A stretch of DNA of 64,000 nucleotides from a bacterium. Lineage in GTDB: Bacteria; Patescibacteriota; Minisyncoccia; Phycocordibacterales; Phycocordibacteraceae. The DNA lies in contig JAHFML010000002.1 in NCBI GenBank assembly GCA_023269085.1, positions 65,266 through 129,265 on the forward strand, in the 5' to 3' direction. Both the position numbers and the translations under genes were made by a program. Shown piece by piece: positions 1 to 64,000 of this stretch; position 1 is the stretch's first letter, and the number at the start of each line of letters is the position of its first letter. A model generated the notes under the pieces. That model was not told the DNA's origin. It did not search any database and saw only the letters and a list, made by a program, of their open reading frames with translations.

Positions 1-396
1 GCGCACCACGGGCTCTTCGCGGTAGAGGTCGCGGGTGAGCGCGACGAGCGCGCGGATGACGACCGCGTCGGCGATAGCACGGTCGCTCCCCATCGCGTGG
101 AATTGTATCGTCGCCTTCTTCTGCGCTGGCCGTCCGGGAGCGATGTTGGTGTGCCAGACAAAGAGCGGTTGGCGCGGCGAGGGTAACTGCTCGAAGTCGC
201 GGCACTGCCGGAGGAAGCTCGCGACCGAGAGCGCCGCCGGGTCGAGCACGAGCCCTTCAGGTAGATCAGGGCGGGCGACCTTCGCGCCGCCGCGCCGCCG
301 CGCCGTGAGCTCGGTAAGCGGGGTGAAGCCGTAATATTGGCCGATGGCGCGTGCCTTGGTGAGAAGCTCTTCGGCTGGGATCGTGTCGCGCGTCAT
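1..396 (-). CDS. Partial CDS running off the window edge; possibly a HisS/HisZ-like tRNA-ligase paralogue
   Basis: Manual translation MTRDTIPAEELLTKARAIGQYYGFTPL...; its ATG overlaps the lepB stop (ATGA). YYGF resembles the HisS N-terminal motif. Not in the ORF track. Confidence 0.45.
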   Translation of the reverse strand, partial: MTRDTIPAEELLTKARAIGQYYGFTPLTELTARRRGGAKVARPDLPEGLVLDPAALSVASFLRQCRDFEQLPSPRQPLFVWHTNIAPGRPAQKKATIQFHAMGSDRAIADAVVIRALVALTRDLYREEPVVR

Positions 397-989
397 GAGG
401 CGGGTGAGGTGGTCGCCGTTGTTGTCGCTTCTCGTGCCATTGAATAAGTTGCCGCACCAGGGAAGAAGCCCATGAGCGAGACCGGCAAGAGGCGCAGGTC
501 GACGCGGCCGACGATGTCCCCGCGCGGCAAGACGCCCCAGATGCGGCTGTCAGAGCTGTTCGGCCTATTGTCGCCCATGACGAAATATTCGTCCGCGTTC
601 AGCGAGACGCTCTTCGTATACGTTGCGTCTTCGTTCACGATATACGGCTCGGCGAGCGTGAGGCTCTTGCCCGCGACGGTGGTGATAGTCACGAGGCCAT
701 GATTGATAGCGACCGTCTCGCCCGGGAGGCCGATGATGCGCTTGATGTAGAAGATAGAAGGGTTGCCGGGGTAACGGAAGACGATGACTTCGCCGCGTGC
801 GGGTGCCGCGAAGTTGTAGCGGAGCTCGTCGACGATGAGATAGTCGAGATTTTCGAAGGTTGGATGCATCGATTCGCCATCAACGACGAAGGGCGACACG
901 ACGAACAAGCGAATCGGTATAACGACGATGACAATGAGGAAGGCGAGGGTGAAAAGATCCTTCAGTAGACCCTTTCCAGTATCTTGCAT
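393..989 (-). CDS. lepB: Signal peptidase I
   Basis: N-terminal TM segment; GESMHPT (catalytic Ser), YIKRIIGLPGE (Lys), GDNRPNSSDSR. Confidence 0.95.
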   Translation of the reverse strand: MQDTGKGLLKDLFTLAFLIVIVVIPIRLFVVSPFVVDGESMHPTFENLDYLIVDELRYNFAAPARGEVIVFRYPGNPSIFYIKRIIGLPGETVAINHGLVTITTVAGKSLTLAEPYIVNEDATYTKSVSLNADEYFVMGDNRPNSSDSRIWGVLPRGDIVGRVDLRLLPVSLMGFFPGAATYSMAREATTTATTSPAS

Positions 990-1054
990 GCGTGCATTGT
1001 ACGCGTGTTAAAAATTGCACGCAAGTTTTTCAGCAAATGTGCTACCATGCGCGC

Positions 1055-1651
1055 ATGGCACTCGTCATTGTTGGGCTCGGGAATCCGGGGAAAGAGTACG
1101 AGAAGACGCGGCACAACGCGGGGCGAAGCGTCGTCGAGCTCGTCGCGAAGGCAGAAGCATTTGATGATTTCGTTTTTAATAAAATGAGCAATGCGCTCGT
1201 CGCGAAGGGCGCGGTCGCGGGGGAGAAGGCGACGCTCGTTTTGCCAGAGACGATGATGAATTTGTCGGGCAAGGCGGTGCTGGCGTTCGTGAAGACGCCG
1301 AAGGCCGCAGAGAAGCTGCTCGTCGTCCACGACGACCTCGATTTGCCGCTCGGCACGATCAAGATGGTTTTCGGGCGCGGGAGCGGCGGGCACAAGGGCG
1401 TCGAGAGCATTATGCGCGCGGTGAAGACCAAAGAGTTTGCACGCCTGCGTGTCGGCGTCGCACCAGCGGGGAAGAAGAATCAAGCGAAAAAATTAAAGGA
1501 TGAAGAAAAAGTCATCAAGTTCGTGATAGGGAAGTGGAAGCCCGCTGAAGAAGCCGAGGTGAAAAAAGTTTTGAAAAAAGCGGCCGAAGCCGTGCGCCTC
1601 TTCGCCGCCGACGGCATCGAGGCGGCGATGCTGTTTGCGAATACGAGGTAA
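1055..1651 (+). CDS. pth: Peptidyl-tRNA hydrolase
   Basis: VGLGNPG..Y..TRHNAG, MNLSG, HDDLDLP, GGHKG. Start moved to 1055, 6 nt after TGCTACCAT. Confidence 0.95.
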   Translation: MALVIVGLGNPGKEYEKTRHNAGRSVVELVAKAEAFDDFVFNKMSNALVAKGAVAGEKATLVLPETMMNLSGKAVLAFVKTPKAAEKLLVVHDDLDLPLGTIKMVFGRGSGGHKGVESIMRAVKTKEFARLRVGVAPAGKKNQAKKLKDEEKVIKFVIGKWKPAEEAEVKKVLKKAAEAVRLFAADGIEAAMLFANTR

Positions 1652-1676
1652 GTATCGAAGTCTGACTTCGATACTT
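1650..1676. repeat. REP-like palindrome, family B (AAGTATCGAAGTC-T-GACTTCGATACTT)
   Basis: Perfect 13-bp arms; overlaps the pth stop and sits at the 3' flank of transposase 1. Confidence 0.9.
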
Positions 1677-1680
1677 CGTG

Positions 1681-2391
1681 TCACCAAGGTTCGAGGGCTA
1701 CAGATGTTAATGACTCGTCATCGGCGTGATATTCGAGATGGCTGGCAAGCAGATCGCGCGCCTCATCCTTGAATGTTTGTACGTCTGGATAAAGCGCACG
1801 TAAGGGCTCGTGTTCGATAATCGGCGATTCTACAATCGAGAGAAACGCGGGGAGGCTGGAGAATTCATACGTGGTCGCCCAATTCCACGCATCATCAAAT
1901 TGTTCGGACGACCGCTTTAATCCGCCCGGGTATAATTCAAGCACGTTCTTGACCTGAATATAGAACGCGAGGTATCTAAGATGCGCATCTTCGGATACGG
2001 TACGACTTCGGTACGCGCCTTGGAACAGACTCCCACGCTCATCATATTTCGCGTTGAAGTGCGCAGTCATGCTTCCGAACACACGCTGCAGAAATTTCGT
2101 CGTTCCGTCTTCACGTATTTCTTCGATAAGGAGATGCACATGGTTGGGCATGAGTGTCCAAGCAAGAATATGAACAAGCGGTTCAGGTTCCGGCCACCAT
2201 TCCGGCCGGAAGAAATCATCGTGTCCCTCGACACTTTTCTTCCAGTTATCGTCATGAAAAGTGTCGTTCATGTAGAACAACAACTTTTGGAAGCGGCGTT
2301 GATCGGAGGCATCACGCGTGATATCCATACCGCGCACCCCACGCTTGGTCACATGCATAATCGAACCGATCCCATACGGCTCTACTCTCAT
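1681..2391 (-). CDS. HUH/Y1 transposase (IS200/IS605 TnpA superfamily, RAYT-like) no. 1
   Basis: HVTKRG, WTLMPNHVHLL (HUH), SLFQGAY, YI; flanked by inverted family-B palindromes; no tnpB. Confidence 0.85.
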   Translation of the reverse strand: MRVEPYGIGSIMHVTKRGVRGMDITRDASDQRRFQKLLFYMNDTFHDDNWKKSVEGHDDFFRPEWWPEPEPLVHILAWTLMPNHVHLLIEEIREDGTTKFLQRVFGSMTAHFNAKYDERGSLFQGAYRSRTVSEDAHLRYLAFYIQVKNVLELYPGGLKRSSEQFDDAWNWATTYEFSSLPAFLSIVESPIIEHEPLRALYPDVQTFKDEARDLLASHLEYHADDESLTSVALEPW

Positions 2392-2407
2392 ACAGTCAAT
2401 TGTAGCA

Positions 2408-2438
2408 CGTAGTATCGAAGTCAGACTTCGATACTACG
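2408..2438. repeat. REP-like palindrome, family B (CGTAGTATCGAAGTC-A-GACTTCGATACTACG)
   Basis: Perfect 15-bp arms; opposite orientation to the 1650 copy; supplies the last codons and TGA of the hydrolase gene. Confidence 0.9.
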
Positions 2439-3023
2439 GATATCGGCGATAAGCTCGGGAAAGGTCTCTTGGTTGAAGTGTTGGCGATCTTCGAATACGC
2501 GAGCGGTCGCGTTCGGCAGGGCGGCTTGATATTTTTGTAGTTCAGAAAATGGCACGACAGGATCATCTTTGCTGTGGTAGAGGAATACATGTCCGCTTTG
2601 TTGTTCGAAGAGTGCGAGCGAAGAAGGGGCAGCGAATTCACTCGTCATGTCTTCCATATCAGTCGAGTACGCGCCGGCGACGATGAAGGTCGCTCTGATG
2701 CGTTTCGATACCTGTTCCTCCGAGAGATAGCGAACAAGGAAGCTGGCGCCGAGCGAATGACCGACGAGAATAAGATTGTCGTCGAGAAGCGGGAGAATCT
2801 TCTTGAAGAGGAGCGCCCATTCGGCATACTGCGCGTCTGAAGCATTCGGCATACGCGGAGCGAGCACATCGTATTCTGTGCCAAGCGTTTCTTGGAGTCG
2901 AGCCTTCCAGTCTGAGTGGAATCGATAACGATCAAGATCAATCTTTCGATTCTGTAAATCAGAGAGATATGCTTCGTGGGTCAGGAATGTGTTTCCGCCA
3001 TGAATGACTACGATTTGTTGCAT
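2421..3023 (-). CDS. Alpha/beta hydrolase (RBBP9/YdeN-like)
   Basis: IHGG, GHSLGA nucleophile elbow, HSKDDPVVP, QHF. Confidence 0.85.
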   Translation of the reverse strand: MQQIVVIHGGNTFLTHEAYLSDLQNRKIDLDRYRFHSDWKARLQETLGTEYDVLAPRMPNASDAQYAEWALLFKKILPLLDDNLILVGHSLGASFLVRYLSEEQVSKRIRATFIVAGAYSTDMEDMTSEFAAPSSLALFEQQSGHVFLYHSKDDPVVPFSELQKYQAALPNATARVFEDRQHFNQETFPELIADIRSIEV

Positions 3024-3051
3024 GAGGTGAGTATAGCAGATTATTTCTTAC

Positions 3052-3078
3052 AAGTATCGAAGTCAGACTTCGTTACTT
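3052..3078. repeat. REP-like palindrome, family B (1 mismatch)
   Basis: AAGTATCGAAGTCAGACTTCGTTACTT; overlaps the rpsA stop. Confidence 0.85.
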
Positions 3079-4197
3079 CTTCTTCCCCGCGAAGGTGAGC
3101 GTCATGCGCTGATCCTTCGGCTCGAAGAGCGTGATGGTGAAGGGATACGTCCGGCCGAGCTCAAGCGTCTCGCGGAGCTCGACAGGCGAGGCGAATTCGC
3201 TCACGTGCACGAGACCTGCGACGCCCTCTTCTATCGAGGCGAGCGCGCCGTGCTTGTTGTACTTGATCACGACGCCCGGCACCTCCTTGCCCTTGCTGTA
3301 GCGGGCGGCGGCAGTGTGCCACGGATTCTCCTTGAGTGCTTTGACCGAGAGCGAGACCTTGCCCTCCTTGATCTCGATAATCTTTACGCGCAACTTGTCG
3401 CCAACCTTGACGAGCGCATGCGGATCTTCGACGAGACCCCAGTCGAGCTCGCTGATGTGTACGAGGCCTTCGAGCCCGGGCTCGAGCTTCACGAAGACGC
3501 CGAAGTCGACGATACCCGTCACCTCACCGGTCGCTGCATCGCCGATCTGATACTTGTCGATGAGCGACGCCTTTTCGCCCGTGTCGTCGCCCATACGCTC
3601 GGAGAAGATGAGCTTACTCTCCTTTGCGTCGGCAGTGATGATGCGCACCGAGAGCGGATGGCCGATGAGTTGCATGAGCTCGCCCAAAATCTTGTCCTTA
3701 TCGCCCTCGGGCACGCGCGGGTAATGTTCGCTCGCGAGCTGGGAGGCAGGGAGGAAGCCCTGTATGCCTTGCCAAGAGAGGATGAGGCCGCCCTTGTTGG
3801 CCTCTTCGACCATGAGCGAATACGGCGTCTGCGCGACGATAGCCTGCTCGGCCTCGCCCCAGAGTGCCGCTTGGCGCGCCTCCTTGAGCGAGAGCTCGAT
3901 ATAGCCGTCGCGACCCGCGGGGTCGACGACTTTCGCGCTTATCGTGTCGCCCGGGTTCGCCTTGCGGAGCACATCGGCGGCGTTCAGATATTCGCGGCCA
4001 TAGATGAGCCCAGAGCCAAAGGGTGGCAGGTCGACATACACGCGCCCGCGGCTGATAGCGATGATAGTACCCTCGACGAGATCGCCCTCCTTGGGCGGCA
4101 TCGGGATGGCGTCGAGCAGGTCGGCCATAGGGTGACCTTCTGCCAAGTGGATAGTGACGACTGGAGCCGCAACCTTCTTTTCCTTCTCTTCTGACAT
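3073..4197 (-). CDS. rpsA: 30S ribosomal protein S1 (about 4 S1 domains)
   Basis: Repeated S1 motifs: GFLPASQL, FGVFVKL..GLEGLVHISEL, GLVHVSE. Confidence 0.9.
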   Translation of the reverse strand: MSEEKEKKVAAPVVTIHLAEGHPMADLLDAIPMPPKEGDLVEGTIIAISRGRVYVDLPPFGSGLIYGREYLNAADVLRKANPGDTISAKVVDPAGRDGYIELSLKEARQAALWGEAEQAIVAQTPYSLMVEEANKGGLILSWQGIQGFLPASQLASEHYPRVPEGDKDKILGELMQLIGHPLSVRIITADAKESKLIFSERMGDDTGEKASLIDKYQIGDAATGEVTGIVDFGVFVKLEPGLEGLVHISELDWGLVEDPHALVKVGDKLRVKIIEIKEGKVSLSVKALKENPWHTAAARYSKGKEVPGVVIKYNKHGALASIEEGVAGLVHVSEFASPVELRETLELGRTYPFTITLFEPKDQRMTLTFAGKKK

Positions 4198-4233
4198 ATA
4201 TATAAGCGGCGCGGATTTTCCGAGGCGGTTCTG

Positions 4234-4252
4234 TCCAAGGTCGAACCTTGGA
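4234..4252. repeat. REP-like palindrome, family A (TCCAAGGT-CGA-ACCTTGGA)
   Basis: Perfect 8-bp arms; lies in the probable rpsA 5' leader. Confidence 0.9.
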
Positions 4253-4315
4253 ATGCAGGGTTAGCCGACTCCTACTTCTTCGCACGCGATGAGGGGAGTG
4301 TAGCACAGAGCGTAT

Positions 4316-4346
4316 AAAAGCTAAAGGACCTTCTTGACGAAGGTCC
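4316..4346 (-). terminator. Probable intrinsic terminator
   Basis: Minus strand GGACCTTC-GTCAA-GAAGGTCC followed by TTTAGCTTTT. Confidence 0.55.
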
Positions 4347-4369
4347 AGTCCTATAGAGCCGGTTGTTGG

Positions 4370-4447
4370 TCAGGTCGCCGCCGCGCCCAGGGTGGTCAGG
4401 CTGGCCATAGTCGGAGGCCCCGTGAGGCCGAAGCTAGAAGTGCGCAT
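4370..4447 (-). CDS. Putative 25-aa small ORF, or sRNA
   Basis: AAGGAG SD, then MRTSSFGLTGPPTMASLTTLGAAAT*; TGCTATAGT -10 upstream and terminator downstream. Confidence 0.3.
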   Translation of the reverse strand: MRTSSFGLTGPPTMASLTTLGAAAT

Positions 4448-4568
4448 GTCGTTCTCCTTGAACGATTGAGGGCGGGTTTGCAGACGCGCCTACCAAACAA
4501 AAACAATCGGAAAGAGCGTCTGCAGGGACTATAGCAGAACGGGTGAGAAAATGGTAGACTATTCCCAT

Positions 4569-5210
4569 ATGGTCATCACGCATCACGGCGGGCAGTGCTT
4601 CAAGGTGACGCTCGGCGACCTCACGCTCGTCTTCGATCCCATCGCGAAGGGCGGCACGCTCCCGCCCGTGCGCTTCGGCGCGGACATCGCACTCGTCTCG
4701 CGCGATCACCCTGACATGAACGGCGTCGCTGAAGTCGCGTATGGCGACAAAGTGCCCTTCGCCATAACCGGCCCCGGCGAATACGAGAAGCAAGGCGTCG
4801 TTATCCAAGGCTTCTTGTCGCACAGCAAATACGGGCTCGCGAAGGGGCAGGAGCAGGCCGTCAACACCATATATAGTGTCGAGCTCGAGGACATGACGCT
4901 CGTGCATCTCGGCGCGCTCGCAGAGCCGGAGCTCTCGAAGGAGGCGCGCGAAGGGCTCGGCGAGATCGATGTACTCTTCGTGCCAGTCGGCGGTGATGGT
5001 GTCCTCACACCGGCGCAGGCGCACGAGCTCGCCGTCTCGCTCGAGCCGAAGATAATCATCCCGATGCATTGGGACGGTCTTGGCGCGCCGCAGTCGCTCG
5101 ACATGTTCTTGAAAGAAGCGGGGAACGGGAGCGAGCGCGTCGATAAGTTGACCCTGAAGAAAAAGGATCTTATCGGCCGCGATGGGAGTATACTGGTGGT
5201 AACCCAATAA
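4569..5210 (+). CDS. MBL-fold metallo-hydrolase (Lactamase_B_3-like)
   Basis: HHGGQCF, FDP, SRDHPDMN (degenerate HxHxDH), GPGEYE, PVGG, IIPMHW. Confidence 0.8.
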   Translation: MVITHHGGQCFKVTLGDLTLVFDPIAKGGTLPPVRFGADIALVSRDHPDMNGVAEVAYGDKVPFAITGPGEYEKQGVVIQGFLSHSKYGLAKGQEQAVNTIYSVELEDMTLVHLGALAEPELSKEAREGLGEIDVLFVPVGGDGVLTPAQAHELAVSLEPKIIIPMHWDGLGAPQSLDMFLKEAGNGSERVDKLTLKKKDLIGRDGSILVVTQ

Positions 5211-5214
5211 TTTT

Positions 5215-5556
5215 ATGAAAACAATCTTCCAACACATTGATACAGTCCGCGAGAAGCCGCATCACGTACGCAAGCAGATTGCCTTCGGTCTTGCCGGCGG
5301 TATCACCACTATCATCGCGCTCGTGTGGCTCACCGCGAGTGCGGCGACCGGCACCTTCGCTATCAAGACACCGACATTCCCCGGTGCAGAGGCGCAGCCA
5401 GCTGTCATAACGACGACGCCTGAGGGTAACCCGAATCTCGCTGGCGCCGCCGCCGCGACCGACAAGAAATCCCCGATACACATCGAGATCGTCAATACCG
5501 CGACAACAACGCCCGTTGACCCGAGGGGCGCCGAGCAGACCGTTCTCCCATTCTAG
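5215..5556 (+). CDS. Hypothetical single-TM membrane protein
   Basis: Basic N-terminus, TM segment and Thr/Pro-rich tail; fills the gap before gyrA. Confidence 0.65.
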   Translation: MKTIFQHIDTVREKPHHVRKQIAFGLAGGITTIIALVWLTASAATGTFAIKTPTFPGAEAQPAVITTTPEGNPNLAGAAAATDKKSPIHIEIVNTATTTPVDPRGAEQTVLPF

Positions 5557-5574
5557 TTTCGAGAGATATTCATC

Positions 5575-8052
5575 ATGGCACGTGGGAAGGAAGATATGAA
5601 TAAAGACGCACCGACGCCAGTCGTGGTGAACATCATCGACCAGCCGATTGTTGCCGAGATGCGCACCTCGTATATCGACTATGCCATGTCGGTCATCACG
5701 AACCGCGCCCTGCCCGACGTGCGCGATGGATTGAAGCCGGTGCATCGCCGCATCCTCTACGCGATGAAGGAGCTCGGCCTCATGCCAGGAGCGAAGTTTA
5801 GGAAGAGCGCGCTCGTGGTCGGCGACGTGCTCGGTAAGTATCACCCGCACGGCGACATCGCCGTCTACGACTCGATGACGAAGATGGCGCAGGAGTTCTC
5901 GCATCGTTACCCGCTCGTTCTCGGTCAAGGCAACTTCGGATCTATCGACGGCGACTCACCGGCCGCGATGCGCTACACCGAGGCCAAACTCTCGCGCGTT
6001 GCCGAGGCCTTGCTCGCCGACCTCGACAAAGAGACTGTCGCCTGGAACCCGAACTATGACGCGACGCGCGACGAGCCCTCGGTGCTCCCCTCGGCGCTCC
6101 CGAACTTGCTCTTGAACGGGACACTCGGCATTGCGGTCGGCATGGCGACCAATATCCCGCCGCACAACCTGCGCGAGGTCGTCGCCGCGACGGTGCATCT
6201 CATCGAGAATCCAGACGCGACGACCGAGGATCTGCTCCAATTCGTCAAGGGCCCCGACTTCCCGCTCGGGGGTGTCGCCTTCAATCAGGCCGACATCCGC
6301 CATGCATATAGCTCGGGCAAGGGGCCGGTGGTCGTGCGCGGCGAGGCCGAGATAGTCGATGACGGCAAGAAGGACACGAAGATCATCATCACCTCGATCC
6401 CGTACCGCGTGAACAAGAGCGACATGATAGCGCGCATCGCCGATCTCGTACAGGAGAAGAAGATCGAGGGCATCCGCGACTTGCGCGACGAGTCGACAAG
6501 CGACATCCGCGTCGTCGTCGAGCTGAAGGGCACGGCGCATCCGCAGGCCGTTTTGAATGCGCTCTACAAGCACACCGAGCTTGAGAGCACCTTCCACTAC
6601 AACATGCTCGCGCTTGTCGAGGGCGTCCCCGAGATGCTCTCGCTCCAAGGGATGCTCACGCATTTCGTCGCGCATCGGCAGGAGGTGGTGAAGCGCCGCA
6701 CCGAGTTCGACTTGCGCCAAGCCGAGGCGCGCGAGCACATCCTCCTCGGCCTCTGCAAGGCGCTCGATCATATCGACGAAGTCATCGCGATAATCAAGAA
6801 GTCGGCTGATGTCCCGACGGCGAGCCAAGCGCTCCAGAAGAAATTCGGTTTTTCAATACTCCAAGCCGCCGCTATCCTCGAGATGCGTCTCTCCAAGCTC
6901 GCTGGCCTCGAACGCAAGAAGCTTGAGGACGAGCTCACCGAAGTGCAGGCTTTGATAAAGAAACTGAAAGAGATTCTCTCATCGGCGAAGAATATTCTCG
7001 CGGTGGTGAAGAGCGAGCTCGAGGAGTTGGCGCAGAAGTATGGCGACGATCGGCGCACGCGCATCGTGAAGGGCGGCGTGCAGAATATCTCGGTCGAGGA
7101 TCTCGTCCCCGACGAAGACTCGATGCTCCTTCTCACCCAAGGCGGCTATGTGAAGCGCACCAACCCTGACGAATACAAGAGCCAGAAGCGCGGTGGCGTG
7201 GGCGTCGTCGACATTGCGACCAAGGAGGAGGACGCGGTCACGCACTTCCTCGTTACGTCGGCGCACAGCGACCTACTCTTCTTCACCGACTTCGGCAAGG
7301 CGTATCAGATAAAAATGTATGAATTGCCCGAGGGGCGCCGTGCGACCAAGGGCAAGAGCATCATGAACTTCCTCTCGCTCGCGGGTGAAGAGAAGGTGAC
7401 CTCTATTCTGCCGGTTCCCAAAGGAGCCGCACTCGATGCGACGACGGTCGTCTTCGTGACCGAGCAGGGTGTGGTCAAGCGCGTCGCGGCCAAGGCCTTC
7501 GCGGATGTCCGCCGCTCGGGCATCATCGCAATAAATCTGAAGGACGGCGACAAGCTTGTGTCGGCCCATCGCGCGAATGAGGGCGACACGGTCTCGATAG
7601 TCACGGCGAAAGGGCAGTCGATCCGCTTCGACGTCGAGGAGACGCGCGAGATGGGTCGCACCGCGGGCGGGGTCAAGGGCATGAGCGTCAAGAAGGGCGA
7701 CCGCGTCGTCTCGGCCGAGGTTGTCCCTGCCGAGAAGGCGAAGGGCGCGTCACTCCTTGTCATTATGAGTAAGGGTTACGGCAAGCGCACGAAGATGAGC
7801 GAATATAAGGTACAAGGCCGCGGCGGCTCCGGTATCAAGACCGCCGATGTCACGCCGAAGACAGGCGAGATCATCGGCGCGAAGGTGGTCACGACAGACC
7901 TCGACGACGAAGAGATCGTCGTCATCTCGAAGAAGGGGCAGGTTATCCGCACGGGCGTCGCGACCATTTCGCTCCTCTCGCGCGCGACGCAGGGCGTCCG
8001 CATCATGCGCCTCTATGAGGGCGACAGTATCGCCTCCCTCGCCGCGCTGTAA
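5575..8052 (+). CDS. gyrA: DNA gyrase subunit A
   Basis: [29 protein letters not shown], GyrA-box QKRGGVG, C-terminal pinwheel repeats. Confidence 0.97.
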
Positions 8053-8057
8053 TTTTG

Positions 8058-8076
8058 TCCAAGGTTCGACCTTGGA
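8058..8076. repeat. REP-like palindrome, family A
   Basis: TCCAAGGT-TCG-ACCTTGGA, 5 nt after the gyrA stop. Confidence 0.9.
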
Positions 8077-8133
8077 GTCGGGCGCATTGTGTGGTATCGT
8101 GCTCCTCGTTCTAACAACCCGAGGAGTTCTTTC

Positions 8134-8409
8134 ATGAGACTTGGATATTTAATCATTTCCCCGAACGGATGTTCTTGTAACGTTCTTACGGAAGCGCCAG
8201 AAGGTGTCACGGTTGATTTGGAAGGTGGGAAGTGGAGATACGAATACGCTCACCACAAACAGGACGAGTTAATCGGCCATGGGTGCTATTTCGACAGGAC
8301 ATGGTCAGGCATGCTCATTGGTGTTTATGACCTCGACAATACTAAGCAGATCAACTCGATGGTTCGTGATGCCGTTGAGGCGCACAATGACCGTTCGGAT
8401 GCCGATTGA
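8134..8409 (+). CDS. Hypothetical protein bracketed by family-A palindromes
   Basis: GAGGAG SD before ATG 8134; own terminator; lower GC than neighbours. Confidence 0.55.
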   Translation: MRLGYLIISPNGCSCNVLTEAPEGVTVDLEGGKWRYEYAHHKQDELIGHGCYFDRTWSGMLIGVYDLDNTKQINSMVRDAVEAHNDRSDAD

Positions 8410-8436
8410 TGTTGGTTTGACACCCGTTTTTATTCT

Positions 8437-8470
8437 GCGCGCACCTCTGGTGCGCGCGGTTTTCGTTTTT
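8437..8470 (+). terminator. Intrinsic terminator
   Basis: GCGCGCACC-TCT-GGTGCGCGC followed by a T-rich tract. Confidence 0.7.
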
Positions 8471-8471
8471 G

Positions 8472-8490
8472 TCCAAGGTTCGACCTTGGA
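8472..8490. repeat. REP-like palindrome, family A
   Basis: TCCAAGGT-TCG-ACCTTGGA abutting the transposase 2 stop codon. Confidence 0.9.
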
Positions 8491-9150
8491 TTAATCAGGG
8501 GCGTAGGTAAGCCACTCGGTGACGAGCTCTTTAAACTCCATGCCAGAATCGAAATATCCAGGCAAGGCATTGGCGGTGAGGATGATATTCTCGGCACGCG
8601 TCTCGCCGAGATAATCGCGATAGCTTGATGGCGCGTATTGCGCGAGATATCGTTCTGCGGCCGCGCGGTCTCTGATCCCCGTCTCTTTCCATTTCTGTTC
8701 GATAATCTTCACTGGGTTGAGATGAATATACGAAACGAGATAGCGCAAATAACGGTCATCCGCGACATGAGTTGCCTTGAACTTCCCTTGGAAGAGGGAG
8801 CCGTTCCGGTCGTTCTTCTTATTGAAATACATCGTATAACCGGTAGTGAGCTTCTGCATGAACTTGCTGATGCCGCCTTCTTGAAGCTCGCGCACGAGGA
8901 GATGGAAATGGTTTGGCATAAGGCAGTACGCAGCAATCTCGACGAGCGGTTCTCCTTCTCGTTTTCCCACCAACTCGTCCAAGGTTCGACCTTGGAGTTT
9001 TAGAACGACAGGAGTGCTTTGGTTCGCAAAATAGAGAAGAGCAAGGAAGCGACGGTAGTCACTTTTGTCTAAGAAGACTTTCCGTTTCTCGGTGCCGCGA
9101 TTGTAAATGTGGTAGTACTCTTCTGGCGCGAATGCGAATGTTCGTTGCAT
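8491..9150 (-). CDS. HUH/Y1 transposase (RAYT-like) no. 2
   Basis: YYHIYNRG, YCLMPNHFHLL (HUH), LFQGKFK, YIHLNP; flanked by inverted family-A palindromes. Confidence 0.9.
   Translation of the reverse strand: MQRTFAFAPEEYYHIYNRGTEKRKVFLDKSDYRRFLALLYFANQSTPVVLKLQGRTLDELVGKREGEPLVEIAAYCLMPNHFHLLVRELQEGGISKFMQKLTTGYTMYFNKKNDRNGSLFQGKFKATHVADDRYLRYLVSYIHLNPVKIIEQKWKETGIRDRAAAERYLAQYAPSSYRDYLGETRAENIILTANALPGYFDSGMEFKELVTEWLTYAPD
8978..8996. repeat. Family-A palindrome inside the transposase 2 CDS
   Basis: TCCAAGGTTCGACCTTGGA, translated in frame as LQGRTLD. Confidence 0.9.
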
Positions 9151-9171
9151 AACACTCGAAGTGTAGCATTA

Positions 9172-9194
9172 TTTCCAAGGTCGAACCTTGGAAA
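9172..9194. repeat. REP-like palindrome, family A
   Basis: TTTCCAAGGT-CGA-ACCTTGGAAA, inverted relative to the 8472 copy; just upstream of the transposase -10 box. Confidence 0.9.
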
Positions 9195-9253
9195 ACTTGC
9201 GAGAGGTGTTGATTGCGCGCGACCGAAGGTCGCGCGCATGGTATTTTATACCC

Positions 9254-9790
9254 ATGAGCGTCTCATTCAGTATCCCGCACGAGAATGTCCTGCGGCTCGG
9301 TCTCCACGAGGGCATGAAGGTCGGCGACTTCGGCGCGGGCTCTGGGCATTATGCCCGCGCCGCGGCCGCCATCGTTGGCTCGAGCGGGAAGGTCTATGCG
9401 ATTGATGTGCAAGAGGACATTCTCAAACACCTGAAGCTCAACACGCACGAGCACCACCAACGCACAATCGAAACAGTCTGGGGCGATATCGAGAAGCCGG
9501 GCGGCACTAACCTCCGCCCAGTGCTCCTCGACGCGGCTATCCTCGCGAACACCTTTTTCCAAGTCGAGAATCGGTTTGGCCTCCTCGCGGAGCTGAAGCG
9601 CGTCCTAAAGCCGGGTGGCAAGCTCATGCTCATCGACTGGGCGGGGAGCTATGGCGGCATGGGCCCCGCGCCCGAGCAGGTCGTGAGCGAGCATGAAGCA
9701 GAAAGTTTTTTTATCAGCGGTGGCTTCTATAAGGCCAGCTCCTTCCGCGCCGGACCGCATCATTACGGCATTATCTTCACCGCGCCATAG
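9254..9790 (+). CDS. Class I SAM-dependent methyltransferase
   Basis: GDFGAGSG motif I, YAIDVQ, RVLKPGG. Confidence 0.85.
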   Translation: MSVSFSIPHENVLRLGLHEGMKVGDFGAGSGHYARAAAAIVGSSGKVYAIDVQEDILKHLKLNTHEHHQRTIETVWGDIEKPGGTNLRPVLLDAAILANTFFQVENRFGLLAELKRVLKPGGKLMLIDWAGSYGGMGPAPEQVVSEHEAESFFISGGFYKASSFRAGPHHYGIIFTAP

Positions 9791-9791
9791 T

Positions 9792-11099
9792 ATGAAAATC
9801 TCTCTCTTCCAAGGCATCTTGCTCGCGGTCTTCAGCTTCGCGGCGCTTATCGGTATCTTCGTCTTCGCGACGCACACGAGCAATTCTTCAAACACTTCTA
9901 CGGCTGTCGGCACTGTTGTCATCTGGGGCACGCTCCCGAAGGCAGGTCTGCAACAGGCGCTCACGATGCTCGCGCAGACAGACACCACGCTCAGCGGGAT
10001 CTCGTATGTGCAGAAGGATCAAAACGAATTCGCGACGGACCTTGCCGGGGCGATAGCGACTGGCGCCGCACCAGACTTAGTGCTCGCTTCGCAAGAAGAG
10101 TTGCAGTCGCTCACGAAACTTCTCACGCCGATACCTTCAGCGACGCTCTCGGCGGCAACCTTCACCTCGGCATTCATCGGCGAGAGCCGGCTCCTCCAGG
10201 TGCCCGACGGGTCAGGCTACTGGGGCCTCCCGTTCTTGGTTGATCCGCTCGTCCTCTTCTCGAACAGCTCAATCCTCGCGAGCAATGGCATCGCCGCACC
10301 TCCTGCGACATGGGAATCTCTCACGGGGCTCGTGCCAGTCGTAGCGAATCTCACGCCAACCAAGCAGATTACACGCGGTCTCATCGCGCTCGGCACCTAT
10401 GACAATGTCCGCGACGCGCGCGGCATCCTCTCGTCGCTCTTTATGCAAGTCGGTGTGCCGATCTCTACCTATCGCAATGGTGTCTTGGGAGTCGACTTGA
10501 GCGGGAGCCATTCGTCTGGCGTTGGCGCCGGACAGGCCGCGCTCGACTTCTATGCACAATTCGCCGATCCGTCGAAGCTCTCCTACACCTGGAACGCCTC
10601 GTTGCCCGATTCCCAGAAAGCATTTATCGCCGGCAATCTCGCGCTGTATCTCGGCTACGCTTCTGAAGCGCGTTTCCTGCGCGCCGCGAACCCGAACCTC
10701 GACTTCCGCGTGACTGCTCTGCCACAGCCCGCCACTGCCGCCGACAAGAGCACCTACGGGCTCCTCTACGCGCTCATGATCCCGCGCGGCGCGAAGAATG
10801 CATCGGGCGCCTTCGCCGCCGCGTCGCTCTTCACCAATAACGCCGGGCAAGCCGCCTTCGCGAATGCTACCGGCCTCGCGCCCGTCACGATCTCCAGACT
10901 CGCGACGACACCCGACGACCCTGTCGCGGCAGTCGCTGCCGCTGAGGCGTTGTACGCGAAGGGTTGGTTGTCCCCAGCGCCCGCCGATACGGACGCCATC
11001 TTTTCGAGTATGATTACCAGCGTGATCAGCGGCCGTCTCAACACTCTGACCGCGCTTACCACCGGGGCGAGCGCCCTCTCTATCCTCTTACAAAAATAA
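9792..11099 (+). CDS. Extracellular solute-binding protein (family 1-like)
   Basis: N-terminal TM anchor, VIWG, APDL, LPFLVDPLVLF.N, PPATWE. Confidence 0.75.
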   Translation: MKISLFQGILLAVFSFAALIGIFVFATHTSNSSNTSTAVGTVVIWGTLPKAGLQQALTMLAQTDTTLSGISYVQKDQNEFATDLAGAIATGAAPDLVLASQEELQSLTKLLTPIPSATLSAATFTSAFIGESRLLQVPDGSGYWGLPFLVDPLVLFSNSSILASNGIAAPPATWESLTGLVPVVANLTPTKQITRGLIALGTYDNVRDARGILSSLFMQVGVPISTYRNGVLGVDLSGSHSSGVGAGQAALDFYAQFADPSKLSYTWNASLPDSQKAFIAGNLALYLGYASEARFLRAANPNLDFRVTALPQPATAADKSTYGLLYALMIPRGAKNASGAFAAASLFTNNAGQAAFANATGLAPVTISRLATTPDDPVAAVAAAEALYAKGWLSPAPADTDAIFSSMITSVISGRLNTLTALTTGASALSILLQK

Positions 11100-11100
11100 T

Positions 11101-11526
11101 ATGCGTACTTTCATCATCGCTTCGCTCGCCGTTCTACTTTTAGAAGTTGCTATCCCTATGGGAGTCTTCGCCGCGACTGCGGGTGTAAATGATCCGACTT
11201 CTAGTGGTGGAAGTGGAAGTGCGGGAACAAATGTTGCCCCAACCAGCAACTCCGCCGTCCAGCTCGTGAATCCGCTCAAGGGCGGCGCAACGCTCTCATC
11301 GTTCTTGAGCGATATCTTAAAGTTCGTCATCCAGATCGGCACCATCGCTATCATCCTCATGCTCGTCTTCGTCGGGTATACGTTCGTCGCCGCACAGGGC
11401 GCTCCCGCGAAGATCGAAGAGGCGAAGAAGATGCTTCTCTGGACCATCATTGGCGCGCTCGTCCTTCTCGGCGCACAGGCTATCTCCGCGGCTATACAAG
11501 CAACGGTGGGCGCACTTGGCGGCTGA
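11101..11526 (+). CDS. VirB2/TrbC-like (CPR) pilin
   Basis: Signal peptide, NPL, two TM helices with GY.FV.AQG...I.EAK..L.W.IIG. Confidence 0.75.
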   Translation: MRTFIIASLAVLLLEVAIPMGVFAATAGVNDPTSSGGSGSAGTNVAPTSNSAVQLVNPLKGGATLSSFLSDILKFVIQIGTIAIILMLVFVGYTFVAAQGAPAKIEEAKKMLLWTIIGALVLLGAQAISAAIQATVGALGG

Positions 11527-11527
11527 T

Positions 11528-11797
11528 ATGACTTTCGCCCAATTCGTCGGAGATGGTTCGACCGGTGTTATAGGCATCTTCAATACGGTCGTCATCCCGC
11601 TCCTCTTCTCGCTCGTATTCCTCGTCTTCGTATGGGGCGTCGTGTCCTACTTCTTCATCCATGGCGACGAAGAGACGAAGCGCGGCGAAGGGCGCAAGTT
11701 CATGCTCTGGGGCGTTATCGGCGTCGCGGTGCTCCTCTCGACATGGGGCTTCGTCAATCTTATCCTGGCTACTCTCGGTCTCGCGCCTGGCGCGTAA
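11528..11797 (+). CDS. VirB2/TrbC-like (CPR) pilin
   Basis: IPLLF..F.WG..YF....E.KR.EGR.FMLWGVIG....WG.VN. Confidence 0.75.
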   Translation: MTFAQFVGDGSTGVIGIFNTVVIPLLFSLVFLVFVWGVVSYFFIHGDEETKRGEGRKFMLWGVIGVAVLLSTWGFVNLILATLGLAPGA

Positions 11798-11815
11798 TGC
11801 TATACTGAAAGTTAT

Positions 11816-12247
11816 ATGACACCTACTCTTCTCGCTCAAGCAACCAATGTCCCCGGACCGTATGTCCAGTCGGTTAATAGTCAAGTGAATTACGGCATTA
11901 GTAACGGCGTTGGGAGCTATGGAAGCGGTATCGGTTATATTCCAAATATAGGCTCCTACGGGAGCGGCATCACCGGTATCGCAGGGACTATCCTCTATCT
12001 CATCAACTCAGTGCTCGTACCGCTCATCTTCGCGGTCTCATTTATCGTATTCCTCTATGGCGTGGCGAGCACCTACATCTTCTCTCACGGCGAGCCGGCA
12101 GAGGTAGAGAAGGGGCATAAGGTTATCCTCTGGGGTCTCATCGGCTTCGTCGCGATGGTCTCGCTCTGGGGCTTGGTCAATGTCGTGGCGAATACCTTCG
12201 GCTTGAACGGCATGATCTCCCCCGGGCGTTTGCCGACATCTTATTAG
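11816..12247 (+). CDS. VirB2/TrbC-like (CPR) pilin
   Basis: Same two-TM motif; Gly/Ser/Tyr-rich N-terminus. Confidence 0.75.
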   Translation: MTPTLLAQATNVPGPYVQSVNSQVNYGISNGVGSYGSGIGYIPNIGSYGSGITGIAGTILYLINSVLVPLIFAVSFIVFLYGVASTYIFSHGEPAEVEKGHKVILWGLIGFVAMVSLWGLVNVVANTFGLNGMISPGRLPTSY

Positions 12248-12264
12248 CATAATCAATTCTCCCT

Positions 12265-12567
12265 ATGCCCGGCTCCGTCAATGTCTCACTCGTCCAAGGA
12301 TACTCGAACAGCATCCTCACGGTCATCAATCAGAGTCTCGTGCCGGTGCTCTTCGCCATCGCCTTCATCATGTTCCTCTGGGGCGTGTACAAATATTTCA
12401 TCATCGGCGCGACTGAAGATAAGAAGCGCGAAGAAGGGAGACATTTCGTCCTTTGGAGCATCATCGGCTTCGCGGTTATTCTCTCGGTATGGGGACTCGT
12501 CGCCGTCGTGACGAGCACATTCAACTTGCCTGCCGGCGCTACGCCTCCTAGTTACCCGAAGCTCTAA
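12265..12567 (+). CDS. VirB2/TrbC-like (CPR) pilin
   Basis: LVPVLFAIAFI.F.WG..KYF...KREEGR..LWSIIG..VWGLV. Confidence 0.75.
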   Translation: MPGSVNVSLVQGYSNSILTVINQSLVPVLFAIAFIMFLWGVYKYFIIGATEDKKREEGRHFVLWSIIGFAVILSVWGLVAVVTSTFNLPAGATPPSYPKL

Positions 12568-12655
12568 CTATCCACCTATCCACACCCCTTCGCGAAGTGC
12601 GTTGACCCGGTGCTATGAAAAGGTACAATAACCTCATTACTCGTTCATCTATCTT

Positions 12656-13036
12656 ATGAAAAAAGCTCTTGCCATCACATCCGTCTCGCTTGCCACTCTC
12701 GCTCTACCGATTGTCTCTTCTGCCGCCACAACGATCACCGACCTGAACGGTGTCGGTAACTTCATCATCAATACTATCAATGGTCTTATCGTTCCTGTCC
12801 TCTTCGCGATTGCCTTCATCGTCTTCGTCTATGGCGCCTTCGAGACCTTCATCATCGGCGCGAACAAGGAGGAGGTGAAGGATAAAGGGAAAAACCTCAT
12901 GCTCTGGGGCCTCATCGGCTTCTTCGTCATGGTCTCGGTCTGGGGCCTCGTGAACATCCTCACGAGCACGGTCAGCTTCGGCAACAACGGCGGTATCAGC
13001 AATCCGCCCAAGGCCGGCGTGAATATCGGCAACTAA
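12656..13036 (+). CDS. VirB2/TrbC-like (CPR) pilin with signal peptide
   Basis: MKK-type signal peptide plus the same pilin motif. Confidence 0.75.
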   Translation: MKKALAITSVSLATLALPIVSSAATTITDLNGVGNFIINTINGLIVPVLFAIAFIVFVYGAFETFIIGANKEEVKDKGKNLMLWGLIGFFVMVSVWGLVNILTSTVSFGNNGGISNPPKAGVNIGN

Positions 13037-13043
13037 CACAAGG

Positions 13044-13316
13044 ATGGCCGCTCTTAGCAAGTTCCTCGGCCTAGTCGTCGTGCAGATAATCAATCCGATT
13101 ATCCTCTTGCTCGCGGGCGCGGCGTTCGTCCTCTTCGTCTGGGGCGGCTTCCAATTCGTCCTCCATGCGGGCGACGACACGAAGCGGGCAGAGGGACGGC
13201 AAGCTATCCTCTGGGGCCTCGTCGGGCTCGTGATTATCTTCGGCGCCTATAGCATCATCAATCTCGCTCTGGGCGCGTTCAACATAGCGCCAATTCATAA
13301 GATATCGGGTTCATAA
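13044..13316 (+). CDS. VirB2/TrbC-like (CPR) pilin
   Basis: IINPII.LL...F.WGG..F....D..KR.EGR..ILWGLVGL. Confidence 0.75.
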   Translation: MAALSKFLGLVVVQIINPIILLLAGAAFVLFVWGGFQFVLHAGDDTKRAEGRQAILWGLVGLVIIFGAYSIINLALGAFNIAPIHKISGS

Positions 13317-13327
13317 AGCAAGAATAG

Positions 13328-13357
13328 AAAAAAGCCGCGACTTGCGTCGCGGCCTTT
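13328..13357. terminator. Bidirectional intrinsic terminator
   Basis: A-tract, GCCGCGAC-TTGC-GTCGCGGC, TTT; between convergent genes. Confidence 0.75.
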
Positions 13358-13370
13358 GTGCCGAATGATG

Positions 13371-14036
13371 CTACTCCGGTAAGATGCCTGTTGTCGGACA
13401 TGAGCTCATAAAGCGATAGCTCAATCTAGCAATGTCTTTTTTTGCTTTGAACTGCCAGAAAGTGCCACTGCCATTGGACCAGCGCTTGAACTCAACCCCC
13501 TCATCGGGGGTGAAGCACAGTTGTTTGCCGTAGGAGCTGGGTCCGGCCGTTGCGCCAGAGAGTGCGCGTGTCCATGTGGTGTTGATAAGACAATGTTTCG
13601 TCTCATCACCACGCGGATCAGCACAGGTCACGTCAGGGGCTGAACCGTTGACAACCAGAGTCGATACCGGTCCGGCTACCCAGATCGCGATCACGAGGAT
13701 CGCCACCCAGGAGAACGCGGTCTCTGTCTTGGCCTTCGCGAAGTGCACGAGGGCCCAGATGATGAGACCAGCCGAGACGATCACGACAGCCCAATTTTCC
13801 CGGGCCAACGTGCTCGTCTGAGTTACGGTCGGGTTGGTGCTGTAGAGCCACCAGAGGATTGCGACACCGGCGATGACACCAACCCATGTCCAGAACACCT
13901 TCTTCTTATCCGAAGGCCCCTGTATCTGGGTTGCCATACCGCCGACCGCGACGGCAATCTTCTTAGCGTGCTCCCAATACACGATGAGCAGAAGGCCGGC
14001 CATGACAAGCAATGCGCCGATTATTTTTCCGGTCAT
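13371..14036 (-). CDS. Hypothetical multi-TM membrane protein
   Basis: About 4 TM segments plus a Cys-containing C-terminal domain; coupled to the SPFH gene. Confidence 0.65.
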   Translation of the reverse strand: MTGKIIGALLVMAGLLLIVYWEHAKKIAVAVGGMATQIQGPSDKKKVFWTWVGVIAGVAILWWLYSTNPTVTQTSTLARENWAVVIVSAGLIIWALVHFAKAKTETAFSWVAILVIAIWVAGPVSTLVVNGSAPDVTCADPRGDETKHCLINTTWTRALSGATAGPSSYGKQLCFTPDEGVEFKRWSNGSGTFWQFKAKKDIARLSYRFMSSCPTTGILPE

Positions 14037-15124
14037 GATTTATCTCCTTTGGGTTGCAATACGGTTTGAGCGGCTTTCACCACCCCCATGAGGTCTGTCA
14101 TACCACCTCCAGCACCGACAACGACCGTGTTGGCGTTGATGAGCGATTTGGCAGTCTCAGAAGCGAGAACGGCCTCACCGCTAACGCCGAGAGCGTCGAG
14201 CATCTTCTTGCGTCCCTCGGCTTCAGCCATAAGCTTAGCCCGGGTTGCCGAAGCGACACCTTCGCCAGCCTTGATAGCCTTGGTCTTGTCTGCTTCGGCG
14301 GTGATCACCTCTTGTTCTGCGGTTGCCCGCGCGACAGGGATACCAGCAAGGGCATTACTGACCGCAAGAGAAACATCAGGAGAAATAAGACGAACCGACT
14401 CGATCGTGATGCCAAGATGGTTAAGACGATCTCGCATTTTCTTACGAAGAGCATCGTTAGTCTCGGGGAGTTTCTTGATGAAGCCTGCCGGAGTAGTGCC
14501 GGACGCAACCTCGGCGATAATAATCTCGCCGATGTCGCGGACCTGCTTCTCGACCTGCTTTTCGTCCCCGAAGTTCGCCACGAAGTTGAATATGTCGGTG
14601 ATGGCATATTGAACGACGAAGCTCACGATGAGGGTCATCTGTGCATCAAGAATGCCAGTCTCTCCCTTTGTAGGGTCGGGGTCGGGTGCGCGTGTTACGA
14701 CACGAATCGGCCGCACCATGTCCTTGTCGGTGAGCGGTTCGTTGTCGTGTCCGCGGAAGACCTTTTCAGGTTCGCCCGGGCACTGGAACTCCTGTACCAG
14801 TCGTGATTTCGATTTGATTTGCATCAGACCGAACGGCAGGAAGTGAGGACCAGAACCGAGCTTGCTGAGAGCTCTGCCATAACAATACGCACCAGCAATT
14901 GCATCTGCCGAAGCGGTCTTGAATGACAGGATGCTGTAGAAGAGCGCGAGCTCAAAGAAGGTCAAACCACCGTTGAACTCGATCTCGCCGAACTTGAGCG
15001 ACCGGTTTTGGGTAATCCACGCGAGGATAAGCAACGCGCCGATAATCGCAATCCCGGCAAACAACAACTTCTTGTACAACTCATGATCTCCCAACACAGG
15101 TGCTGGACCTTGGTTTTCAGCCAT
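14033..15124 (-). CDS. SPFH/Band-7 domain membrane protein
   Basis: N-terminal TMs, GPHF.PFG, LGITIESVRL, AE/AEG coiled-coil repeats; AGGAG SD. Confidence 0.7.
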   Translation of the reverse strand: MAENQGPAPVLGDHELYKKLLFAGIAIIGALLILAWITQNRSLKFGEIEFNGGLTFFELALFYSILSFKTASADAIAGAYCYGRALSKLGSGPHFLPFGLMQIKSKSRLVQEFQCPGEPEKVFRGHDNEPLTDKDMVRPIRVVTRAPDPDPTKGETGILDAQMTLIVSFVVQYAITDIFNFVANFGDEKQVEKQVRDIGEIIIAEVASGTTPAGFIKKLPETNDALRKKMRDRLNHLGITIESVRLISPDVSLAVSNALAGIPVARATAEQEVITAEADKTKAIKAGEGVASATRAKLMAEAEGRKKMLDALGVSGEAVLASETAKSLINANTVVVGAGGGMTDLMGVVKAAQTVLQPKGDKS

Positions 15125-15217
15125 GATGTTCTCCTAGAACAATTGAATTTCGGAGTAGCGGAAAGAGCTACTTTCTGATGTGGATAATACACGAAACGGA
15201 TATAAAGTCAAGTGCGG

Positions 15218-15299
15218 TGCTGGGGAGAGGACTTGAACCTCCATGGGTTGCCCCGCGAGCTCCTAAGGCTCGTGCGTCTACCAATTTCGCCACCCCAGC
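15218..15299 (-). tRNA. tRNA-Leu(TAG)
   Basis: GCTGGGG/CCCCAGC acceptor; CGAGC-CTTAGGA-GCTCG; long variable arm; GGTTCAAGT. Confidence 0.92.
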
Positions 15300-15363
15300 A
15301 GGTGTGCATCAAGGCACTTCCACAGAATACTATGTTCTGCTATATTTTGCTTACGCGCCAGAT

Positions 15364-15436
15364 GCGCCCATAGCTCAGTTGGTAGAGCAGCTCCCTCTTA
15401 AGGAGACGGTCCAAGGTTCGAATCCTTGTGGGCGCA
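15364..15436 (+). tRNA. tRNA-Lys(CTT)
   Basis: GCGCCCA/TGGGCGC; anticodon loop CTCTTAA; T-arm CAAGG-TTCGAAT-CCTTG. Confidence 0.92.
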
Positions 15437-15448
15437 CAAAAGTTTTAG

Positions 15449-15536
15449 TGCCGAGGGCGGGAATCGAACCCGCACGAGCCTATTAGAGCTCACGACATTT
15501 TAAGTGTCGAGTGTCTACCAATTTCACCACCTCGGC
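15449..15536 (-). tRNA. tRNA-Leu(TAA)
   Basis: GCCGAGG/CCTCGGC; CGACA-CTTAAAA-TGTCG; GCGGG-TTCGATT-CCCGC. Confidence 0.92.
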
Positions 15537-16011
15537 GCACACCCTTATTTCTACCACGATGTGTAGGCTTCAGGCTATGGCAATTTGGGCAGAGAATGCG
15601 AAGATTCTCGAGTCGGTTATCTGAATGATCCCCATTGATATGATCGATCTCTATGGGAACACGTCCATCCTCACTCTGTTCTGCCCAGCCACACTCCTCA
15701 CATTTTGGTTTTTTCAGACCAGCCTTGAATAGCCGCTTCTTTAGTTGATGAATTGAGAAGTGACTATTTGAAATGAGGATTTCTTCAAGCGTGAGAGAAG
15801 GTTTCTTCAGAACGTTCTTGCCCTTACTCCAGCCTTTCCCCAAGAAATGATTAGTGTCGATGCCGTATTCTTCGGCGTATTTTTCGAAGTAACGATAATT
15901 TCCTCCTGCACCGCGCAAATTCATTTTTCCCAGAGCCTCTCGCACACTTTGAGATGAAGCAATTGTCTTTCGCAAGGAGGCTTCTTCCCAGTGGTTCTTG
16001 ATGGCTCTCAT
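15490..16011 (-). CDS. HNH endonuclease (homing-type)
   Basis: CEECG...EIDHINGDHSDNRLENLRILCPNCHS; low GC; 3' end overlaps tRNA-Leu(TAA). Confidence 0.9.
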   Translation of the reverse strand: MRAIKNHWEEASLRKTIASSQSVREALGKMNLRGAGGNYRYFEKYAEEYGIDTNHFLGKGWSKGKNVLKKPSLTLEEILISNSHFSIHQLKKRLFKAGLKKPKCEECGWAEQSEDGRVPIEIDHINGDHSDNRLENLRILCPNCHSLKPTHRGRNKGVRRGGEIGRHSTLKMS

Positions 16012-16025
16012 GCACACAGTATACA

Positions 16026-16056
16026 CCCTGTGCGTCTACCATTCCGCCATCTCGGC
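16026..16056 (-). pseudogene. Orphan 5' half of a tRNA-Leu
   Basis: GCCGAGATGGCGGAATGGTAGACGC matches the 5' end of tRNA-Leu(CAA) at 27394 at 24/25 nt; no 3' half follows. Confidence 0.75.
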
Positions 16057-16058
16057 AA

Positions 16059-16418
16059 TCAGTCTGGAAGCGCGACACCTGTCGCGCGGGCGAGTGTCGC
16101 TATCTGTCGGTCGTGCCGGACTAAGTGCGCGCTACCCGCGCCGTTCTCCGTCCACAAGTCATGCATCCCGCCGACAATGCCGTCGAGCTTATTTTCCATC
16201 CGGCCGATGACCATCGCCATCGCGCCTATTTCTTCATGCACTTCGCCTAGCTCGACCTTTACATCGGCAATCGCTTCTTTGAGATCAACTTTTGTAGCGT
16301 ACTTCTTAAATTCCCTTTTTATGTAATCTTTTGTAGGGTACTTCTTCAATTCGTTCCTCAAGTCATCCTTCGTCGCAAAGGTGTCTTTGAGCTTTTCGAT
16401 ATCCGCATTGGTAATCAT
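16059..16418 (-). CDS. Hypothetical coiled-coil protein with (F/Y)xTKxD repeats
   Basis: FATKDDL, YPTKDYI, YATKVDL. Confidence 0.65.
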   Translation of the reverse strand: MITNADIEKLKDTFATKDDLRNELKKYPTKDYIKREFKKYATKVDLKEAIADVKVELGEVHEEIGAMAMVIGRMENKLDGIVGGMHDLWTENGAGSAHLVRHDRQIATLARATGVALPD

Positions 16419-16445
16419 GGTGATGGTATATTACCATGGAGCGAT

Positions 16446-16517
16446 GGCCAGGTGGTGAAGTGGTAACACAGCGGTCTGCAAAACCGCGATGCGCGGGTTC
16501 GATTCCCGCCCTGGCCT
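16446..16517 (+). tRNA. tRNA-Cys(GCA)
   Basis: GGCCAGG/CCTGGCC; GCGGT-CTGCAAA-ACCGC; GCGGG-TTCGATT-CCCGC. Confidence 0.92.
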
Positions 16518-16659
16518 CAAGAGCAATGCGCTAGCATTACTCGGCGGGAATCGAATGCCGGAGCGATGTTCAGTCAGCAGACTGAACCGCGAGGCGGGGT
16601 CGCGACCGAGCCGAGTGACGACGAGGCGAGAGTTGTGACCGATTCCCGCCCTGGCCTCA
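16500..16659 (+). mobile_element. Miniature non-coding element bounded by a 20-bp direct repeat of the tRNA-Cys 3' end
   Basis: CGATTCCCGCCCTGGCCTCA at 16500-16519 and 16640-16659; internal inverted T-arm copy at 16543-16555; hairpin at 16568-16587. Confidence 0.65.
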
Positions 16660-16971
16660 CTATTCAGGCGCGCCGGTGTGCTCGCGGTTGTCGAGAAGGA
16701 AGTTGATGCGCGGAAGCGGGTGAAGCCGCGCGTGCGCCTTCAGGTGGTCAGAGAACGCTTCGCGCTGACGGTTGAGGAATGAGAGCGCCGAGTGCGCCAT
16801 CTCTTCGGGGAAGATGCTGACGAAGACGCGCACCTGTGCGCCGTGCTCTGCCGCCTCGGCGCGGACGACGGTAATGAGCGAGCCTGGGCCTGCCTCGCGC
16901 GCGATGAATTGCGCCGCCTCTTGAGCGATGACGCCGAGCACGCGGCCGGTACGTTCGCGCTTCGTTATCAT
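16660..16971 (-). CDS. rbfA: Ribosome-binding factor A
   Basis: Follows infB; LITVVR..., VFVSIFP, PRINFLLD. Confidence 0.8.
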   Translation of the reverse strand: MITKRERTGRVLGVIAQEAAQFIAREAGPGSLITVVRAEAAEHGAQVRVFVSIFPEEMAHSALSFLNRQREAFSDHLKAHARLHPLPRINFLLDNREHTGAPE

Positions 16972-18437
16972 ACGGTGGCAAGCGCGAAGGCGACGATCTC
17001 GTCAGCGTAGACGAGCGGCTCGCGGGTCTCGACCTCGATGCCGAAGTCGCCCTCGACCTTTATTTCGCTCACGTCGGCGCGCGCCTGCTGGAGATTGCCG
17101 ATGCTCCCGCGCGCGACCTCGGTGTCGCCGCGCATAATCTTGACGCGGGCGCCTCTCGCGAGCACGCCCGAGATATGGCGCGCGCCGACGACCTGCTTCT
17201 TTGCGGCCGAAGAGAATGGCTTCAAGACCTTCGCTCGCCCTTGCTCCTGCTCGACTTCGATAGAAGGTACGCGCGCTTTGAGTAGTTTCGTCACCTGCTC
17301 GGAGAGTTCATAGATAATCGAGAAGGAGAGGACAGTCACCGCATCGCGCTCGGAGAGCTCGCGGGCTATCGCGTCGGTGCCGGTGTTGAAGGCGATAATC
17401 GTCGCGCCCGAGGCATGGGCAATCTTCACATCATTTTCTGAGACACTCCCGACGCTCGAGGCGACGATGCGGATCGCGGCGCGGTCGACATGGATCTTCG
17501 CAATCTCGTGAACAATCGCGTCGATCGAGCCGGCGACATCGGTCTTCACGACGAGAGGGAGCTCGGTTATTCCCTCGGCGGCCCGTTCGTGTTCAGGAGT
17601 GACGGCTGTTGCGGTTGCGTTGGCTGCGGCTCGCGCTTCAGCCTCTTTTTTATTCTTCGCGATAGTGAAGAGGGAACCGGCGGTCGGCAATTTATTAAAG
17701 CCTGAGATGCGCGCGGGCTCTGAAGGGCCGACGGTCTCGACCCGGGCGCCCGTGAAGTCCTCAATGAAGCGGATCGGCGCGAAGGCGTCGCCCGCGACCA
17801 CGAAGCCGTCTTTGGTCAGGGTGCCGTCCTTGACGATGAGGGTGGCCGAGGCACCGCGCTTCGGGTCTTGCGTCGCTTCGAGGACGAACCCTTCGGCTGA
17901 AGCATCAGGATCAGCGGTGAGCTCGGCGAGATCGGCCGAGAGCAAGACGAGGTCGAGCAAGTCGGGGATGCCCGCGCCGCTCTTCGATGAGATAGGCGAG
18001 TAGGCGATATCGCCGCCGAGCCCTTCGAGGTAGATCTCGTGCTCGACGAGCGAGAGCTTGGTGCGTTCGATATCGGCGTTGTTCTTGTCGATCTTGGTAA
18101 TCGCGACCACGAAGGGGATGCCCGCTTCGCGAATGGCGGCGAGCGCGTCGAGGGTCTGCGGCATGACGCCCTCATCGGCTGCGACGACGAGGATGGCGAT
18201 ATCGGCCGCCGCCGCACCGCGCGCGCGGAGCGCCTTGAAGGCTTCGTGCCCGGGCGTATCGAGGAAGGTGACCGGCCTATCGGCATGATGCGCGATATAG
18301 GCGGCGACATGCTGGGTGATGCCGCCCGCTTCGCCTGCGACGATATTGGCCTTCCGGATGTAGTCCAGGAGGGAGGATTTACCGTGATCGATGTGGCCCA
18401 TCACCGCGATGACGGGCGGTCGTGCTACTCGTGCCAT
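16968..18437 (-). CDS. infB: Translation initiation factor IF-2 (lacks the N-terminal domain)
   Basis: [38 protein letters not shown]. Confidence 0.95.
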
Positions 18438-18516
18438 AATGCTCCCATTTCATCACAAAAATTGGAAAATTACAATCGGCACGCTCGATGAGCGATGAGT
18501 CGTGTAGAATAGGGAG

Positions 18517-19680
18517 ATGCCATGGCACAAGAAGCGCGTGTATCTCGATGTCGCCGCTGGGGTGGTGGGGAATTCGTCGTCGCCGCACGAGGAGGGCCGA
18601 GCCACGAAGGCAGTGCTTGAAGAGGCGCGACGTGATATCGCACGTCTCGTCGAGGTGCAGGCCGATGATGTCATCTTCACGAGTGGCGCGACGGAGAGTA
18701 ATGCAATCGCTATTCTCGGGATCCCGCGCGCGCTTCGCGCGCGCGGGGCGAGCAACATACACGCGCTCTACCTCTCGACCGCGCACGCCTCGATTGTCGA
18801 GAATATGAAAGTGCTCGAGAGTGAGGGTGTCGCTATTGAGGCGTTGCCTATTCGCGAGTCTCGCGTCGACACCGAGGCGCTTCGTGCGATGCTACGACCC
18901 GAGACGGTGCTGGTCGCGATGGAAGCCGTCTGCGGCGAGACGGGCGTGGTATGGAATACGCGTGCGGTTGCCGAGGTTCTTCAAAAGTACAAAATTGGAC
19001 ATGATATGTCCGATTTGGGTGGACACCTAGTGTCCACCCGTCTGCGGGTGTTTTTGCATGTCGACGCGAGTCAGGCGTCATTGACCGAGAAGATTTCGCG
19101 CGAGCACTTCGGCGCGGACACGCTCACGCTCGACGGCGCGAAGGTCGGGCCGCGTGGTATCGGCCTACTCGTCGCGCATCGGACGATACCGATGGCGCCA
19201 CTCTACGCGGGTGGCGGGCAGGAGCGGGGAGTGCGGCCGGGGAGCGAGGCGCCGGAGCTCGCGCGGGAGTTCGCGGCGGCGCTTCACGCCGCCACAGATG
19301 GTGCTCCTGCATTTCGCGCCGCCGCAGAGCGGCGGCGCGTCGAGCTTGTGACGAATCTCACCGCTATTCCAGGTTTGGTTATCAATGAGGGCCGTACGCA
19401 AGCGCCGAACATCCTCAACCTCTCGCTCCTCGGCCGCGATACGGATTATCTCGTCGCGCTTCTCGACGAGGCCGGCTTCGCGCTCGCGACGCGGAGCGCC
19501 TGTGAGACCGACAGCATGACCGGCTCGCGCGCGGTTGAGGCGCTCATGGGCGACGCCGCGCGCGCTCGCGCGACCCTACGCGTCTCGTGGGGGAGCGCGA
19601 CGCGTCCGCGCGACCTCACGGATTTTGCAAAGGCACTTTCGCGTGCGGTCGCATTCATTGACAGCGCCAACAAGAGGTAG
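18517..19680 (+). CDS. iscS: Cysteine desulfurase (IscS/NifS class V aminotransferase)
   Basis: VYLD, FTSGATESN, HVDASQ, GGGQE.G.RPG, RSACE; carries a 16-codon palindrome insertion. Confidence 0.85.
   Translation: MPWHKKRVYLDVAAGVVGNSSSPHEEGRATKAVLEEARRDIARLVEVQADDVIFTSGATESNAIAILGIPRALRARGASNIHALYLSTAHASIVENMKVLESEGVAIEALPIRESRVDTEALRAMLRPETVLVAMEAVCGETGVVWNTRAVAEVLQKYKIGHDMSDLGGHLVSTRLRVFLHVDASQASLTEKISREHFGADTLTLDGAKVGPRGIGLLVAHRTIPMAPLYAGGGQERGVRPGSEAPELAREFAAALHAATDGAPAFRAAAERRRVELVTNLTAIPGLVINEGRTQAPNILNLSLLGRDTDYLVALLDEAGFALATRSACETDSMTGSRAVEALMGDAARARATLRVSWGSATRPRDLTDFAKALSRAVAFIDSANKR
18992..19039. repeat. Tandem family-D plus family-C palindromes, in frame in iscS
   Basis: AAATTGGACAT-GAT-ATGTCCGATTT then GGGTGGACAC-CTA-GTGTCCACCC; 48 nt, read as KIGHDMSDLGGHLVSTR. 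Confidence 0.9.
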
Positions 19681-19693
19681 CATTATACTAGAT

Positions 19694-20464
19694 ATGAATA
19701 TCGAAGAACTCTCAAAATCTCAGCTCATACTTCTCACCATCCTCGTGAACTTCGTCACGAGTGTTGCGACGGGTATCCTCACGGTCTCGCTCCTCGACCA
19801 TGCGCCGGCTCTGGTGACGCAGACGGTGAATAGAGTCGTTGAGCACACGATAGAGACCGTCTCACAGGTCGCACCGACGATCATCTCGTCGCCGGCACCA
19901 TCCAACCAAGATCTTGTGACCGCCGCGCTTGGTGTCGACGCGACACGGGTGGTCGCTATCTATTCTGCGACGGCGGGCACATCGACTCCGGCGATTGCCG
20001 TGGGCACCTTCATCCCGAAGTCGCGCATCGTCGTGACGGCCGCACAAGACGATCTCCCGAAGGAGGCGCATATCAAGTTCACGAGCGGCGTCACGCTCGC
20101 TGCCTCACTCTCGCGTCTCGGCAAAGGCATCGCCATCTACGGATTCTCGAATAATGCCAACCTGCCCAAAATGACCTCACCAGCTTTGGTCGCGTCAAGC
20201 GACTTGAAGCTCGGTCAGACTGCGCTCGCCATTGGCGCTGATGGTTCGGCCTCGACCGGCATCGTCTCGCGCACGAGCGAGAAGAGCGTCTCCACGACAC
20301 TTCCGAATGTCGGCGCGGGGAGCGCCGCCGTCGACCTCTCCGGTAATCTGATCGGCATCGCCGCCGGAGGCGAGACATCGGGACTCCTCATCAGCACCAA
20401 CATCATCACGGCGCTACTCACCGCGACTTCGACCGCGACCTCGACCGCCGCGAAGGCACCATAA
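19694..20464 (+). CDS. Membrane-anchored degenerate trypsin-like (S1C) protease-fold protein
   Basis: N-terminal TM; [27 protein letters not shown]; catalytic triad not evident. Confidence 0.55.
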
Positions 20465-20468
20465 CGCT

Positions 20469-23168
20469 ATGCCTCCCTTCAACCACTTCACGACGAAAGC
20501 GAAGGAGGCGGTGCGCCGCGCGCACGAGCTCGCTATCGAGCGCGGACAGAACCATGTTTCGCCGCTCCACATGCTCGCCGCGCTCGTCTTGCAGGAGGAG
20601 TCGCTCGTCTTCTCGATGCTCGATCGCATGGAGATTGACACGACCTTGCTCGCCGATGCGGTCATCGAGCACCTCGAGACGCCCGAGAACTCCTCGGTGC
20701 TCTCGCCCTCCTACCAGATCTACCTCACGCCCGAGCTGACCCAAGCGCTCGAAGCGTCGGGTAAGATCGCCGCGCGCTTGAATGACACCTTCGTCGGGAC
20801 AGAGCACCTCTTCCTCGCGGTGCTCGAACATCCGGGACCGACGAGCGACATCTTCACGCAGTTCGCTATTCGCGAGGACACGGCGCTCGCGGTCTTGAAG
20901 GAGCTCAAGAATTCTAAAGACGGCGGGCGCGACGCCGAGCCGAAACGTTTCCGCGCGCTCGCGAAGTATGCGCGTAATCTCACCAAGCAGGCGGCCGAGA
21001 ACAAGCTCGATCCCGTCATCGGTCGTGATACGGAGATCAATCGCATTATTCAGATCCTCTCGCGCCGCACCAAGAACAACCCGATCCTCATCGGCGAAGC
21101 GGGCGTGGGCAAGACTGCCATTGCCGAAGGTCTCGCGCTCCGCATGGCGCAGGGCGACATGCCCGAGTCCTTGCGCGGCAAGGAGCTCCTCTCGCTCGAT
21201 CTCGGCCTCATGATCGCGGGGACGAAGTATCGCGGCGAGTTCGAAGAGCGCATGAAGAACGTGATGAAGGAAGTCGAGCGATCCGAGGGCAAGGTTATTC
21301 TCTTCGTCGACGAGCTCCACACGCTCGTGGGCGCTGGGAGCGCCGAGGGCTCGCTTGATGCGTCGAATATGCTGAAGCCCGCGCTCTCTCGCGGCGAGAT
21401 CCGCGTCATCGGCGCAACGACGACGAAGGAGTATCAGAAATATATCGAGAAGGACGCCGCACTCACGCGCCGCTTCCAGTCTGTTTTCGTACAAGAGCCG
21501 TCGATTGAAGATGGTATCGCTATCTTGCGCGGCCTGCGCGACAAGTATGAGCTCTTCCACGGGGTGCGGGTGACCGACGACGCTATTGTTGCGGCGGTTG
21601 AGCTATCATCGCGCTACATCAGCGATCGTTTCTTGCCCGACAAAGCGATCGATCTCATCGACGAAGCGGCGTCGGGCCTGCGTATCGCACTCGAGAACAA
21701 GCCGCCCTTGCTCGAAGAGACTGATCGGAAGGTTCGTCGGCTTGAGATCGAGCGCCAAGCATTGCAAAAAGACTTGGAAGGTGATCATGCCAAAGAGATT
21801 AAAGAACGCATCGCGATCATCGAGGCGAGCATCGCCGATTTGAAGGAGAAGACGCGCGAGCTCGAGCTCAAGTGGACGAACGAGAAGGAAGTCTTGCAGG
21901 GCATCCGCGCCGCGAAGACCGAGCTTGAGAAATTGAAGATCCAAGCTGACGCCGCTGAAGCCGCCGCTGACCTCGGCACCGTCGCCGAGATCCGCTATGG
22001 CAAGATCCCGCATATACAGAAGGATCTTGAGATAAAGCTCAAGCGCTTGAAGACGCTTCAGAAGTCGCGCCGCGTCTTGAACGAGGAGGTCACCGAGCAG
22101 GACATTGCGGCAGTCGTCTCGCGCTGGACCGGCATACCAGTCGCCCGGATGCTTGAAGAGGAGGCGGCGAAGCTCACCCGCATGGAGGAGGCTTTGAAGG
22201 GGAGCATCATCGGCCAAGACGTCGCGGTGAAGAAGGTGACCGATGCCGTGAAGCGATCGCGCGTTGGCATCAGCGACCCGAACCGCCCTATCGGCTCGTT
22301 CCTCTTCCTCGGGCCCACCGGCGTCGGCAAGACCGAACTCAGCAAGAAGCTCGCGGAGTTTATGTTCAACGATACTGAAGCGCTCGTCCGCATCGACATG
22401 AGCGAATTTATGGAGAAGCACTCGGTCGCGAAGCTTATCGGTGCGCCGCCGGGCTATGTCGGCTATGAGGAGGCGGGTACCTTGACCGAGCGCATCCGTC
22501 ATCGCCCGTATGCGGTGGTGCTCTTCGACGAGATAGAGAAGGCGCATCCGGAAGTCTTCAACATTCTGCTCCAAGTGCTCGACTCAGGGCACCTGACCGA
22601 CGGCAAAGGGCGCAAGGTCAACTTCAAGAACACTATTGTGGTGCTCACGAGCAACATCGGCGGCGAATTCATCGATAAGCTCGCGCATATCGGCTTCGGC
22701 ACCGCTCTCGCGACCGAGACGACTCGCTTTGAAGACACGAAGGAGAAGGTGATGGACGCGCTCCGCGAACACTTCCGGCCCGAGTTCCTCAATCGTCTCG
22801 ATGACATCATCATCTTCGACCCGCTCGCGAAGGAGGCGCTCGCGCGCATCGTCGACACGCAGGTCGCTGAGGTGGTCGCGCGTCTCGCGCACAAGCGGCT
22901 CGCGCTCACGATAGCGCCCGAGGTCCACGCGTGGCTCGCCGAGAAGGGCTACAATCCCGAGTACGGCGCACGGCCGCTCCGCCGCGCTATCCAAGACACT
23001 ATCCTCACGCCGCTCGCGACCTTGATGCTCGCACAGGGCATGCTCGAAGACGGCACCGTCTCGATCTCGATTAAAAATAATCAGCCGCACTTCGAGGTGA
23101 AGAAGAGCGCGCCGCGCACGCGCCGCGTAAGTGCGGTTCGCTCCGACCGAAGCGTCGGAGTTGCTTGA
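20469..23168 (+). CDS. clpB: ATP-dependent chaperone ClpB
   Basis: Clp N-domain, GEAGVGKT, long coiled-coil M domain, [26 protein letters not shown]. Confidence 0.93.
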
Positions 23169-23195
23169 GTACCGCGGGTCTGCTATATTTCTCGC

Positions 23196-23351
23196 ATGTC
23201 CCAAATTCGCCTTATCAAGCTCAAGTCGACGAAGTCGCCGCATGTCATCTGGACGCGCAAGAACAAGAAGACTGTCGAGCGCAAGATCGAGCTCACGAAG
23301 TTCGACCCGACGCTCCGCAAGCGCGTCACCTTCAAAGAGGCGAAGAAATAA
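23196..23351 (+). CDS. rpmG: 50S ribosomal protein L33 (Cys-free, Zn-independent type)
   Basis: Manual translation MSQIRLIKLKSTKSPHVIWTRKNKKTVERKIELTKFDPTLRKRVTFKEAKK; too short for the ORF track. Confidence 0.9.
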   Translation: MSQIRLIKLKSTKSPHVIWTRKNKKTVERKIELTKFDPTLRKRVTFKEAKK

Positions 23352-23457
23352 TTTTTTGTGCTATTCTCAGCACAAGGGCCTATATCGAAACGCCGATATA
23401 TGCCCTCATTCGGCGAACAAGAATAATTGCAGACAATCATTCTTGTTGCCTCATTTC

Positions 23458-23528
23458 GGGCCTATAGTTTAGGGGTAGAACGGCGGTCTCCAAAACCGCT
23501 AGCCCAGGTTCGATTCCTGGTGGGCCCG
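23458..23528 (+). tRNA. tRNA-Trp(CCA)
   Basis: GGGCCTA/TGGGCCC; GCGGT-CTCCAAA-ACCGC; CCAGG-TTCGATT-CCTGG. Confidence 0.92.
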
Positions 23529-23598
23529 CTAAAAAATTTGGGAAAAGAAGATTGGGGAAAAGCACGCGGCGCAGAGCGGCGCACGGTATACTGTTGCT

Positions 23599-24630
23599 AT
23601 GCATCGTCGTCTAGCTCTTCTCGCGCTCCTGCTTCTTGTGGGCTCTTTTGCTTTGCCGCACCTCGTGTACGCGGAAACGATACCGTTCTTCGGGCCAATT
23701 ATTCCCGATGCAAACAACCAATGCGCCGCCGGCTGGGGTATGCTTATCGTCGTCATAAACAACATTATCGAATTTGGGCTCACGATATTCATTATCTTCG
23801 TCATGCCGATTATGATTGCGTATTCCGGTTTTCTTTTCGTATGGAATCCGGTCAACTCGGGCGGGATCGCACAGGCGAAGAGCATCCTCACGAACTCTAT
23901 CGTCGGCCTCGTCATCGCGCTCGCGGCGTGGATGGTCGTCGACGCAGTCATGGCGGCACTCTACAACCCGAACGCGACGAGTACGACCAAAAATTGGGTC
24001 GACCTCATCACGCTCGGCGGCGCGCCGGACTGCATTATCCAGACTAGTGCACTCAATTCACTCGATCAGTCGAATCTGCAAGGAGGATCTGAAGTGACGG
24101 GCGTGAGTGCCGATGGCGGGAAGTTCCTCACCCTCCCGACGAACGGCGCGTGCACGGCTGATAATCTCAAGACTGCGGCACAGCAGGCGAACGTCTCTCT
24201 GACCCAAGCGCAGGCCGAAACGCTCTCCTGTCTCGCCGTGGCCGAGAGCACGTGCGGCACCAACACGAGTGTCGCAAGGCAGGCTAACGGCAAGCCAACA
24301 ACGGCAAATGGCATGTTCCAGATTATTCTCGGTCTTAATGACACCTGTCATAATCTAAACATTCCCGCATGCACGGCCGCGGCGCAAGCGGCGGGATACA
24401 AAAGCATAACCGGCAATCTCAACTGCTCGACAGCGTTCAGCGATGGTCTACCAAAAGCGAACATGCCGAATCTCGCCGCGGCATGCAAAGTGGCAGCAGC
24501 AGATCTCCCCTGCAATACTGCCGCCGCCGCATGTCTCATAAAAACAGGCGGTGGCAGTTATGGTGCGTGGACAGCCGATCCGCGAAGTGCAACACAGAAA
24601 AACTGCGTCACACGATATGCCGGAAAATAA
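23599..24630 (+). CDS. CPR pilin domain fused to a Cys-rich lysozyme-like/SLT domain
   Basis: Signal peptide plus pilin (YSGF.F....AK.IL.N.IVG...AW..V); C-terminal CLAVAES...GMFQI...YGAW. Confidence 0.6.
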   Translation: MHRRLALLALLLLVGSFALPHLVYAETIPFFGPIIPDANNQCAAGWGMLIVVINNIIEFGLTIFIIFVMPIMIAYSGFLFVWNPVNSGGIAQAKSILTNSIVGLVIALAAWMVVDAVMAALYNPNATSTTKNWVDLITLGGAPDCIIQTSALNSLDQSNLQGGSEVTGVSADGGKFLTLPTNGACTADNLKTAAQQANVSLTQAQAETLSCLAVAESTCGTNTSVARQANGKPTTANGMFQIILGLNDTCHNLNIPACTAAAQAAGYKSITGNLNCSTAFSDGLPKANMPNLAAACKVAAADLPCNTAAAACLIKTGGGSYGAWTADPRSATQKNCVTRYAGK

Positions 24631-25261
24631 ACGACTCAATCTGAAGGGCTATCTCGTCATCAGTGCGGTGATTGTTCTCACGGTTGGTGTTGGTGTCCTT
24701 GTCTTCGTTGGCGCGACGAGCAATACCTCAACGACAGTTCCCACCGCGACCGGATTGCCGGTGGCAGGGCAGACACAACCGACGACTTCAGGATCACATG
24801 CTCAATCGGTGGCTCAAGGCTCGTTCGCCCCTGCGGCGGGAGGACAGACACAATCGGTATTGACGCTCGTTTCGCGCGCTGGCGGCACGATTGTAACTAA
24901 AGATTTCTTGCACAATGGCGAGACGGTTGCGGACGTGGTAAATCCAGGAACGTATGTGCTCGCGGGGAGTCTCGGCTATTGCACCGCGAGCGGTGTGTGC
25001 GGCGCGAATGCGTCAACGACTGATTTTTCGATTTCCTATGCGACGAGTACGCAATTCTTCAACATTATCCTTCTCGCCGAGCCGGTCGGCCTTGTGCGTT
25101 CCGCCGCCGAACGTTTTTTCCTTGCGCGTCTCGGCATTGGCGAACAAGCCGCTTGTGCGCTGAACTATTTTGTCGGTACACCCTACTGGGTCAACGAGTC
25201 GTACGATAACAAAAACCTCGGCTTCAGCTTCTGCCACGGTGCGACGGCTCTGCCGAAATAA
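24617..25261 (+). CDS. Hypothetical membrane-anchored exported protein
   Basis: TM plus Thr/Pro linker and Cys-containing domain; coupled to the upstream gene. Confidence 0.65.
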   Translation: MPENKRLNLKGYLVISAVIVLTVGVGVLVFVGATSNTSTTVPTATGLPVAGQTQPTTSGSHAQSVAQGSFAPAAGGQTQSVLTLVSRAGGTIVTKDFLHNGETVADVVNPGTYVLAGSLGYCTASGVCGANASTTDFSISYATSTQFFNIILLAEPVGLVRSAAERFFLARLGIGEQAACALNYFVGTPYWVNESYDNKNLGFSFCHGATALPK

Positions 25262-26186
25262 ACTTGGACATCGGATGTCCAAGTTTGCGCAACCACGCCT
25301 TCTGGCGGCGAGCGTAGTGCCAGAGTCGGGCCGAGAGAATTGGGAGAAGGGAAGCTTCGTCGCGCTCATTGCGGAGGTACCCGCCAATGATGCGATACTC
25401 GAGCCCGAGCTCGGCGAGCCGCGCGTCGCCGACCTGCTCGCGGACGCGAGCGACCTCGTCGATAAGGCCGCGATCGAGCGCGCTCGCGAGCCGTGCGTCG
25501 ATGCGCGCGCGGAGCTCTTCTCGCGGCGGATCAATCACGATCCACTTCGAGCGATAGCGAGATCCCGAGTCTGTCGAGGGACGATTGCGGCGCGGGACAG
25601 AGCCAAGCGCGTCGATTATCTCGAGAGCGCGGATGAGTCGACGACGGTTGAGCGGGTCGAGCTCGGCGGCGCGACGTGCGTCGGCACGCTGCACCCGCGC
25701 ATACAGCTCTTCGGTCGGGAGCTGTTCGAGCTCGGCGCGAAGGCTCGGATTCGCGTCGACGCTGGCGGGGAGCCCGTGCAGAAGCGCATCAAAATAAAAA
25801 TGCGTCCCGCCCGCGAGGATCGGCAATTTGCCGCGGCTCGTTATCTCTTTGATAAGTCGCGTCGCGTCCTGCACGAAGTCGCCCGCAGAATAGGCATCGC
25901 TCGCGTCACGAATGTCGATAAGGTGGTGTTGCACCCCCTGCATCTCTTCGAGCGTAATCTTCTCGGTGCCGATATCGAGGCCGCGATATACCTGCCGCGA
26001 GTCGACCGAGATTATCTCGCCACCTCGCGCGAGCGCCTCCTGCACCGCGCGCGATGACTTGCCTGAAGCGGTCGGGCCCGCTATGCAGAGGATCCGTTCG
26101 CCAGCAGACTGGCTCAGGACGTCGCTTCGCTCCGTTTGTGCTGTCATTGGGGGCGATGGTATCATATATTGCATACGATTACTCAT
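25224..26186 (-). CDS. miaA: tRNA dimethylallyltransferase
   Basis: GPTASGKS, DSRQVYRGLDIGT.K, HHLID, GGT, YARRQ.W; start uncertain. Confidence 0.95.
   Translation of the reverse strand: MSNRMQYMIPSPPMTAQTERSDVLSQSAGERILCIAGPTASGKSSRAVQEALARGGEIISVDSRQVYRGLDIGTEKITLEEMQGVQHHLIDIRDASDAYSAGDFVQDATRLIKEITSRGKLPILAGGTHFYFDALLHGLPASVDANPSLRAELEQLPTEELYARVQRADARRAAELDPLNRRRLIRALEIIDALGSVPRRNRPSTDSGSRYRSKWIVIDPPREELRARIDARLASALDRGLIDEVARVREQVGDARLAELGLEYRIIGGYLRNERDEASLLPILSARLWHYARRQKAWLRKLGHPMSKFISAEPSHRGRS
25260..25286. repeat. Family-D palindrome in the miaA 3' end
   Basis: AAACTTGGACAT-CGG-ATGTCCAAGTTT (perfect 12-bp arms); read as KLGHPMSKF. Confidence 0.9.
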
Positions 26187-26200
26187 CTAACCCTATAACT

Positions 26201-26860
26201 ATGAAAGAAACAAAAAGCAACTACTGTGAATACTGCGGCGAATTCCACGACGCGGTGCACGACCACTTCTCGCTCGTGAAGGTCGGCGAGCCGGTGCCCG
26301 ACTTCGAGTTCGAAGTCTTCCATAACGACGCAGTCAAGACGATGAGCCTCTCACAGCTCCGCGGCAAGTGGGCGATACTCGTCTTCTATCCGGCGGACTT
26401 CACCTTCGTTTGCCCGACGGAGCTCGAGGAGCTCGCACGGCTCTATCCGAAGTTCCAGTCGCTAAACGCCGAGATTATCTCGGTCTCTTCAGACACCGTC
26501 TTCACGCACAAGGCGTGGCACGACACCTCGGTAGGTATCAAAGAGATTCAGTATCCGATGGCGGCTGACCCGTCGGGCAAAATGGCTGACGCCTTCGGCG
26601 TGCTTATCGAGGGCGACGGGCCCGAGCTCACGCCGAACGAAGGGCTCGCCCAGCGCGGCACCTTCATTATCGACCCGGCCGGCACGCTTCGCTCGATGGA
26701 GATTACTGACGGCTCGATAGGGCGCAAGGGCGCCGAGACGCTTCGCAAGCTCCAAGCCGCGCAGTTCGTCGATACACACAAAGGCCTCGTCTGTCCTGCT
26801 TCATGGGAGCCGGGCGACGACACTCTCGAGCCCGGCCTCGATCTGGTAGGGAAGTTGTAA
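26201..26860 (+). CDS. ahpC: 2-Cys peroxiredoxin
   Basis: FYPADFTFVCPTE, HKAW, RGTFIIDP, VCPASW. Confidence 0.93.
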   Translation: MKETKSNYCEYCGEFHDAVHDHFSLVKVGEPVPDFEFEVFHNDAVKTMSLSQLRGKWAILVFYPADFTFVCPTELEELARLYPKFQSLNAEIISVSSDTVFTHKAWHDTSVGIKEIQYPMAADPSGKMADAFGVLIEGDGPELTPNEGLAQRGTFIIDPAGTLRSMEITDGSIGRKGAETLRKLQAAQFVDTHKGLVCPASWEPGDDTLEPGLDLVGKL

Positions 26861-26883
26861 TTGAGAGGTAAATAAAAAGATTG

Positions 26884-26911
26884 AACGGCGCGACTGGGAA
26901 GTCGCGCCGTT
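26884..26911. terminator. Terminator hairpin between convergent genes
   Basis: AACGGCGCGACT-GGGA-AGTCGCGCCGTT. Confidence 0.65.
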
Positions 26912-26915
26912 GTCT

Positions 26916-27230
26916 TCAGTCGCAGGAGTATCCCTCTGGGGCATACACTTGCTCGCGGTCTGTTTCGCCGTTCGGGCCGCAAATCCATCCCCATGCAATG
27001 AACGAATGTTTGTCGGGATCTCTCCCATACCATCCTGCGGTGTGTCCAGTGGAACATCCGCACTCCATGTAGCTTAAATATCCACGGGGGTAGAATGTGA
27101 TATCGGTCCAGTTATTTCTCCAGGCAACAGTAACCGTTTGGGGCGCAGTTCGTAGGAAATGGGAAATTCGCTGAGTCAATTCCCATTTTTCATCAGTTTT
27201 CCTTTCGATAAGTTTCCATTTGTCGCACAT
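26916..27230 (-). CDS. Hypothetical protein (low GC, at the tRNA 3' end)
   Basis: AAGGA SD; 104 aa, Trp/Cys-rich. Confidence 0.5.
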   Translation of the reverse strand: MCDKWKLIERKTDEKWELTQRISHFLRTAPQTVTVAWRNNWTDITFYPRGYLSYMECGCSTGHTAGWYGRDPDKHSFIAWGWICGPNGETDREQVYAPEGYSCD

Positions 27231-27313
27231 GTCAATTCCTTCTGCCGGTTGTTATTCCAGAGATAACCTTACCTATGTTTAGACAGATTTGCAAATGACT
27301 TTTAAATTTCGAG

Positions 27314-27394
27314 TGCCGGGAGAGAGACTCGAACTCTCACGCCTTGCGACAATGGGTTTTGAATCCATCGCGTCTACCATTCCGCCATCCCGGC
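27314..27394 (-). tRNA. tRNA-Leu(CAA)
   Basis: GCCGGGA/TCCCGGC; loop TTCAAAA; GAGAG-TTCGAGT-CTCTC. Confidence 0.9.
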
Positions 27395-27452
27395 AAGTTG
27401 CGCACACGCCTCCGCACTGGTATGCACGATACCATATGCTACACTATTTTTC

Positions 27453-28490
27453 ATGAACGATGATGCGCGCTATATACCGACCAAATATGATTCGGTCTTC
27501 TGGATCGATGTTGACCGCATCGTGCCGAACCCGTATCAGCCGCGCCGCGCCTTCAGCGAAGAGGGGTTGAAGTCGCTCGCCGAGAGCATCCGGCAGTATG
27601 GCATCCTCCAGCCGCTCGTCGTCTCGCGCATCGACGTCGAGAAGGCCGACGGCGGCCTCGAGAGTCAGTATGAGCTCGTCGCAGGCGAGCGCCGCCTCCG
27701 CGCCTCCAAGCTCGCAGGGCTAAAGCAGGTGCCGGTGGTTATCCGCCAGGGCGACAGCAACTTGACCAAGCTTGAGCTCGCTATCATCGAGAACCTCCAG
27801 CGCGAAGACCTAAACGCTATCGATCGCGCGAAGGCGCTCCAGAAGCTTATCGACGAATTCGGCCTCACGCACAGCGAGACGGCGGCCAAGATCGGCAAGA
27901 GCCGCGAATATGTATCCAATTCGCTCCGCCTGCTCGGCCTCCCCGAGCACATGCAGGACGCTATCGTCGCGAAGGAGATCACCGAGGGCCACGCGCGCCC
28001 GCTCATGGCGCTCAACGAGCGGCCCGAGGAGCGCGAGACCTTGTTCAGAGAGATCGTCCTCAAGCGCATGTCGGTGCGCGCCGCAGAGCGCATCGCGCGT
28101 TCGATCGCGCAGGAGCGGGTGCGCACCTATCACCGGAAGACGCCCGAGATGGTCGAGCTCGAGAAGTCGCTCACCGAGACCTTGGGCACGCGCGTCATCA
28201 TCGAGACCAACGCCGAGGGCGGCCGCCTGCTCATCGACTTCTTCTCTCCCGACGACCTGCAGGTGCTCGTCGACACACTCGCCGCCAAGCAGGCCGAAGC
28301 GGCACAGGCCGCGCTCATCGAAACGGCGCCGAAGCCTCTGATGGTCTCGTATCTGACCTTCCCGAACACGACGCCGATTGAGGACGCGCTCACGCTCACT
28401 GTCGCCATGCCCGACCCTATCATCCCCGCCGCGCCCGAAGAGCCGAACGAAGAGGACGACCTCTACTCGATTAGCGGCTTCTCGGTGTAA
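27453..28490 (+). CDS. parB: ParB/Spo0J partition protein
   Basis: PNPYQPR, GILQPLVV, AGERRLRA, ENLQREDLN, HTH SREYVSNSLRLL. Confidence 0.95.
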   Translation: MNDDARYIPTKYDSVFWIDVDRIVPNPYQPRRAFSEEGLKSLAESIRQYGILQPLVVSRIDVEKADGGLESQYELVAGERRLRASKLAGLKQVPVVIRQGDSNLTKLELAIIENLQREDLNAIDRAKALQKLIDEFGLTHSETAAKIGKSREYVSNSLRLLGLPEHMQDAIVAKEITEGHARPLMALNERPEERETLFREIVLKRMSVRAAERIARSIAQERVRTYHRKTPEMVELEKSLTETLGTRVIIETNAEGGRLLIDFFSPDDLQVLVDTLAAKQAEAAQAALIETAPKPLMVSYLTFPNTTPIEDALTLTVAMPDPIIPAAPEEPNEEDDLYSISGFSV

Positions 28491-28570
28491 GTCAAGTTTT
28501 GTTTGTCAAAAAGAAAGTGGTAGTCTAGCGACAGAGTAGTACCTTTCAACTTTCCTAAAGAGGTGCGCAC

Positions 28571-29125
28571 ATGAGCAAGAAATACGCGAGCCTCGAAGAG
28601 AGGCTAGATGCATGGAGTGTAGAAAGGGACAACGGTTTTTGTTCTCCATGCAGAATCTGGATGGGATACGCTCAAAATGGCGCTCCGATGCCGAGAGGGA
28701 AAGAGGGCGGGTATCCAAGAATCAACATGCGGTACAGGGCTTCTGGAGAGGAAAAAGCGAAGTCACGCAAGTATCCCGCATATTGGGTCAGACGAGTTCT
28801 TTATGAAATATCAAAAATTGTTCCAGATTTTGATTCCAATAACCCGCAACATATGGAATCGTTCTGGGATCTCCTGTACGCTTATCGGTCGCTCGGCTTG
28901 ACCATCGAGCATGTTTGCAAGCACACTCTCTGTATAAACCCATTGCATTTAGATTGGGTGCCAATGGCTGAAAATAATGGCAGGAAGAGATGGTCAGAGG
29001 TGCGCAGGAGGAGCAGGATAGAGTCGAATCATAATGGCGTTGGTAGACACGCCGCTCTTATTCGAAACTCCGCGGGAGTGAAGGAATTTATCGAAAAAAT
29101 AAAGAAGAGCCGGCATTTAAAATAA
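28571..29125 (+). CDS. His-Me finger (HNH/His-Cys-box-like) endonuclease
   Basis: CRIWMG..GYPRI...IEHVCKHTLCINPLHLDWV...EN; low GC. Confidence 0.7.
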   Translation: MSKKYASLEERLDAWSVERDNGFCSPCRIWMGYAQNGAPMPRGKEGGYPRINMRYRASGEEKAKSRKYPAYWVRRVLYEISKIVPDFDSNNPQHMESFWDLLYAYRSLGLTIEHVCKHTLCINPLHLDWVPMAENNGRKRWSEVRRRSRIESNHNGVGRHAALIRNSAGVKEFIEKIKKSRHLK

Positions 29126-29152
29126 AGTCTGGTCCTCTGCAAATCTTCTAAC

Positions 29153-29182
29153 CCCGCGCCGAAGGCGCGGGTGTTTTTGTTT
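29153..29182 (+). terminator. Intrinsic terminator
   Basis: CCCGCGCC-GAA-GGCGCGGG followed by TGTTTTTGTTT. Confidence 0.75.
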
Positions 29183-30761
29183 ACTCTCGTGCGTGCTTGC
29201 GCGCGCGGTGCGGGCGCGTGGCTTGCGGCTCGGTGAGGCCGAGCGCGCTTCGGATATGCCGCCGTGCGAGGGAGGTCTTCACAATCTCGAGCCATTTCGC
29301 CGAGGGGTGCGCCGAATCGCGACGGATGATCTCGACAATATCGCCGTTGTTGAGCGGCGTGTCGAATGAGACGAGCTTGCCGTTCACCTTCGCGCCTTGC
29401 AGATGGTCGCCTAGGTCGCTGTGGATAGCGTAGGCGAAGTCGATCGGCGTCGAGGTGGCGGGGAGGTCGATGACGTCGCCTTGCGGCGTGAAGACGAACA
29501 CGCGATACGAGAAGAAGTCTCCCTTGAGCCCGTCGACGAACTCTCCGGACTCGGCATCGGCATGCGCCGAAGCGAGCTCCGCGAGCCAGGGCGGGATCTT
29601 CGCGTCTGTCTTTTTCGCTGCGGCATCATTCGAGATGCGCGTCAGCGAGGGGACGAGCGAACGCCAAGAAAACGAGAGCGAGGAGAAACGGCTCTTCTGC
29701 GCGCCCTCCGAGAGCTTCTCTATTTCTTTACCCAATTCCTTATACGAAATATGCGACGCGATGCCGAACATCGCGTGCCGATGCATCTCATCAGTGCGGA
29801 TCTGAATCTCAACAATGCCGGCCTCGGGCGTGACGACGGTCGTGTGGAGTGACTGATAGCCGTTCGGCTTCGGGAAAGCGATATAGTCTTTGAAGCGGCC
29901 CGGCAGAGGCTTATAGAGCGCGTGCACAAGACCGAGCGTGGTGTAGCAGTCCTCGATAGTCGGCACGACGATGCGGAGTGCGGCGATGTCGTGGATGCTG
30001 TTGATGTCATCACTCTTGCGGACTAGCTTCTGATGCAGGCTCCAGAGCCCTTTCATGCGAATGTCGGTGTGGAATCCTTTCACGCCCTTCTGTGCGAGCT
30101 CTGACGCGAGCTTCTTCCGCACCTTGGCGAGCCCCTCCTCGGTCTCGAGGTTCTTCAACTTGAGCATCTCGGCGACATGCTGGGCCGCGTCGGGGTCGAC
30201 GAAAGGGAAGGCGAGATCCTCAAGCGCGCTCCGCATCTTGCCCATGCCGAGGCGATCGGCGATCGGCGCGTAGATTTCCAAAGTCTCGAGCGCAATGCGA
30301 CGCTGCTTGTGCGGCGGCACATGCGCGAGGGTCTGCATATTGTGGTAGCGATCGGCGAGCTTCACGATGAGGACACGGATGTCGCTCGAAGTCGCGACGA
30401 GGAGCCGGCGCAGGCTCTCGGCGTGGCGCTCGGCGCCGCGATATTTGTGCGTGCCGAGCTTCGTCACGCCATCGACGATGAAGAGAAGCTCATCGCCGAA
30501 TTCTTTTTCTATCTCTTCGCGTGAGACCATCGCATCTTCGACGACATCGTGCAAGAGACCGGCGGCGATAGTGATCGCGTCCATGCCGTACTCAGCGAGG
30601 ATCTTCGCGGTCGCAGCCGGATGGATGAAGTAGGGCTCGCCCGAGTAGCGCACTTGGCCGGCGTGCGCCTTCTCCGAGAGCGCGTAGGCCTTCTCGACGA
30701 GCGCGATATCATCGCTCGTCGGATTCGTCATCGTCGCGACAATCTCCTTGGCGGTATGCAT
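29181..30761 (-). CDS. relA: RelA/SpoT family (HD-SYNTH-TGS; no ACT/ZFD)
   Basis: HAGQ.RYSGEPY..HP, LLHDVVED, KLADR.HNM, KPNGYQSLHT, EIQIRT, TPIDFAYAIH. Confidence 0.9.
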   Translation of the reverse strand: MHTAKEIVATMTNPTSDDIALVEKAYALSEKAHAGQVRYSGEPYFIHPAATAKILAEYGMDAITIAAGLLHDVVEDAMVSREEIEKEFGDELLFIVDGVTKLGTHKYRGAERHAESLRRLLVATSSDIRVLIVKLADRYHNMQTLAHVPPHKQRRIALETLEIYAPIADRLGMGKMRSALEDLAFPFVDPDAAQHVAEMLKLKNLETEEGLAKVRKKLASELAQKGVKGFHTDIRMKGLWSLHQKLVRKSDDINSIHDIAALRIVVPTIEDCYTTLGLVHALYKPLPGRFKDYIAFPKPNGYQSLHTTVVTPEAGIVEIQIRTDEMHRHAMFGIASHISYKELGKEIEKLSEGAQKSRFSSLSFSWRSLVPSLTRISNDAAAKKTDAKIPPWLAELASAHADAESGEFVDGLKGDFFSYRVFVFTPQGDVIDLPATSTPIDFAYAIHSDLGDHLQGAKVNGKLVSFDTPLNNGDIVEIIRRDSAHPSAKWLEIVKTSLARRHIRSALGLTEPQATRPHRARKHARE

Positions 30762-30779
30762 AAGGACACTATACACCGA

Positions 30780-33206
30780 TTATTTCAAATATTCAGCCGC
30801 TTCAGCGGGAGTGAACGAAGTGGGCGAGACAGACTCGGGGAGATAGATGCGACGGAGACCTTTCTTCAAAAAGAGACCCTGCTTTGATTTGTAGAGCACG
30901 ATAGTCTTGCCGGTCTTGGGGTGCTTACCGATCTCTTGTACGATCTCGACGCCGCGCGGCGGCTGCTTCGGCGCGGCAAGGAGCGCGAGCGCCGTGTCGA
31001 GCGTGACCGTGTAGGGGTCGCCGATCGCGGGCTTGAGCGAGCGGAATTCGCCATCGCTCCCGACGTAGGGGCCGAAGCGGCCGGTCGAAGCGAAAACGGT
31101 TTTGCCGGTGCTTGGGTGCATCCCGAGCTCGCGCGGGAGCGAGAGATAGTGGAGCGCGTCGGCGAGGGTCACCTGCGAGAGGTCGGTGCCGGCGGGGATG
31201 CTCGCGCGCTTGGCGGCAACCTTCGGGCGACCCTTTGCGCGCTTCTTCGGTTTCTTCGATTCAAGGTTCGACCTTGAATCCGAATCCTTAAGGTCGGACC
31301 TTGGTTCGGGTTCGGGCAACGCCATCTCGACATATGGCCCGAAGCGACCCGTCTTGATATAAATAGGCGCGCCAGTCGTCGGGTCATTGCCAATGGGCTC
31401 GTCACCTTTGAGCTCGACGCCCTCTTCGGTGCGCGCACCGAGACAGTCGGGATACTTCTTACAGCTCATGAAGATGCCGCCGCGACCGAGCTTCAGCTCC
31501 ATCGGGCTCCCGCAGAGAGGGCAAGTGAATTCGGGCGACACTTCGCCGAGCGAGGTCGCCTTCGGGAGCTTATCTTTTTCCTTCACCTGTCTCTCAAAGG
31601 GGCCGTAAAATTCGGAGAGCGTCTCCTTGTAGCCGCGCTCGCCGCGCGCGATCTCGTCGAGCTCGTCCTCCATCGTTGCGGTGAAGGAGTCGCTGATGTA
31701 GGTCGCGAAGTTTTCTTCGAGCCAGCCCGAGACGACCATACCGGTCGCCGTCGGCTTCAAGGTGCGGCCGGTCTTCTCGACGTATTCGCGGTCCGAGAGC
31801 GTCTTCATCGTTGAGGCATAGGTCGAGGGGCGGCCGATGCCGCGCTTCTCGAGCTCCTTGATGAGGCCGGCCTCGGTGTAGCGGTTCGGCGGTTCGGTCT
31901 GCTTCTCCTCCTCGCCGAGCGAGAGGAGCGTGAGCGGGTCGCCCTTCGCCACGCGGGGTAATTCGACATCCTCACCCTTCGCTTTCGTGTCGAGTGCGAG
32001 CCAGCCCGGGAAGAGTGTCCGCGAGCCGGTCGCCGCGAAGAGCGGAATGTCGGCATCGGCCTTCGCCGAAATATTCGTTCGCATGATTTTCGCGCTTGCC
32101 ATCTGCGAGGCGAGCGTGCGAACACGGATGAGCTCGTAGAGCGCGTGTTCGTCGGGCGTCGCGCCGGCATGTCCGCATGCGGCATCGGTGGGGCGGATTG
32201 CTTCGTGCGCCTCCTGCGCGTTCTTGCTCGTCGTCTTGTAGGCGCGCGTCTGGGCATACTCTTTACCGAATTCTTGCTCGATGACCGTTATCATTTTCGC
32301 GACGGCTTCGGCACCGAGATTGACCGAGTCGGTGCGCATGTAGGTGATGTGGCCGGCTTCATAGAGCTTCTGTGCGGCCCGCATCGCGCGCGAGGGCGCG
32401 AAGCCGAGACGCGTCGACGCGACCTGTTGGAGCGTCGAGGTGGTGAAGGGCGGACGCGGGGATCGCTCCTCCGCCTTTTCTATAATGTCAGCGACCTGCC
32501 AAGCGGCGGCGCGACCGAGCCTCACGATGCGCCCTGCTTCTTCGCGCGTCGCGGGCTCCTCGACGCAGGTAGTCATCAAGGTCGAACCTTGAACTTCAAG
32601 GTTCGACCTTGATGACGAGAAGGAGGCACGGAGGACGAAATAGGTGACGGGCACGAACGCTTTGATCTCGCGCTCGCGTTCGGCGAGGATCCGGAGCGCG
32701 GGCGATTGCACGCGGCCGGCCGAGAGCCCGTAACGAACTTTCTTCCAGATGAGTCCCGAGAGATCATAGCCGACGATGCGGTCGAGCACGCGCCGCGCCT
32801 CTTGCGCCTGCCGCAAATCTTCGTCGATAGTGCGCGGGTGGGCAAGCGCCTCTTCGATAGCGGCCTTGGTAATCTCGTGGAAGGCGACGCGCTTGGGCTT
32901 CTTCAGCTTCGCCACCTCCTTGATATGCCAGGCGATAGCTTCGCCCTCGCGGTCGGGGTCGGTCGCGAGATACACCTCGTCGGCCTTGGCGGCTGCGGCC
33001 CGTATCTTCTCGATGATCTCCTGCTTCTCGGGCGGGATGATGTAGTGCGGCACGAAGCCGCCCTCGATATCGACCGCATCGATATTGCTCTTGGGCAAAT
33101 CGCGCACATGCCCGACCGAGGCCAAGACCGTGTAGCCTTTCCCGAGGTAGGTGCCGATAGTGCGCGCCTTGGTGGGCGACTCAACGATGAGAAGACGGTT
33201 CGTCAT
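30780..33206 (-). CDS. topA: DNA topoisomerase I
   Basis: IVESPTKA, ATDPDREGE, SAGRVQS, ITYMRTDS, GIGRPSTY; two palindrome insertions. Confidence 0.96.
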   Translation of the reverse strand: MTNRLLIVESPTKARTIGTYLGKGYTVLASVGHVRDLPKSNIDAVDIEGGFVPHYIIPPEKQEIIEKIRAAAAKADEVYLATDPDREGEAIAWHIKEVAKLKKPKRVAFHEITKAAIEEALAHPRTIDEDLRQAQEARRVLDRIVGYDLSGLIWKKVRYGLSAGRVQSPALRILAEREREIKAFVPVTYFVLRASFSSSRSNLEVQGSTLMTTCVEEPATREEAGRIVRLGRAAAWQVADIIEKAEERSPRPPFTTSTLQQVASTRLGFAPSRAMRAAQKLYEAGHITYMRTDSVNLGAEAVAKMITVIEQEFGKEYAQTRAYKTTSKNAQEAHEAIRPTDAACGHAGATPDEHALYELIRVRTLASQMASAKIMRTNISAKADADIPLFAATGSRTLFPGWLALDTKAKGEDVELPRVAKGDPLTLLSLGEEEKQTEPPNRYTEAGLIKELEKRGIGRPSTYASTMKTLSDREYVEKTGRTLKPTATGMVVSGWLEENFATYISDSFTATMEDELDEIARGERGYKETLSEFYGPFERQVKEKDKLPKATSLGEVSPEFTCPLCGSPMELKLGRGGIFMSCKKYPDCLGARTEEGVELKGDEPIGNDPTTGAPIYIKTGRFGPYVEMALPEPEPRSDLKDSDSRSNLESKKPKKRAKGRPKVAAKRASIPAGTDLSQVTLADALHYLSLPRELGMHPSTGKTVFASTGRFGPYVGSDGEFRSLKPAIGDPYTVTLDTALALLAAPKQPPRGVEIVQEIGKHPKTGKTIVLYKSKQGLFLKKGLRRIYLPESVSPTSFTPAEAAEYLK
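31258..31304. repeat. Family-A doublet, in frame in the topA C-terminal region
   Basis: AAGGT-TCG-ACCTT, 14-nt spacer GAATCCGAATCCTT, AAGGT-CGG-ACCTT; read as PRSDLKDSDSRSNLES. Confidence 0.85.
32572..32616. repeat. Family-A inverted doublet (REPIN-like), in frame in topA
   Basis: Perfect 22-bp arms GTCATCAAGGTCGAACCTTGAA-C-TTCAAGGTTCGACCTTGATGAC; 45 nt, read as SSRSNLEVQGSTLMT. Confidence 0.92.
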
Positions 33207-33267
33207 TTATTCACTCATAACGCGCTTACCTATATATGGTCAAGTGCGGCTGTGCAAAAATAGCGAA

Positions 33268-34125
33268 TCACGCCCGGTGCCACGCACCGAATTCTTCACG
33301 GATGAGGCCGCGGATCTCGAGCGAGACGAGGGCGGTGAGAATGTCGCCCGCGCCGGCGGAGCCGGCGCGGAGTATCTCGTCCCGCGTCTTCGGCTCGTCA
33401 AGCGCTTGCCAGATAGAGAGCTCGGTCTCTTCGAGATCAGCTGGCGATACGCTGTGCGAAGAAGTCTCGCGAGGGGCGATCTTGAGCGCTTCGAGAATGT
33501 GAAGCGGCTCGGTCACGAGTGTCGCGCCGAGGCGGATGAAAAGATGCGGGCCGAAGGCGTGGCTGTCACCGATGCGATGCGGGATGCAGAGGAGCTCGCG
33601 ATTGTAGTCGGCCGCGAGGCGTGCGGTGATAAGCGTGCCCGACTTCTCTCCCGCCTCGATGACCAGCACCGCGTCCGCGAGGCCGACCATGAGGCGATTC
33701 CGCTCGGGGAAGAAGTGAATACGCGAGGCGGTATCGGGCGGATACTCAGAGAGAAGGCCACCACCTTTTTCTAAAATTTCTTTAGCAAAGGCGCGATTAC
33801 TCCTCGGATACAAGACGCTCTCACCGAGACCCGAACCCGGGACCGCGAGGGTGTGGAGGCCGACCGCGAGCGCGGCTTTGTGCGCACAGGTATCGACACC
33901 GAGCGCGAGGCCCGAGACGATAGAGACAGGATAGCCAGCGAGCCCACTCACGAGCCTCTGACACGCCTCTTCGCCGTAGCGCGTCATCGCGCGGCTCCCG
34001 ACAACGGTGAGAAAGCGCGTACCCGCGGGCGGGAGCGTGCCCTCGAGCCAGAGCTTTTTCGGCTGCTGCGGTATCTCGCGCAACTGGGAGGGCCACTCTT
34101 CGCTCGCGAGCTCGCGGATAGTCAT
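33268..34125 (-). CDS. dprA: DNA-processing protein DprA
   Basis: VVGSR, IVSGLALGVD..AH, SEYP, FPERNR, EAGEKSGTLITA. Confidence 0.95.
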   Translation of the reverse strand: MTIRELASEEWPSQLREIPQQPKKLWLEGTLPPAGTRFLTVVGSRAMTRYGEEACQRLVSGLAGYPVSIVSGLALGVDTCAHKAALAVGLHTLAVPGSGLGESVLYPRSNRAFAKEILEKGGGLLSEYPPDTASRIHFFPERNRLMVGLADAVLVIEAGEKSGTLITARLAADYNRELLCIPHRIGDSHAFGPHLFIRLGATLVTEPLHILEALKIAPRETSSHSVSPADLEETELSIWQALDEPKTRDEILRAGSAGAGDILTALVSLEIRGLIREEFGAWHRA

Positions 34126-34213
34126 CTTGCCAGTATACCCGACGATTTCCCGAAGTCGCGGTTATGGTGTATAGTCGCGGGTGGAAGTTTCCCAGTCACT
34201 CGAGGAGATAAAG

Positions 34214-34588
34214 ATGCCCCCCACCGTGTATCTGTTTCTGATTGACAAGAATTACAACGAGCTGCTCGGCATCGAACAGCACCTCATCTTCGGCATGTCG
34301 GTTTCGGCATTCATGGCAGTAGATGTTGATGCCGCCCGTGGGTCGATCTGTCGATATCATGGCGAGAAGCCGAGCGTCATCGCGCTTGGTCCGTCGCTTC
34401 GGTTTGACGCCGAGGGTCACTATGTCAGCGAAAATCAAGTCAACGACTTTCGCGCCGAACTCGACCAGATGGGTATCTCGCACAATCATCTGGTTTTGCT
34501 GGATCCTGGGGTCTCGGTCGAGCGGCTTCGCGCCGCTATCGAGCCGGTCATCAACAAGATGTCGGTTGAGGTCGCATCTTGTCTATGA
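34214..34588 (+). CDS. Hypothetical protein
   Basis: GAGGAG SD; own terminator at 34591-34619. Confidence 0.6.
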   Translation: MPPTVYLFLIDKNYNELLGIEQHLIFGMSVSAFMAVDVDAARGSICRYHGEKPSVIALGPSLRFDAEGHYVSENQVNDFRAELDQMGISHNHLVLLDPGVSVERLRAAIEPVINKMSVEVASCL

Positions 34589-34590
34589 CC

Positions 34591-34619
34591 CAACGCCGCC
34601 CAAAGGCGGCGTTGCTTTT
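34591..34619 (+). terminator. Intrinsic terminator
   Basis: CAACGCCGCC-CAAA-GGCGGCGTTG-CTTTT. Confidence 0.75.
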
Positions 34620-34691
34620 GTCCGGGTCTATGGTATCTTTCAATGCGGGAATGTTCCCACTTTTTGTTTGGAGAAAAAAGTGCATCATAAA

Positions 34692-35012
34692 ATGCTCGAA
34701 AAAAAGGTGGTGGTTATGGACGATGCTCGTCCGGGACTCGAACACGAGTTGCTTCGTTGCATGAGTGGGTTCTCGATTGTGCAACTCGGTACTCCTCGGG
34801 CCGGTTGCCGCGCTATCCAGAACGCCAATGGTTCGATCGGGAACATGATCGTCGCCGTCGGTGACATGAGTGGTGTGGGAGAGGCTGATAAAGCGGCGCT
34901 CTTGCAAAACTTGTGGCTCAAGTTGGGCGTCGAGCCGACGAAGGTCATCGACTTCAACTCAAAAATTTCGCCGATGCATCTTGCTGCGCTCATTGAGCTT
35001 TGCGCCGCGTGA
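34692..35012 (+). CDS. Hypothetical protein
   Basis: Start moved to MLEKKVVVMDD; followed by a terminator at 35025-35054. Confidence 0.55.
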   Translation: MLEKKVVVMDDARPGLEHELLRCMSGFSIVQLGTPRAGCRAIQNANGSIGNMIVAVGDMSGVGEADKAALLQNLWLKLGVEPTKVIDFNSKISPMHLAALIELCAA

Positions 35013-35074
35013 TCCACCATAACCCGCCGCCCTTCCGAGGGCGGCGAATCTTTTATGCTATAATCTCTCGCATC

Positions 35075-36340
35075 ATGCTGGACATAAAATTCATTCGCGA
35101 AAACGCCGATATTATCAAAGCCGGTGCCGCCAAGAAGCGCATCCTGGTCGACCTCGACGCGCTCATTCGGGTCGATGACGAACGCAAGCGCCTCCGCGCC
35201 GAGCTCGACAGCAAGCGCGCCGAACAGAACCGCCGCAGCAACGAGATTCAGCGCGCGGTGGGCGACGAGCGCACTCAGCTCATCGAGGCGATGCAACAGC
35301 TGAAGAGCGGCATGACCGAGCAGGAGGAGACGTTGAAGACGGTGATGGTCGAATGGCAGAAGCTCATGCTCACCGTGCCGAACATCCCCGACATGTCGGT
35401 GCCCGAGGGGGAGAGTGATGCCGATAATCTCGAAGTCAAGAAGTGGGGCACGCCGACCACCTTCGACTTCACACCGAAGGGGCACGTCGAGCTCATGACC
35501 GCGCTTGGCATGGCAGACTTCGAGCGTGGCGCTAAGGTCGCAGGCTTCCGCGGCTATTTCCTCAAGGGCGATGGCGTCTTGCTCGCGAACGCTATCTGGC
35601 AATTGGCTATCAAACATTTCGGCGCGAAGGGCATGGAGCTTATGAGTGTCCCGTCCTTGGTGCGGCGCGAAGCATTCCTCGGTACGGGCTACTTGCCGCA
35701 AGGCGAAGATGATCTCTACAAGACGCAGGACGGCGACTTCCTCGCCGGCACTGCCGAAGTCGCGACGATGGCCTATCACATGGACGAGGTGCTCAATCTC
35801 GAGAAGCTACCGATACGGTATCTCTCCTTCTCGCCCTGCTTCCGCCGCGAGGCGGGCGCGCATGGCAAAGATGTCCGCGGCCTCATCCGCGTGCACGAAT
35901 TTTTCAAATGGGAGCAGGTTGTCCTCTGTAAGGCGGAGCATGGCGAGTCGGTGCGCCTGCATGAGTGGTTGAATCGCAATACCGAGGAGTTCATCGAGCT
36001 CTTGAACATCCCGTATCACACCGTCGCTAACTGTGGCGGCGATCTAGGGTTAGGCCAGGTCAAGAAGTATGACGTCGAGCTCTGGGTCCCAGGTGAAGAG
36101 ACGTATCGTGAGATCAGCTCCGCTTCTTACTTCCACGACTTCCAGACGCGTCGTCTCAACATCCGCTATCGTGATGACGAGGGGATTCTCCGCTTCCCGC
36201 ACTCGCTCAACTCGACGGCGATCCCGACGCCGCGCATCCTTGTCTCTATCATAGAGAATTATCAGCAGGCCGACGGCACGATCAAGGTCCCGGACGCGCT
36301 CGTTCCGTATGTCGGGAAGAACATTCTCGGCGCGAAGTAG
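35075..36340 (+). CDS. serS: Serine--tRNA ligase
   Basis: MLDIKFIREN, coiled coil, GTAE, CFRREAG, RVHEF.K.E, REISSAS, HSLNST. Confidence 0.96.
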   Translation: MLDIKFIRENADIIKAGAAKKRILVDLDALIRVDDERKRLRAELDSKRAEQNRRSNEIQRAVGDERTQLIEAMQQLKSGMTEQEETLKTVMVEWQKLMLTVPNIPDMSVPEGESDADNLEVKKWGTPTTFDFTPKGHVELMTALGMADFERGAKVAGFRGYFLKGDGVLLANAIWQLAIKHFGAKGMELMSVPSLVRREAFLGTGYLPQGEDDLYKTQDGDFLAGTAEVATMAYHMDEVLNLEKLPIRYLSFSPCFRREAGAHGKDVRGLIRVHEFFKWEQVVLCKAEHGESVRLHEWLNRNTEEFIELLNIPYHTVANCGGDLGLGQVKKYDVELWVPGEETYREISSASYFHDFQTRRLNIRYRDDEGILRFPHSLNSTAIPTPRILVSIIENYQQADGTIKVPDALVPYVGKNILGAK

Positions 36341-37148
36341 CGATCGCCTCGCCGAACGGCGACGTCACGGGCGCCAACGTGCGCTCGTCGCGCTTGGTAT
36401 CCTACTCGGCATCTTGGCAGTGGCGGTGGTGTACGGTCTCTGGCAGAAGCCGGTGCGCATCTCGCACGTGACGATCTATGGCGCCGACCCCGTGCCTGCC
36501 GGCAGGCAGGAATCGCTCGCATCAGTCGCAAGCGCGGCGATGCAGGGCGCGTATCTCGGCATCATTCCGCGCGACTCGACCTTCTTCTATCCCGCGAGTG
36601 CCATCCGTGCCGACATACTCGCCACGGACTCTGATATCGCGGCAGTGTCACTCTTCCGCGAGGGGTTCACGGGCCTCTCAGTCAAGGTGAGCGGCCGGGT
36701 GCCGATTGCGCGATGGTGCGGCAGGATATTTGCGACTTCAACTCCCGTAGAAGAGTCGAATTGTTATTTCTTCGATGCGAACAGCCTCTTGTACGCGACT
36801 TCGAGTGACGCAGTGCCGGTGAATTCTTTTGCCGTGTACACACCCATCGCGACCGCGACGCAGCCGCTCGGTGCGACACTTCCGCACAACGACGCACTCC
36901 CCGCGGCCTTTGACTTCGCCCGGCAACTCACGGCACTTGGCTCGCCCGTCAAGCAAATCATCTTTCGTGATACCGAGGTTGACGACTATCTTGCGAGCGG
37001 CACGCGCGTCACCTATCTCCTTGGAGATGAACGAGATACGTATACGGCGCTCGTCTCGGCACGCGCGAGCCTCAATCTCGTCGATGGCTCGCTCGACTAT
37101 GTCGACCTGCGCTTCAGCGGCAAGGTGTATTTGAAAAAGAAAGAGTGA
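36309..37148 (+). CDS. FtsQ/DivIB-like protein
   Basis: Basic N-terminus, TM, POTRA-like region, C-terminal YVDLRF..KVY. Confidence 0.65.
   Translation: MSGRTFSARSSDRLAERRRHGRQRALVALGILLGILAVAVVYGLWQKPVRISHVTIYGADPVPAGRQESLASVASAAMQGAYLGIIPRDSTFFYPASAIRADILATDSDIAAVSLFREGFTGLSVKVSGRVPIARWCGRIFATSTPVEESNCYFFDANSLLYATSSDAVPVNSFAVYTPIATATQPLGATLPHNDALPAAFDFARQLTALGSPVKQIIFRDTEVDDYLASGTRVTYLLGDERDTYTALVSARASLNLVDGSLDYVDLRFSGKVYLKKKE
36491..36510. repeat. Short palindrome TGCCTGCCGGCAGGCA, in frame in the ftsQ-like gene
   Basis: Perfect 16-nt palindrome read as VPAGRQ; single copy in the window. Confidence 0.5.
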
Positions 37149-37160
37149 TAGGGTGAACGC

Positions 37161-38186
37161 ATGTCATTCTGGCAGAAACTCCCGAAACCTTTTTTCGTCA
37201 TGGCGCCGATGGCAGATGTCACCGATGCCGCCTTCCGCGCGCTTATCGCGAGCCGCGCTGCGCCCGACGTTTTCTGGACCGAGTTCGTCTCGGCCGACGG
37301 GCTCTATCACACCCGCGAGATCGCACGGATGCCGGACAATGAGAACCCACTCATGCGCGACCTTTTGAAGAGCAGTGCGGAGCGGCCGATAGTCGCGCAG
37401 ATATTTTCAAACAAGCCGGAGATGATCGCGTATGCGACGCGCGTGGTTGCTGACCTTGGCTTCGACGGCGTCGATCTCAACATGGGCTGCCCTGATAGAG
37501 CGATAGAGCGGCAGGGGAGCGGTGCCGCGATGCTGAAGTCGCCGGAGGTAGCCCGCGCGGTAATCCGCGCGGCGAAGGGTGCGAGTAGCTTGCCCGTCAC
37601 GGTCAAGACGCGTGTCGGGTATAATCGCGAATCGCTCGATGAGTGGCTGCCCGTCTTGCTCGAAGAAGCGCCGGCCGCTATCACGCTGCACCTGCGCACA
37701 CGCAAAGAGTTGTCGCTCGTACCCGCGCAGTGGGAGCTCATGAAGAGGGCGGTCGCTCTTCGCGATAGCCTCAATCCTGACGTACTCCTTATCGGTAACG
37801 GCGATGTGACGAGTGTTGAGCAGGGTAAGCGGCTTGTCGATGAGACCGGTTGCGATGGCGTCATGATCGGCCGCGGCATGTTCGGCAATCCGTGGGTCTT
37901 TGAGGGATTGACGCGCACACCAAGGTCGGACCTTCGGTCCGAATTCTCAAGGTCCGACCTTGGTGTGCGCGAACATGGGCTCTCCGAAAAGCTCGAAGCT
38001 TTAGTTGAGCTCGCGCATAACTTCGAGAAGCTCTTGCCGCCCAAAAATTTCTCCATACTCAAGAAGCACATCAAAGCCTTTGCCACGGGCTTCGACGGCG
38101 CTGCCGATCTCCGCGCGCGCCTTATGCTCGCCGACTCTGCTACTGAGCTCGAAGGGATTGTTGCAGAATACGTAGATGGAGCGTAA
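37161..38186 (+). CDS. dus: tRNA-dihydrouridine synthase
   Basis: APMADVTD, TEFVS, DLNMGCP, G.GAAML, VTVKTRVG, GNGDV, GVMIGRG. Confidence 0.93.
   Translation: MSFWQKLPKPFFVMAPMADVTDAAFRALIASRAAPDVFWTEFVSADGLYHTREIARMPDNENPLMRDLLKSSAERPIVAQIFSNKPEMIAYATRVVADLGFDGVDLNMGCPDRAIERQGSGAAMLKSPEVARAVIRAAKGASSLPVTVKTRVGYNRESLDEWLPVLLEEAPAAITLHLRTRKELSLVPAQWELMKRAVALRDSLNPDVLLIGNGDVTSVEQGKRLVDETGCDGVMIGRGMFGNPWVFEGLTRTPRSDLRSEFSRSDLGVREHGLSEKLEALVELAHNFEKLLPPKNFSILKKHIKAFATGFDGAADLRARLMLADSATELEGIVAEYVDGA
37912..37971. repeat. Family-A inverted doublet (REPIN-like), in frame in dus
   Basis: Perfect 23-bp arms plus 14-nt spacer CGGTCCGAATTCTC; 60 nt, read as RTPRSDLRSEFSRSDLGVR. Confidence 0.92.
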
Positions 38187-38207
38187 GCTCGGCGCAGGTA
38201 GTTCTTA

Positions 38208-38495
38208 ATGGAGGCGATCATGGGAGAATTCTTTTTTGTTCCCAAAATGCAATTCGAGCCGCTTGATGGAGTTTTTGTCGACAAACAAAACAAGATAGTC
38301 AAGAGATGTGAGCAAATGCTGGTTGCACTTGAGACGCAAGTGATGTGGCTCCAAAGATGTCTCGACGAAGACTGCGAGCATATCGTTGTCGATGAAGAAG
38401 ACATGCCGCAGTATCGCATGTTGCTTCGGCAAATCGAGGAGGTCAAGAAGGAGCTGTATGCCGCGCGGATGATGAAGCGCCGCGTGAGTAGCTAG
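38208..38495 (+). CDS. Hypothetical protein
   Basis: GGAGG SD-like sequence; followed by hairpin GGCCGGTTGGT-GAT-ACCAACCGGCC (38495-38519). Confidence 0.5.
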   Translation: MEAIMGEFFFVPKMQFEPLDGVFVDKQNKIVKRCEQMLVALETQVMWLQRCLDEDCEHIVVDEEDMPQYRMLLRQIEEVKKELYAARMMKRRVSS

Positions 38496-38544
38496 GCCGG
38501 TTGGTGATACCAACCGGCCGCTCTTTTGCTATACTCTACCTATC

Positions 38545-39576
38545 ATGGCTCACCAGTCGCTCTATCGCACGCATCGCCCAGCAACCTTTGCCGAGGTCGT
38601 GGGTCAAGAGCAGGTGACGCATCCGCTCGAGGAGGCGGTGAAGGCCGGGAAGATCGGCCACGCGTATCTCTTCGCCGGCAGTCGCGGTTTGGGCAAGACC
38701 AGCGTGGCGCGCATCTTCGCCGCCGCTATCGGCTGTGGCGAGCGCGATCTCTACGAGGTCGATGCCGCGAGCAACAACAGCGTCGAGGACATCCGTGCGC
38801 TCAGCGAGGGCGTCTACACTTTGCCTTTCGCGTCGCCGTATAAGGTCTACCTGCTCGATGAGGTGCACATGCTGAGCAAGGGCGCGTGGAATGCTTTTTT
38901 AAAAACGCTTGAGGAGCCGCCCGCGCATGCGGTCTTTATCCTCGCGACGACCGAGCTCGAGAAGGTTCCCGAGACCGTGCAGTCGCGCTGCCAGATTTTC
39001 GAATTCAAGAAGCCGACGCGCAAGGTGCTCGCCGAGATGACGGCGAAGGTCGCAAAGAAGGAGGGCTACACGCTCGAGAGCGACGCCGCCGAGCTCGTCG
39101 CGCTCTTGGCCGATGGCTCGTACCGCGATGCGCTCTCTATCTTGCAAAAGGTCGTTACGGGAACAGAAGAAAAAACCGTTTCGCGCCCGAGGGTCGAAGA
39201 GGTGACTGGCGCACCGCGGCAGAGCCAGGTGCAGGCGCTTGTCGCCGCGCTCGCCTCTGGCTCGCGCGCCACCGCACTTGTCGCTATCGAAGAAACCGCG
39301 CGCTCGGGCACCGACATGAAGCTCTACCTTGAGCTCGTGCTCTCGGCGTTGCGCTCAATACTGCTCATTCGCTATGCGCCCGACCTGCGCGCATCAATCA
39401 TGGCCGAGCTCGGTGCGGACGAATTCTCCGCCCTCGAAGAGATTGTAGGACTTACGAAGTCCCACATAACGCATGCGACACTTCTCGCCTTCCTCACCGC
39501 CGCCGATCGCATCCGCTATGCGCCCATCCCTGCGCTCCCGCTCGAGCTCGCGGTCTTGGAGCTCTTCCCCGAATGA
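38545..39576 (+). CDS. dnaX: DNA polymerase III subunit gamma/tau (short form)
   Basis: LYR.HRP..F.EVVGQ, HAYLF.GSRGLGKT, DAASN, DEVHML, FLKTLEEPP, SRC. Confidence 0.95.
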   Translation: MAHQSLYRTHRPATFAEVVGQEQVTHPLEEAVKAGKIGHAYLFAGSRGLGKTSVARIFAAAIGCGERDLYEVDAASNNSVEDIRALSEGVYTLPFASPYKVYLLDEVHMLSKGAWNAFLKTLEEPPAHAVFILATTELEKVPETVQSRCQIFEFKKPTRKVLAEMTAKVAKKEGYTLESDAAELVALLADGSYRDALSILQKVVTGTEEKTVSRPRVEEVTGAPRQSQVQALVAALASGSRATALVAIEETARSGTDMKLYLELVLSALRSILLIRYAPDLRASIMAELGADEFSALEEIVGLTKSHITHATLLAFLTAADRIRYAPIPALPLELAVLELFPE

Positions 39577-40271
39577 ACGGCGACTCATTCCGTATCGCGC
39601 TCGCGGGAGTCGCGCTCGTCGTCGCGGCGGGCGGCGTGTATCTCAAATATGAAGACATGAAGCCCTGCGTGCATCCGCTGCCCTACGCTATCGGGGCGGT
39701 CGATGCGCGCTTTGACACGACCGCGGCGACAGTCGAGCGAGAAGCCCTCGCTGCCGCGACAATCTGGAACACGGCAGAGGGGAAGCCACTCCTCGCCTAT
39801 GACACTCACGCCGCGCTCAAGATCAATCTCATCTACGACGAACGCGAGGCGAGCGCCAAGCAGGGAGAAGACATCGCGCGCGCTCAAGCCGCGCTCGAGA
39901 GCGAGCGAGCGATGATAGAGGCAGAGCGCACAGCAGGCAATGTGTCCCCGAACACCTTCAACGCGCAGGTCGCGAGCTATAACGCGAGCATCGCCTCGCT
40001 GAACGCGCGCGTGAGCGACTACAACAAGAGCGCCGGTCACGACTTCAAAGAAGGCGAGTATATCCAAGACGCGTCGGGCAAGCGCATCAACGTCTACGAA
40101 TTCATCGGCACCAATCAGCTCGAACGCGTCCTCGCGCACGAGCTCGGTCACGCCCTCGGCCTCGATCACAACAGCGACCCCGCCTCGATCATGTACGCCG
40201 AGAACGAGAGCGGCAACCTCGTCCCCACTACTGCCGACCTCGCCGCGCTCCGCGCCCTCTGCGGGTCGTAA
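39573..40271 (+). CDS. Matrixin-family (M10) metalloprotease
   Basis: HELGHALGLDH...SIMY (Met-turn). Confidence 0.85.
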   Translation: MNGDSFRIALAGVALVVAAGGVYLKYEDMKPCVHPLPYAIGAVDARFDTTAATVEREALAAATIWNTAEGKPLLAYDTHAALKINLIYDEREASAKQGEDIARAQAALESERAMIEAERTAGNVSPNTFNAQVASYNASIASLNARVSDYNKSAGHDFKEGEYIQDASGKRINVYEFIGTNQLERVLAHELGHALGLDHNSDPASIMYAENESGNLVPTTADLAALRALCGS

Positions 40272-40339
40272 TCTGGAGATATCAACATACGAACAAATAG
40301 ATGTAGGCTATAGATTTCATGTCGTGCTAGTATAGTTTT

Positions 40340-41041
40340 GTGTTAGCTTTACCGAAAGAAAAAGCGCGTGCCGTACAGCTTCGCAAACAAGGTAAAACCT
40401 ATGGAGAAATTGCAAAGCAAATTCTGGTTTCTAAATCAACGCTTTCTCTTTGGTTGCGAGATGTTGAAGTGTCAGCAGAGTTTCTCTCTCGTATCCGACA
40501 AAAGAAATTAGATGCGGTCAAGAAGGGTTGGGAGGCGCGCAGGAAGGAGCGTATCGATCGAACGAAGCAGATTACTGATGCGGCACGAGAAGAAGTCTCG
40601 AAATTTTATAAACAGCCACTCTGGCTCGTTGGCGTAACTCTTTACTGGGCTGAAGGACATAAAGAAAAATCTTGGCGTCCGGGGGCACTCGTGACTTTCA
40701 CCAACATGGACGAAAATACGATAATTATCTTCAGAAATTGGTGTCGTAAATATATGGATGTCTCGGACGGTGATTTTGTTTACAGCCTCTATGTTCATGC
40801 TACTCACGAAATGCGGACGTTAGAAATAAAACAATGGTGGGCACGCAAACTCTCAATAAACCCTGATAGCATCGCCGTTTATTACAAGAAACATACAACA
40901 AAACACGTGCGTCATAATGACGACGATAACTATCATGGGGTTTGTCGTGTTCGTGTGAGGAAGAGTGTGGATATGAATCGGAGAATTGCTAGTTGGACAT
41001 CCGAAATGGTACGTTCACTGGAGGACAAAAATAAGCTATGA
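40340..41041 (+). CDS. HTH plus LAGLIDADG-like endonuclease
   Basis: N-terminal HTH (LRKQGKTYGEIAK..VSKSTLSLW); GVTLYWAEG helix and FTN.D; low GC; abuts tRNA-Gln. Confidence 0.6.
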   Translation: MLALPKEKARAVQLRKQGKTYGEIAKQILVSKSTLSLWLRDVEVSAEFLSRIRQKKLDAVKKGWEARRKERIDRTKQITDAAREEVSKFYKQPLWLVGVTLYWAEGHKEKSWRPGALVTFTNMDENTIIIFRNWCRKYMDVSDGDFVYSLYVHATHEMRTLEIKQWWARKLSINPDSIAVYYKKHTTKHVRHNDDDNYHGVCRVRVRKSVDMNRRIASWTSEMVRSLEDKNKL

Positions 41042-41063
41042 TAGAGCCACTCGTGCTCACCGC

Positions 41064-41134
41064 TGGGGGATCGTCTAATGGTAGGACGACGGGTTTTGGT
41101 CCCGTTAATTTAGGTCCGAGTCCTAATCCCCCAG
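41064..41134 (+). tRNA. tRNA-Gln(TTG)
   Basis: TGGGGGA/TCCCCCA; ACGGG-TTTTGGT-CCCGT; atypical T-loop TCCGAGT. Confidence 0.85.
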
Positions 41135-41150
41135 CAGTGTGCAGGAGACT

Positions 41151-41176
41151 CTAGGATCGTTCCCTAGCTCCCCAGC
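41151..41176 (+). pseudogene. Degenerate second tRNA 3' half
   Basis: CTAGG-ATCGTTC-CCTAG-CTCCCCAGC resembles a Gln T-arm plus acceptor 3' strand. Confidence 0.6.
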
Positions 41177-41260
41177 AAAGTCGTGCGAGGTTATCTCGCA
41201 CAAGACGCGTCAAATGGATGAGTTACTCAGAATATTGATATATGAGTTAGAATAAGCCCA

Positions 41261-42229
41261 ATGGAACAATTTTCTCATGCGCAAAAAGAATCTGGAATAA
41301 ACCGAGTTGTCGGATTCGATGCAGGACAGGAGAAAAAATTCTTACAGTATTTCAAAGATAAGTTTGAAACCAGATCTCCTGATTCAGGAGATAAAGAAAA
41401 AACATCCGAACAAGTGGCGCTGATTGACCGCACCAATAAGGAGATGCGAGATTTCTTGGCACGGTACAATATCAATGCCGTTGAGATCCCGGCGGATAAT
41501 GTTCATATACTCGATCGGTCGAAACTTACGCAAGAAGAACTTCGAGAGATTCAAAAAAGATTTGGCACTGAGAGTGGATTCTACTCAGCCTTTAAGCAAG
41601 GCGTCGCGATTATGAAAGATTACGATGTAAGCAAATTGTCGTTTCTGCAAACTCTTGTCCACGAGTCGCTCCATCTTCAGGGATTTTATTCGTATCAAAA
41701 GAGTTCTCGAGAGACTGCCGATTTTAGCGTGAAAAACGAAGATAACTCGGCAAGTTTGAACATCCGACGATCAGGATTCTCTATCGGCACAAAAGATGGT
41801 AAAAGACGGCTCTTCCATGAGATTAATGAATCTATTATCACGGAGCTACAAATTCGATTCGAGAACGCATACCTCGCGCAGTGGCCAGAGCTGAAAGAAG
41901 AATTAAAAGCTCGCGATGCCTGTATCGAACGAGTCGCAAAACGAGACAACGCACCAATAGAAGAAATACGGAAGGTTGTAGCGAGTTTCTCTGGATACGC
42001 ATGGGTAACCTATCCCTATAACGACGAGCGCCAGGAGTTTAATTCTCTGGTCGATGAGTTGTATACGAGAAACCAATCAGATTTTGAATCGCGAGAAGAT
42101 GTCTTTAATTTATTTGTTGAAGCAACAATGAATGGTCGTCTTCTCCCTGTCGCACGACTCATTGAGAAGACATTCGGTAAGGGAACATTTAGGACAATTG
42201 GTGTGAACAGTGCGAATAAGCACGACTAG
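41261..42229 (+). CDS. Hypothetical protein with an HExxH zincin-like motif
   Basis: LVHESLH...INESIITE; low GC. Confidence 0.6.
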   Translation: MEQFSHAQKESGINRVVGFDAGQEKKFLQYFKDKFETRSPDSGDKEKTSEQVALIDRTNKEMRDFLARYNINAVEIPADNVHILDRSKLTQEELREIQKRFGTESGFYSAFKQGVAIMKDYDVSKLSFLQTLVHESLHLQGFYSYQKSSRETADFSVKNEDNSASLNIRRSGFSIGTKDGKRRLFHEINESIITELQIRFENAYLAQWPELKEELKARDACIERVAKRDNAPIEEIRKVVASFSGYAWVTYPYNDERQEFNSLVDELYTRNQSDFESREDVFNLFVEATMNGRLLPVARLIEKTFGKGTFRTIGVNSANKHD

Positions 42230-42327
42230 ACAATTCGATCGAACCTGAAGATAAGACCGTTTTCCACAGGTGGGAGGAAAAATGCGTACGGTACACTATG
42301 TTTATTGTTAGCTAGTAATTTTAACCT

Positions 42328-42963
42328 ATGACCAATAGTATTGACGCGCTCGAGTGGCGCTATGCGACGAAGGCGTATGATACGGAGAAGAAGCTCTCGG
42401 CAGAGCAGATTGACACGATGCTCGAGGCCGCGCGCCTTGCTCCTTCTTCGTATGGCCTCCAGCCGTGGAAGTTTATCGTCGTGAATAATCCGGAGATGCG
42501 CGCGAAGCTGCGCGAGGCTGGCTACGGACAGTCGCCCATCACGGATGCGTCGCACTTCATCGTCATCGCGGTACCTTCGGTCATCGACGATACGCTCATC
42601 GACGCGTATCTGCAGTCGGTCGCTCACACACGCGGCGTCTCGCTTGAGAGCCTCGCGGGCTATCGCGCGATGAACAAGGGCGCGCTCGAGAATAAGACAC
42701 CGGCAGAGCGCATCGAGTGGGCTGCGCGACAAGCGTATCTCGCGCTCGGCGTCCTGCTCACGACCGCCGCAGTCGAGAGGATCGACGCGACGCCGATGGA
42801 AGGCTTTGATCCGAAGAAGTTCGATGAGATTCTCGGCTTGGTCGCGCTCGGTCTCGAGTCGAAAGTCGCGCTCGCGCTCGGCTTCCGCTCGAGCGAGGAC
42901 GCGATGGCAGGCGCGATAAAAGTCCGCTTCCCGAAGAGCGAGGTCGTGGTAGAGGTAAACTAG
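42328..42963 (+). CDS. Nitroreductase (NfsB-like)
   Basis: WRYATK.YD, LAPSSYGLQPW, DATPMEGFD. Confidence 0.9.
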   Translation: MTNSIDALEWRYATKAYDTEKKLSAEQIDTMLEAARLAPSSYGLQPWKFIVVNNPEMRAKLREAGYGQSPITDASHFIVIAVPSVIDDTLIDAYLQSVAHTRGVSLESLAGYRAMNKGALENKTPAERIEWAARQAYLALGVLLTTAAVERIDATPMEGFDPKKFDEILGLVALGLESKVALALGFRSSEDAMAGAIKVRFPKSEVVVEVN

Positions 42964-42966
42964 TCA

Positions 42967-43224
42967 GTGTACTTTGTCTATATTCTCGAGTGTGCCGACG
43001 GGTCGCTCTATACCGGCGTGACCACCGATGTCGCGCGTCGCTTTGCCGAGCACGCGGCGGGCACGGGCGCACGCTACACTCGCGCACACGGGGCAGAGCG
43101 CATCGTCTACACCGAAGCCTGCGCCGATCGCGGCGCGGCACAGAAGCGCGAAGCCGCGATCAAACGCCTCTCGCGAGGAGAGAAGCTCGAGCTGATGAGG
43201 TTAGACCGCACGCACGCACATTAA
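42967..43224 (+). CDS. GIY-YIG nuclease (YhbQ/UPF0213)
   Basis: YFVYIL.C.DGSLYTG.T.D..RR..H..G.GARYTR. Confidence 0.9.
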   Translation: MYFVYILECADGSLYTGVTTDVARRFAEHAAGTGARYTRAHGAERIVYTEACADRGAAQKREAAIKRLSRGEKLELMRLDRTHAH

Positions 43225-43328
43225 TAATTGTATCCACAACGCACACATTGCTTTTTCTTAGGTGTCAGCGTACAATAAAAACACATTCGGGATTTTCCCG
43301 CGGCCCCGCCAGCAATGGAGGGGAATAT

Positions 43329-43718
43329 TTATTTCAGATAGAGAGAATGGAAACCGTCCTTGACGCGAGAAAAATCAGTATCATCTAGCGTGCCGAGTTT
43401 TGAGGACAAACGACGATAATCAATCGCTCGCGCTTGATGTAAACAAGCGGCCATGTCGCGTTCGTGCTGTCGGAATTTCACATACCAACTGCCTTCTCGC
43501 ACTTGAGTTGTCGTCGGGATGACAAAATAGAAACCGTGCGACAGCTTTTTCAAAATGATAACAGGGCGAGAAAATAACTTACTTTTCCCATTGACCTCAG
43601 AGCCGACATTTTCACCGAGACTTGCCCACCAAATATCTCCTTGCGATACTAGTGGCGGCTTGTGCTCGATAGCATGCAATCGTCCTTTGAGCCCTATCCA
43701 CTCGAGGAATTTTTTCAT
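43329..43718 (-). CDS. PemK/MazF-family endoribonuclease toxin (no adjacent antitoxin seen)
   Basis: GDIWW..LG.NVG.E..GK...RPV.I, IP.TT, Q.R.ID..RL..K.G. Confidence 0.85.
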   Translation of the reverse strand: MKKFLEWIGLKGRLHAIEHKPPLVSQGDIWWASLGENVGSEVNGKSKLFSRPVIILKKLSHGFYFVIPTTTQVREGSWYVKFRQHERDMAACLHQARAIDYRRLSSKLGTLDDTDFSRVKDGFHSLYLK

Positions 43719-43820
43719 AGCGTATGTAGTGTAGCACCAACTATGCTTGCGATTCGCAAGAGCCTCGACAAGGTCGTCACCCGCGACAAAGATCGGTTTA
43801 CGAAAGCGTAGCTTCTAGAA

Positions 43821-45065
43821 CTATTTGATGCCACGCGCCGCGAGTGCAGTTGTGATGCGTTCAACGCCGAGCACGAAGGCCGCTTCGCGCAAAGAAGTTC
43901 GTTTCTCTTTTGCGGTAGTCCAGATGGCATGGAATGCGTTTGCCATGAGCGGGTGAAGTCGTTCGAAGACCTCTTCTTTTGTCCAGTAGAATTGTTGACG
44001 ATTTTGCACCCACTCGAAGTAAGAGGTTGCGACGCCGCCGGCGTTCGCGAGCACATCGGGGATGACGGTTATACCGCGCTCTTCAAAAATCGCGTCTCCT
44101 TCGGGGGAGGTTGGTCCGTTTGCGAGCTCGAGAATAATAGAAGCCTTAACCTTCGGCGCGGTCGTCGCGGTCAATTGATTGTCGAGTGCCGCGGGAATGA
44201 GAATGTCGCAATCAGCGGCGAGAAGCTCTTCGTTGGTCACGGTGCGGGCACCAGGTGAGGCGAGCGTGCCATGCTCCTGCTTTGAGCGATGTATCGCGAT
44301 CGGGTCGAGGCCGTTAGGGTCGAGGAGGGCGTTTTTACTGTCAGAGAGTCCGACGATGCGGTAGCCGAGTTCGTGGAGGATGCTTGCCGCATGGTAGCCC
44401 GCGTTCCCGAATCCTTGCACGACGACGCGGAGTTTCTCTCGATCAAGCCCGCGCATCGTTACGAGTTCTTCGAGGACGTACACGCCGCCCTGTGCAGTGG
44501 ATGTATCGCGCCCGAGGCTTCCGCCAAGCGCAATTGGTTTGCCGGTAATCATGCCAGGCTCGCTCTCGCCGACCATCTTTTCATGTTCGTCGAGCATATA
44601 GCCCATGATCTGCGGCGTCGTATAGACATCAGGTGCCGGAATATCTTTATTAATGCCGAAGGTGCCGTTCATTTCACGAATAAAGGTACGCGAAATGCGC
44701 TCAATTTCTGCCGTACTGTATTGTTTCGGGTCAAATTGGATACCGCCCTTGCCACCGCCGAAGGGTACATTGACGACTGCGCACTTGATAGCCATGGCGG
44801 CAGCGAGTGCCTTCACCTCGTCGAGATCAGCGCCAGGATGAAAACGAATGCCGCCTTTGTAAGGTCCGCGAGCATTATTGAATTGAACGCGATAAGCGCG
44901 GAGCGTCTCCTTACGCCCGTCGTCTCGCACGATGGATAATTCTTTTTCGATGACGGCATTTGGCGTCTCGAGCGCGGTGCGTTGCTCCGGCGTGAGGTCG
45001 AGCGACTCCGCAGTACGAGCGAGACGTTCCAGATAAAAAGCGAACGGTTTATTTTCTTGGTGCAT
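43821..45065 (-). CDS. gdhA: Glu/Leu/Phe/Val dehydrogenase (glutamate dehydrogenase)
   Basis: RGPYKGGIRF, GGGKGG, DIPAPD, GFGNAG, ANGP, NAGGV..SYFEW. Confidence 0.92.
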   Translation of the reverse strand: MHQENKPFAFYLERLARTAESLDLTPEQRTALETPNAVIEKELSIVRDDGRKETLRAYRVQFNNARGPYKGGIRFHPGADLDEVKALAAAMAIKCAVVNVPFGGGKGGIQFDPKQYSTAEIERISRTFIREMNGTFGINKDIPAPDVYTTPQIMGYMLDEHEKMVGESEPGMITGKPIALGGSLGRDTSTAQGGVYVLEELVTMRGLDREKLRVVVQGFGNAGYHAASILHELGYRIVGLSDSKNALLDPNGLDPIAIHRSKQEHGTLASPGARTVTNEELLAADCDILIPAALDNQLTATTAPKVKASIILELANGPTSPEGDAIFEERGITVIPDVLANAGGVATSYFEWVQNRQQFYWTKEEVFERLHPLMANAFHAIWTTAKEKRTSLREAAFVLGVERITTALAARGIK

Positions 45066-45101
45066 ATGTGAGTAGTATACGGCACAAGTTGCAAGCTTGT
45101 T

Positions 45102-46523
45102 TCAGAGCGTCTGCACCATCATCGTGTTGGTGCCGCCCACCTTCCCGAATGGGATGCCGGCCGCGATCACGACGTGATCGCCCTTGGTCGCGAGCTTCTG
45201 GCGGAGCATCGCGCGCTTGCTCTCGGCGACGACGTCGAGCAGGTCGGCAAAGGGTTTCGCGATGAGCGGGTGGCAGGCGAAGGAGAGCGCGAGCTTGCGT
45301 GCGGTCGCCGCGTGCGGCGTGAAGACGATGATCGGCCGCGTCGGGCGACAGCGCGAGATCATCCGTGCGGTGAAGCCGCTCTCAGAGAGAGCGACGATAG
45401 CCTTCGCGCTCGTCGCGTGCATCGCGTCGACCACGGCGCGGCCGACGGCGTTGACCATCTCGGTCTCGTCGTTCGCGCGCGTTCTGAAAATATCATGATA
45501 CGAGCTGTGGTTCTCGGTCTTGTGCGCGATGCGCGTCATCATCGCGACGGCTTCGACGGGGTAGTCGCCCATCGCGCTCTCTTGCGAGAGCATAATAGCG
45601 TCGGTGCCGTCGAGGATAGCGTTCGCGACATCAGCTACCTCGGCGCGCGTCGGCACCGGGCTCGTAATCATACTCTCGAGCATTTGGGTCGCGGTGATGA
45701 CCGGCTTGCCCGCATCGGTGCACTTCCGGATGATCTGCTTCTGGATAAGCGGCACATTCTCGGGTGAGACTTCGACCGCCATGTCGCCGCGTGCGACCAT
45801 CACGCCATCGGCGGCCGCGACGATAGCGTCGATGTCGCTGACCGCCTCGACCGTCTCGATCTTCGCGATGATAGCGGGCATAACCTTCGGCGCGTGCTTC
45901 AGGATAAGCGCGCGGAGCTTCTTCACGTCAGCCGCCGAACGGACGAAGGAGAGCGCGACGAAGTCGACGCCCTGCGCGAGCCCGAAGGCGAGATCGGTCT
46001 TGTCCTTCGCGGTTATGGCGCTCACTTTATGAAAGGCACCCGGGATGTTCACGCCGCGGCGGCCCTTAATAGTGCCGCCGATGACGACGCGCGTGATGAC
46101 GTCGCGGCCGGTGATAGCGACGACCTCGAGCTGGCGGCGGCCGTCGTCGAGGAGGATGGTGTCGCCTTTCTTCACCTCGTTCGCGAGATAGGGGTAATTG
46201 ATATATACGCGTCCGACCGAGCCAGCGATTTTCTCTGGCGTGAGACAGAATCGCGCGCCCGGTACGAGCGTGATGCTCCCCTCGGCGAAGTCGCCGATGC
46301 GTATCTTCGGTCCCGAAAGGTCCTGCAGAATGGCAATCGGCTCACCAACCTTCAGAGCCGCCGCTCGGATGTTCGCGATCGCGCTCGCGTGGTCGGCGTG
46401 CGCGCCGTGCGAGAAGTTGAGTCGCGCGACATTCATGCCGGCGTGGATAAGCTCGACGAGCCGCTTCTCTTCGCATGAGGAGGGGCCGATGGTCGCGACG
46501 ATCTTGGTTCGTTTGAATTTCAT
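45102..46523 (-). CDS. pyk: Pyruvate kinase
   Basis: RTKIVATIGP, RLNFSHG, DLSGPKIR, AKIE, MVARGD, ATQMLESM, PTRAE. Confidence 0.97.
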   Translation of the reverse strand: MKFKRTKIVATIGPSSCEEKRLVELIHAGMNVARLNFSHGAHADHASAIANIRAAALKVGEPIAILQDLSGPKIRIGDFAEGSITLVPGARFCLTPEKIAGSVGRVYINYPYLANEVKKGDTILLDDGRRQLEVVAITGRDVITRVVIGGTIKGRRGVNIPGAFHKVSAITAKDKTDLAFGLAQGVDFVALSFVRSAADVKKLRALILKHAPKVMPAIIAKIETVEAVSDIDAIVAAADGVMVARGDMAVEVSPENVPLIQKQIIRKCTDAGKPVITATQMLESMITSPVPTRAEVADVANAILDGTDAIMLSQESAMGDYPVEAVAMMTRIAHKTENHSSYHDIFRTRANDETEMVNAVGRAVVDAMHATSAKAIVALSESGFTARMISRCRPTRPIIVFTPHAATARKLALSFACHPLIAKPFADLLDVVAESKRAMLRQKLATKGDHVVIAAGIPFGKVGGTNTMMVQTL

Positions 46524-46593
46524 ACGGAATATGTTGGATTAGGTACTGCGCCAGTATAGTGCTTCTGGCTTACTTCGGCTAGAATGTCGGGTA

Positions 46594-47664
46594 ATGGTAG
46601 CGAAGAAACATATCGCCCTCGCCTCGATCGCGTCCTTGGCGATCTTCTGCGCCGTGAGCGCGCTCGATCTCGCGGTGGTCGAGTATCGTTCGGCCGCTGC
46701 CGATGCGCCCGAGCGCTTCATCCCGCTCCCGACACTGAACAAAGCCGACTATGACACGCGCCTGCTCGCGCTCGCGCATCTGCCGCCGCTCGCAACCACA
46801 ACCGCGACCTCAACGACTTCGACCAGCTCACCGCAAGCTCCAAGACTTTGGCCGGTCAAAGCCGTCTACCCGAATGCCGACGCCATTCTGCCCTTCAAGC
46901 GCATCGTCGCTTACTACGGCAACTTCTACTCCAAGCAGATGGGCGTGCTCGGCGAATATCCTGACACTCAGGTGCTCGCGATGCTCGCGAGCACGACAGC
47001 GCTCTGGGCTGCTGCCGACCCCGCGACGCCCACGCTTCCGGCCATTCAATACATCGCCACGGTCGCACAGGGGACAGCGGGTAAAGAAGGGAAGTATATC
47101 TTGCGCATGCCCGATAGTCAGATCGACCACGCGCTTGCGCTCGCCGAGGCCGCGCACGGCGTCCTCATTCTCGATGTGCAGGTGGCGCAGAGTACCTTGC
47201 AACATGAGTTGCCACAGCTCGAGAAGTATCTCGCCTTGCCGCAAGTGCATCTTGCCATCGACCCGGAGTTCTCGATGAAGCGGGGCGACGCGCCGGGCAG
47301 GGTCATCGGCACCTTCGATGCGGCCGACATCAATTATGCGGCCGAGTATCTCGCAAGCCTCGTGACGAAGCACCATCTGCCGCCGAAGATGCTCATCGTG
47401 CATCGCTTCACGCACGACATGGTGACGAATTATAAGAAGATAGCGCCCTTGCCAGAAGTCGAAATAGTGATGGACATGGACGGCTGGGGCTCGCAGGCGA
47501 AAAAGAAGGGAACCTACAATCACGTCATCGCGCCGGAGCCGGTGCAATTCACCGGCATCAAGCTCTTCTATAAGGCCGACTTGAAGCCGCCCTCAACCGG
47601 GCTTCTCACCACGACCGAAGTCTTGAATCTCACCCCCGCACCGATTTATATTCAGTATCAATAA
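46594..47664 (+). CDS. Exported hypothetical protein (possible glycoside-hydrolase-like barrel)
   Basis: Signal/TM, Thr-rich linker, VAYYG..MGVLGE, LDVQ, LAIDPEF, MDGWG. Confidence 0.6.
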   Translation: MVAKKHIALASIASLAIFCAVSALDLAVVEYRSAAADAPERFIPLPTLNKADYDTRLLALAHLPPLATTTATSTTSTSSPQAPRLWPVKAVYPNADAILPFKRIVAYYGNFYSKQMGVLGEYPDTQVLAMLASTTALWAAADPATPTLPAIQYIATVAQGTAGKEGKYILRMPDSQIDHALALAEAAHGVLILDVQVAQSTLQHELPQLEKYLALPQVHLAIDPEFSMKRGDAPGRVIGTFDAADINYAAEYLASLVTKHHLPPKMLIVHRFTHDMVTNYKKIAPLPEVEIVMDMDGWGSQAKKKGTYNHVIAPEPVQFTGIKLFYKADLKPPSTGLLTTTEVLNLTPAPIYIQYQ

Positions 47665-47731
47665 CCAAAAACTTGCTTTCTCGGCGGGTGATGCTAGAAT
47701 AGCAAAGGAACAACTTGATAGGAGCGTTCTT

Positions 47732-48202
47732 TTGAGAAAATTCATAGCCAGCATTTCGTTGATAAGTACTGCTGCTTTTACGCTCGCCATCATCTTGCAA
47801 ATCGTATTGAACGACAGCAAGGTGGGACAGAGTACGGAAGCAAGAACAGCAATACATTTCAATGAACTCGCGTCGGTTCCGGTGACCGATATTCTTTTGC
47901 CGAAGCCGACATCATCGCGGGTCGTTGTTGCCTCGTGGTATGGCGAAGCCTTCCAAGGTAAGCCGATGGCGAATGGCGAGCCGTTCGACATGGACGAGCT
48001 CACCATCGCACATAAGACCTTGCCACTTGGAACACGGGTTCGTATCGAGAATCCGGAGAACGGGAGGGAAGTCATCGCGATTGTCACCGACCGCGGGCCG
48101 TATATCGACGGGCGGGAGATCGACTTGTCGAGACGATGCGCGAAGATGCTCGGCCTCTTGCGGCGGGGAACAGGCCTCGTCGAATTTGAGGTTTTGGCGT
48201 AA
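47732..48202 (+). CDS. rlpA: RlpA-like lytic transglycosylase (DPBB)
   Basis: ASWYG..F.GKPMANGE.FD...AHKTLPLGT, DRGPY..GR.IDLS. Confidence 0.9.
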   Translation: MRKFIASISLISTAAFTLAIILQIVLNDSKVGQSTEARTAIHFNELASVPVTDILLPKPTSSRVVVASWYGEAFQGKPMANGEPFDMDELTIAHKTLPLGTRVRIENPENGREVIAIVTDRGPYIDGREIDLSRRCAKMLGLLRRGTGLVEFEVLA

Positions 48203-48210
48203 CAACAACG

Positions 48211-48231
48211 GTGCAACACCTGGTGTTGCAC
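48211..48231. repeat. Short palindrome GTGCAACAC-CTG-GTGTTGCAC (family-C-like)
   Basis: Perfect arms, no T tract; lies before a separate terminator at 48238-48264. Confidence 0.5.
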
Positions 48232-48313
48232 AAAACCACGGGCGGCCTCACGGCCGCCCGTTTTCCATATTCGATACTTGTGCGCTTCGCGAGTGTGCTA
48301 TCATACGGCGCAT

Positions 48314-49042
48314 ATGGAAAATAATAATGAAATGAGCAACAAGTTCTTCTTGCCGGGTGCGGTCGTGGTCGCGGGGCTCCTTATCGCCGGAGCGGTGGTC
48401 TGGAGCAACGCGCATCCGACGGCGGCGACTTCTGGCGGTCAGCCCGCCGCGCCGAAGGTGAATATCAAAGATATCAAGATGGACGGCGACCCATTCATCG
48501 GCAAGGCTGATGCGCCGGTCACCATCGCCTTCTGGAGCGACTTCCAGTGTCCGTACTGCAAGGCGGCAGAGGTTGGCGGCGTCCCGCAGATCAATCTCGC
48601 GGCCGCATTCCCCGATGTCGTGAAGAATTATGTCGACACTGGCAAGGCGAAGGTCGTCTTCATGGACTTCATCTTCCTCGGTAACGACTCCATCGCGGCA
48701 GGCCTCTACAATCGCGCCGTGTGGAAGCTCTATCCGGATCAGTACTTCGCATGGCGCACCGCGATGTACACCGCACAAGACGAGGAGGGCGATAAGGGCT
48801 TCGGTAATGCCGCCTCGATCGACAAGCTCGACGCTACGATCGCTGGTCTTGATGCCGCGAAGATCGCAGAGGACGTGAAGGCGAACACGACCGTCTACCA
48901 GGCCATGCTCGACGCCGACAAGGCCGAAGCCTCGAAGCTCGGCATCAATGCGACGCCATCGTTCGTCATCGGCACCAAGCTTCTCCAAGGCGCATATCCC
49001 TTTGACGCTTTCAAGGCGGCGATTGATCCGCTCCTGAAGTAG
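48314..49042 (+). CDS. DsbA-family thiol-disulfide oxidoreductase
   Basis: TM anchor, G..DAPVTI..WSDFQCPYC, GINATPSF. Confidence 0.88.
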   Translation: MENNNEMSNKFFLPGAVVVAGLLIAGAVVWSNAHPTAATSGGQPAAPKVNIKDIKMDGDPFIGKADAPVTIAFWSDFQCPYCKAAEVGGVPQINLAAAFPDVVKNYVDTGKAKVVFMDFIFLGNDSIAAGLYNRAVWKLYPDQYFAWRTAMYTAQDEEGDKGFGNAASIDKLDATIAGLDAAKIAEDVKANTTVYQAMLDADKAEASKLGINATPSFVIGTKLLQGAYPFDAFKAAIDPLLK

Positions 49043-49044
49043 CT

Positions 49045-49755
49045 GTGGCCGTCATCTTCTTCTCGCTTGCGGCTTTCGTCGCCACCTTCGTCGGCGGCTC
49101 GACCGCGCTTCATTTCCGCGACAAGCTTCACCTTATCCTCGGCTTCTCGGCGGGCGCAGTCGCAGGCGTCGCACTCTTCGACCTGCTCCCCGAGGCGATA
49201 ACCCTCGGGACGAGCTATCACAGCGCAGAGACCGTCGCGCTTTTCGTAGCGTTCGGTCTCTTCGGGTATCTCGTCCTCGACCGACTGGTCCTCCTCCATA
49301 CGCACGAAGAAGATGATCCGTCTGCACGCAAAGGTGCGTTCGGCGCGCTCACGCTCGCGGCGCACAGCTTCGTCGACGGCGTGGCGATCGGCATCGGCTT
49401 TCAAGCGTCGAGCGCTATCGGTCTCGTGGTCGCGGTGGCGGTCCTGACTCACGATTTCTCCGACGGCATCAACACGGTAAATTTCGTCTTGCGCAACAAT
49501 GGTCGCCCGGGTCAGGCTCTGCGCTGGCTCATCATCGACGCGAGCGCGCCCGTGCTCGGCGCCGCATCGACGCTCCTCTTTGTCATCCCGCCATCAGCCA
49601 TCGGCCTCGTGCTCGCCGTCTTCGTCGGGACATTCCTCTATCTCTCAGCGAGCGACCTTATCCCCGAGAGCCATCACCGGCATCCGCGCGCCTTGACGAC
49701 GGTTATGACGATCCTTGGTGCGCTCGTGCTCTATGCCATCACCAGGGTGGTATAA
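49045..49755 (+). CDS. ZIP-family metal transporter
   Basis: GFSAG, DLLPEA, HSFVDG, HDFSDG, SDLIPESH. Confidence 0.88.
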   Translation: MAVIFFSLAAFVATFVGGSTALHFRDKLHLILGFSAGAVAGVALFDLLPEAITLGTSYHSAETVALFVAFGLFGYLVLDRLVLLHTHEEDDPSARKGAFGALTLAAHSFVDGVAIGIGFQASSAIGLVVAVAVLTHDFSDGINTVNFVLRNNGRPGQALRWLIIDASAPVLGAASTLLFVIPPSAIGLVLAVFVGTFLYLSASDLIPESHHRHPRALTTVMTILGALVLYAITRVV

Positions 49756-49765
49756 TTTCAATCGT

Positions 49766-50101
49766 ATGAAATTACTTTTCAAATGGTTCATCGCGACGGT
49801 CGCTATCGGCATCGCCGCCCACATCGTCCCGGGCGTCAGCGTTACGCCGACCAGCGCTCTGATCGCGGCCGTCGTCCTTGGCGCGCTCAATCTCTTCATC
49901 CGACCGATTCTCCTCATTCTCACGCTTCCGATTACCATCATCACGCTCGGACTCTTTTCGCTTGTCGTGAACGCGCTTCTTGTCCTCCTTGTCGCGCTCG
50001 TCGTGCCGGGCTTCTCGGTCGCGGGGTTCTGGCCTGCGCTCCTCTTCGCGTTCGTCCTCGCTCTCGTCAATTGGGTCTTCCACTTCTGGACGCATAGTTA
50101 G
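49766..50101 (+). CDS. Phage-holin-family (YvlD/DUF360) membrane protein
   Basis: LNLFIRPIL.ILTLPIT.ITLGLF..VVNA. Confidence 0.85.
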   Translation: MKLLFKWFIATVAIGIAAHIVPGVSVTPTSALIAAVVLGALNLFIRPILLILTLPITIITLGLFSLVVNALLVLLVALVVPGFSVAGFWPALLFAFVLALVNWVFHFWTHS

Positions 50102-50118
50102 GACATCCAGTGTCCTAA
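50098..50118. repeat. Family-D/C-like palindrome over a stop codon
   Basis: TTAGGACAT-CCA-GTGTCCTAA. Confidence 0.75.
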
Positions 50119-50130
50119 TTTTTCTAACAT

Positions 50131-50340
50131 ATGATTGACCAAGAACTCGCCGCAAAGCTTGATGAGATAGGCGCAAAAGCCGAGAAGGCGTATCAGGCCG
50201 CCGAGAAGGTGCGCAAGTATCTCTTCTGGACCGGCGTCGTCACCGCCGCGCTTGTCGTCATACCCGCTATCGGCCTCGCCTTCGCCGTCCCCCAATTCAT
50301 CGACACCTACACGACAACCTTAGGGGGTCTTGGGTATTAG
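50131..50340 (+). CDS. Small single-TM protein
   Basis: Amphipathic helix plus TM. Confidence 0.6.
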   Translation: MIDQELAAKLDEIGAKAEKAYQAAEKVRKYLFWTGVVTAALVVIPAIGLAFAVPQFIDTYTTTLGGLGY

Positions 50341-50414
50341 CGCTCCTGTGTATAACGTCGTGGATATTTCTGACGTGAGATATACTGTAAATATTAATTA
50401 AGCTATTTGAACCT

Positions 50415-50771
50415 ATGCCCCCAACATACACAGAAGAGCAGGTGTTCCCCGTTGATCAGTCAGAGCAGAAGCACCATCATCTGAAATGGCTTCTTGTTGT
50501 CCTTGCTCTTGTCATCGTAGGTTCTGTTTGTTGGTACTTCTTTGTCTATATTCGCTCAACGCCACCAACCGCAACACCCACCGCGGTCTCGACAAAGCCG
50601 ACAGAGGCAGAGATCCAGGCCGCTCTCACCAAGCTCGCTGGTACCTCAACACCGAAAGTGTCGCCGGTCGCGATCCGCAAACAGCTCGACGCACTCGCGA
50701 AGAAGGGTTCTGACACGAAACAGCCTACCGAGGCAGAGATTCAGGCCGCACTCTCGGCGCAGACCAAATAA
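50415..50771 (+). CDS. Membrane-anchored protein with 2x PTEAEIQAAL
   Basis: TM; internal duplication also visible at DNA level. Confidence 0.6.
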   Translation: MPPTYTEEQVFPVDQSEQKHHHLKWLLVVLALVIVGSVCWYFFVYIRSTPPTATPTAVSTKPTEAEIQAALTKLAGTSTPKVSPVAIRKQLDALAKKGSDTKQPTEAEIQAALSAQTK

Positions 50772-50784
50772 CTAGTTATTTTCT

Positions 50785-51267
50785 ATGACCTACAAAACAA
50801 CACTCCTAGGAATAGCTCTCGCGGTCTTTATCATTGTTGGTTTCAACCATCCGTCTGTTAAGGCCGCTCAGACCGGCTGGCTCTGGGGCGGCACGCCCTC
50901 TGCAGACGGAGCGTACCAAGGCATCGGCTGGATTGATGCGAGCGGTGTCACCGTCCCCACAACCGACGCTGATCTCTCCGGCTACGCCTGGACCCCCTAC
51001 TACGGCTGGCTCTCCTTCACCGCCTCCGACCTCGCTGGCTGTCCTGATGGCAACTGCCACGCCTATCGTCAAGGCTCTGCTATCAAAGGCTGGGCCAAGT
51101 TCCTCGCTCTCGGCACCAACGGTACTGCGACCAACGGCTGGGTCTCCCTCTCGGGTACTGGTTACGGTATCGGCTCTGCCGCTCCCTATGCCTGGTCAGA
51201 CGATCTTGGGTGGATCGATATCGCGGGGCTCATGAATGTGCCGACGGTGAATATTCAGTTCCAGTAA
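50785..51267 (+). CDS. Secreted Trp/Gly-repeat protein
   Basis: Signal peptide; repeated G(Y/W)AW/GW(I/L)S motifs. Confidence 0.65.
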   Translation: MTYKTTLLGIALAVFIIVGFNHPSVKAAQTGWLWGGTPSADGAYQGIGWIDASGVTVPTTDADLSGYAWTPYYGWLSFTASDLAGCPDGNCHAYRQGSAIKGWAKFLALGTNGTATNGWVSLSGTGYGIGSAAPYAWSDDLGWIDIAGLMNVPTVNIQFQ

Positions 51268-51302
51268 CATTAACATTCGTCGCCAATAAATAACCCATAC
51301 CC

Positions 51303-52166
51303 ATGAAAGAACTAACTCGTTCAACGCTCGTCACCATCGTCGCCTCATCGCTCTCCCTCCTCGCCTTCTACGCGATCAACGCTTCTGCACAATCAGCCTG
51401 GACTCCAGCTCCAGCTAACGCTCCCTCAGGCAACGTGGCAGGCCCCCTCACCACGGGCGCAACCGGTCAGAGCAAAGCCGGCAACCTTATGCTCAACACC
51501 GACGGCACCCTCGCCAACGGCCTCATCGTCGCGAATGGGAATGTGGGGATTGGGACAATAACTCCCACAGCAAAGGTGCATATCGATGCGAGTGCTGCCA
51601 ATACCACTGCATTGGAACTCGATACCTACGGAAGCAGCTCGTCCTCCGCGAACAGCATCCTGTTTAAAAATACGAACCAACCCGGTTTCTCGTGGCAAAT
51701 GGAGAATGCCTGGGATGGATCCTTCCGTATCGGAAGATCGGGAGATTCAGCTGCGGGTACATACCCGTTTTTTGTCCAGAAAAACGGAAACATCGCTGTC
51801 GGGGCAGCCAGTGCGAATAATTCCAAAGGAACCGGTGGCTACCTTGACGCCAAAGACGTCTACCTCCGTGACGCCGGGAAGTGGGCGAGTCAGCTTGGGG
51901 GTACTGGGAGTGCCAAAATACTACTGAAAAGTGAGTATATCGCTATATTTAGCGGGCATAGTACAGAACAGACACCGAATGGTTTTAAGCTCTGGATTGA
52001 CGCTAGCGGTAATGTGTTTATGCGGAACCCGAGTAAGGGTAATGTCATAAATCTGGGGGGACTTGGTACTTTTCAGGATCTTTCAAAGCCCTATATGCTG
52101 AGTAGTGTATATGTCAATATATATGGAGCAGGTTGGGGTGGCGAATATGCTGCTTGGGTCAACTGA
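51303..52166 (+). CDS. Secreted fibre/adhesin-like protein
   Basis: Signal peptide; WT.AP..AP.GNV..P; GNVGIGT and GNIAVG repeats of the kind seen in tail-fibre-like proteins. Confidence 0.6.
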   Translation: MKELTRSTLVTIVASSLSLLAFYAINASAQSAWTPAPANAPSGNVAGPLTTGATGQSKAGNLMLNTDGTLANGLIVANGNVGIGTITPTAKVHIDASAANTTALELDTYGSSSSSANSILFKNTNQPGFSWQMENAWDGSFRIGRSGDSAAGTYPFFVQKNGNIAVGAASANNSKGTGGYLDAKDVYLRDAGKWASQLGGTGSAKILLKSEYIAIFSGHSTEQTPNGFKLWIDASGNVFMRNPSKGNVINLGGLGTFQDLSKPYMLSSVYVNIYGAGWGGEYAAWVN

Positions 52167-52236
52167 TTTTTCAGCTCTACCTGGTTTGCACAACGCAGAT
52201 GACTTCTGCAGAAGTGCATCATGCTACAATGCGCGT

Positions 52237-52569
52237 ATGAAAGAGGTGAAAAAATCAACAGGAAACGAACCGACCATCACTGATGTGATGGCATCTTTAC
52301 AAGATCTAACGGAAGCAGTGCAGTCTGGCTTTGCAAAGCATGAAGCAAGGTTTGATCGTCACGAAAAGATTCTTGCGGCTTTGCACGAAGGGCAAAATAA
52401 TCTCACCGAGCGCGTCGGGGACATGGATCGACGACTCATCGCTACGCAGAGTCGCGTTGAAGATATCGCGGATATGTTCGAGAGCACGACCGATGTCGTC
52501 GATGAGAGCCGCGACCAGATTTTCGATCACGAGATTCGCCTCAAGCGGCTTGAGGAAGTAGCTGTGTAG
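52237..52569 (+). CDS. Hypothetical coiled-coil protein
   Basis: Start 6 nt after TGCTACAAT; heptads ending HEIRLKRLE. Confidence 0.6.
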   Translation: MKEVKKSTGNEPTITDVMASLQDLTEAVQSGFAKHEARFDRHEKILAALHEGQNNLTERVGDMDRRLIATQSRVEDIADMFESTTDVVDESRDQIFDHEIRLKRLEEVAV

Positions 52570-52571
52570 CT

Positions 52572-55328
52572 ATGGAGAATCTGCCGCGGCTATCGACGCC
52601 TGAAGATGAACTCGCGTATCTGCGAGCGAAGGTCGCCGAGCAGGAGGCGGCGCTCACGCAAGCGGGGGGCGCGCCCGAGCGCGCGCAGATTATTAGCGAG
52701 CACGTGAGCGCGCATCACGCCGCGCCGCGCGAGATACTCGCGCCCGAATATCAGATGAGCGCGGCGACCGCGACGAGCGAAGCCGAGGCAATCCTAGCCG
52801 AGCTCGATCTCGGCGGGAGCGAGGCGGCGGTGCGGAGCCTCGAGAAGACGATGGACGAAAAGGGCATCAAGAACGCACTCGCTATCCTCGAGCGAACCGG
52901 CGATCCGCATCTCGCCGACGACTTTCATCGCTTCCTGGTGCGCTATATCGCCGCCGGCCTGCCAGTCTTGGGTGCTGACGAGAAGGCGCCGCGCTGGCGC
53001 GCACTCCACATGACGCTTTATGAAATCGCGCTCCAGGGGCCAAAGGCGGGCGAGGACGCACGCAAGCCCTTGAAGGAGCTTATCTCGAGCATGGAACAGC
53101 TCTATGCCGGCATGCTCTCGGTCGAGACGGCGACGTCGGGCGAGCCGCAGTACATCGCGCTCGAGCTCGCGGTGCCGGCTGATAGCCCTGAGCTCCAGTT
53201 CTATGCCGCCGTGCCGAACAGTAAGCGCAATCTCTTTGAGAAGCAGCTCCTCGCCATCTTCCCCGATGCGCACCTTGTCCCGCAGATGGCCGACTATAAC
53301 ATCTTCGCCGAGGGCGGGACGGCGCTTGTCTCAGTTGCGAAGCAGGCCGAGCGCCCTGCACTCCCGCTGAAGGACTACAGCGACTTCGACTATGACCCGA
53401 TAAATACGGTGATGAACGCTTTTGCGAAGATTGAGCATAAAGGCGAAGGCGCGGCGCTCCAGATTATCATCGAGCCAAGGGGCGAGCAGTATGTGAAGCA
53501 CTATCGCAAGATCTTGCAGGCCTTGCGCAAGGGTGTGCGCAAGGGTGAAGCATTCGGCATTGCAGAGACCGCCGTCGGCGAAGTCTTCCAAGACCTCGGT
53601 AAAAAACTCTTCTCGGATAGTTCAAAAGATAAAGAGAAGGAGAAGGAGGCCGAGGCGCGCGGTGCCGAAGCGAACAAGTCGACTATCGAACAAGTCGAGA
53701 AGAAGATCGCCGCTCCTGTCGTCGCGGCGACCATCCGCCTCGCCGCCTCCTCGCGCAATGCAAATGTCGCGAGTCAAGTGCTCGGCGATCTCGAGGCGTC
53801 GTTCAACCAATTTTCAAATACGCAGGGGAATCGCCTTGAGTTCACCCGCACTGATGCAAAGCATAGCGCGCGCGAGCTTGAAGATTTCTCCTTTCGTTTG
53901 CCCGCAGACAAAACGCTCCCGCTCTCGCTTCGTGAGCTCACGACGCTCTACCACTTCCCGCCGTCCGGCATTATGAGCTCGCCCCATTTGAAGCAGTCGC
54001 GCTTCACCCACGCACCCGCGCCGCTCGCGCTCCCCGCGGCGGGGAATCTTCTCGGTATCAATTCGTATCGCGGCGCGACTACCGAGATCCGCCTCGCGCC
54101 TGAAGACCGTCTCCGCCATCTCTACATCATCGGCCAGACCGGCACCGGTAAGACCGGTCTCATGAAGAGCATGATTATTCAAGATATTAAGAATGGCGAG
54201 GGTTGCTGCTATATCGACCCGCACGGCTCCGACATCCTTGATGTGCTCGCGGCCGTCCCGCCCGAGCGGTATAAGGATGTGATTTATTTCGACCCGGCCG
54301 ATCTCTCGCGCCCCTTCGGGCTCAACTTCCTCGAGTACGACTTCTCGCGCCCCGAGCAGAAGACCTTCATCGTGAACGAGCTCCTCATGATATTCCGTCG
54401 GCTCTATGGCGACGTGCCCGAGAGCATGGGCCCCGCATTCGAACAATACTTCCGCAATGCGACGCAGCTCGTGATGGAGGATCCCTCGAGCGGCTCGACG
54501 ATGATGGATATCGCGCGCGTCTTCACCGATAGCGAGTTCCGCAAGCAGAAGCTCGCCAAGAGCATGAACCCTATCATCAACCAGTTCTGGCAGGAGATAG
54601 CGACCAAGGCCGGTGGCGACGCGTCGCTCGAGAACATCGTCCCCTATATCACCAACAAGTTCGACGACTTCACTGCGAACGACTTCATCCGCCCGATCGT
54701 CGGCCAGCAAGAATCCTCCTTCAAGTTCCGCGAGGTGATGGACTCGAAGAAGATACTGCTCGTCAATCTCTCGAAGGGGCGTTTGGGCGAGCGGAACGCG
54801 AACCTGCTCGGTCTTGTCATCGTAGGCAAGCTCTTCATGGCGGCCTTGTCGCGCGCCGATAACCCTCGCGCCGCCTTCGCGCCCTTCTATCTCTACATCG
54901 ACGAATTCCAAAATGTCACCACCGACTCTATCCCCGGCATTCTCTCGGAGGCGCGCAAGTATAAGCTCTCCCTCGCGATGGCGCACCAATTTTTGAATCA
55001 GATAGAAGAGAAGACGCGCAGCGCGGTCTTCGGCAACGTCGGCAACATGGCGATATTCCGCGTCGGCGAGGAGGACGCGGAGTTCTTCGCGAAGCAATTC
55101 GCGCCGGTCTTCGAGCCGCTCGACTTCGTAAATATCGAGAATAGAAATGCCTATGTGAAGATTCTCACGGGCGGCGTGCCGCAGAAGCCCTTCGACATGA
55201 AGACGCCCGACCTGCCGCAGGGGAGCCCCGAGCAGGTTGATGATCTCATCCACCTCTCCAGCCTGACCTATGGCCGCGACCGTGCTACTATTGAGACCAT
55301 GATTCGCGAACGATATTTATCTCACTAA
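52572..55328 (+). CDS. VirD4/TraD/TrwB-like (HerA/FtsK superfamily) ATPase
   Basis: RHLYIIGQTGTGKT, IDPHG, YIDEFQN, LSEARKY.L.L..AHQ, VFGNVG. Confidence 0.88.
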   Translation: MENLPRLSTPEDELAYLRAKVAEQEAALTQAGGAPERAQIISEHVSAHHAAPREILAPEYQMSAATATSEAEAILAELDLGGSEAAVRSLEKTMDEKGIKNALAILERTGDPHLADDFHRFLVRYIAAGLPVLGADEKAPRWRALHMTLYEIALQGPKAGEDARKPLKELISSMEQLYAGMLSVETATSGEPQYIALELAVPADSPELQFYAAVPNSKRNLFEKQLLAIFPDAHLVPQMADYNIFAEGGTALVSVAKQAERPALPLKDYSDFDYDPINTVMNAFAKIEHKGEGAALQIIIEPRGEQYVKHYRKILQALRKGVRKGEAFGIAETAVGEVFQDLGKKLFSDSSKDKEKEKEAEARGAEANKSTIEQVEKKIAAPVVAATIRLAASSRNANVASQVLGDLEASFNQFSNTQGNRLEFTRTDAKHSARELEDFSFRLPADKTLPLSLRELTTLYHFPPSGIMSSPHLKQSRFTHAPAPLALPAAGNLLGINSYRGATTEIRLAPEDRLRHLYIIGQTGTGKTGLMKSMIIQDIKNGEGCCYIDPHGSDILDVLAAVPPERYKDVIYFDPADLSRPFGLNFLEYDFSRPEQKTFIVNELLMIFRRLYGDVPESMGPAFEQYFRNATQLVMEDPSSGSTMMDIARVFTDSEFRKQKLAKSMNPIINQFWQEIATKAGGDASLENIVPYITNKFDDFTANDFIRPIVGQQESSFKFREVMDSKKILLVNLSKGRLGERNANLLGLVIVGKLFMAALSRADNPRAAFAPFYLYIDEFQNVTTDSIPGILSEARKYKLSLAMAHQFLNQIEEKTRSAVFGNVGNMAIFRVGEEDAEFFAKQFAPVFEPLDFVNIENRNAYVKILTGGVPQKPFDMKTPDLPQGSPEQVDDLIHLSSLTYGRDRATIETMIRERYLSH

Positions 55329-55331
55329 AAT

Positions 55332-57209
55332 ATGCCTGAAAAACCGCCAAGAACAAAGACGCCAATCGAAGAAACGATTGCACAAGTTGAAGAAGAGAAC
55401 GAAGTTATGTTTCCTCCGGCAGAAGGCGTACCGACACGGGCAGAGAGTCAAGCGGCGCTTATCGAAGCTGTGAATAAATTCCCGAAGGCAGAAGTGTCGA
55501 CGGAAACGGCCACACCGAAAGTGGAGAAGCCAGAGAGCGTGTTCGACACCGAGCGCATGAAGGAGTACATGAGTCAGCGCAATGGCGCACTGGATCAGAA
55601 AGCAGAGAAGCTCGGGATCGGAGGATTCGTGCGCTCGATCGGAGAGAAATACAATAAAATAAATTGGAAATATAAGCTCCTCGCGGGTATCGGTCTTGGC
55701 GTTACAACCGCGGTAACGGCATTCCCTGCGGCTATTACCGCGTGTGCCGTCGGACTTATAGCCGCGCAACGCGCTCTTGGTGCGACGGGCATGTTCGTAA
55801 AGTTTGAGAAGAATCTTAAGGATATCGACAAAGGGGAAGCAGAAGGATTCTTCAAAGGCCGTCTGCTCGGAAAAGAAGGTTGGTATCAAAAGGCGATTAA
55901 AAATATGGAGTTGTCAGAAGAAGGGCAGCGCAACATGGCTATTGGCATGACGCTTGCCTATACTGTTGGCATGAGTGCTGCGATTGGCGGGGCGGTCGAG
56001 TACGCACGAGATCACGGTTGGGTAGAGTGGATCAGCAATCATTTGCCGTCAATGGATGCTCACGCTGCCGGAACGTCTGCGGCTCCGGCTACCGCACCAG
56101 CACCAGAGGCCGCCACACCGGCACCAGAAGCGGCAGTATCAGCACCAGAAGTGAAAGTCGAGATGCCGAGTGTCGCGGCGTCGGCAAGACACGGATATGA
56201 GTACATGATGAAGCGGATGTGGGAGGACTTGCATGACCCCGCGAAGCACTTTGTCGCGCCGAAGGACATCAATCCTGACAGTGATCTCGCCAAGCTTCTC
56301 GCCGCGAAGCCAGAAGAGATAGACGGCCTCGTGCACCGAATTGCGGCAGACTCGCACCATCACTTCTTCCACGCGAACGGCGAGAATGTCCTCATTGATC
56401 CGAAGGCGCATATGACGTTCGGTGATCATGGAGAGTTGCATCTCGCGACCGAGAAGTATGACTACACCTTCGCGCCTGACCATGCACCGACGACGCCCGC
56501 GTATCATCCTCATGTTGCCGCCGCACCGGCACCAGAGAATGTACAGTCGGTCGTCTTCACTCACGAGACGCCGCCACCGACGACCTATGAAGAGGCGTAT
56601 AACAACGCAATCGATAATGCACCGCATCTACCCCACGTGTCAGCCGAGCAGGTGCAAGGGTCGGCGTCTGCCTACGACCCCAAAGCTCCCGATGCGTGGA
56701 TGCACATCAATGATCCCGGCAAAGGCATGGACCCGTTCCGGGTAGAAGACTATCCAGCGAATCATGTGCCCGGAGCCGGCGCGCATCCGGTCGAGGTTGC
56801 GCATGCACCCACGCCGCATCTCTCAGAACATATTGCTGTGAACGGCTCGGGCGTCGAGATCAATATCAGTGAGCCGCATATCTACGCGAGCCACGCGGCT
56901 GGAAGTGTTGCTCCTGTTCCGGGTCAAGGCATTGATGTGATGAACATGCCGACAGCACAACCAGAGCGTCTCTTCGTCTACGGCGGTGATCCGGCAGGGC
57001 GCGCCGAGACGATTGCTCAATATCTCTCACAGCATCACGACAAGATTGTATACGCGGCAGACTCTAATAACGAGCACCGCATTCCTTGGCATTGGGCCGA
57101 TGGAAAAGTCGTGCCAGGGACGCCGGTGCGCACGAGCGGCTTCCTCGGTTTCTTCGCATCCTTTATGAAGGCACCAACTCCTGACGAACTCGGGAAACTT
57201 ATAAAATAA
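55332..57209 (+). CDS. Large hypothetical membrane protein with Ala/Pro- and His-rich regions
   Basis: 625-aa ORF with hydrophobic segments and APAPEAA repeats, directly after the ATPase. Confidence 0.7.
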   Translation: MPEKPPRTKTPIEETIAQVEEENEVMFPPAEGVPTRAESQAALIEAVNKFPKAEVSTETATPKVEKPESVFDTERMKEYMSQRNGALDQKAEKLGIGGFVRSIGEKYNKINWKYKLLAGIGLGVTTAVTAFPAAITACAVGLIAAQRALGATGMFVKFEKNLKDIDKGEAEGFFKGRLLGKEGWYQKAIKNMELSEEGQRNMAIGMTLAYTVGMSAAIGGAVEYARDHGWVEWISNHLPSMDAHAAGTSAAPATAPAPEAATPAPEAAVSAPEVKVEMPSVAASARHGYEYMMKRMWEDLHDPAKHFVAPKDINPDSDLAKLLAAKPEEIDGLVHRIAADSHHHFFHANGENVLIDPKAHMTFGDHGELHLATEKYDYTFAPDHAPTTPAYHPHVAAAPAPENVQSVVFTHETPPPTTYEEAYNNAIDNAPHLPHVSAEQVQGSASAYDPKAPDAWMHINDPGKGMDPFRVEDYPANHVPGAGAHPVEVAHAPTPHLSEHIAVNGSGVEINISEPHIYASHAAGSVAPVPGQGIDVMNMPTAQPERLFVYGGDPAGRAETIAQYLSQHHDKIVYAADSNNEHRIPWHWADGKVVPGTPVRTSGFLGFFASFMKAPTPDELGKLIK

Positions 57210-57214
57210 ATGCT

Positions 57215-57529
57215 ATGATAAACCCTATGCAAGACGAAATAACCGCGCGCATTGCCGCCGATCTCGGCATTAGCTCGCTCCCGATAGAAGATCAGAAGTC
57301 GCTTATCACGCAGTTCGGCGAGGTGGCGCTCAAGTCAGCGACCATTGCCGTCGCCGAGAAGCTTGGGGAGGAGAAGCGCGACGAGTTCATCAAGCTTGCC
57401 GAGGCGGGCGACGCCGCCGCGCTCAAGACCTTCCTCGATGCTGAGGTGCCCGAGCATGAGGAGCTCGTCAAGGCGGCTATCGCCGACGAGATTAAGCGCT
57501 TCAAAGATTTTCAATCTGCTAACGCCTAA
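57215..57529 (+). CDS. Small helical CPR hypothetical protein (DUF5663-like)
   Basis: DLGI..LP.E.Q...; FL...VP. Confidence 0.6.
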   Translation: MINPMQDEITARIAADLGISSLPIEDQKSLITQFGEVALKSATIAVAEKLGEEKRDEFIKLAEAGDAAALKTFLDAEVPEHEELVKAAIADEIKRFKDFQSANA

Positions 57530-57554
57530 CGCCTAATTCCTAACCACCTAGCTT

Positions 57555-58070
57555 ATGAATCCGATCCAGACTGGTATCGCTACCGCCCTCGCGCTCGTCG
57601 TTGTCGCCGTTTTCTTCTTCTTCCCGAGCTTGCTCCCCTTTGGCCAATCGGCACCGACAGAGCCAGCACAGGTGAGCGTCGCCGCTACCACTAATCAACA
57701 ACTAGCTTCAACCACTATGCCAACAGAAAATGTTACCGATCTCCAGATAACCGACGAGACCATCGGCACTGGCGCCGTCGCCGCCGCGGGCGACACCGTT
57801 ACGGTCAACTATGTCGGTGCGCTCACGAACGGTACCGTCTTTGACGCTTCGGCGAATCACGGCTCGACCGGCTTCACCTTCCCGCTTGGGGCAGGGCAGG
57901 TTATCAAGGGTTGGGACATGGGCGTCGCAGGGATGAAGGAGGGTGGCAAGCGCAAGCTCGTCATCCCGGCCTCGCTTGCCTATGGCGACCGCGCGGTAGG
58001 GAATGTCATCCCGGCAAGTGCGACGCTCATCTTCGAGGTCGAGCTCGTGAAGGTGCAGAAAGGGAAGTAA
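57555..58070 (+). CDS. FKBP-type peptidyl-prolyl isomerase
   Basis: VNYVG.L.NGTVFDAS, LG.GQVIKGWD, IP..LAYG, LIFEVEL. Confidence 0.95.
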   Translation: MNPIQTGIATALALVVVAVFFFFPSLLPFGQSAPTEPAQVSVAATTNQQLASTTMPTENVTDLQITDETIGTGAVAAAGDTVTVNYVGALTNGTVFDASANHGSTGFTFPLGAGQVIKGWDMGVAGMKEGGKRKLVIPASLAYGDRAVGNVIPASATLIFEVELVKVQKGK

Positions 58071-58119
58071 CCAAGGTTCGACCTTAAGAAATTTGGGCCA
58101 AAGGTCGAACCTTGGTTAC
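58067..58119. repeat. Family-A inverted doublet (REPIN-like), intergenic
   Basis: Perfect 19-bp arms GTAACCAAGGTTCGACCTT / AAGGTCGAACCTTGGTTAC; 15-nt spacer; overlaps the FKBP stop. Confidence 0.92.
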
Positions 58120-58132
58120 GGGATGAAAAGTT

Positions 58133-58164
58133 AATGGGCGCGAACCTTGCGGTTCGCGCCCATT
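58133..58164 (-). terminator. Terminator hairpin
   Basis: AATGGGCGCGAACC-TTGC-GGTTCGCGCCCATT. Confidence 0.65.
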
Positions 58165-58170
58165 TGTCGA

Positions 58171-58701
58171 TCAGTATGGGCTCTTGTTGAGCACACGTAC
58201 TGTGTAGACGGGGAAGAGATCCATGATCTCCCGCCCGCAATTCTCGAAGGTGTACGTCTGCCCTCCGAGGGTAATAATGCCGTTCGCGATACCGGCGGTA
58301 CCGGTTGCCCGACCACCGTAAAGCGCGTACTGGTTCGAGTCGACACCACGGAAAGCGTGTGATGCCCACCCCATACCAGCGTAGCCTGCGGCAAAGTACA
58401 GCGCACCATTAGACAAGACGGCCACCAAGTTGTGCGGCCGCGCGGTCTTGGTGTAGATGCGACACGCCCTTTCGGCCTCGGCGACGGCGGTGAGCTGTTT
58501 ATCGCTCACCTCACCCTTGACGATGTAGTTCATCGCCAAATGGTCGCGGTCGAGCAGCCAGTCAGGTGCTTGCTGGTTGTGGGCGACAATCGTCGCCTTT
58601 TCACCCCCAGGCATGGTGACCGGGATCCGGACCACATCGCCCGGGCCCGCGCAGGCTGCGAGCAAGATTGCCGCAATCGCGGCGAGAAGCAGTTTGAGCA
58701 T
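58171..58701 (-). CDS. Putative lipoprotein with glycine-zipper-like helices
   Basis: GAGGAG SD; lipobox LAAC. Confidence 0.6.
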   Translation of the reverse strand: MLKLLLAAIAAILLAACAGPGDVVRIPVTMPGGEKATIVAHNQQAPDWLLDRDHLAMNYIVKGEVSDKQLTAVAEAERACRIYTKTARPHNLVAVLSNGALYFAAGYAGMGWASHAFRGVDSNQYALYGGRATGTAGIANGIITLGGQTYTFENCGREIMDLFPVYTVRVLNKSPY

Positions 58702-58869
58702 GGTTGCTCTCCTCTTGAAGAAACTACGGGAACAGCTCGACGAGCCGTTTACCCTCTGATGAGCAGAATACACGACTATTCATGTTTGTCAACTTTTTCA
58801 CTCCCTTTTTGCGCGCCTATGAATCGTATCATTTCGGTGCTATAATCGGCTCATAGTGATACGAAAGCC

Positions 58870-59922
58870 ATGATGATTTCTGCACGAGAACAAAAAATAC
58901 TCGCCTTGCTTGGTAGCCGCGACTCGGCGCAGTCTTCGGCTATACGCGATGCGCTCGTCGCGCGGGGTGATGACGCGTCGCTTGTTACGGTCAAGCGGGC
59001 GCTCTCTGCCATGGTCGCGCGCGGTCTGCTCGTCGCGACCGGCTCAGGCCGATCCTCGGCGTATCAGATCGCTAGCGTCGGCCGCATCTTCGCCAGTATC
59101 GATGCTCGCGCTTATTGTGCGATTGATCCTGATCGCCGGGCCGGTTTGCAGGGATATAATCGTGCGCTCTTCGCCCTGATGCCCGAGGATCTTTTTTCTG
59201 ACAAGGAGCAAGCGTCGTTCGCGCTCGCGACGACAGAATATGCGCGCCGATCTCTGAATGTGCCGAGAGCGATAGCGAAGAAGGAGCTCGAACGGCTCGT
59301 GGTCGAACTCTCATGGAAGTCGTCAAAGATAGAAGGCAACACCTATACGCTTCTCGACACGGAGCGCCTCATCCTCGAGAACAAAGAAGCGGTCGGACAT
59401 TCTCGGAGCGAGGCCCAGATGATACTCAATCACAAAGACGCTTTCGCTTTCGTGCGGGAGAATGCACCCTCCTTCCTCTCGGTGTCGCGGGCGCGTATCG
59501 AAGATCTGCACGCGATCTTGATACGAGACTTAGGCGTGGGGACTGGCCTGCGCACGCGCGCGGTCGGGATCACGGGGTCGGTCTATCAGCCGCTCGATAA
59601 TCAGCATCAGATCCGCGAAGGGTTTGACGCGCTCATAGCCGCCATCGGTCGCGCGCATACGCCGTATGATAAGGCGCTTCTCGCCATACTGGGCATAAGC
59701 TATCTCCAGCCGTTTGAAGACGGCAACAAGCGCACAGCGCGCCTCCTCGCTGACGCGCTTCTGCTCGCGCACGGGTGCGCGCCGCTCTCGTATAGGAGCG
59801 TCGAAGAAGAAGAGTATCGCGAAGCCCTGCTGGTATTCTACGAGATGAATTCGATTGCCCCGTTCAAGAAGATATTTATCGAGCAGTACGATTTCGCAGC
59901 GCGTAATTATACGGTCGCATGA
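58870..59922 (+). CDS. Fic family protein with N-terminal wHTH
   Basis: SWKSSKIEGNT; YLQPFEDGNKRTAR (Q replaces the catalytic H of HPFxDGNGR). Confidence 0.88.
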   Translation: MMISAREQKILALLGSRDSAQSSAIRDALVARGDDASLVTVKRALSAMVARGLLVATGSGRSSAYQIASVGRIFASIDARAYCAIDPDRRAGLQGYNRALFALMPEDLFSDKEQASFALATTEYARRSLNVPRAIAKKELERLVVELSWKSSKIEGNTYTLLDTERLILENKEAVGHSRSEAQMILNHKDAFAFVRENAPSFLSVSRARIEDLHAILIRDLGVGTGLRTRAVGITGSVYQPLDNQHQIREGFDALIAAIGRAHTPYDKALLAILGISYLQPFEDGNKRTARLLADALLLAHGCAPLSYRSVEEEEYREALLVFYEMNSIAPFKKIFIEQYDFAARNYTVA

Positions 59923-61214
59923 GCGCGATGAAATTTGAGATAGAGAAGCGCGCGGCCGGCTCTACCGGCCGCGCGGGGCTCATCACGACGCCGCACGGCG
60001 TCATCCGTACGCCTGCCTTCTCGCCGGTCGGGACCAAGGCGAGTGTGAAGGGCATCTTCCCGAGTCAGCTGAAGGCGCTCGGTGCCGAAGTCGTCCTCGC
60101 GAACACCTATCATCTCTATCTCCAGCCCGGCGAGAAGGTGGTCGAGCAGGCGGGCGGCCTCGCGAAGTTCATGGGCTGGGAGGGCTCGTCCCGCGGATCT
60201 TCAGCGGGATGGGGGCCGACCATCACCGACTCGGGCGGCTTCCAAGTCTTCTCGCTCGGCGCGGCCTTTGGTAAAACTATTTCCAAATTCACTCGCGAGG
60301 ATCCCGTGGGTGGACACCTAGTGTCCACCCACGGGCTGGCGCATTTCGATCCTGATGTGGCGAGTCAGCACGGTCAGCTCGCTATCATCGACGACGAGGG
60401 CGTCACCTTCACCTCACACCTCGACGGCTCCTTGCATCGCTTCACGCCCGAGCGCTCGGTCGAGATCCAGCACGCGCTCGGCGCAGACATCTTCTTCGCT
60501 TTCGACGAGTGTACTTCGCCCTCTGAGCCCTATGAATATCAGCGCGAAGCGATGGAGCGCACGCACCGCTGGGCCGAGCGCAGCTTGCAGGCGCATCGGC
60601 AAAATCTTGCGGCAAGAGAGAAACAAGCGCTCTTCGGCATCGTGCAGGGCGGCCGGCACGAAGACTTGCGGCGCGAGTCGGCGCGCGCTATCGCCGCCAT
60701 GGGCTTCGACGGCATCGGTATCGGCGGGTCATTCAGTAAAGAGGACATGCGCGGCGCCCTTGGCGCCGCGGTGGGCGAGCTCCCCGAAGAGCTCCCGCGT
60801 CACTTCCTCGGTATCGGCGAGCCGGGCGATATTCTCGAGGGCATTGCGGGCGGGATGGACCTCTTCGACTGCGTCGCCGCAACGCGCATCGGCCGCCACG
60901 GCTCGATCTATACCCGTCGCGGCATCATCCACCTGACCGGCGAGCGATACAAAGACGACTTCTCGCTGCTCGATCCCGAAATGTCGGACATATCATGTCC
61001 AACATCTGATGTTGGACATGATATGTCCGACATTTTCACGCGCGCGTATGTCGCGCACCTCATCCGCTCTAAAGAGATGCTCGGCTCGACGATCTGCTCG
61101 ATGCACAATCTCGGCTTCATCCTCAACCTCGTCGCGGGAGCGCGCCAAGCTATCCTCGACGGTCGCTTCGATTCCTACCGCGCCGACTTCGTGCGAGACT
61201 ATTACCATGGCTAA
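59919..61214 (+). CDS. tgt: tRNA-guanine transglycosylase
   Basis: TPHG.I.TPAF.PVGT, LANTYHL, TDSGGFQVFSL, FDEC, GIVQGG, D.FDCV..TR; several palindrome insertions. Confidence 0.93.
   Translation: MSAMKFEIEKRAAGSTGRAGLITTPHGVIRTPAFSPVGTKASVKGIFPSQLKALGAEVVLANTYHLYLQPGEKVVEQAGGLAKFMGWEGSSRGSSAGWGPTITDSGGFQVFSLGAAFGKTISKFTREDPVGGHLVSTHGLAHFDPDVASQHGQLAIIDDEGVTFTSHLDGSLHRFTPERSVEIQHALGADIFFAFDECTSPSEPYEYQREAMERTHRWAERSLQAHRQNLAAREKQALFGIVQGGRHEDLRRESARAIAAMGFDGIGIGGSFSKEDMRGALGAAVGELPEELPRHFLGIGEPGDILEGIAGGMDLFDCVAATRIGRHGSIYTRRGIIHLTGERYKDDFSLLDPEMSDISCPTSDVGHDMSDIFTRAYVAHLIRSKEMLGSTICSMHNLGFILNLVAGARQAILDGRFDSYRADFVRDYYHG
60303..60335. repeat. Family-C palindrome, in frame in tgt
   Basis: CCCGTGGGTGGACAC-CTA-GTGTCCACCCACGGG; 33 nt, read as PVGGHLVSTHG. 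Confidence 0.92.
60979..61035. repeat. Family-D inverted doublet (REPIN-like), in frame in tgt
   Basis: Perfect 28-bp arms with a 1-nt centre; 57 nt, read as MSDISCPTSDVGHDMSDI. Confidence 0.93.
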
Positions 61215-63321
61215 CTTCAAACTCCACACTCCCTACCAGCCGGCAGGCGACCAGCCGGCGGCTATCGCGGCGCTCGAGAGCGGACTCGAGGCGGGCATGC
61301 GCCATCAGACGCTCTTTGGCGTGACGGGCTCGGGCAAGACCTTCACCATCGCGAACGTCATCGCAGCGCATGACAAGCCGACCCTCGTCCTCGCACACAA
61401 CAAGACCCTCGCGGCCCAGCTCGCGCAAGAGTATCGCGAATTCTTTCCCGAGAACGCCGTCCACTATTTTGTCTCTTACTACGACTACTATCAGCCCGAG
61501 GCCTATATCGCGCACTCCGACACCTACATCGAGAAGGAAGCAATGATAAACGCCGAGATTGATCGCCTCCGCCACGCGGCAACGCAAGCGCTTCTCACGC
61601 GCAAGGACGTCATCATCGTCGCGTCGGTCTCGGCGATCTACGGGCTTGGCTCGCCGGCAGAATATGAGAAGGTGCACGTGAAGATTGAGAAGGGCGCCGC
61701 GGAGGATCGCGCGGCGCTGATCCGCAAGCTCGTGGGTATCCACTTCGAACGCACGCCTGCCGACTTGAACCCTGGTCAGGTGCGCGCTATCGGGAACTCG
61801 CTCGAGCTGATGCCGGTCAACGAGCGCGTTATCTATCGCGTCGCTTTCGAGGGCGACACGATTGTGCGCATTGATCAGCTCGACCCGATCTCGCGCGCAC
61901 TTGTCGCGTCGCCCTCGTCTATTTTCATATTTCCCGCGAAGCACTTCATCACGAGCGAAGCAGAGCGGGTACGCGCGATCGAGGACATCAAGCTCGAACT
62001 CGATGGGCAATTGGCGAAGTTCAAGAGGGAAGCGAAGCCGCTTGAAGCCGAACGCTTGAAACGCCGCACCTTGAGCGACCTCGCGCTCATCCGCGAGATG
62101 GGTTATACCAACGGTATCGAAAATTATTCGCGCCACTTCGACGGTCGCAAGAGCGGCGAGCCGCCCTTCACGCTTCTTTCATACTTCCCACACCGGAATC
62201 AAGGTCGAACCTTACATACGAATTCTCAAGGTTCGACCTTGATTCCGGATTTCCTTACCATCATCGACGAGTCTCACGTGACGGTCCCGCAGCTCGGCGG
62301 CATGTACGCGGGCGATCGCTCACGCAAGGACGTGCTCGTCGAATACGGCTTCAGGCTCCCTTCGGCGCGCGACAATCGGCCGCTCAACTTCGAAGAGTTC
62401 GAAGAGCGTGTTGGGCAGGTTATCTATACGAGCGCAACGCCGGGCCCCTATGAGCGCGCACATGCTGAGCAGGTAGTCGAGCAAGTCATCCGCCCGACGG
62501 GCCTCATCGACCCGGAGCTCGTCATCCGCCCGGTGTCTGGGGAGGCGGGTGGACACCTAGTGTCCACCCATTTAGACACTAGGTGTCCACCCGCCTCCTA
62601 TCGCGGGCAGGTGGCGAACTTTATCAGTGAAGCCGAGGTCGTCATCAAGCGCGGCGGCCGCGCGCTCGCAACCACGCTCACCAAGCAGATGGCCGAAGAC
62701 CTCTCCTCATTCTTGCGCGAGAAAGGTATAAAAGCCGAGTATCTCCACTCTGACGTGAAGACGATCGACCGCATCGACATCCTCACCAAGTTCCGCAAGG
62801 GCGAGTTCGATATTCTCGTCGGCGTCAACCTGCTTCGCGAAGGACTCGACTTGCCCGAGGTCGAGCTCGTCGGCATCCTCGACGCGGACAAAGAAGGCTT
62901 CTTGCGCAGTGAGACCTCGCTCATCCAGACTATCGGCCGTGCCGCGCGCAACGTGCTCGGCCGCGTGATTCTCTATGCCGACGTGATGACCAAGTCGCTC
63001 GAGAAGGCTATTGGCGAGACCAATCGCCGCCGCGCGCTCCAAGTGGCCTACAACGAGAAGCACAGCATCACGCCGAAGACGATTCACAAAGAGATTCGCG
63101 ACATCGCTGCGAGCATGCGGAGCGACCACCAGAAGACGATTGACGAACTTCTGGTGCTCGACACGCTCGCGTACAAGGATGATCCGAAGGCTTTTGTCGC
63201 GCGTAAGCGAGAGGAGATGGCCGAAGCGGTCGAGAAGCTCGACTTCGAAACCGCCGCGCTTATTCGCGACGAGCTCTTCAAGCTTGAGGACGGCGGGTCG
63301 AAAGGGAAGAAGAAACGGTAA
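61207..63321 (+). CDS. uvrB: Excinuclease ABC subunit B
   Basis: PAGDQP, GVTGSGKT, FVSYYDYYQPEAY, DESH, SATPG, NLLREGLDLPEV, QTIGRAARN; start moved to MANFKL. Confidence 0.96.
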   Translation: MANFKLHTPYQPAGDQPAAIAALESGLEAGMRHQTLFGVTGSGKTFTIANVIAAHDKPTLVLAHNKTLAAQLAQEYREFFPENAVHYFVSYYDYYQPEAYIAHSDTYIEKEAMINAEIDRLRHAATQALLTRKDVIIVASVSAIYGLGSPAEYEKVHVKIEKGAAEDRAALIRKLVGIHFERTPADLNPGQVRAIGNSLELMPVNERVIYRVAFEGDTIVRIDQLDPISRALVASPSSIFIFPAKHFITSEAERVRAIEDIKLELDGQLAKFKREAKPLEAERLKRRTLSDLALIREMGYTNGIENYSRHFDGRKSGEPPFTLLSYFPHRNQGRTLHTNSQGSTLIPDFLTIIDESHVTVPQLGGMYAGDRSRKDVLVEYGFRLPSARDNRPLNFEEFEERVGQVIYTSATPGPYERAHAEQVVEQVIRPTGLIDPELVIRPVSGEAGGHLVSTHLDTRCPPASYRGQVANFISEAEVVIKRGGRALATTLTKQMAEDLSSFLREKGIKAEYLHSDVKTIDRIDILTKFRKGEFDILVGVNLLREGLDLPEVELVGILDADKEGFLRSETSLIQTIGRAARNVLGRVILYADVMTKSLEKAIGETNRRRALQVAYNEKHSITPKTIHKEIRDIAASMRSDHQKTIDELLVLDTLAYKDDPKAFVARKREEMAEAVEKLDFETAALIRDELFKLEDGGSKGKKKR
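62193..62248. repeat. Family-A inverted doublet, in frame in uvrB
   Basis: Perfect 21-bp arms plus 14-nt spacer ACATACGAATTCTC; read as RNQGRTLHTNSQGSTLIP. Confidence 0.92.
62541..62598. repeat. Family-C inverted doublet, in frame in uvrB
   Basis: Perfect 24-bp arms GGAGGCGGGTGGACACCTAGTGTC / GACACTAGGTGTCCACCCGCCTCC; read as EAGGHLVSTHLDTRCPPAS. Confidence 0.92.
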
Positions 63322-63388
63322 TTTCTTATCCACATCGCACCGATTGTGCGAAGCACAGCTGTTATTTTACGGTGATATACTTGCAGAT

Positions 63389-64000
63389 ATGCATACACAA
63401 GTAACAAAGCACATCTCGTTCCTCGCCGTTTTAGTCTTTGTATTTCTTATCCACTCCACAGTCGCTTCAGCGGCGACGATAACCTGCCCTGGTAGGCCGG
63501 ACGTAACACTTACATGGTCGTCGACCAACCCTAGTTTGTGCACGGGTGGTTTTACTGGTGATTGGAGCGGTGTTGCCGCGTGCAGTTTTACCCCAAACGC
63601 AGGTGGTAGTAAATCAATCGCCAATGGGAACTCGTGTGTGGTGACCTACAACTGCATAAAGACTGGCGGCCAGGTGCTCACTTCACAACAAGACACACTC
63701 GTTTATGATCCAACGAAGACGTGGAACGGAACTTCCTGCGTAGCTCCCGCAGTGCCATCGCTCGATGTCCCGTCTGGTGTGATTGTTCCGGCACAGTCGG
63801 TCACTTTTTTCTGGAGCTGTCCGACAGGATCGACGTCGTCAGAAGGAGTCGGATTCTCAACAGGAGGTGCTCTCTCGGGTAATGTAACATTCACAGGCCC
63901 GAATCAAACGTCTAGTTATCAATTGAAGTGTTTGGCAGGCGTAACGGAGACCTTTTCTCCGATTAAGACATTGACAGTGACACAACCGACAGTTTCGATT
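63389..64000 (+). CDS. Partial secreted Cys/Thr-rich Ig-like surface protein
   Basis: Manual translation MHTQVTKHISFLAVLVFVFLIHSTVASAA...VTLTWSSTN..C; open to the window end. Confidence 0.7.
   Translation, partial: MHTQVTKHISFLAVLVFVFLIHSTVASAATITCPGRPDVTLTWSSTNPSLCTGGFTGDWSGVAACSFTPNAGGSKSIANGNSCVVTYNCIKTGGQVLTSQQDTLVYDPTKTWNGTSCVAPAVPSLDVPSGVIVPAQSVTFFWSCPTGSTSSEGVGFSTGGALSGNVTFTGPNQTSSYQLKCLAGVTETFSPIKTLTVTQPTVSI

Follow-up and report, generated by a model that had tools for sequence, protein, structure and literature searches.

Palindromes inserted in frame that add peptides to the encoded proteins are known from Rickettsia, as Rickettsia palindromic elements. Intragenic, in-frame GTAG REPs in the repair genes uvrA/uvrB and in genes for ligase, tRNA synthetases, and pseudouridine synthases were published in 2013 (PMC3733652), and in-frame REPs have been described within subclass-2.4 tnpA genes (PMC6006769). 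These reports contradict the statement, made in a preliminary description of the DNA analyzed here, that RAYT-linked REPs are essentially extragenic. A further set of enzymes, TIRYT/TIRtron, which is equivalent to TnpA-Y1 subclass 2.1 and to RAYT group 1, has been reported without REP-like sequences (PMC3733652, PMC6006769). Among the class-2 relatives of REP transposases, subclass 2.1/group 1 is the largest.

Mini-hairpins in the window and genome

We analyzed a window of 64,000 nt (GCA_023269085.1, contig JAHFML010000002.1, positions 65,266 to 129,265 of the forward strand; coordinates below are window positions) from a genome whose proposed CPR/Patescibacteria lineage was supported. The approximately 27 palindromes and nine intragenic loci described earlier are all present, far beyond chance. 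Each mini-hairpin has a 5-bp core stem and a 3-nt loop (5-3-5). Pattern searches located 15 family A cores (4237, 8061, 8475, 8981, 9177, 31263, 31290, 32578, 32598, 37922, 37949, 58073, 58101, 62201, and 62228), three of family B (1653, 2413, and 3055), and five of family D (18997, 25266, 50101, 60986, and 61014). The strict family C pattern occurs three times (19021, 60312, and 62551), and a fourth C copy at 62575 lacks the outer G. All four families recognized previously were recovered. A is not one family but three subfamilies (A1, A2, and A3), and a further family, F, in dnaX at 39449, had been overlooked. Copies between genes or immediately past them are the following (here and below, strand is given where it applies):

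3058 to 3072: family B copy, intergenic, immediately past the rpsA stop codon.
4234 to 4252: A1 singlet (TCC..GGA), intergenic.
8058 to 8076: A1 singlet immediately past the gyrA stop codon.
50098 to 50118: C/D hybrid singlet, intergenic, at the end of a holin-like ORF.
58067 to 58119: A3 doublet with 6-bp arms, intergenic, past an FKBP gene.

Genome-wide, there are 90 loci from six core families, and 30 of these loci are doublets, in which same-family pairs are inverted. The 5-3-5 cores number 54 (A), 10 (B), 20 (C), and 14 (D), whereas 10 genomes simulated with an order-4 Markov model gave means of 0.6, 1.5, 0.2, and 1.0 and maxima of 2, 3, 1, and 4. Within called CDS the counts are 30, 4, 9, and 9, compared with means of 0.41, 0.96, 0.43, and 0.36 and maxima of 2, 4, 2, and 2 in 100 protein-preserving synonymous shuffles. 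In CDS, A, C, and D thus exceed their shuffle maxima; B in CDS taken alone is not above its maximum because four copies were observed and the maximum is also four. One counted A core (C2:132776) is probably a chance occurrence.

Transposase genes flanked by their own hairpins

Families A and B had each been said to bracket their own Y1 transposase, and both ORFs indeed match PF01797 and carry cognate hairpins:

1650 to 1676: family B hairpin downstream of RAYT-B.
1681 to 2391, minus strand: Y1/HUH transposase RAYT-B, 236 aa, with NHVH, LFQG, and YIQVKNV (PF01797, E 3.4e-7).
2408 to 2438: upstream family B hairpin of RAYT-B, in inverted orientation with respect to the downstream one.
8472 to 8490: A1 hairpin directly after the RAYT-A stop codon.
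8491 to 9150, minus strand: Y1/HUH transposase RAYT-A, 219 aa, with NHFH, LFQG, YIHLNP, and SSY (PF01797, E 1.3e-10).
8978 to 8996: A1 hairpin in frame within RAYT-A, peptide LQGRTLD.
9172 to 9194: A1 hairpin upstream of RAYT-A.

The in-frame copy inside RAYT-A itself (core at 8981) had escaped notice. The part of the claim that did not stand concerns the four intragenic A loci of the window: these doublets, 40 bp long or 33 bp at topA site 1, differ from the TCC..GGA singlets that flank RAYT-A. The A3 doublet is the commonest intragenic type in this genome, and among 182 transposase loci scanned, none had an A3-type doublet as a flank.

The AF2 model of RAYT-A (pLDDT 92.8) has as its best Foldseek match TnpA-REP bound to a REP hairpin (4er8, E 1.5e-5), and IS608/ISDra2 TnpA are further best fold matches. 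Residues H81, H83, and Y141 are invariant across 17 diverse members of the family. The genome holds five PF01797 genes, four of which have their own pair of hairpins with a 5-bp stem and a 3-nt loop; the fifth, on C2, encodes an IS200-type TnpA. Most hairpin types flank their own transposase gene in this or related genomes. A3, D, and F lack a cognate enzyme here, and cognate enzymes of D, F, and A2 were found in relatives (L102, L093, and L329–L331). The A2 copies listed for two genomes (G125 and G012) all carry the loop of that genome's enzyme-flanking copies. The families that are orphans in this genome (A2, A3, D, and F) are likely relics of enzymes lost or unassembled.

Class assignment

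The features of the TnpA-Y1 (IS200/IS605-like HUH) superfamily are present, namely HUH, a single catalytic Tyr, the Y1 fold, and PF01797 matches above the cutoff. Within it, motifs and flanks point to subclass 2.1/TIRYT and not to classical GTAG-REP RAYTs. RAYT-A and RAYT-E match the key motifs of subclass 2.1 fully, and RAYT-B and RAYT-C have NH[VF]H and FQ with a variant Y-x4-N. The TIRYT motif GGG-W-SAS lies upstream of all five annotated plasmid homologues inspected, and in three of them the motif makes up an arm and the loop of a hairpin of this type. The layout of the flanking repeats is similar to this motif, but only 23 of 123 cores give a strict arm-loop match, and 50 of 81 flank pairs are in direct orientation. 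Pfam searches (E 0.01) detected no C-terminal HTH in RAYT-A, RAYT-B, or L329, and two of the five plasmid homologues gave a weak Bac_DnaA_C match; the source paper of the subclass definition calls the C-terminal tail of subclass 2.1.2 heterogeneous. A quick tree grouped 25 of 27 CPR sequences (SH-aLRT 89) and did not resolve its base or the subclass.

The classical REP/REPIN RAYT label (groups 2 and 3) used in the preliminary description was not supported. One classical trait is present, a gene with a cognate, genome-wide over-represented palindrome that forms inverted doublets. However, NF047646 scores are 30.7 and 50.5 bits against a cutoff of 80, a GT[AG]G foot occurs in 7 of 264 strand views, and the copies are not almost exclusively extragenic. 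An IS200/IS605 insertion sequence was rejected, given Y-x3/4-N instead of Y-x3-Q, lengths of 219 to 236 aa instead of a short core-only protein, and four divergent single copies instead of several near-identical ones.

Enzyme-hairpin pairing across Patescibacteria

A sequence of at least 13 nt is common to the 5′ and 3′ flanks at 145 of 185 related transposase loci, compared with 4 of 593 control genes. A 5-3-5 core is found in 121 of the 145, with 83 distinct cores, and on a 73-protein tree cores cluster by clade. Hairpins inside transposase genes are nearly always identical to the core of their own flanks (27 of 30). As the preliminary description had anticipated, repeat abundance follows enzyme presence: at least 20 copies of AGGT-N3-ACCT occur in 20 of the 59 genomes of the genus that carry such a gene versus 2 of the 61 that do not, where related genomes are non-independent, and a reversed-core control gave no comparable trend. 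No RAYT-like gene was found in the core-rich genomes G084 (20 copies) and G131 (48 copies). The 39 of 59 enzyme-bearing genomes that hold fewer than 20 copies of AGGT-N3-ACCT may use other cores.

Judging from these sequence comparisons, the mini-hairpins flanking subclass-2.1/TIRYT-type Patescibacteria Y1/HUH genes are likely recognized and copied by the cognate enzyme, as singlets or inverted doublets, via single-strand cleavage and strand transfer, and the transposases likely spread them through the genome. The enzyme would read the folded hairpin (the top of the stem and the loop) with no GTAG guide.

Alternatively, the whole hairpin-gene-hairpin cassette (IS200-like/TIRtron) could be mobile, with dispersed singlets and doublets being footprints or internal-deletion derivatives of decayed cassettes rather than self-moved units, which we regard as distinctly unlikely. 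Cassettes are indeed patchy: only 2 of 16 relatives have RAYT-A at the corresponding locus, the same holds for RAYT-B (at pth), the RAYT-A locus is occupied in 2 of 16 by an enzyme of a different clade, lone hairpins persist at both loci in other relatives, and such genes number 0 to 10 per genome. The doublets, as inverted pairs, also resemble fused ends. However, a 750-bp cassette could not transit the frames of dnaE, dnaG, ligA, or tRNA-synthetase genes, which are essential and are among the hosts. Of 81 loci, 50 have direct flank pairs, 28 have inverted ones, and 3 have both, and the four hairpin-flanked enzymes of this genome are single-copy and 28 to 53% identical to RAYT-A. Furthermore, doublets at different, unrelated loci have spacers in common, and an identical 42-bp doublet lies in different flanks on other contigs; the recurring spacers indicate that doublets copy as units.

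In-frame copies in core genes

Genome-wide, 43 of the 90 loci lie wholly within called CDS, in 32 genes; this share, though about half, is below what coding density predicts. Intragenic copies in the window are the following:

18996 to 19036, plus strand: in-frame composite of D and C within the cysteine desulfurase gene (18517 to 19680).
25260 to 25286, minus strand: in-frame D singlet close to the 3′ end of miaA, GHPMSK.
31262 to 31303, minus strand: A3 doublet without outer arms, in frame in the topA C-terminal linker.
32572 to 32616, minus strand: A3 doublet with a 7-nt spacer and 6-bp locus-specific arms, in frame in topA.
37912 to 37971, plus strand: in-frame A3 doublet in dus, with locus-specific arms of 10 bp and a net gain of 17 aa.
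39448 to 39462, plus strand: family F singlet, in frame in dnaX, VGLTKSH.
60303 to 60335, plus strand: in-frame C singlet at tgt residue 131, GGHLVST.
60979 to 61035, plus strand: in-frame D doublet at tgt residue 358, ISCPTSDVGHDMSD.
62193 to 62248, plus strand: in-frame A3 doublet in uvrB, with arms of 8 bp.
62541 to 62598, plus strand: in-frame C doublet in uvrB, with arms of 11 bp.

The topA, uvrB, tgt, dus, cysteine desulfurase (iscS-like), and miaA genes are open, full-length frames, as claimed earlier. Alignment with 4 to 28 same-genus orthologues also bore out the view that the peptides are lineage-specific inserts, since eight of nine intragenic window loci are an insertion or insertion-plus-replacement relative to most of them; at topA site 2 no net indel is definable because the site is in a hypervariable linker. 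The two Tgt inserts occupy the only two segments with pLDDT below 50, and both UvrB inserts fall as gaps relative to solved UvrB. Because the closest relatives are only ~77% identical in DNA, exact empty sites and the host-derived arm were read from codon alignments only, and the side read as host-derived differs from locus to locus. Among the entries listed for three runs of one study, there was no empty allele.

In relatives, perfect hairpins are 11-fold commoner at 14 insertion sites (eight genes) than elsewhere in those genes, and they belong to several families. Copies in coding DNA would survive if the frame is kept and the site is a tolerant loop; presumably it is because only such copies survive that different families struck the same loops repeatedly.

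Unique inverted arms of 5 to 10 bp are present on 11 of 16 A3 doublets (p 3e-23), and the arms of a uvrA insert common to two genomes (G000 and G160) covary between them. Fold-back or template-switch synthesis across the hairpin could copy one flank onto the other, which would leave locus-unique inverted arms and overwrite a few host codons, and resident copies might periodically be converted to the current master hairpin. It is very unlikely that template switching during replication and gene conversion between short repeats alone create, extend, and homogenize the intragenic copies, with the transposase a mere neighbor. Homogenization of inverted-repeat arms in coding DNA by template switching has been described (PMC8604942), and this process would account for the unique arms, the covarying uvrA arms, and loop flips; A3, D, and F occur in a genome without their enzymes. 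Nevertheless, it cannot yield the same 13-mer de novo at dozens of unrelated loci, and it leaves the clade-specific pairing and the link between copy number and enzyme unexplained.

Among host genes, 20 of 32 function in DNA replication/repair or tRNA modification versus an 18% background (p 2e-8), and nine genes have more than one insertion versus 2.2 expected. These biases would suit palindromes bound as duplex DNA by a domesticated regulator, or a LexA-like operator, coordinating DNA-repair and tRNA genes, the least probable alternative of all, but a LexA domain search of the genome found none, the sites are unconserved (they are absent from most orthologues, and in others unrelated cores occupy the same loop), and the proteins retain HUH and the catalytic Tyr with no Pfam HTH. 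Most likely, the bias arises because the core genes concerned are long resident and moderately expressed and have permissive loops.

Implications

Copying by cognate enzymes can be extended to a bolder proposal that we consider unlikely: a guide-less HUH system that rewrites resident hairpins, in protein-coding genes and in its own gene, to the current master, leaves, by fold-back synthesis, an inverted rather than direct target duplication, and favors genes with DNA exposed in the damage response. If true, the more than 80 enzyme-hairpin pairs that radiated across the phylum would provide core repair and tRNA enzymes with a standing, self-updating supply of new peptide loops.

Subclass 2.1, reported without a REP-like partner, would have one here. 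The more than 80 natural pairs differ from one another by a few bases, and therefore the recognition code is directly testable. The unique inverted arms and the in-gene copies that match the current flank may serve as fossil traces that constrain insertion chemistry. Selfish mini-elements that remodel core proteins occur even in streamlined CPR genomes, and recurring QGRTL, RSNL, GGHLVST, and GHPMS in Patescibacteria proteins are DNA-level artefacts of hairpins, which is relevant to alignments and annotation.

Comparison with known systems

The enzymes resemble TIRYT/subclass 2.1 in NH[YF]H, FQ, Y[IV]HLNP, a distal Ser pair, and a length of ~220 to 240 aa. The nearest named homologues bear GGGGWSAS ends, in three cases the arm plus loop of a 3-nt-loop hairpin, and some published TIR families are self-complementary and dimer-forming. 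In contrast to TIRYT, the ends here are perfect, diversified 5-3-5 hairpins, direct or inverted; Pfam finds no C-terminal HTH; Y-x4-N replaces Y-x3-NP in one clade; a genome of <1 Mb can hold up to 10 enzyme types; and roughly half of the copies sit in frame within genes.

REP/REPIN-RAYT systems of groups 2 and 3 (E. coli TnpA-REP 4ER8; Pseudomonas, Stenotrophomonas; PMC3116915, PMC8266576, bioRxiv 2021.07.10.451892) likewise combine a single-copy HUH/Y1 gene of the same fold with its own flanking hairpin family and inverted doublets with a spacer, and group-3 REPs share the perfect stem and 3-nt loop. They differ in having a GT[AG]G guide foot, in exceeding the NF047646 cutoff, and in being almost exclusively extragenic, and their elements are ~100 bp, whereas those described here are 19 to 60 bp and have inverted arms specific to the locus.

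Intragenic GTAG/CGTC REPs (Opitutus terrae and others; PMC3733652) and Rickettsia palindromic elements are also in-frame palindromes that add short peptides, with dimers common, and the former are likewise biased to genes for excision repair, replication, ligase, tRNA synthetases, and tRNA modification (PMC3733652). The hairpins described here belong to unrelated sequence families, another enzyme subclass, and another phylum, and many cognate enzyme-hairpin pairs are present. New features are the locus-unique inverted arms of the A doublets, the in-frame copies inside transposase genes that match their own flanks, and the re-use of the same protein loops by different families across species.

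Hairpin families are enriched across the genome

The palindromes form a real, nonrandom system that is part of a phylum-wide one. All 27 copies assigned in the preliminary description to families A (AAGGT-N3-ACCTT), B (loop CWG), C (GGACAC-CTA-GTGTCC), and D (GGACAT-N3-RTGTCC) were recovered in place, the fourth C copy being short of one outer base. Hairpins with 3-nt loops are the commonest class in the 711-kb genome (G000; 14 contigs, the window belonging to contig C5), with 218 having a stem of at least 7 versus 67 to 129 for other loop sizes. Genome-wide, the A, B, C, and D cores occur 54, 10, 20, and 14 times versus Markov means of 0.6, 1.5, 0.2, and 1.0, and in coding DNA they occur 30, 4, 9, and 9 times versus synonymous-shuffle means below 1. 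Against this codon-preserving control, the coding-DNA counts of A, C, and D lie above the shuffle maximum, and B is the one family that does not pass it.

With the additional families E and F, we counted 90 loci in G000 (60 singlets and 30 doublets, the latter having two hairpins and a spacer), among which 43 lie wholly inside called genes, with 32 host genes in all. Normalized by length, the elements are underrepresented in coding DNA, which contains 45 of the 90 loci yet makes up at least 72.5% of the genome. Because our home-made gene caller, whose calls span 72.5% of G000, missed the 5′ part of the RAYT-A gene and the tail of atpA, these intragenic counts are lower bounds. Doublets of mixed family number 2 of 30, too few to test nesting of families as a targeting rule. 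At C5:141579-141616, a D doublet overlaps the final atpA codons and runs beyond the stop, giving an extra C-terminal peptide.

No known RNA family fell on an element; the window matches were seven tRNAs only, none of them overlapping one. A promoter scan of window positions 1500-9400 returned one site versus 3.1 expected, and one family B copy there scored as terminator-like. Two other kinds of repeat were seen. A perfect loop-less palindrome of 38-40 bases (center CTCCTA-TAGGAG), unrelated to families A to F, has two copies (C2:115279 and C5:14163). A large class of GC-rich hairpins with 3-nt loops (AGA, TTC/GAA, TCC/GGA), seen at window positions 8435-8459 and 9214-9238 and at numerous other G000 loci, is mostly intergenic and terminator-like but is also present in coding sequences; the hairpin at 9214-9238 is kept in relatives, where it lies between a −35-like and a −10-like word ahead of the methyltransferase gene.

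Transposases carry cognate hairpins on both sides

Five G000 genes match PF01797. One encodes an IS200-type TnpA, and each of the other four has a hairpin about 20-30 bases before its start and another just past its stop:

1681..2391, minus strand: RAYT-B, Y1/HUH transposase
8491..9150, minus strand: RAYT-A, Y1/HUH transposase
contig C2: RAYT-C and RAYT-E

Among the best 80 relatives of the window transposases, all titles that name a taxon belong to the Patescibacteria group except for one Nitrospira. The AF2 model of RAYT-A (pLDDT 92.8, built on a 74-row alignment) finds its best structural match in a TnpA-REP bound to a REP hairpin (E 1.5e-5). Since PDB sequence searches gave no useful match with a 4-row profile and only 4er8 at E 0.025 with a 74-row profile, the fold claim rests on this model and its structural match.

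RAYT-like genes are present in 59 of 120 other genomes of the genus (1-10 per genome), which holds 221 other species, as well as in 92 of a phylum-wide sample of 301 that includes G000. The 5′ and 3′ flanks have a word of 13 or more bases in common at 145 of 185 transposase loci versus 4 of 593 ordinary genes. By sample, these are 57 of 73 genus, 22 of 29 phylum, 64 of 80 named, and 2 of 3 other loci, where some named loci may share genomes with loci of the other samples. A core with a 5-bp stem and 3-nt loop (5-3-5) is found in 121 of the 145, with 83 distinct cores. The expected association of repeat family with transposase clade was supported by a 73-protein tree, in which cores sort by clade into GACAC, GAAGT/GAGGT-CWG, GACAT/GACTT, AAGG, and TAGG types, although the labels were extracted automatically and a few represent wrong hairpins. 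Likewise, at least 20 copies of AGGT-N3-ACCT occur in 20 of 59 enzyme-bearing versus 2 of 61 enzyme-free genomes (Fisher p 1e-5, with kin not independent); the reversed-core control was flat. The two enzyme-free exceptions, relatives G084 (20 copies) and G131 (48 copies), yielded no RAYT-like gene when searched again and are candidate orphan expansions. A search of G000 for remnants of further transposases with 76 queries gave only one weak 43-aa match on C2.

Family A had been described as a single family with its own enzyme, a view that did not survive: it is a composite of three subfamilies. A1 (TCC..GGA singlets) flanks RAYT-A. A2 (GAGT..ACTC) was found in five of the 222 genus genomes; in three of these, but not in G000, an enzyme of the B-like clade has A2 on its flanks. 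A3 consists of inverted 40-base doublets whose related spacers measure 13-15 bases (7 at one locus). Apart from the copy inside RAYT-A, every intragenic A locus of the window, four in total, is an A3 doublet. None of 182 transposase loci is flanked by an A3 doublet; six doublets were found there, none with the A3 spacer. For families B and C, G000 contains an enzyme as well as intragenic copies, whereas the cognate enzymes of D and F are found in relatives only. At C2:199096-199730, a pair of A2 hairpins separated by some 620 bases share 20 bases of neighboring sequence and look as though they enclosed a small cassette that was duplicated or inserted.

Elements are inserts in host proteins

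The added peptides had been proposed to be indels. For the two in UvrB and the two in Tgt this was upheld, as they are missing from most orthologues (27-28 relatives). Both UvrB peptides are gaps relative to a solved UvrB. In an AF2 model of Tgt, pLDDT drops below 50 in two segments only (residues 109-152 and 359-367), and both Tgt peptides fall there. The loci in dus, an iscS-like gene, miaA, and the first topA site are likewise inserts relative to 4-5 close relatives, often replacing a few host codons, but the linker at the second topA locus is too variable to judge. Outside the window, inserts relative to relatives were also found in uvrA, uvrC, tsaD, mutY, ligA, and a ComF-like gene (our ComF label, like that of holB, is a reading of Pfam domains).

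The same loop in relatives often holds another hairpin family. At 14 sites in eight genes, relatives have 41 perfect hairpins in 10.8 kb versus 49 in 146.6 kb elsewhere in those genes, an 11-fold difference. Hairpins occupy the two Tgt sites in 6 and 8 of 28 relatives and one TsaD site in 4 of 5; the strict perfect-hairpin count gave none in relatives at mutY, ligA, the ComF-like gene, and one uvrC site. Near the Tgt N terminus (about residue 14), 7 of 28 relatives (e.g., loci L104, L107, L112, and L114) have a GC-rich hairpin, and G000 has a 5-nt-loop hairpin in this region (C5:125224); the N terminus is possibly a further insertion hot spot.

Hosts are biased toward repair and tRNA functions

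DNA replication, repair, recombination, or tRNA modification accounts for 20 of the 32 hosts, and further hosts include five tRNA synthetase genes, lepA, and def. Measured over the 198 genes called in the window plus contig C9, the background for those categories is 18% by length (p 2e-8). Because categories were set by hand after the window hosts had been seen, fairer tests are those on hosts outside the window (13 of 25, p 1e-4) and outside both the window and C9 (9 of 20, p 0.004). Two or three separate loci occur in each of nine genes versus 2.2 expected, and no C9 gene for a ribosomal protein, EF-Tu, EF-G, or GroEL has an element. Reading the elements as LexA/SOS operators was rejected, PF01726 having no match in G000. 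We prefer tolerance together with long residence as the explanation for the bias, with targeting as the alternative.

Inteins and hairpins have repair genes as common hosts. The uvrB of one relative (L030, G014:C21) is a 1100-aa frame with unrelated sequence ahead of the Walker A region that looks like an intein, and G000 uvrD (L318:15197-18196, C9) has an intein-splicing Pfam match.

Possible traces of arm copying and concerted change

Outer arms of A3 pair perfectly over 5-10 bp in 11 of 16 doublets, all with different sequences, and only one pair forms in the remaining five (p 3e-23). From codon alignments, one arm appears to be of host origin and the other to be its reverse complement. There is no constant side for the host-derived arm, which seems to be the left one in dus and ligA and the right one in topA, uvrB, uvrA, and uvrC. 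The arms of a uvrA insert common to G000 and relative G160 differ by a compensatory pair. Template switching is described in the consulted part of PMC8604942 as homogenizing inverted-repeat arms in coding DNA.

In-frame hairpins are present inside 30 of 173 distinct enzyme genes, 27 of them with the core of their own flank. At one orthologous enzyme loop, 15 of 16 hairpins match their own flank, across eight cores; in permutations, with the observed value scored as 14 owing to one incomplete flank list, the mean was 3.1 and 14 was never reached in 20,000 tries. Similarly, one tsaD site has the same doublet type in G000 and relative G125, with loops each of its own genome.

Enzyme cassettes are patchy among relatives. 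For RAYT-A as for RAYT-B, 2 of 16 relatives have the enzyme at the matching locus, in one case with an altered hairpin; the RAYT-A locus has an enzyme of a different clade in 2 of 16, and lone hairpins are left at enzyme loci in a few others. Contigs from a groundwater study contain the same 42-base doublet with other flanks. Among the matches listed from these contigs (three runs of one study, two possibly the source), no joint removing an element was found, and contigs of the RNA run showed the insert sites neither filled nor empty.

Other genes noted

window 11101-13316: six pilin-like genes (PF18895), array after a solute-binding protein gene
window 52572-57209: 918-aa TraG/TraD-like ATPase and 625-aa uncharacterized ORF, a possible conjugation or secretion module
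L321:7632-8600 (contig C9): stand-alone 322-aa reverse transcriptase (RVT_1)

Two family C hairpins in the vicinity of the RVT_1 gene (C9:79361 and 80097) lie only further downstream.

Comparison with known systems

The preliminary label of a RAYT-linked REP/REPIN system was partly right: the system works like RAYT-REPIN, but it is outside the GTAG groups. According to the part consulted of PMC8266576, group-3 REPs have a perfect stem, a 3-nt loop, and a GTAG used to choose the cut; this foot is absent from the hairpins here, and the enzymes score below the NF047646 cut-off. The enzymes most likely form a branch of subclass 2.1/TIRYT with short tails. The subclass 2.1 (group 1) motifs in the consulted text of PMC6006769, which equates TIRYT with this subclass, fit the Patescibacteria proteins; our enzyme tree gave no subclass placement. 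The portion consulted of PMC3733652 describes TIRYT genes as having TIRs with GGGGWSAS on their flanks, with self-complementarity and repetition in some of these TIRs. In annotated plasmid homologues, we found GGG-W-SAS upstream in 5 of 5 and inverted downstream in 4 of 5, and in 3 of 5 the motif makes up one arm and the loop of a 5-3-5 hairpin, which is a perfect one in Rhodospirillum.

Intragenic palindromes as such are already known. In-frame REPs of the GTAG and CGTC types, sharing this repair/tRNA bias, appear in the consulted text of PMC3733652, and in-frame REPs inside subclass-2.4 genes in that of PMC6006769, where no REP-like sequences are reported for subclass 2.1. REPINs, as treated in the consulted parts of PMC5581495, bioRxiv 2021.07.10.451892, and PMC3116915, are inverted doublets and almost exclusively extragenic. 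Our literature search, with most subscription journals outside its coverage, found no report of this system in Patescibacteria. The portions of the literature consulted contained neither this enzyme subclass in such a role nor the radiation of hairpins without a guide, the inverted arms, or the apparent updating of in-gene copies in concert.
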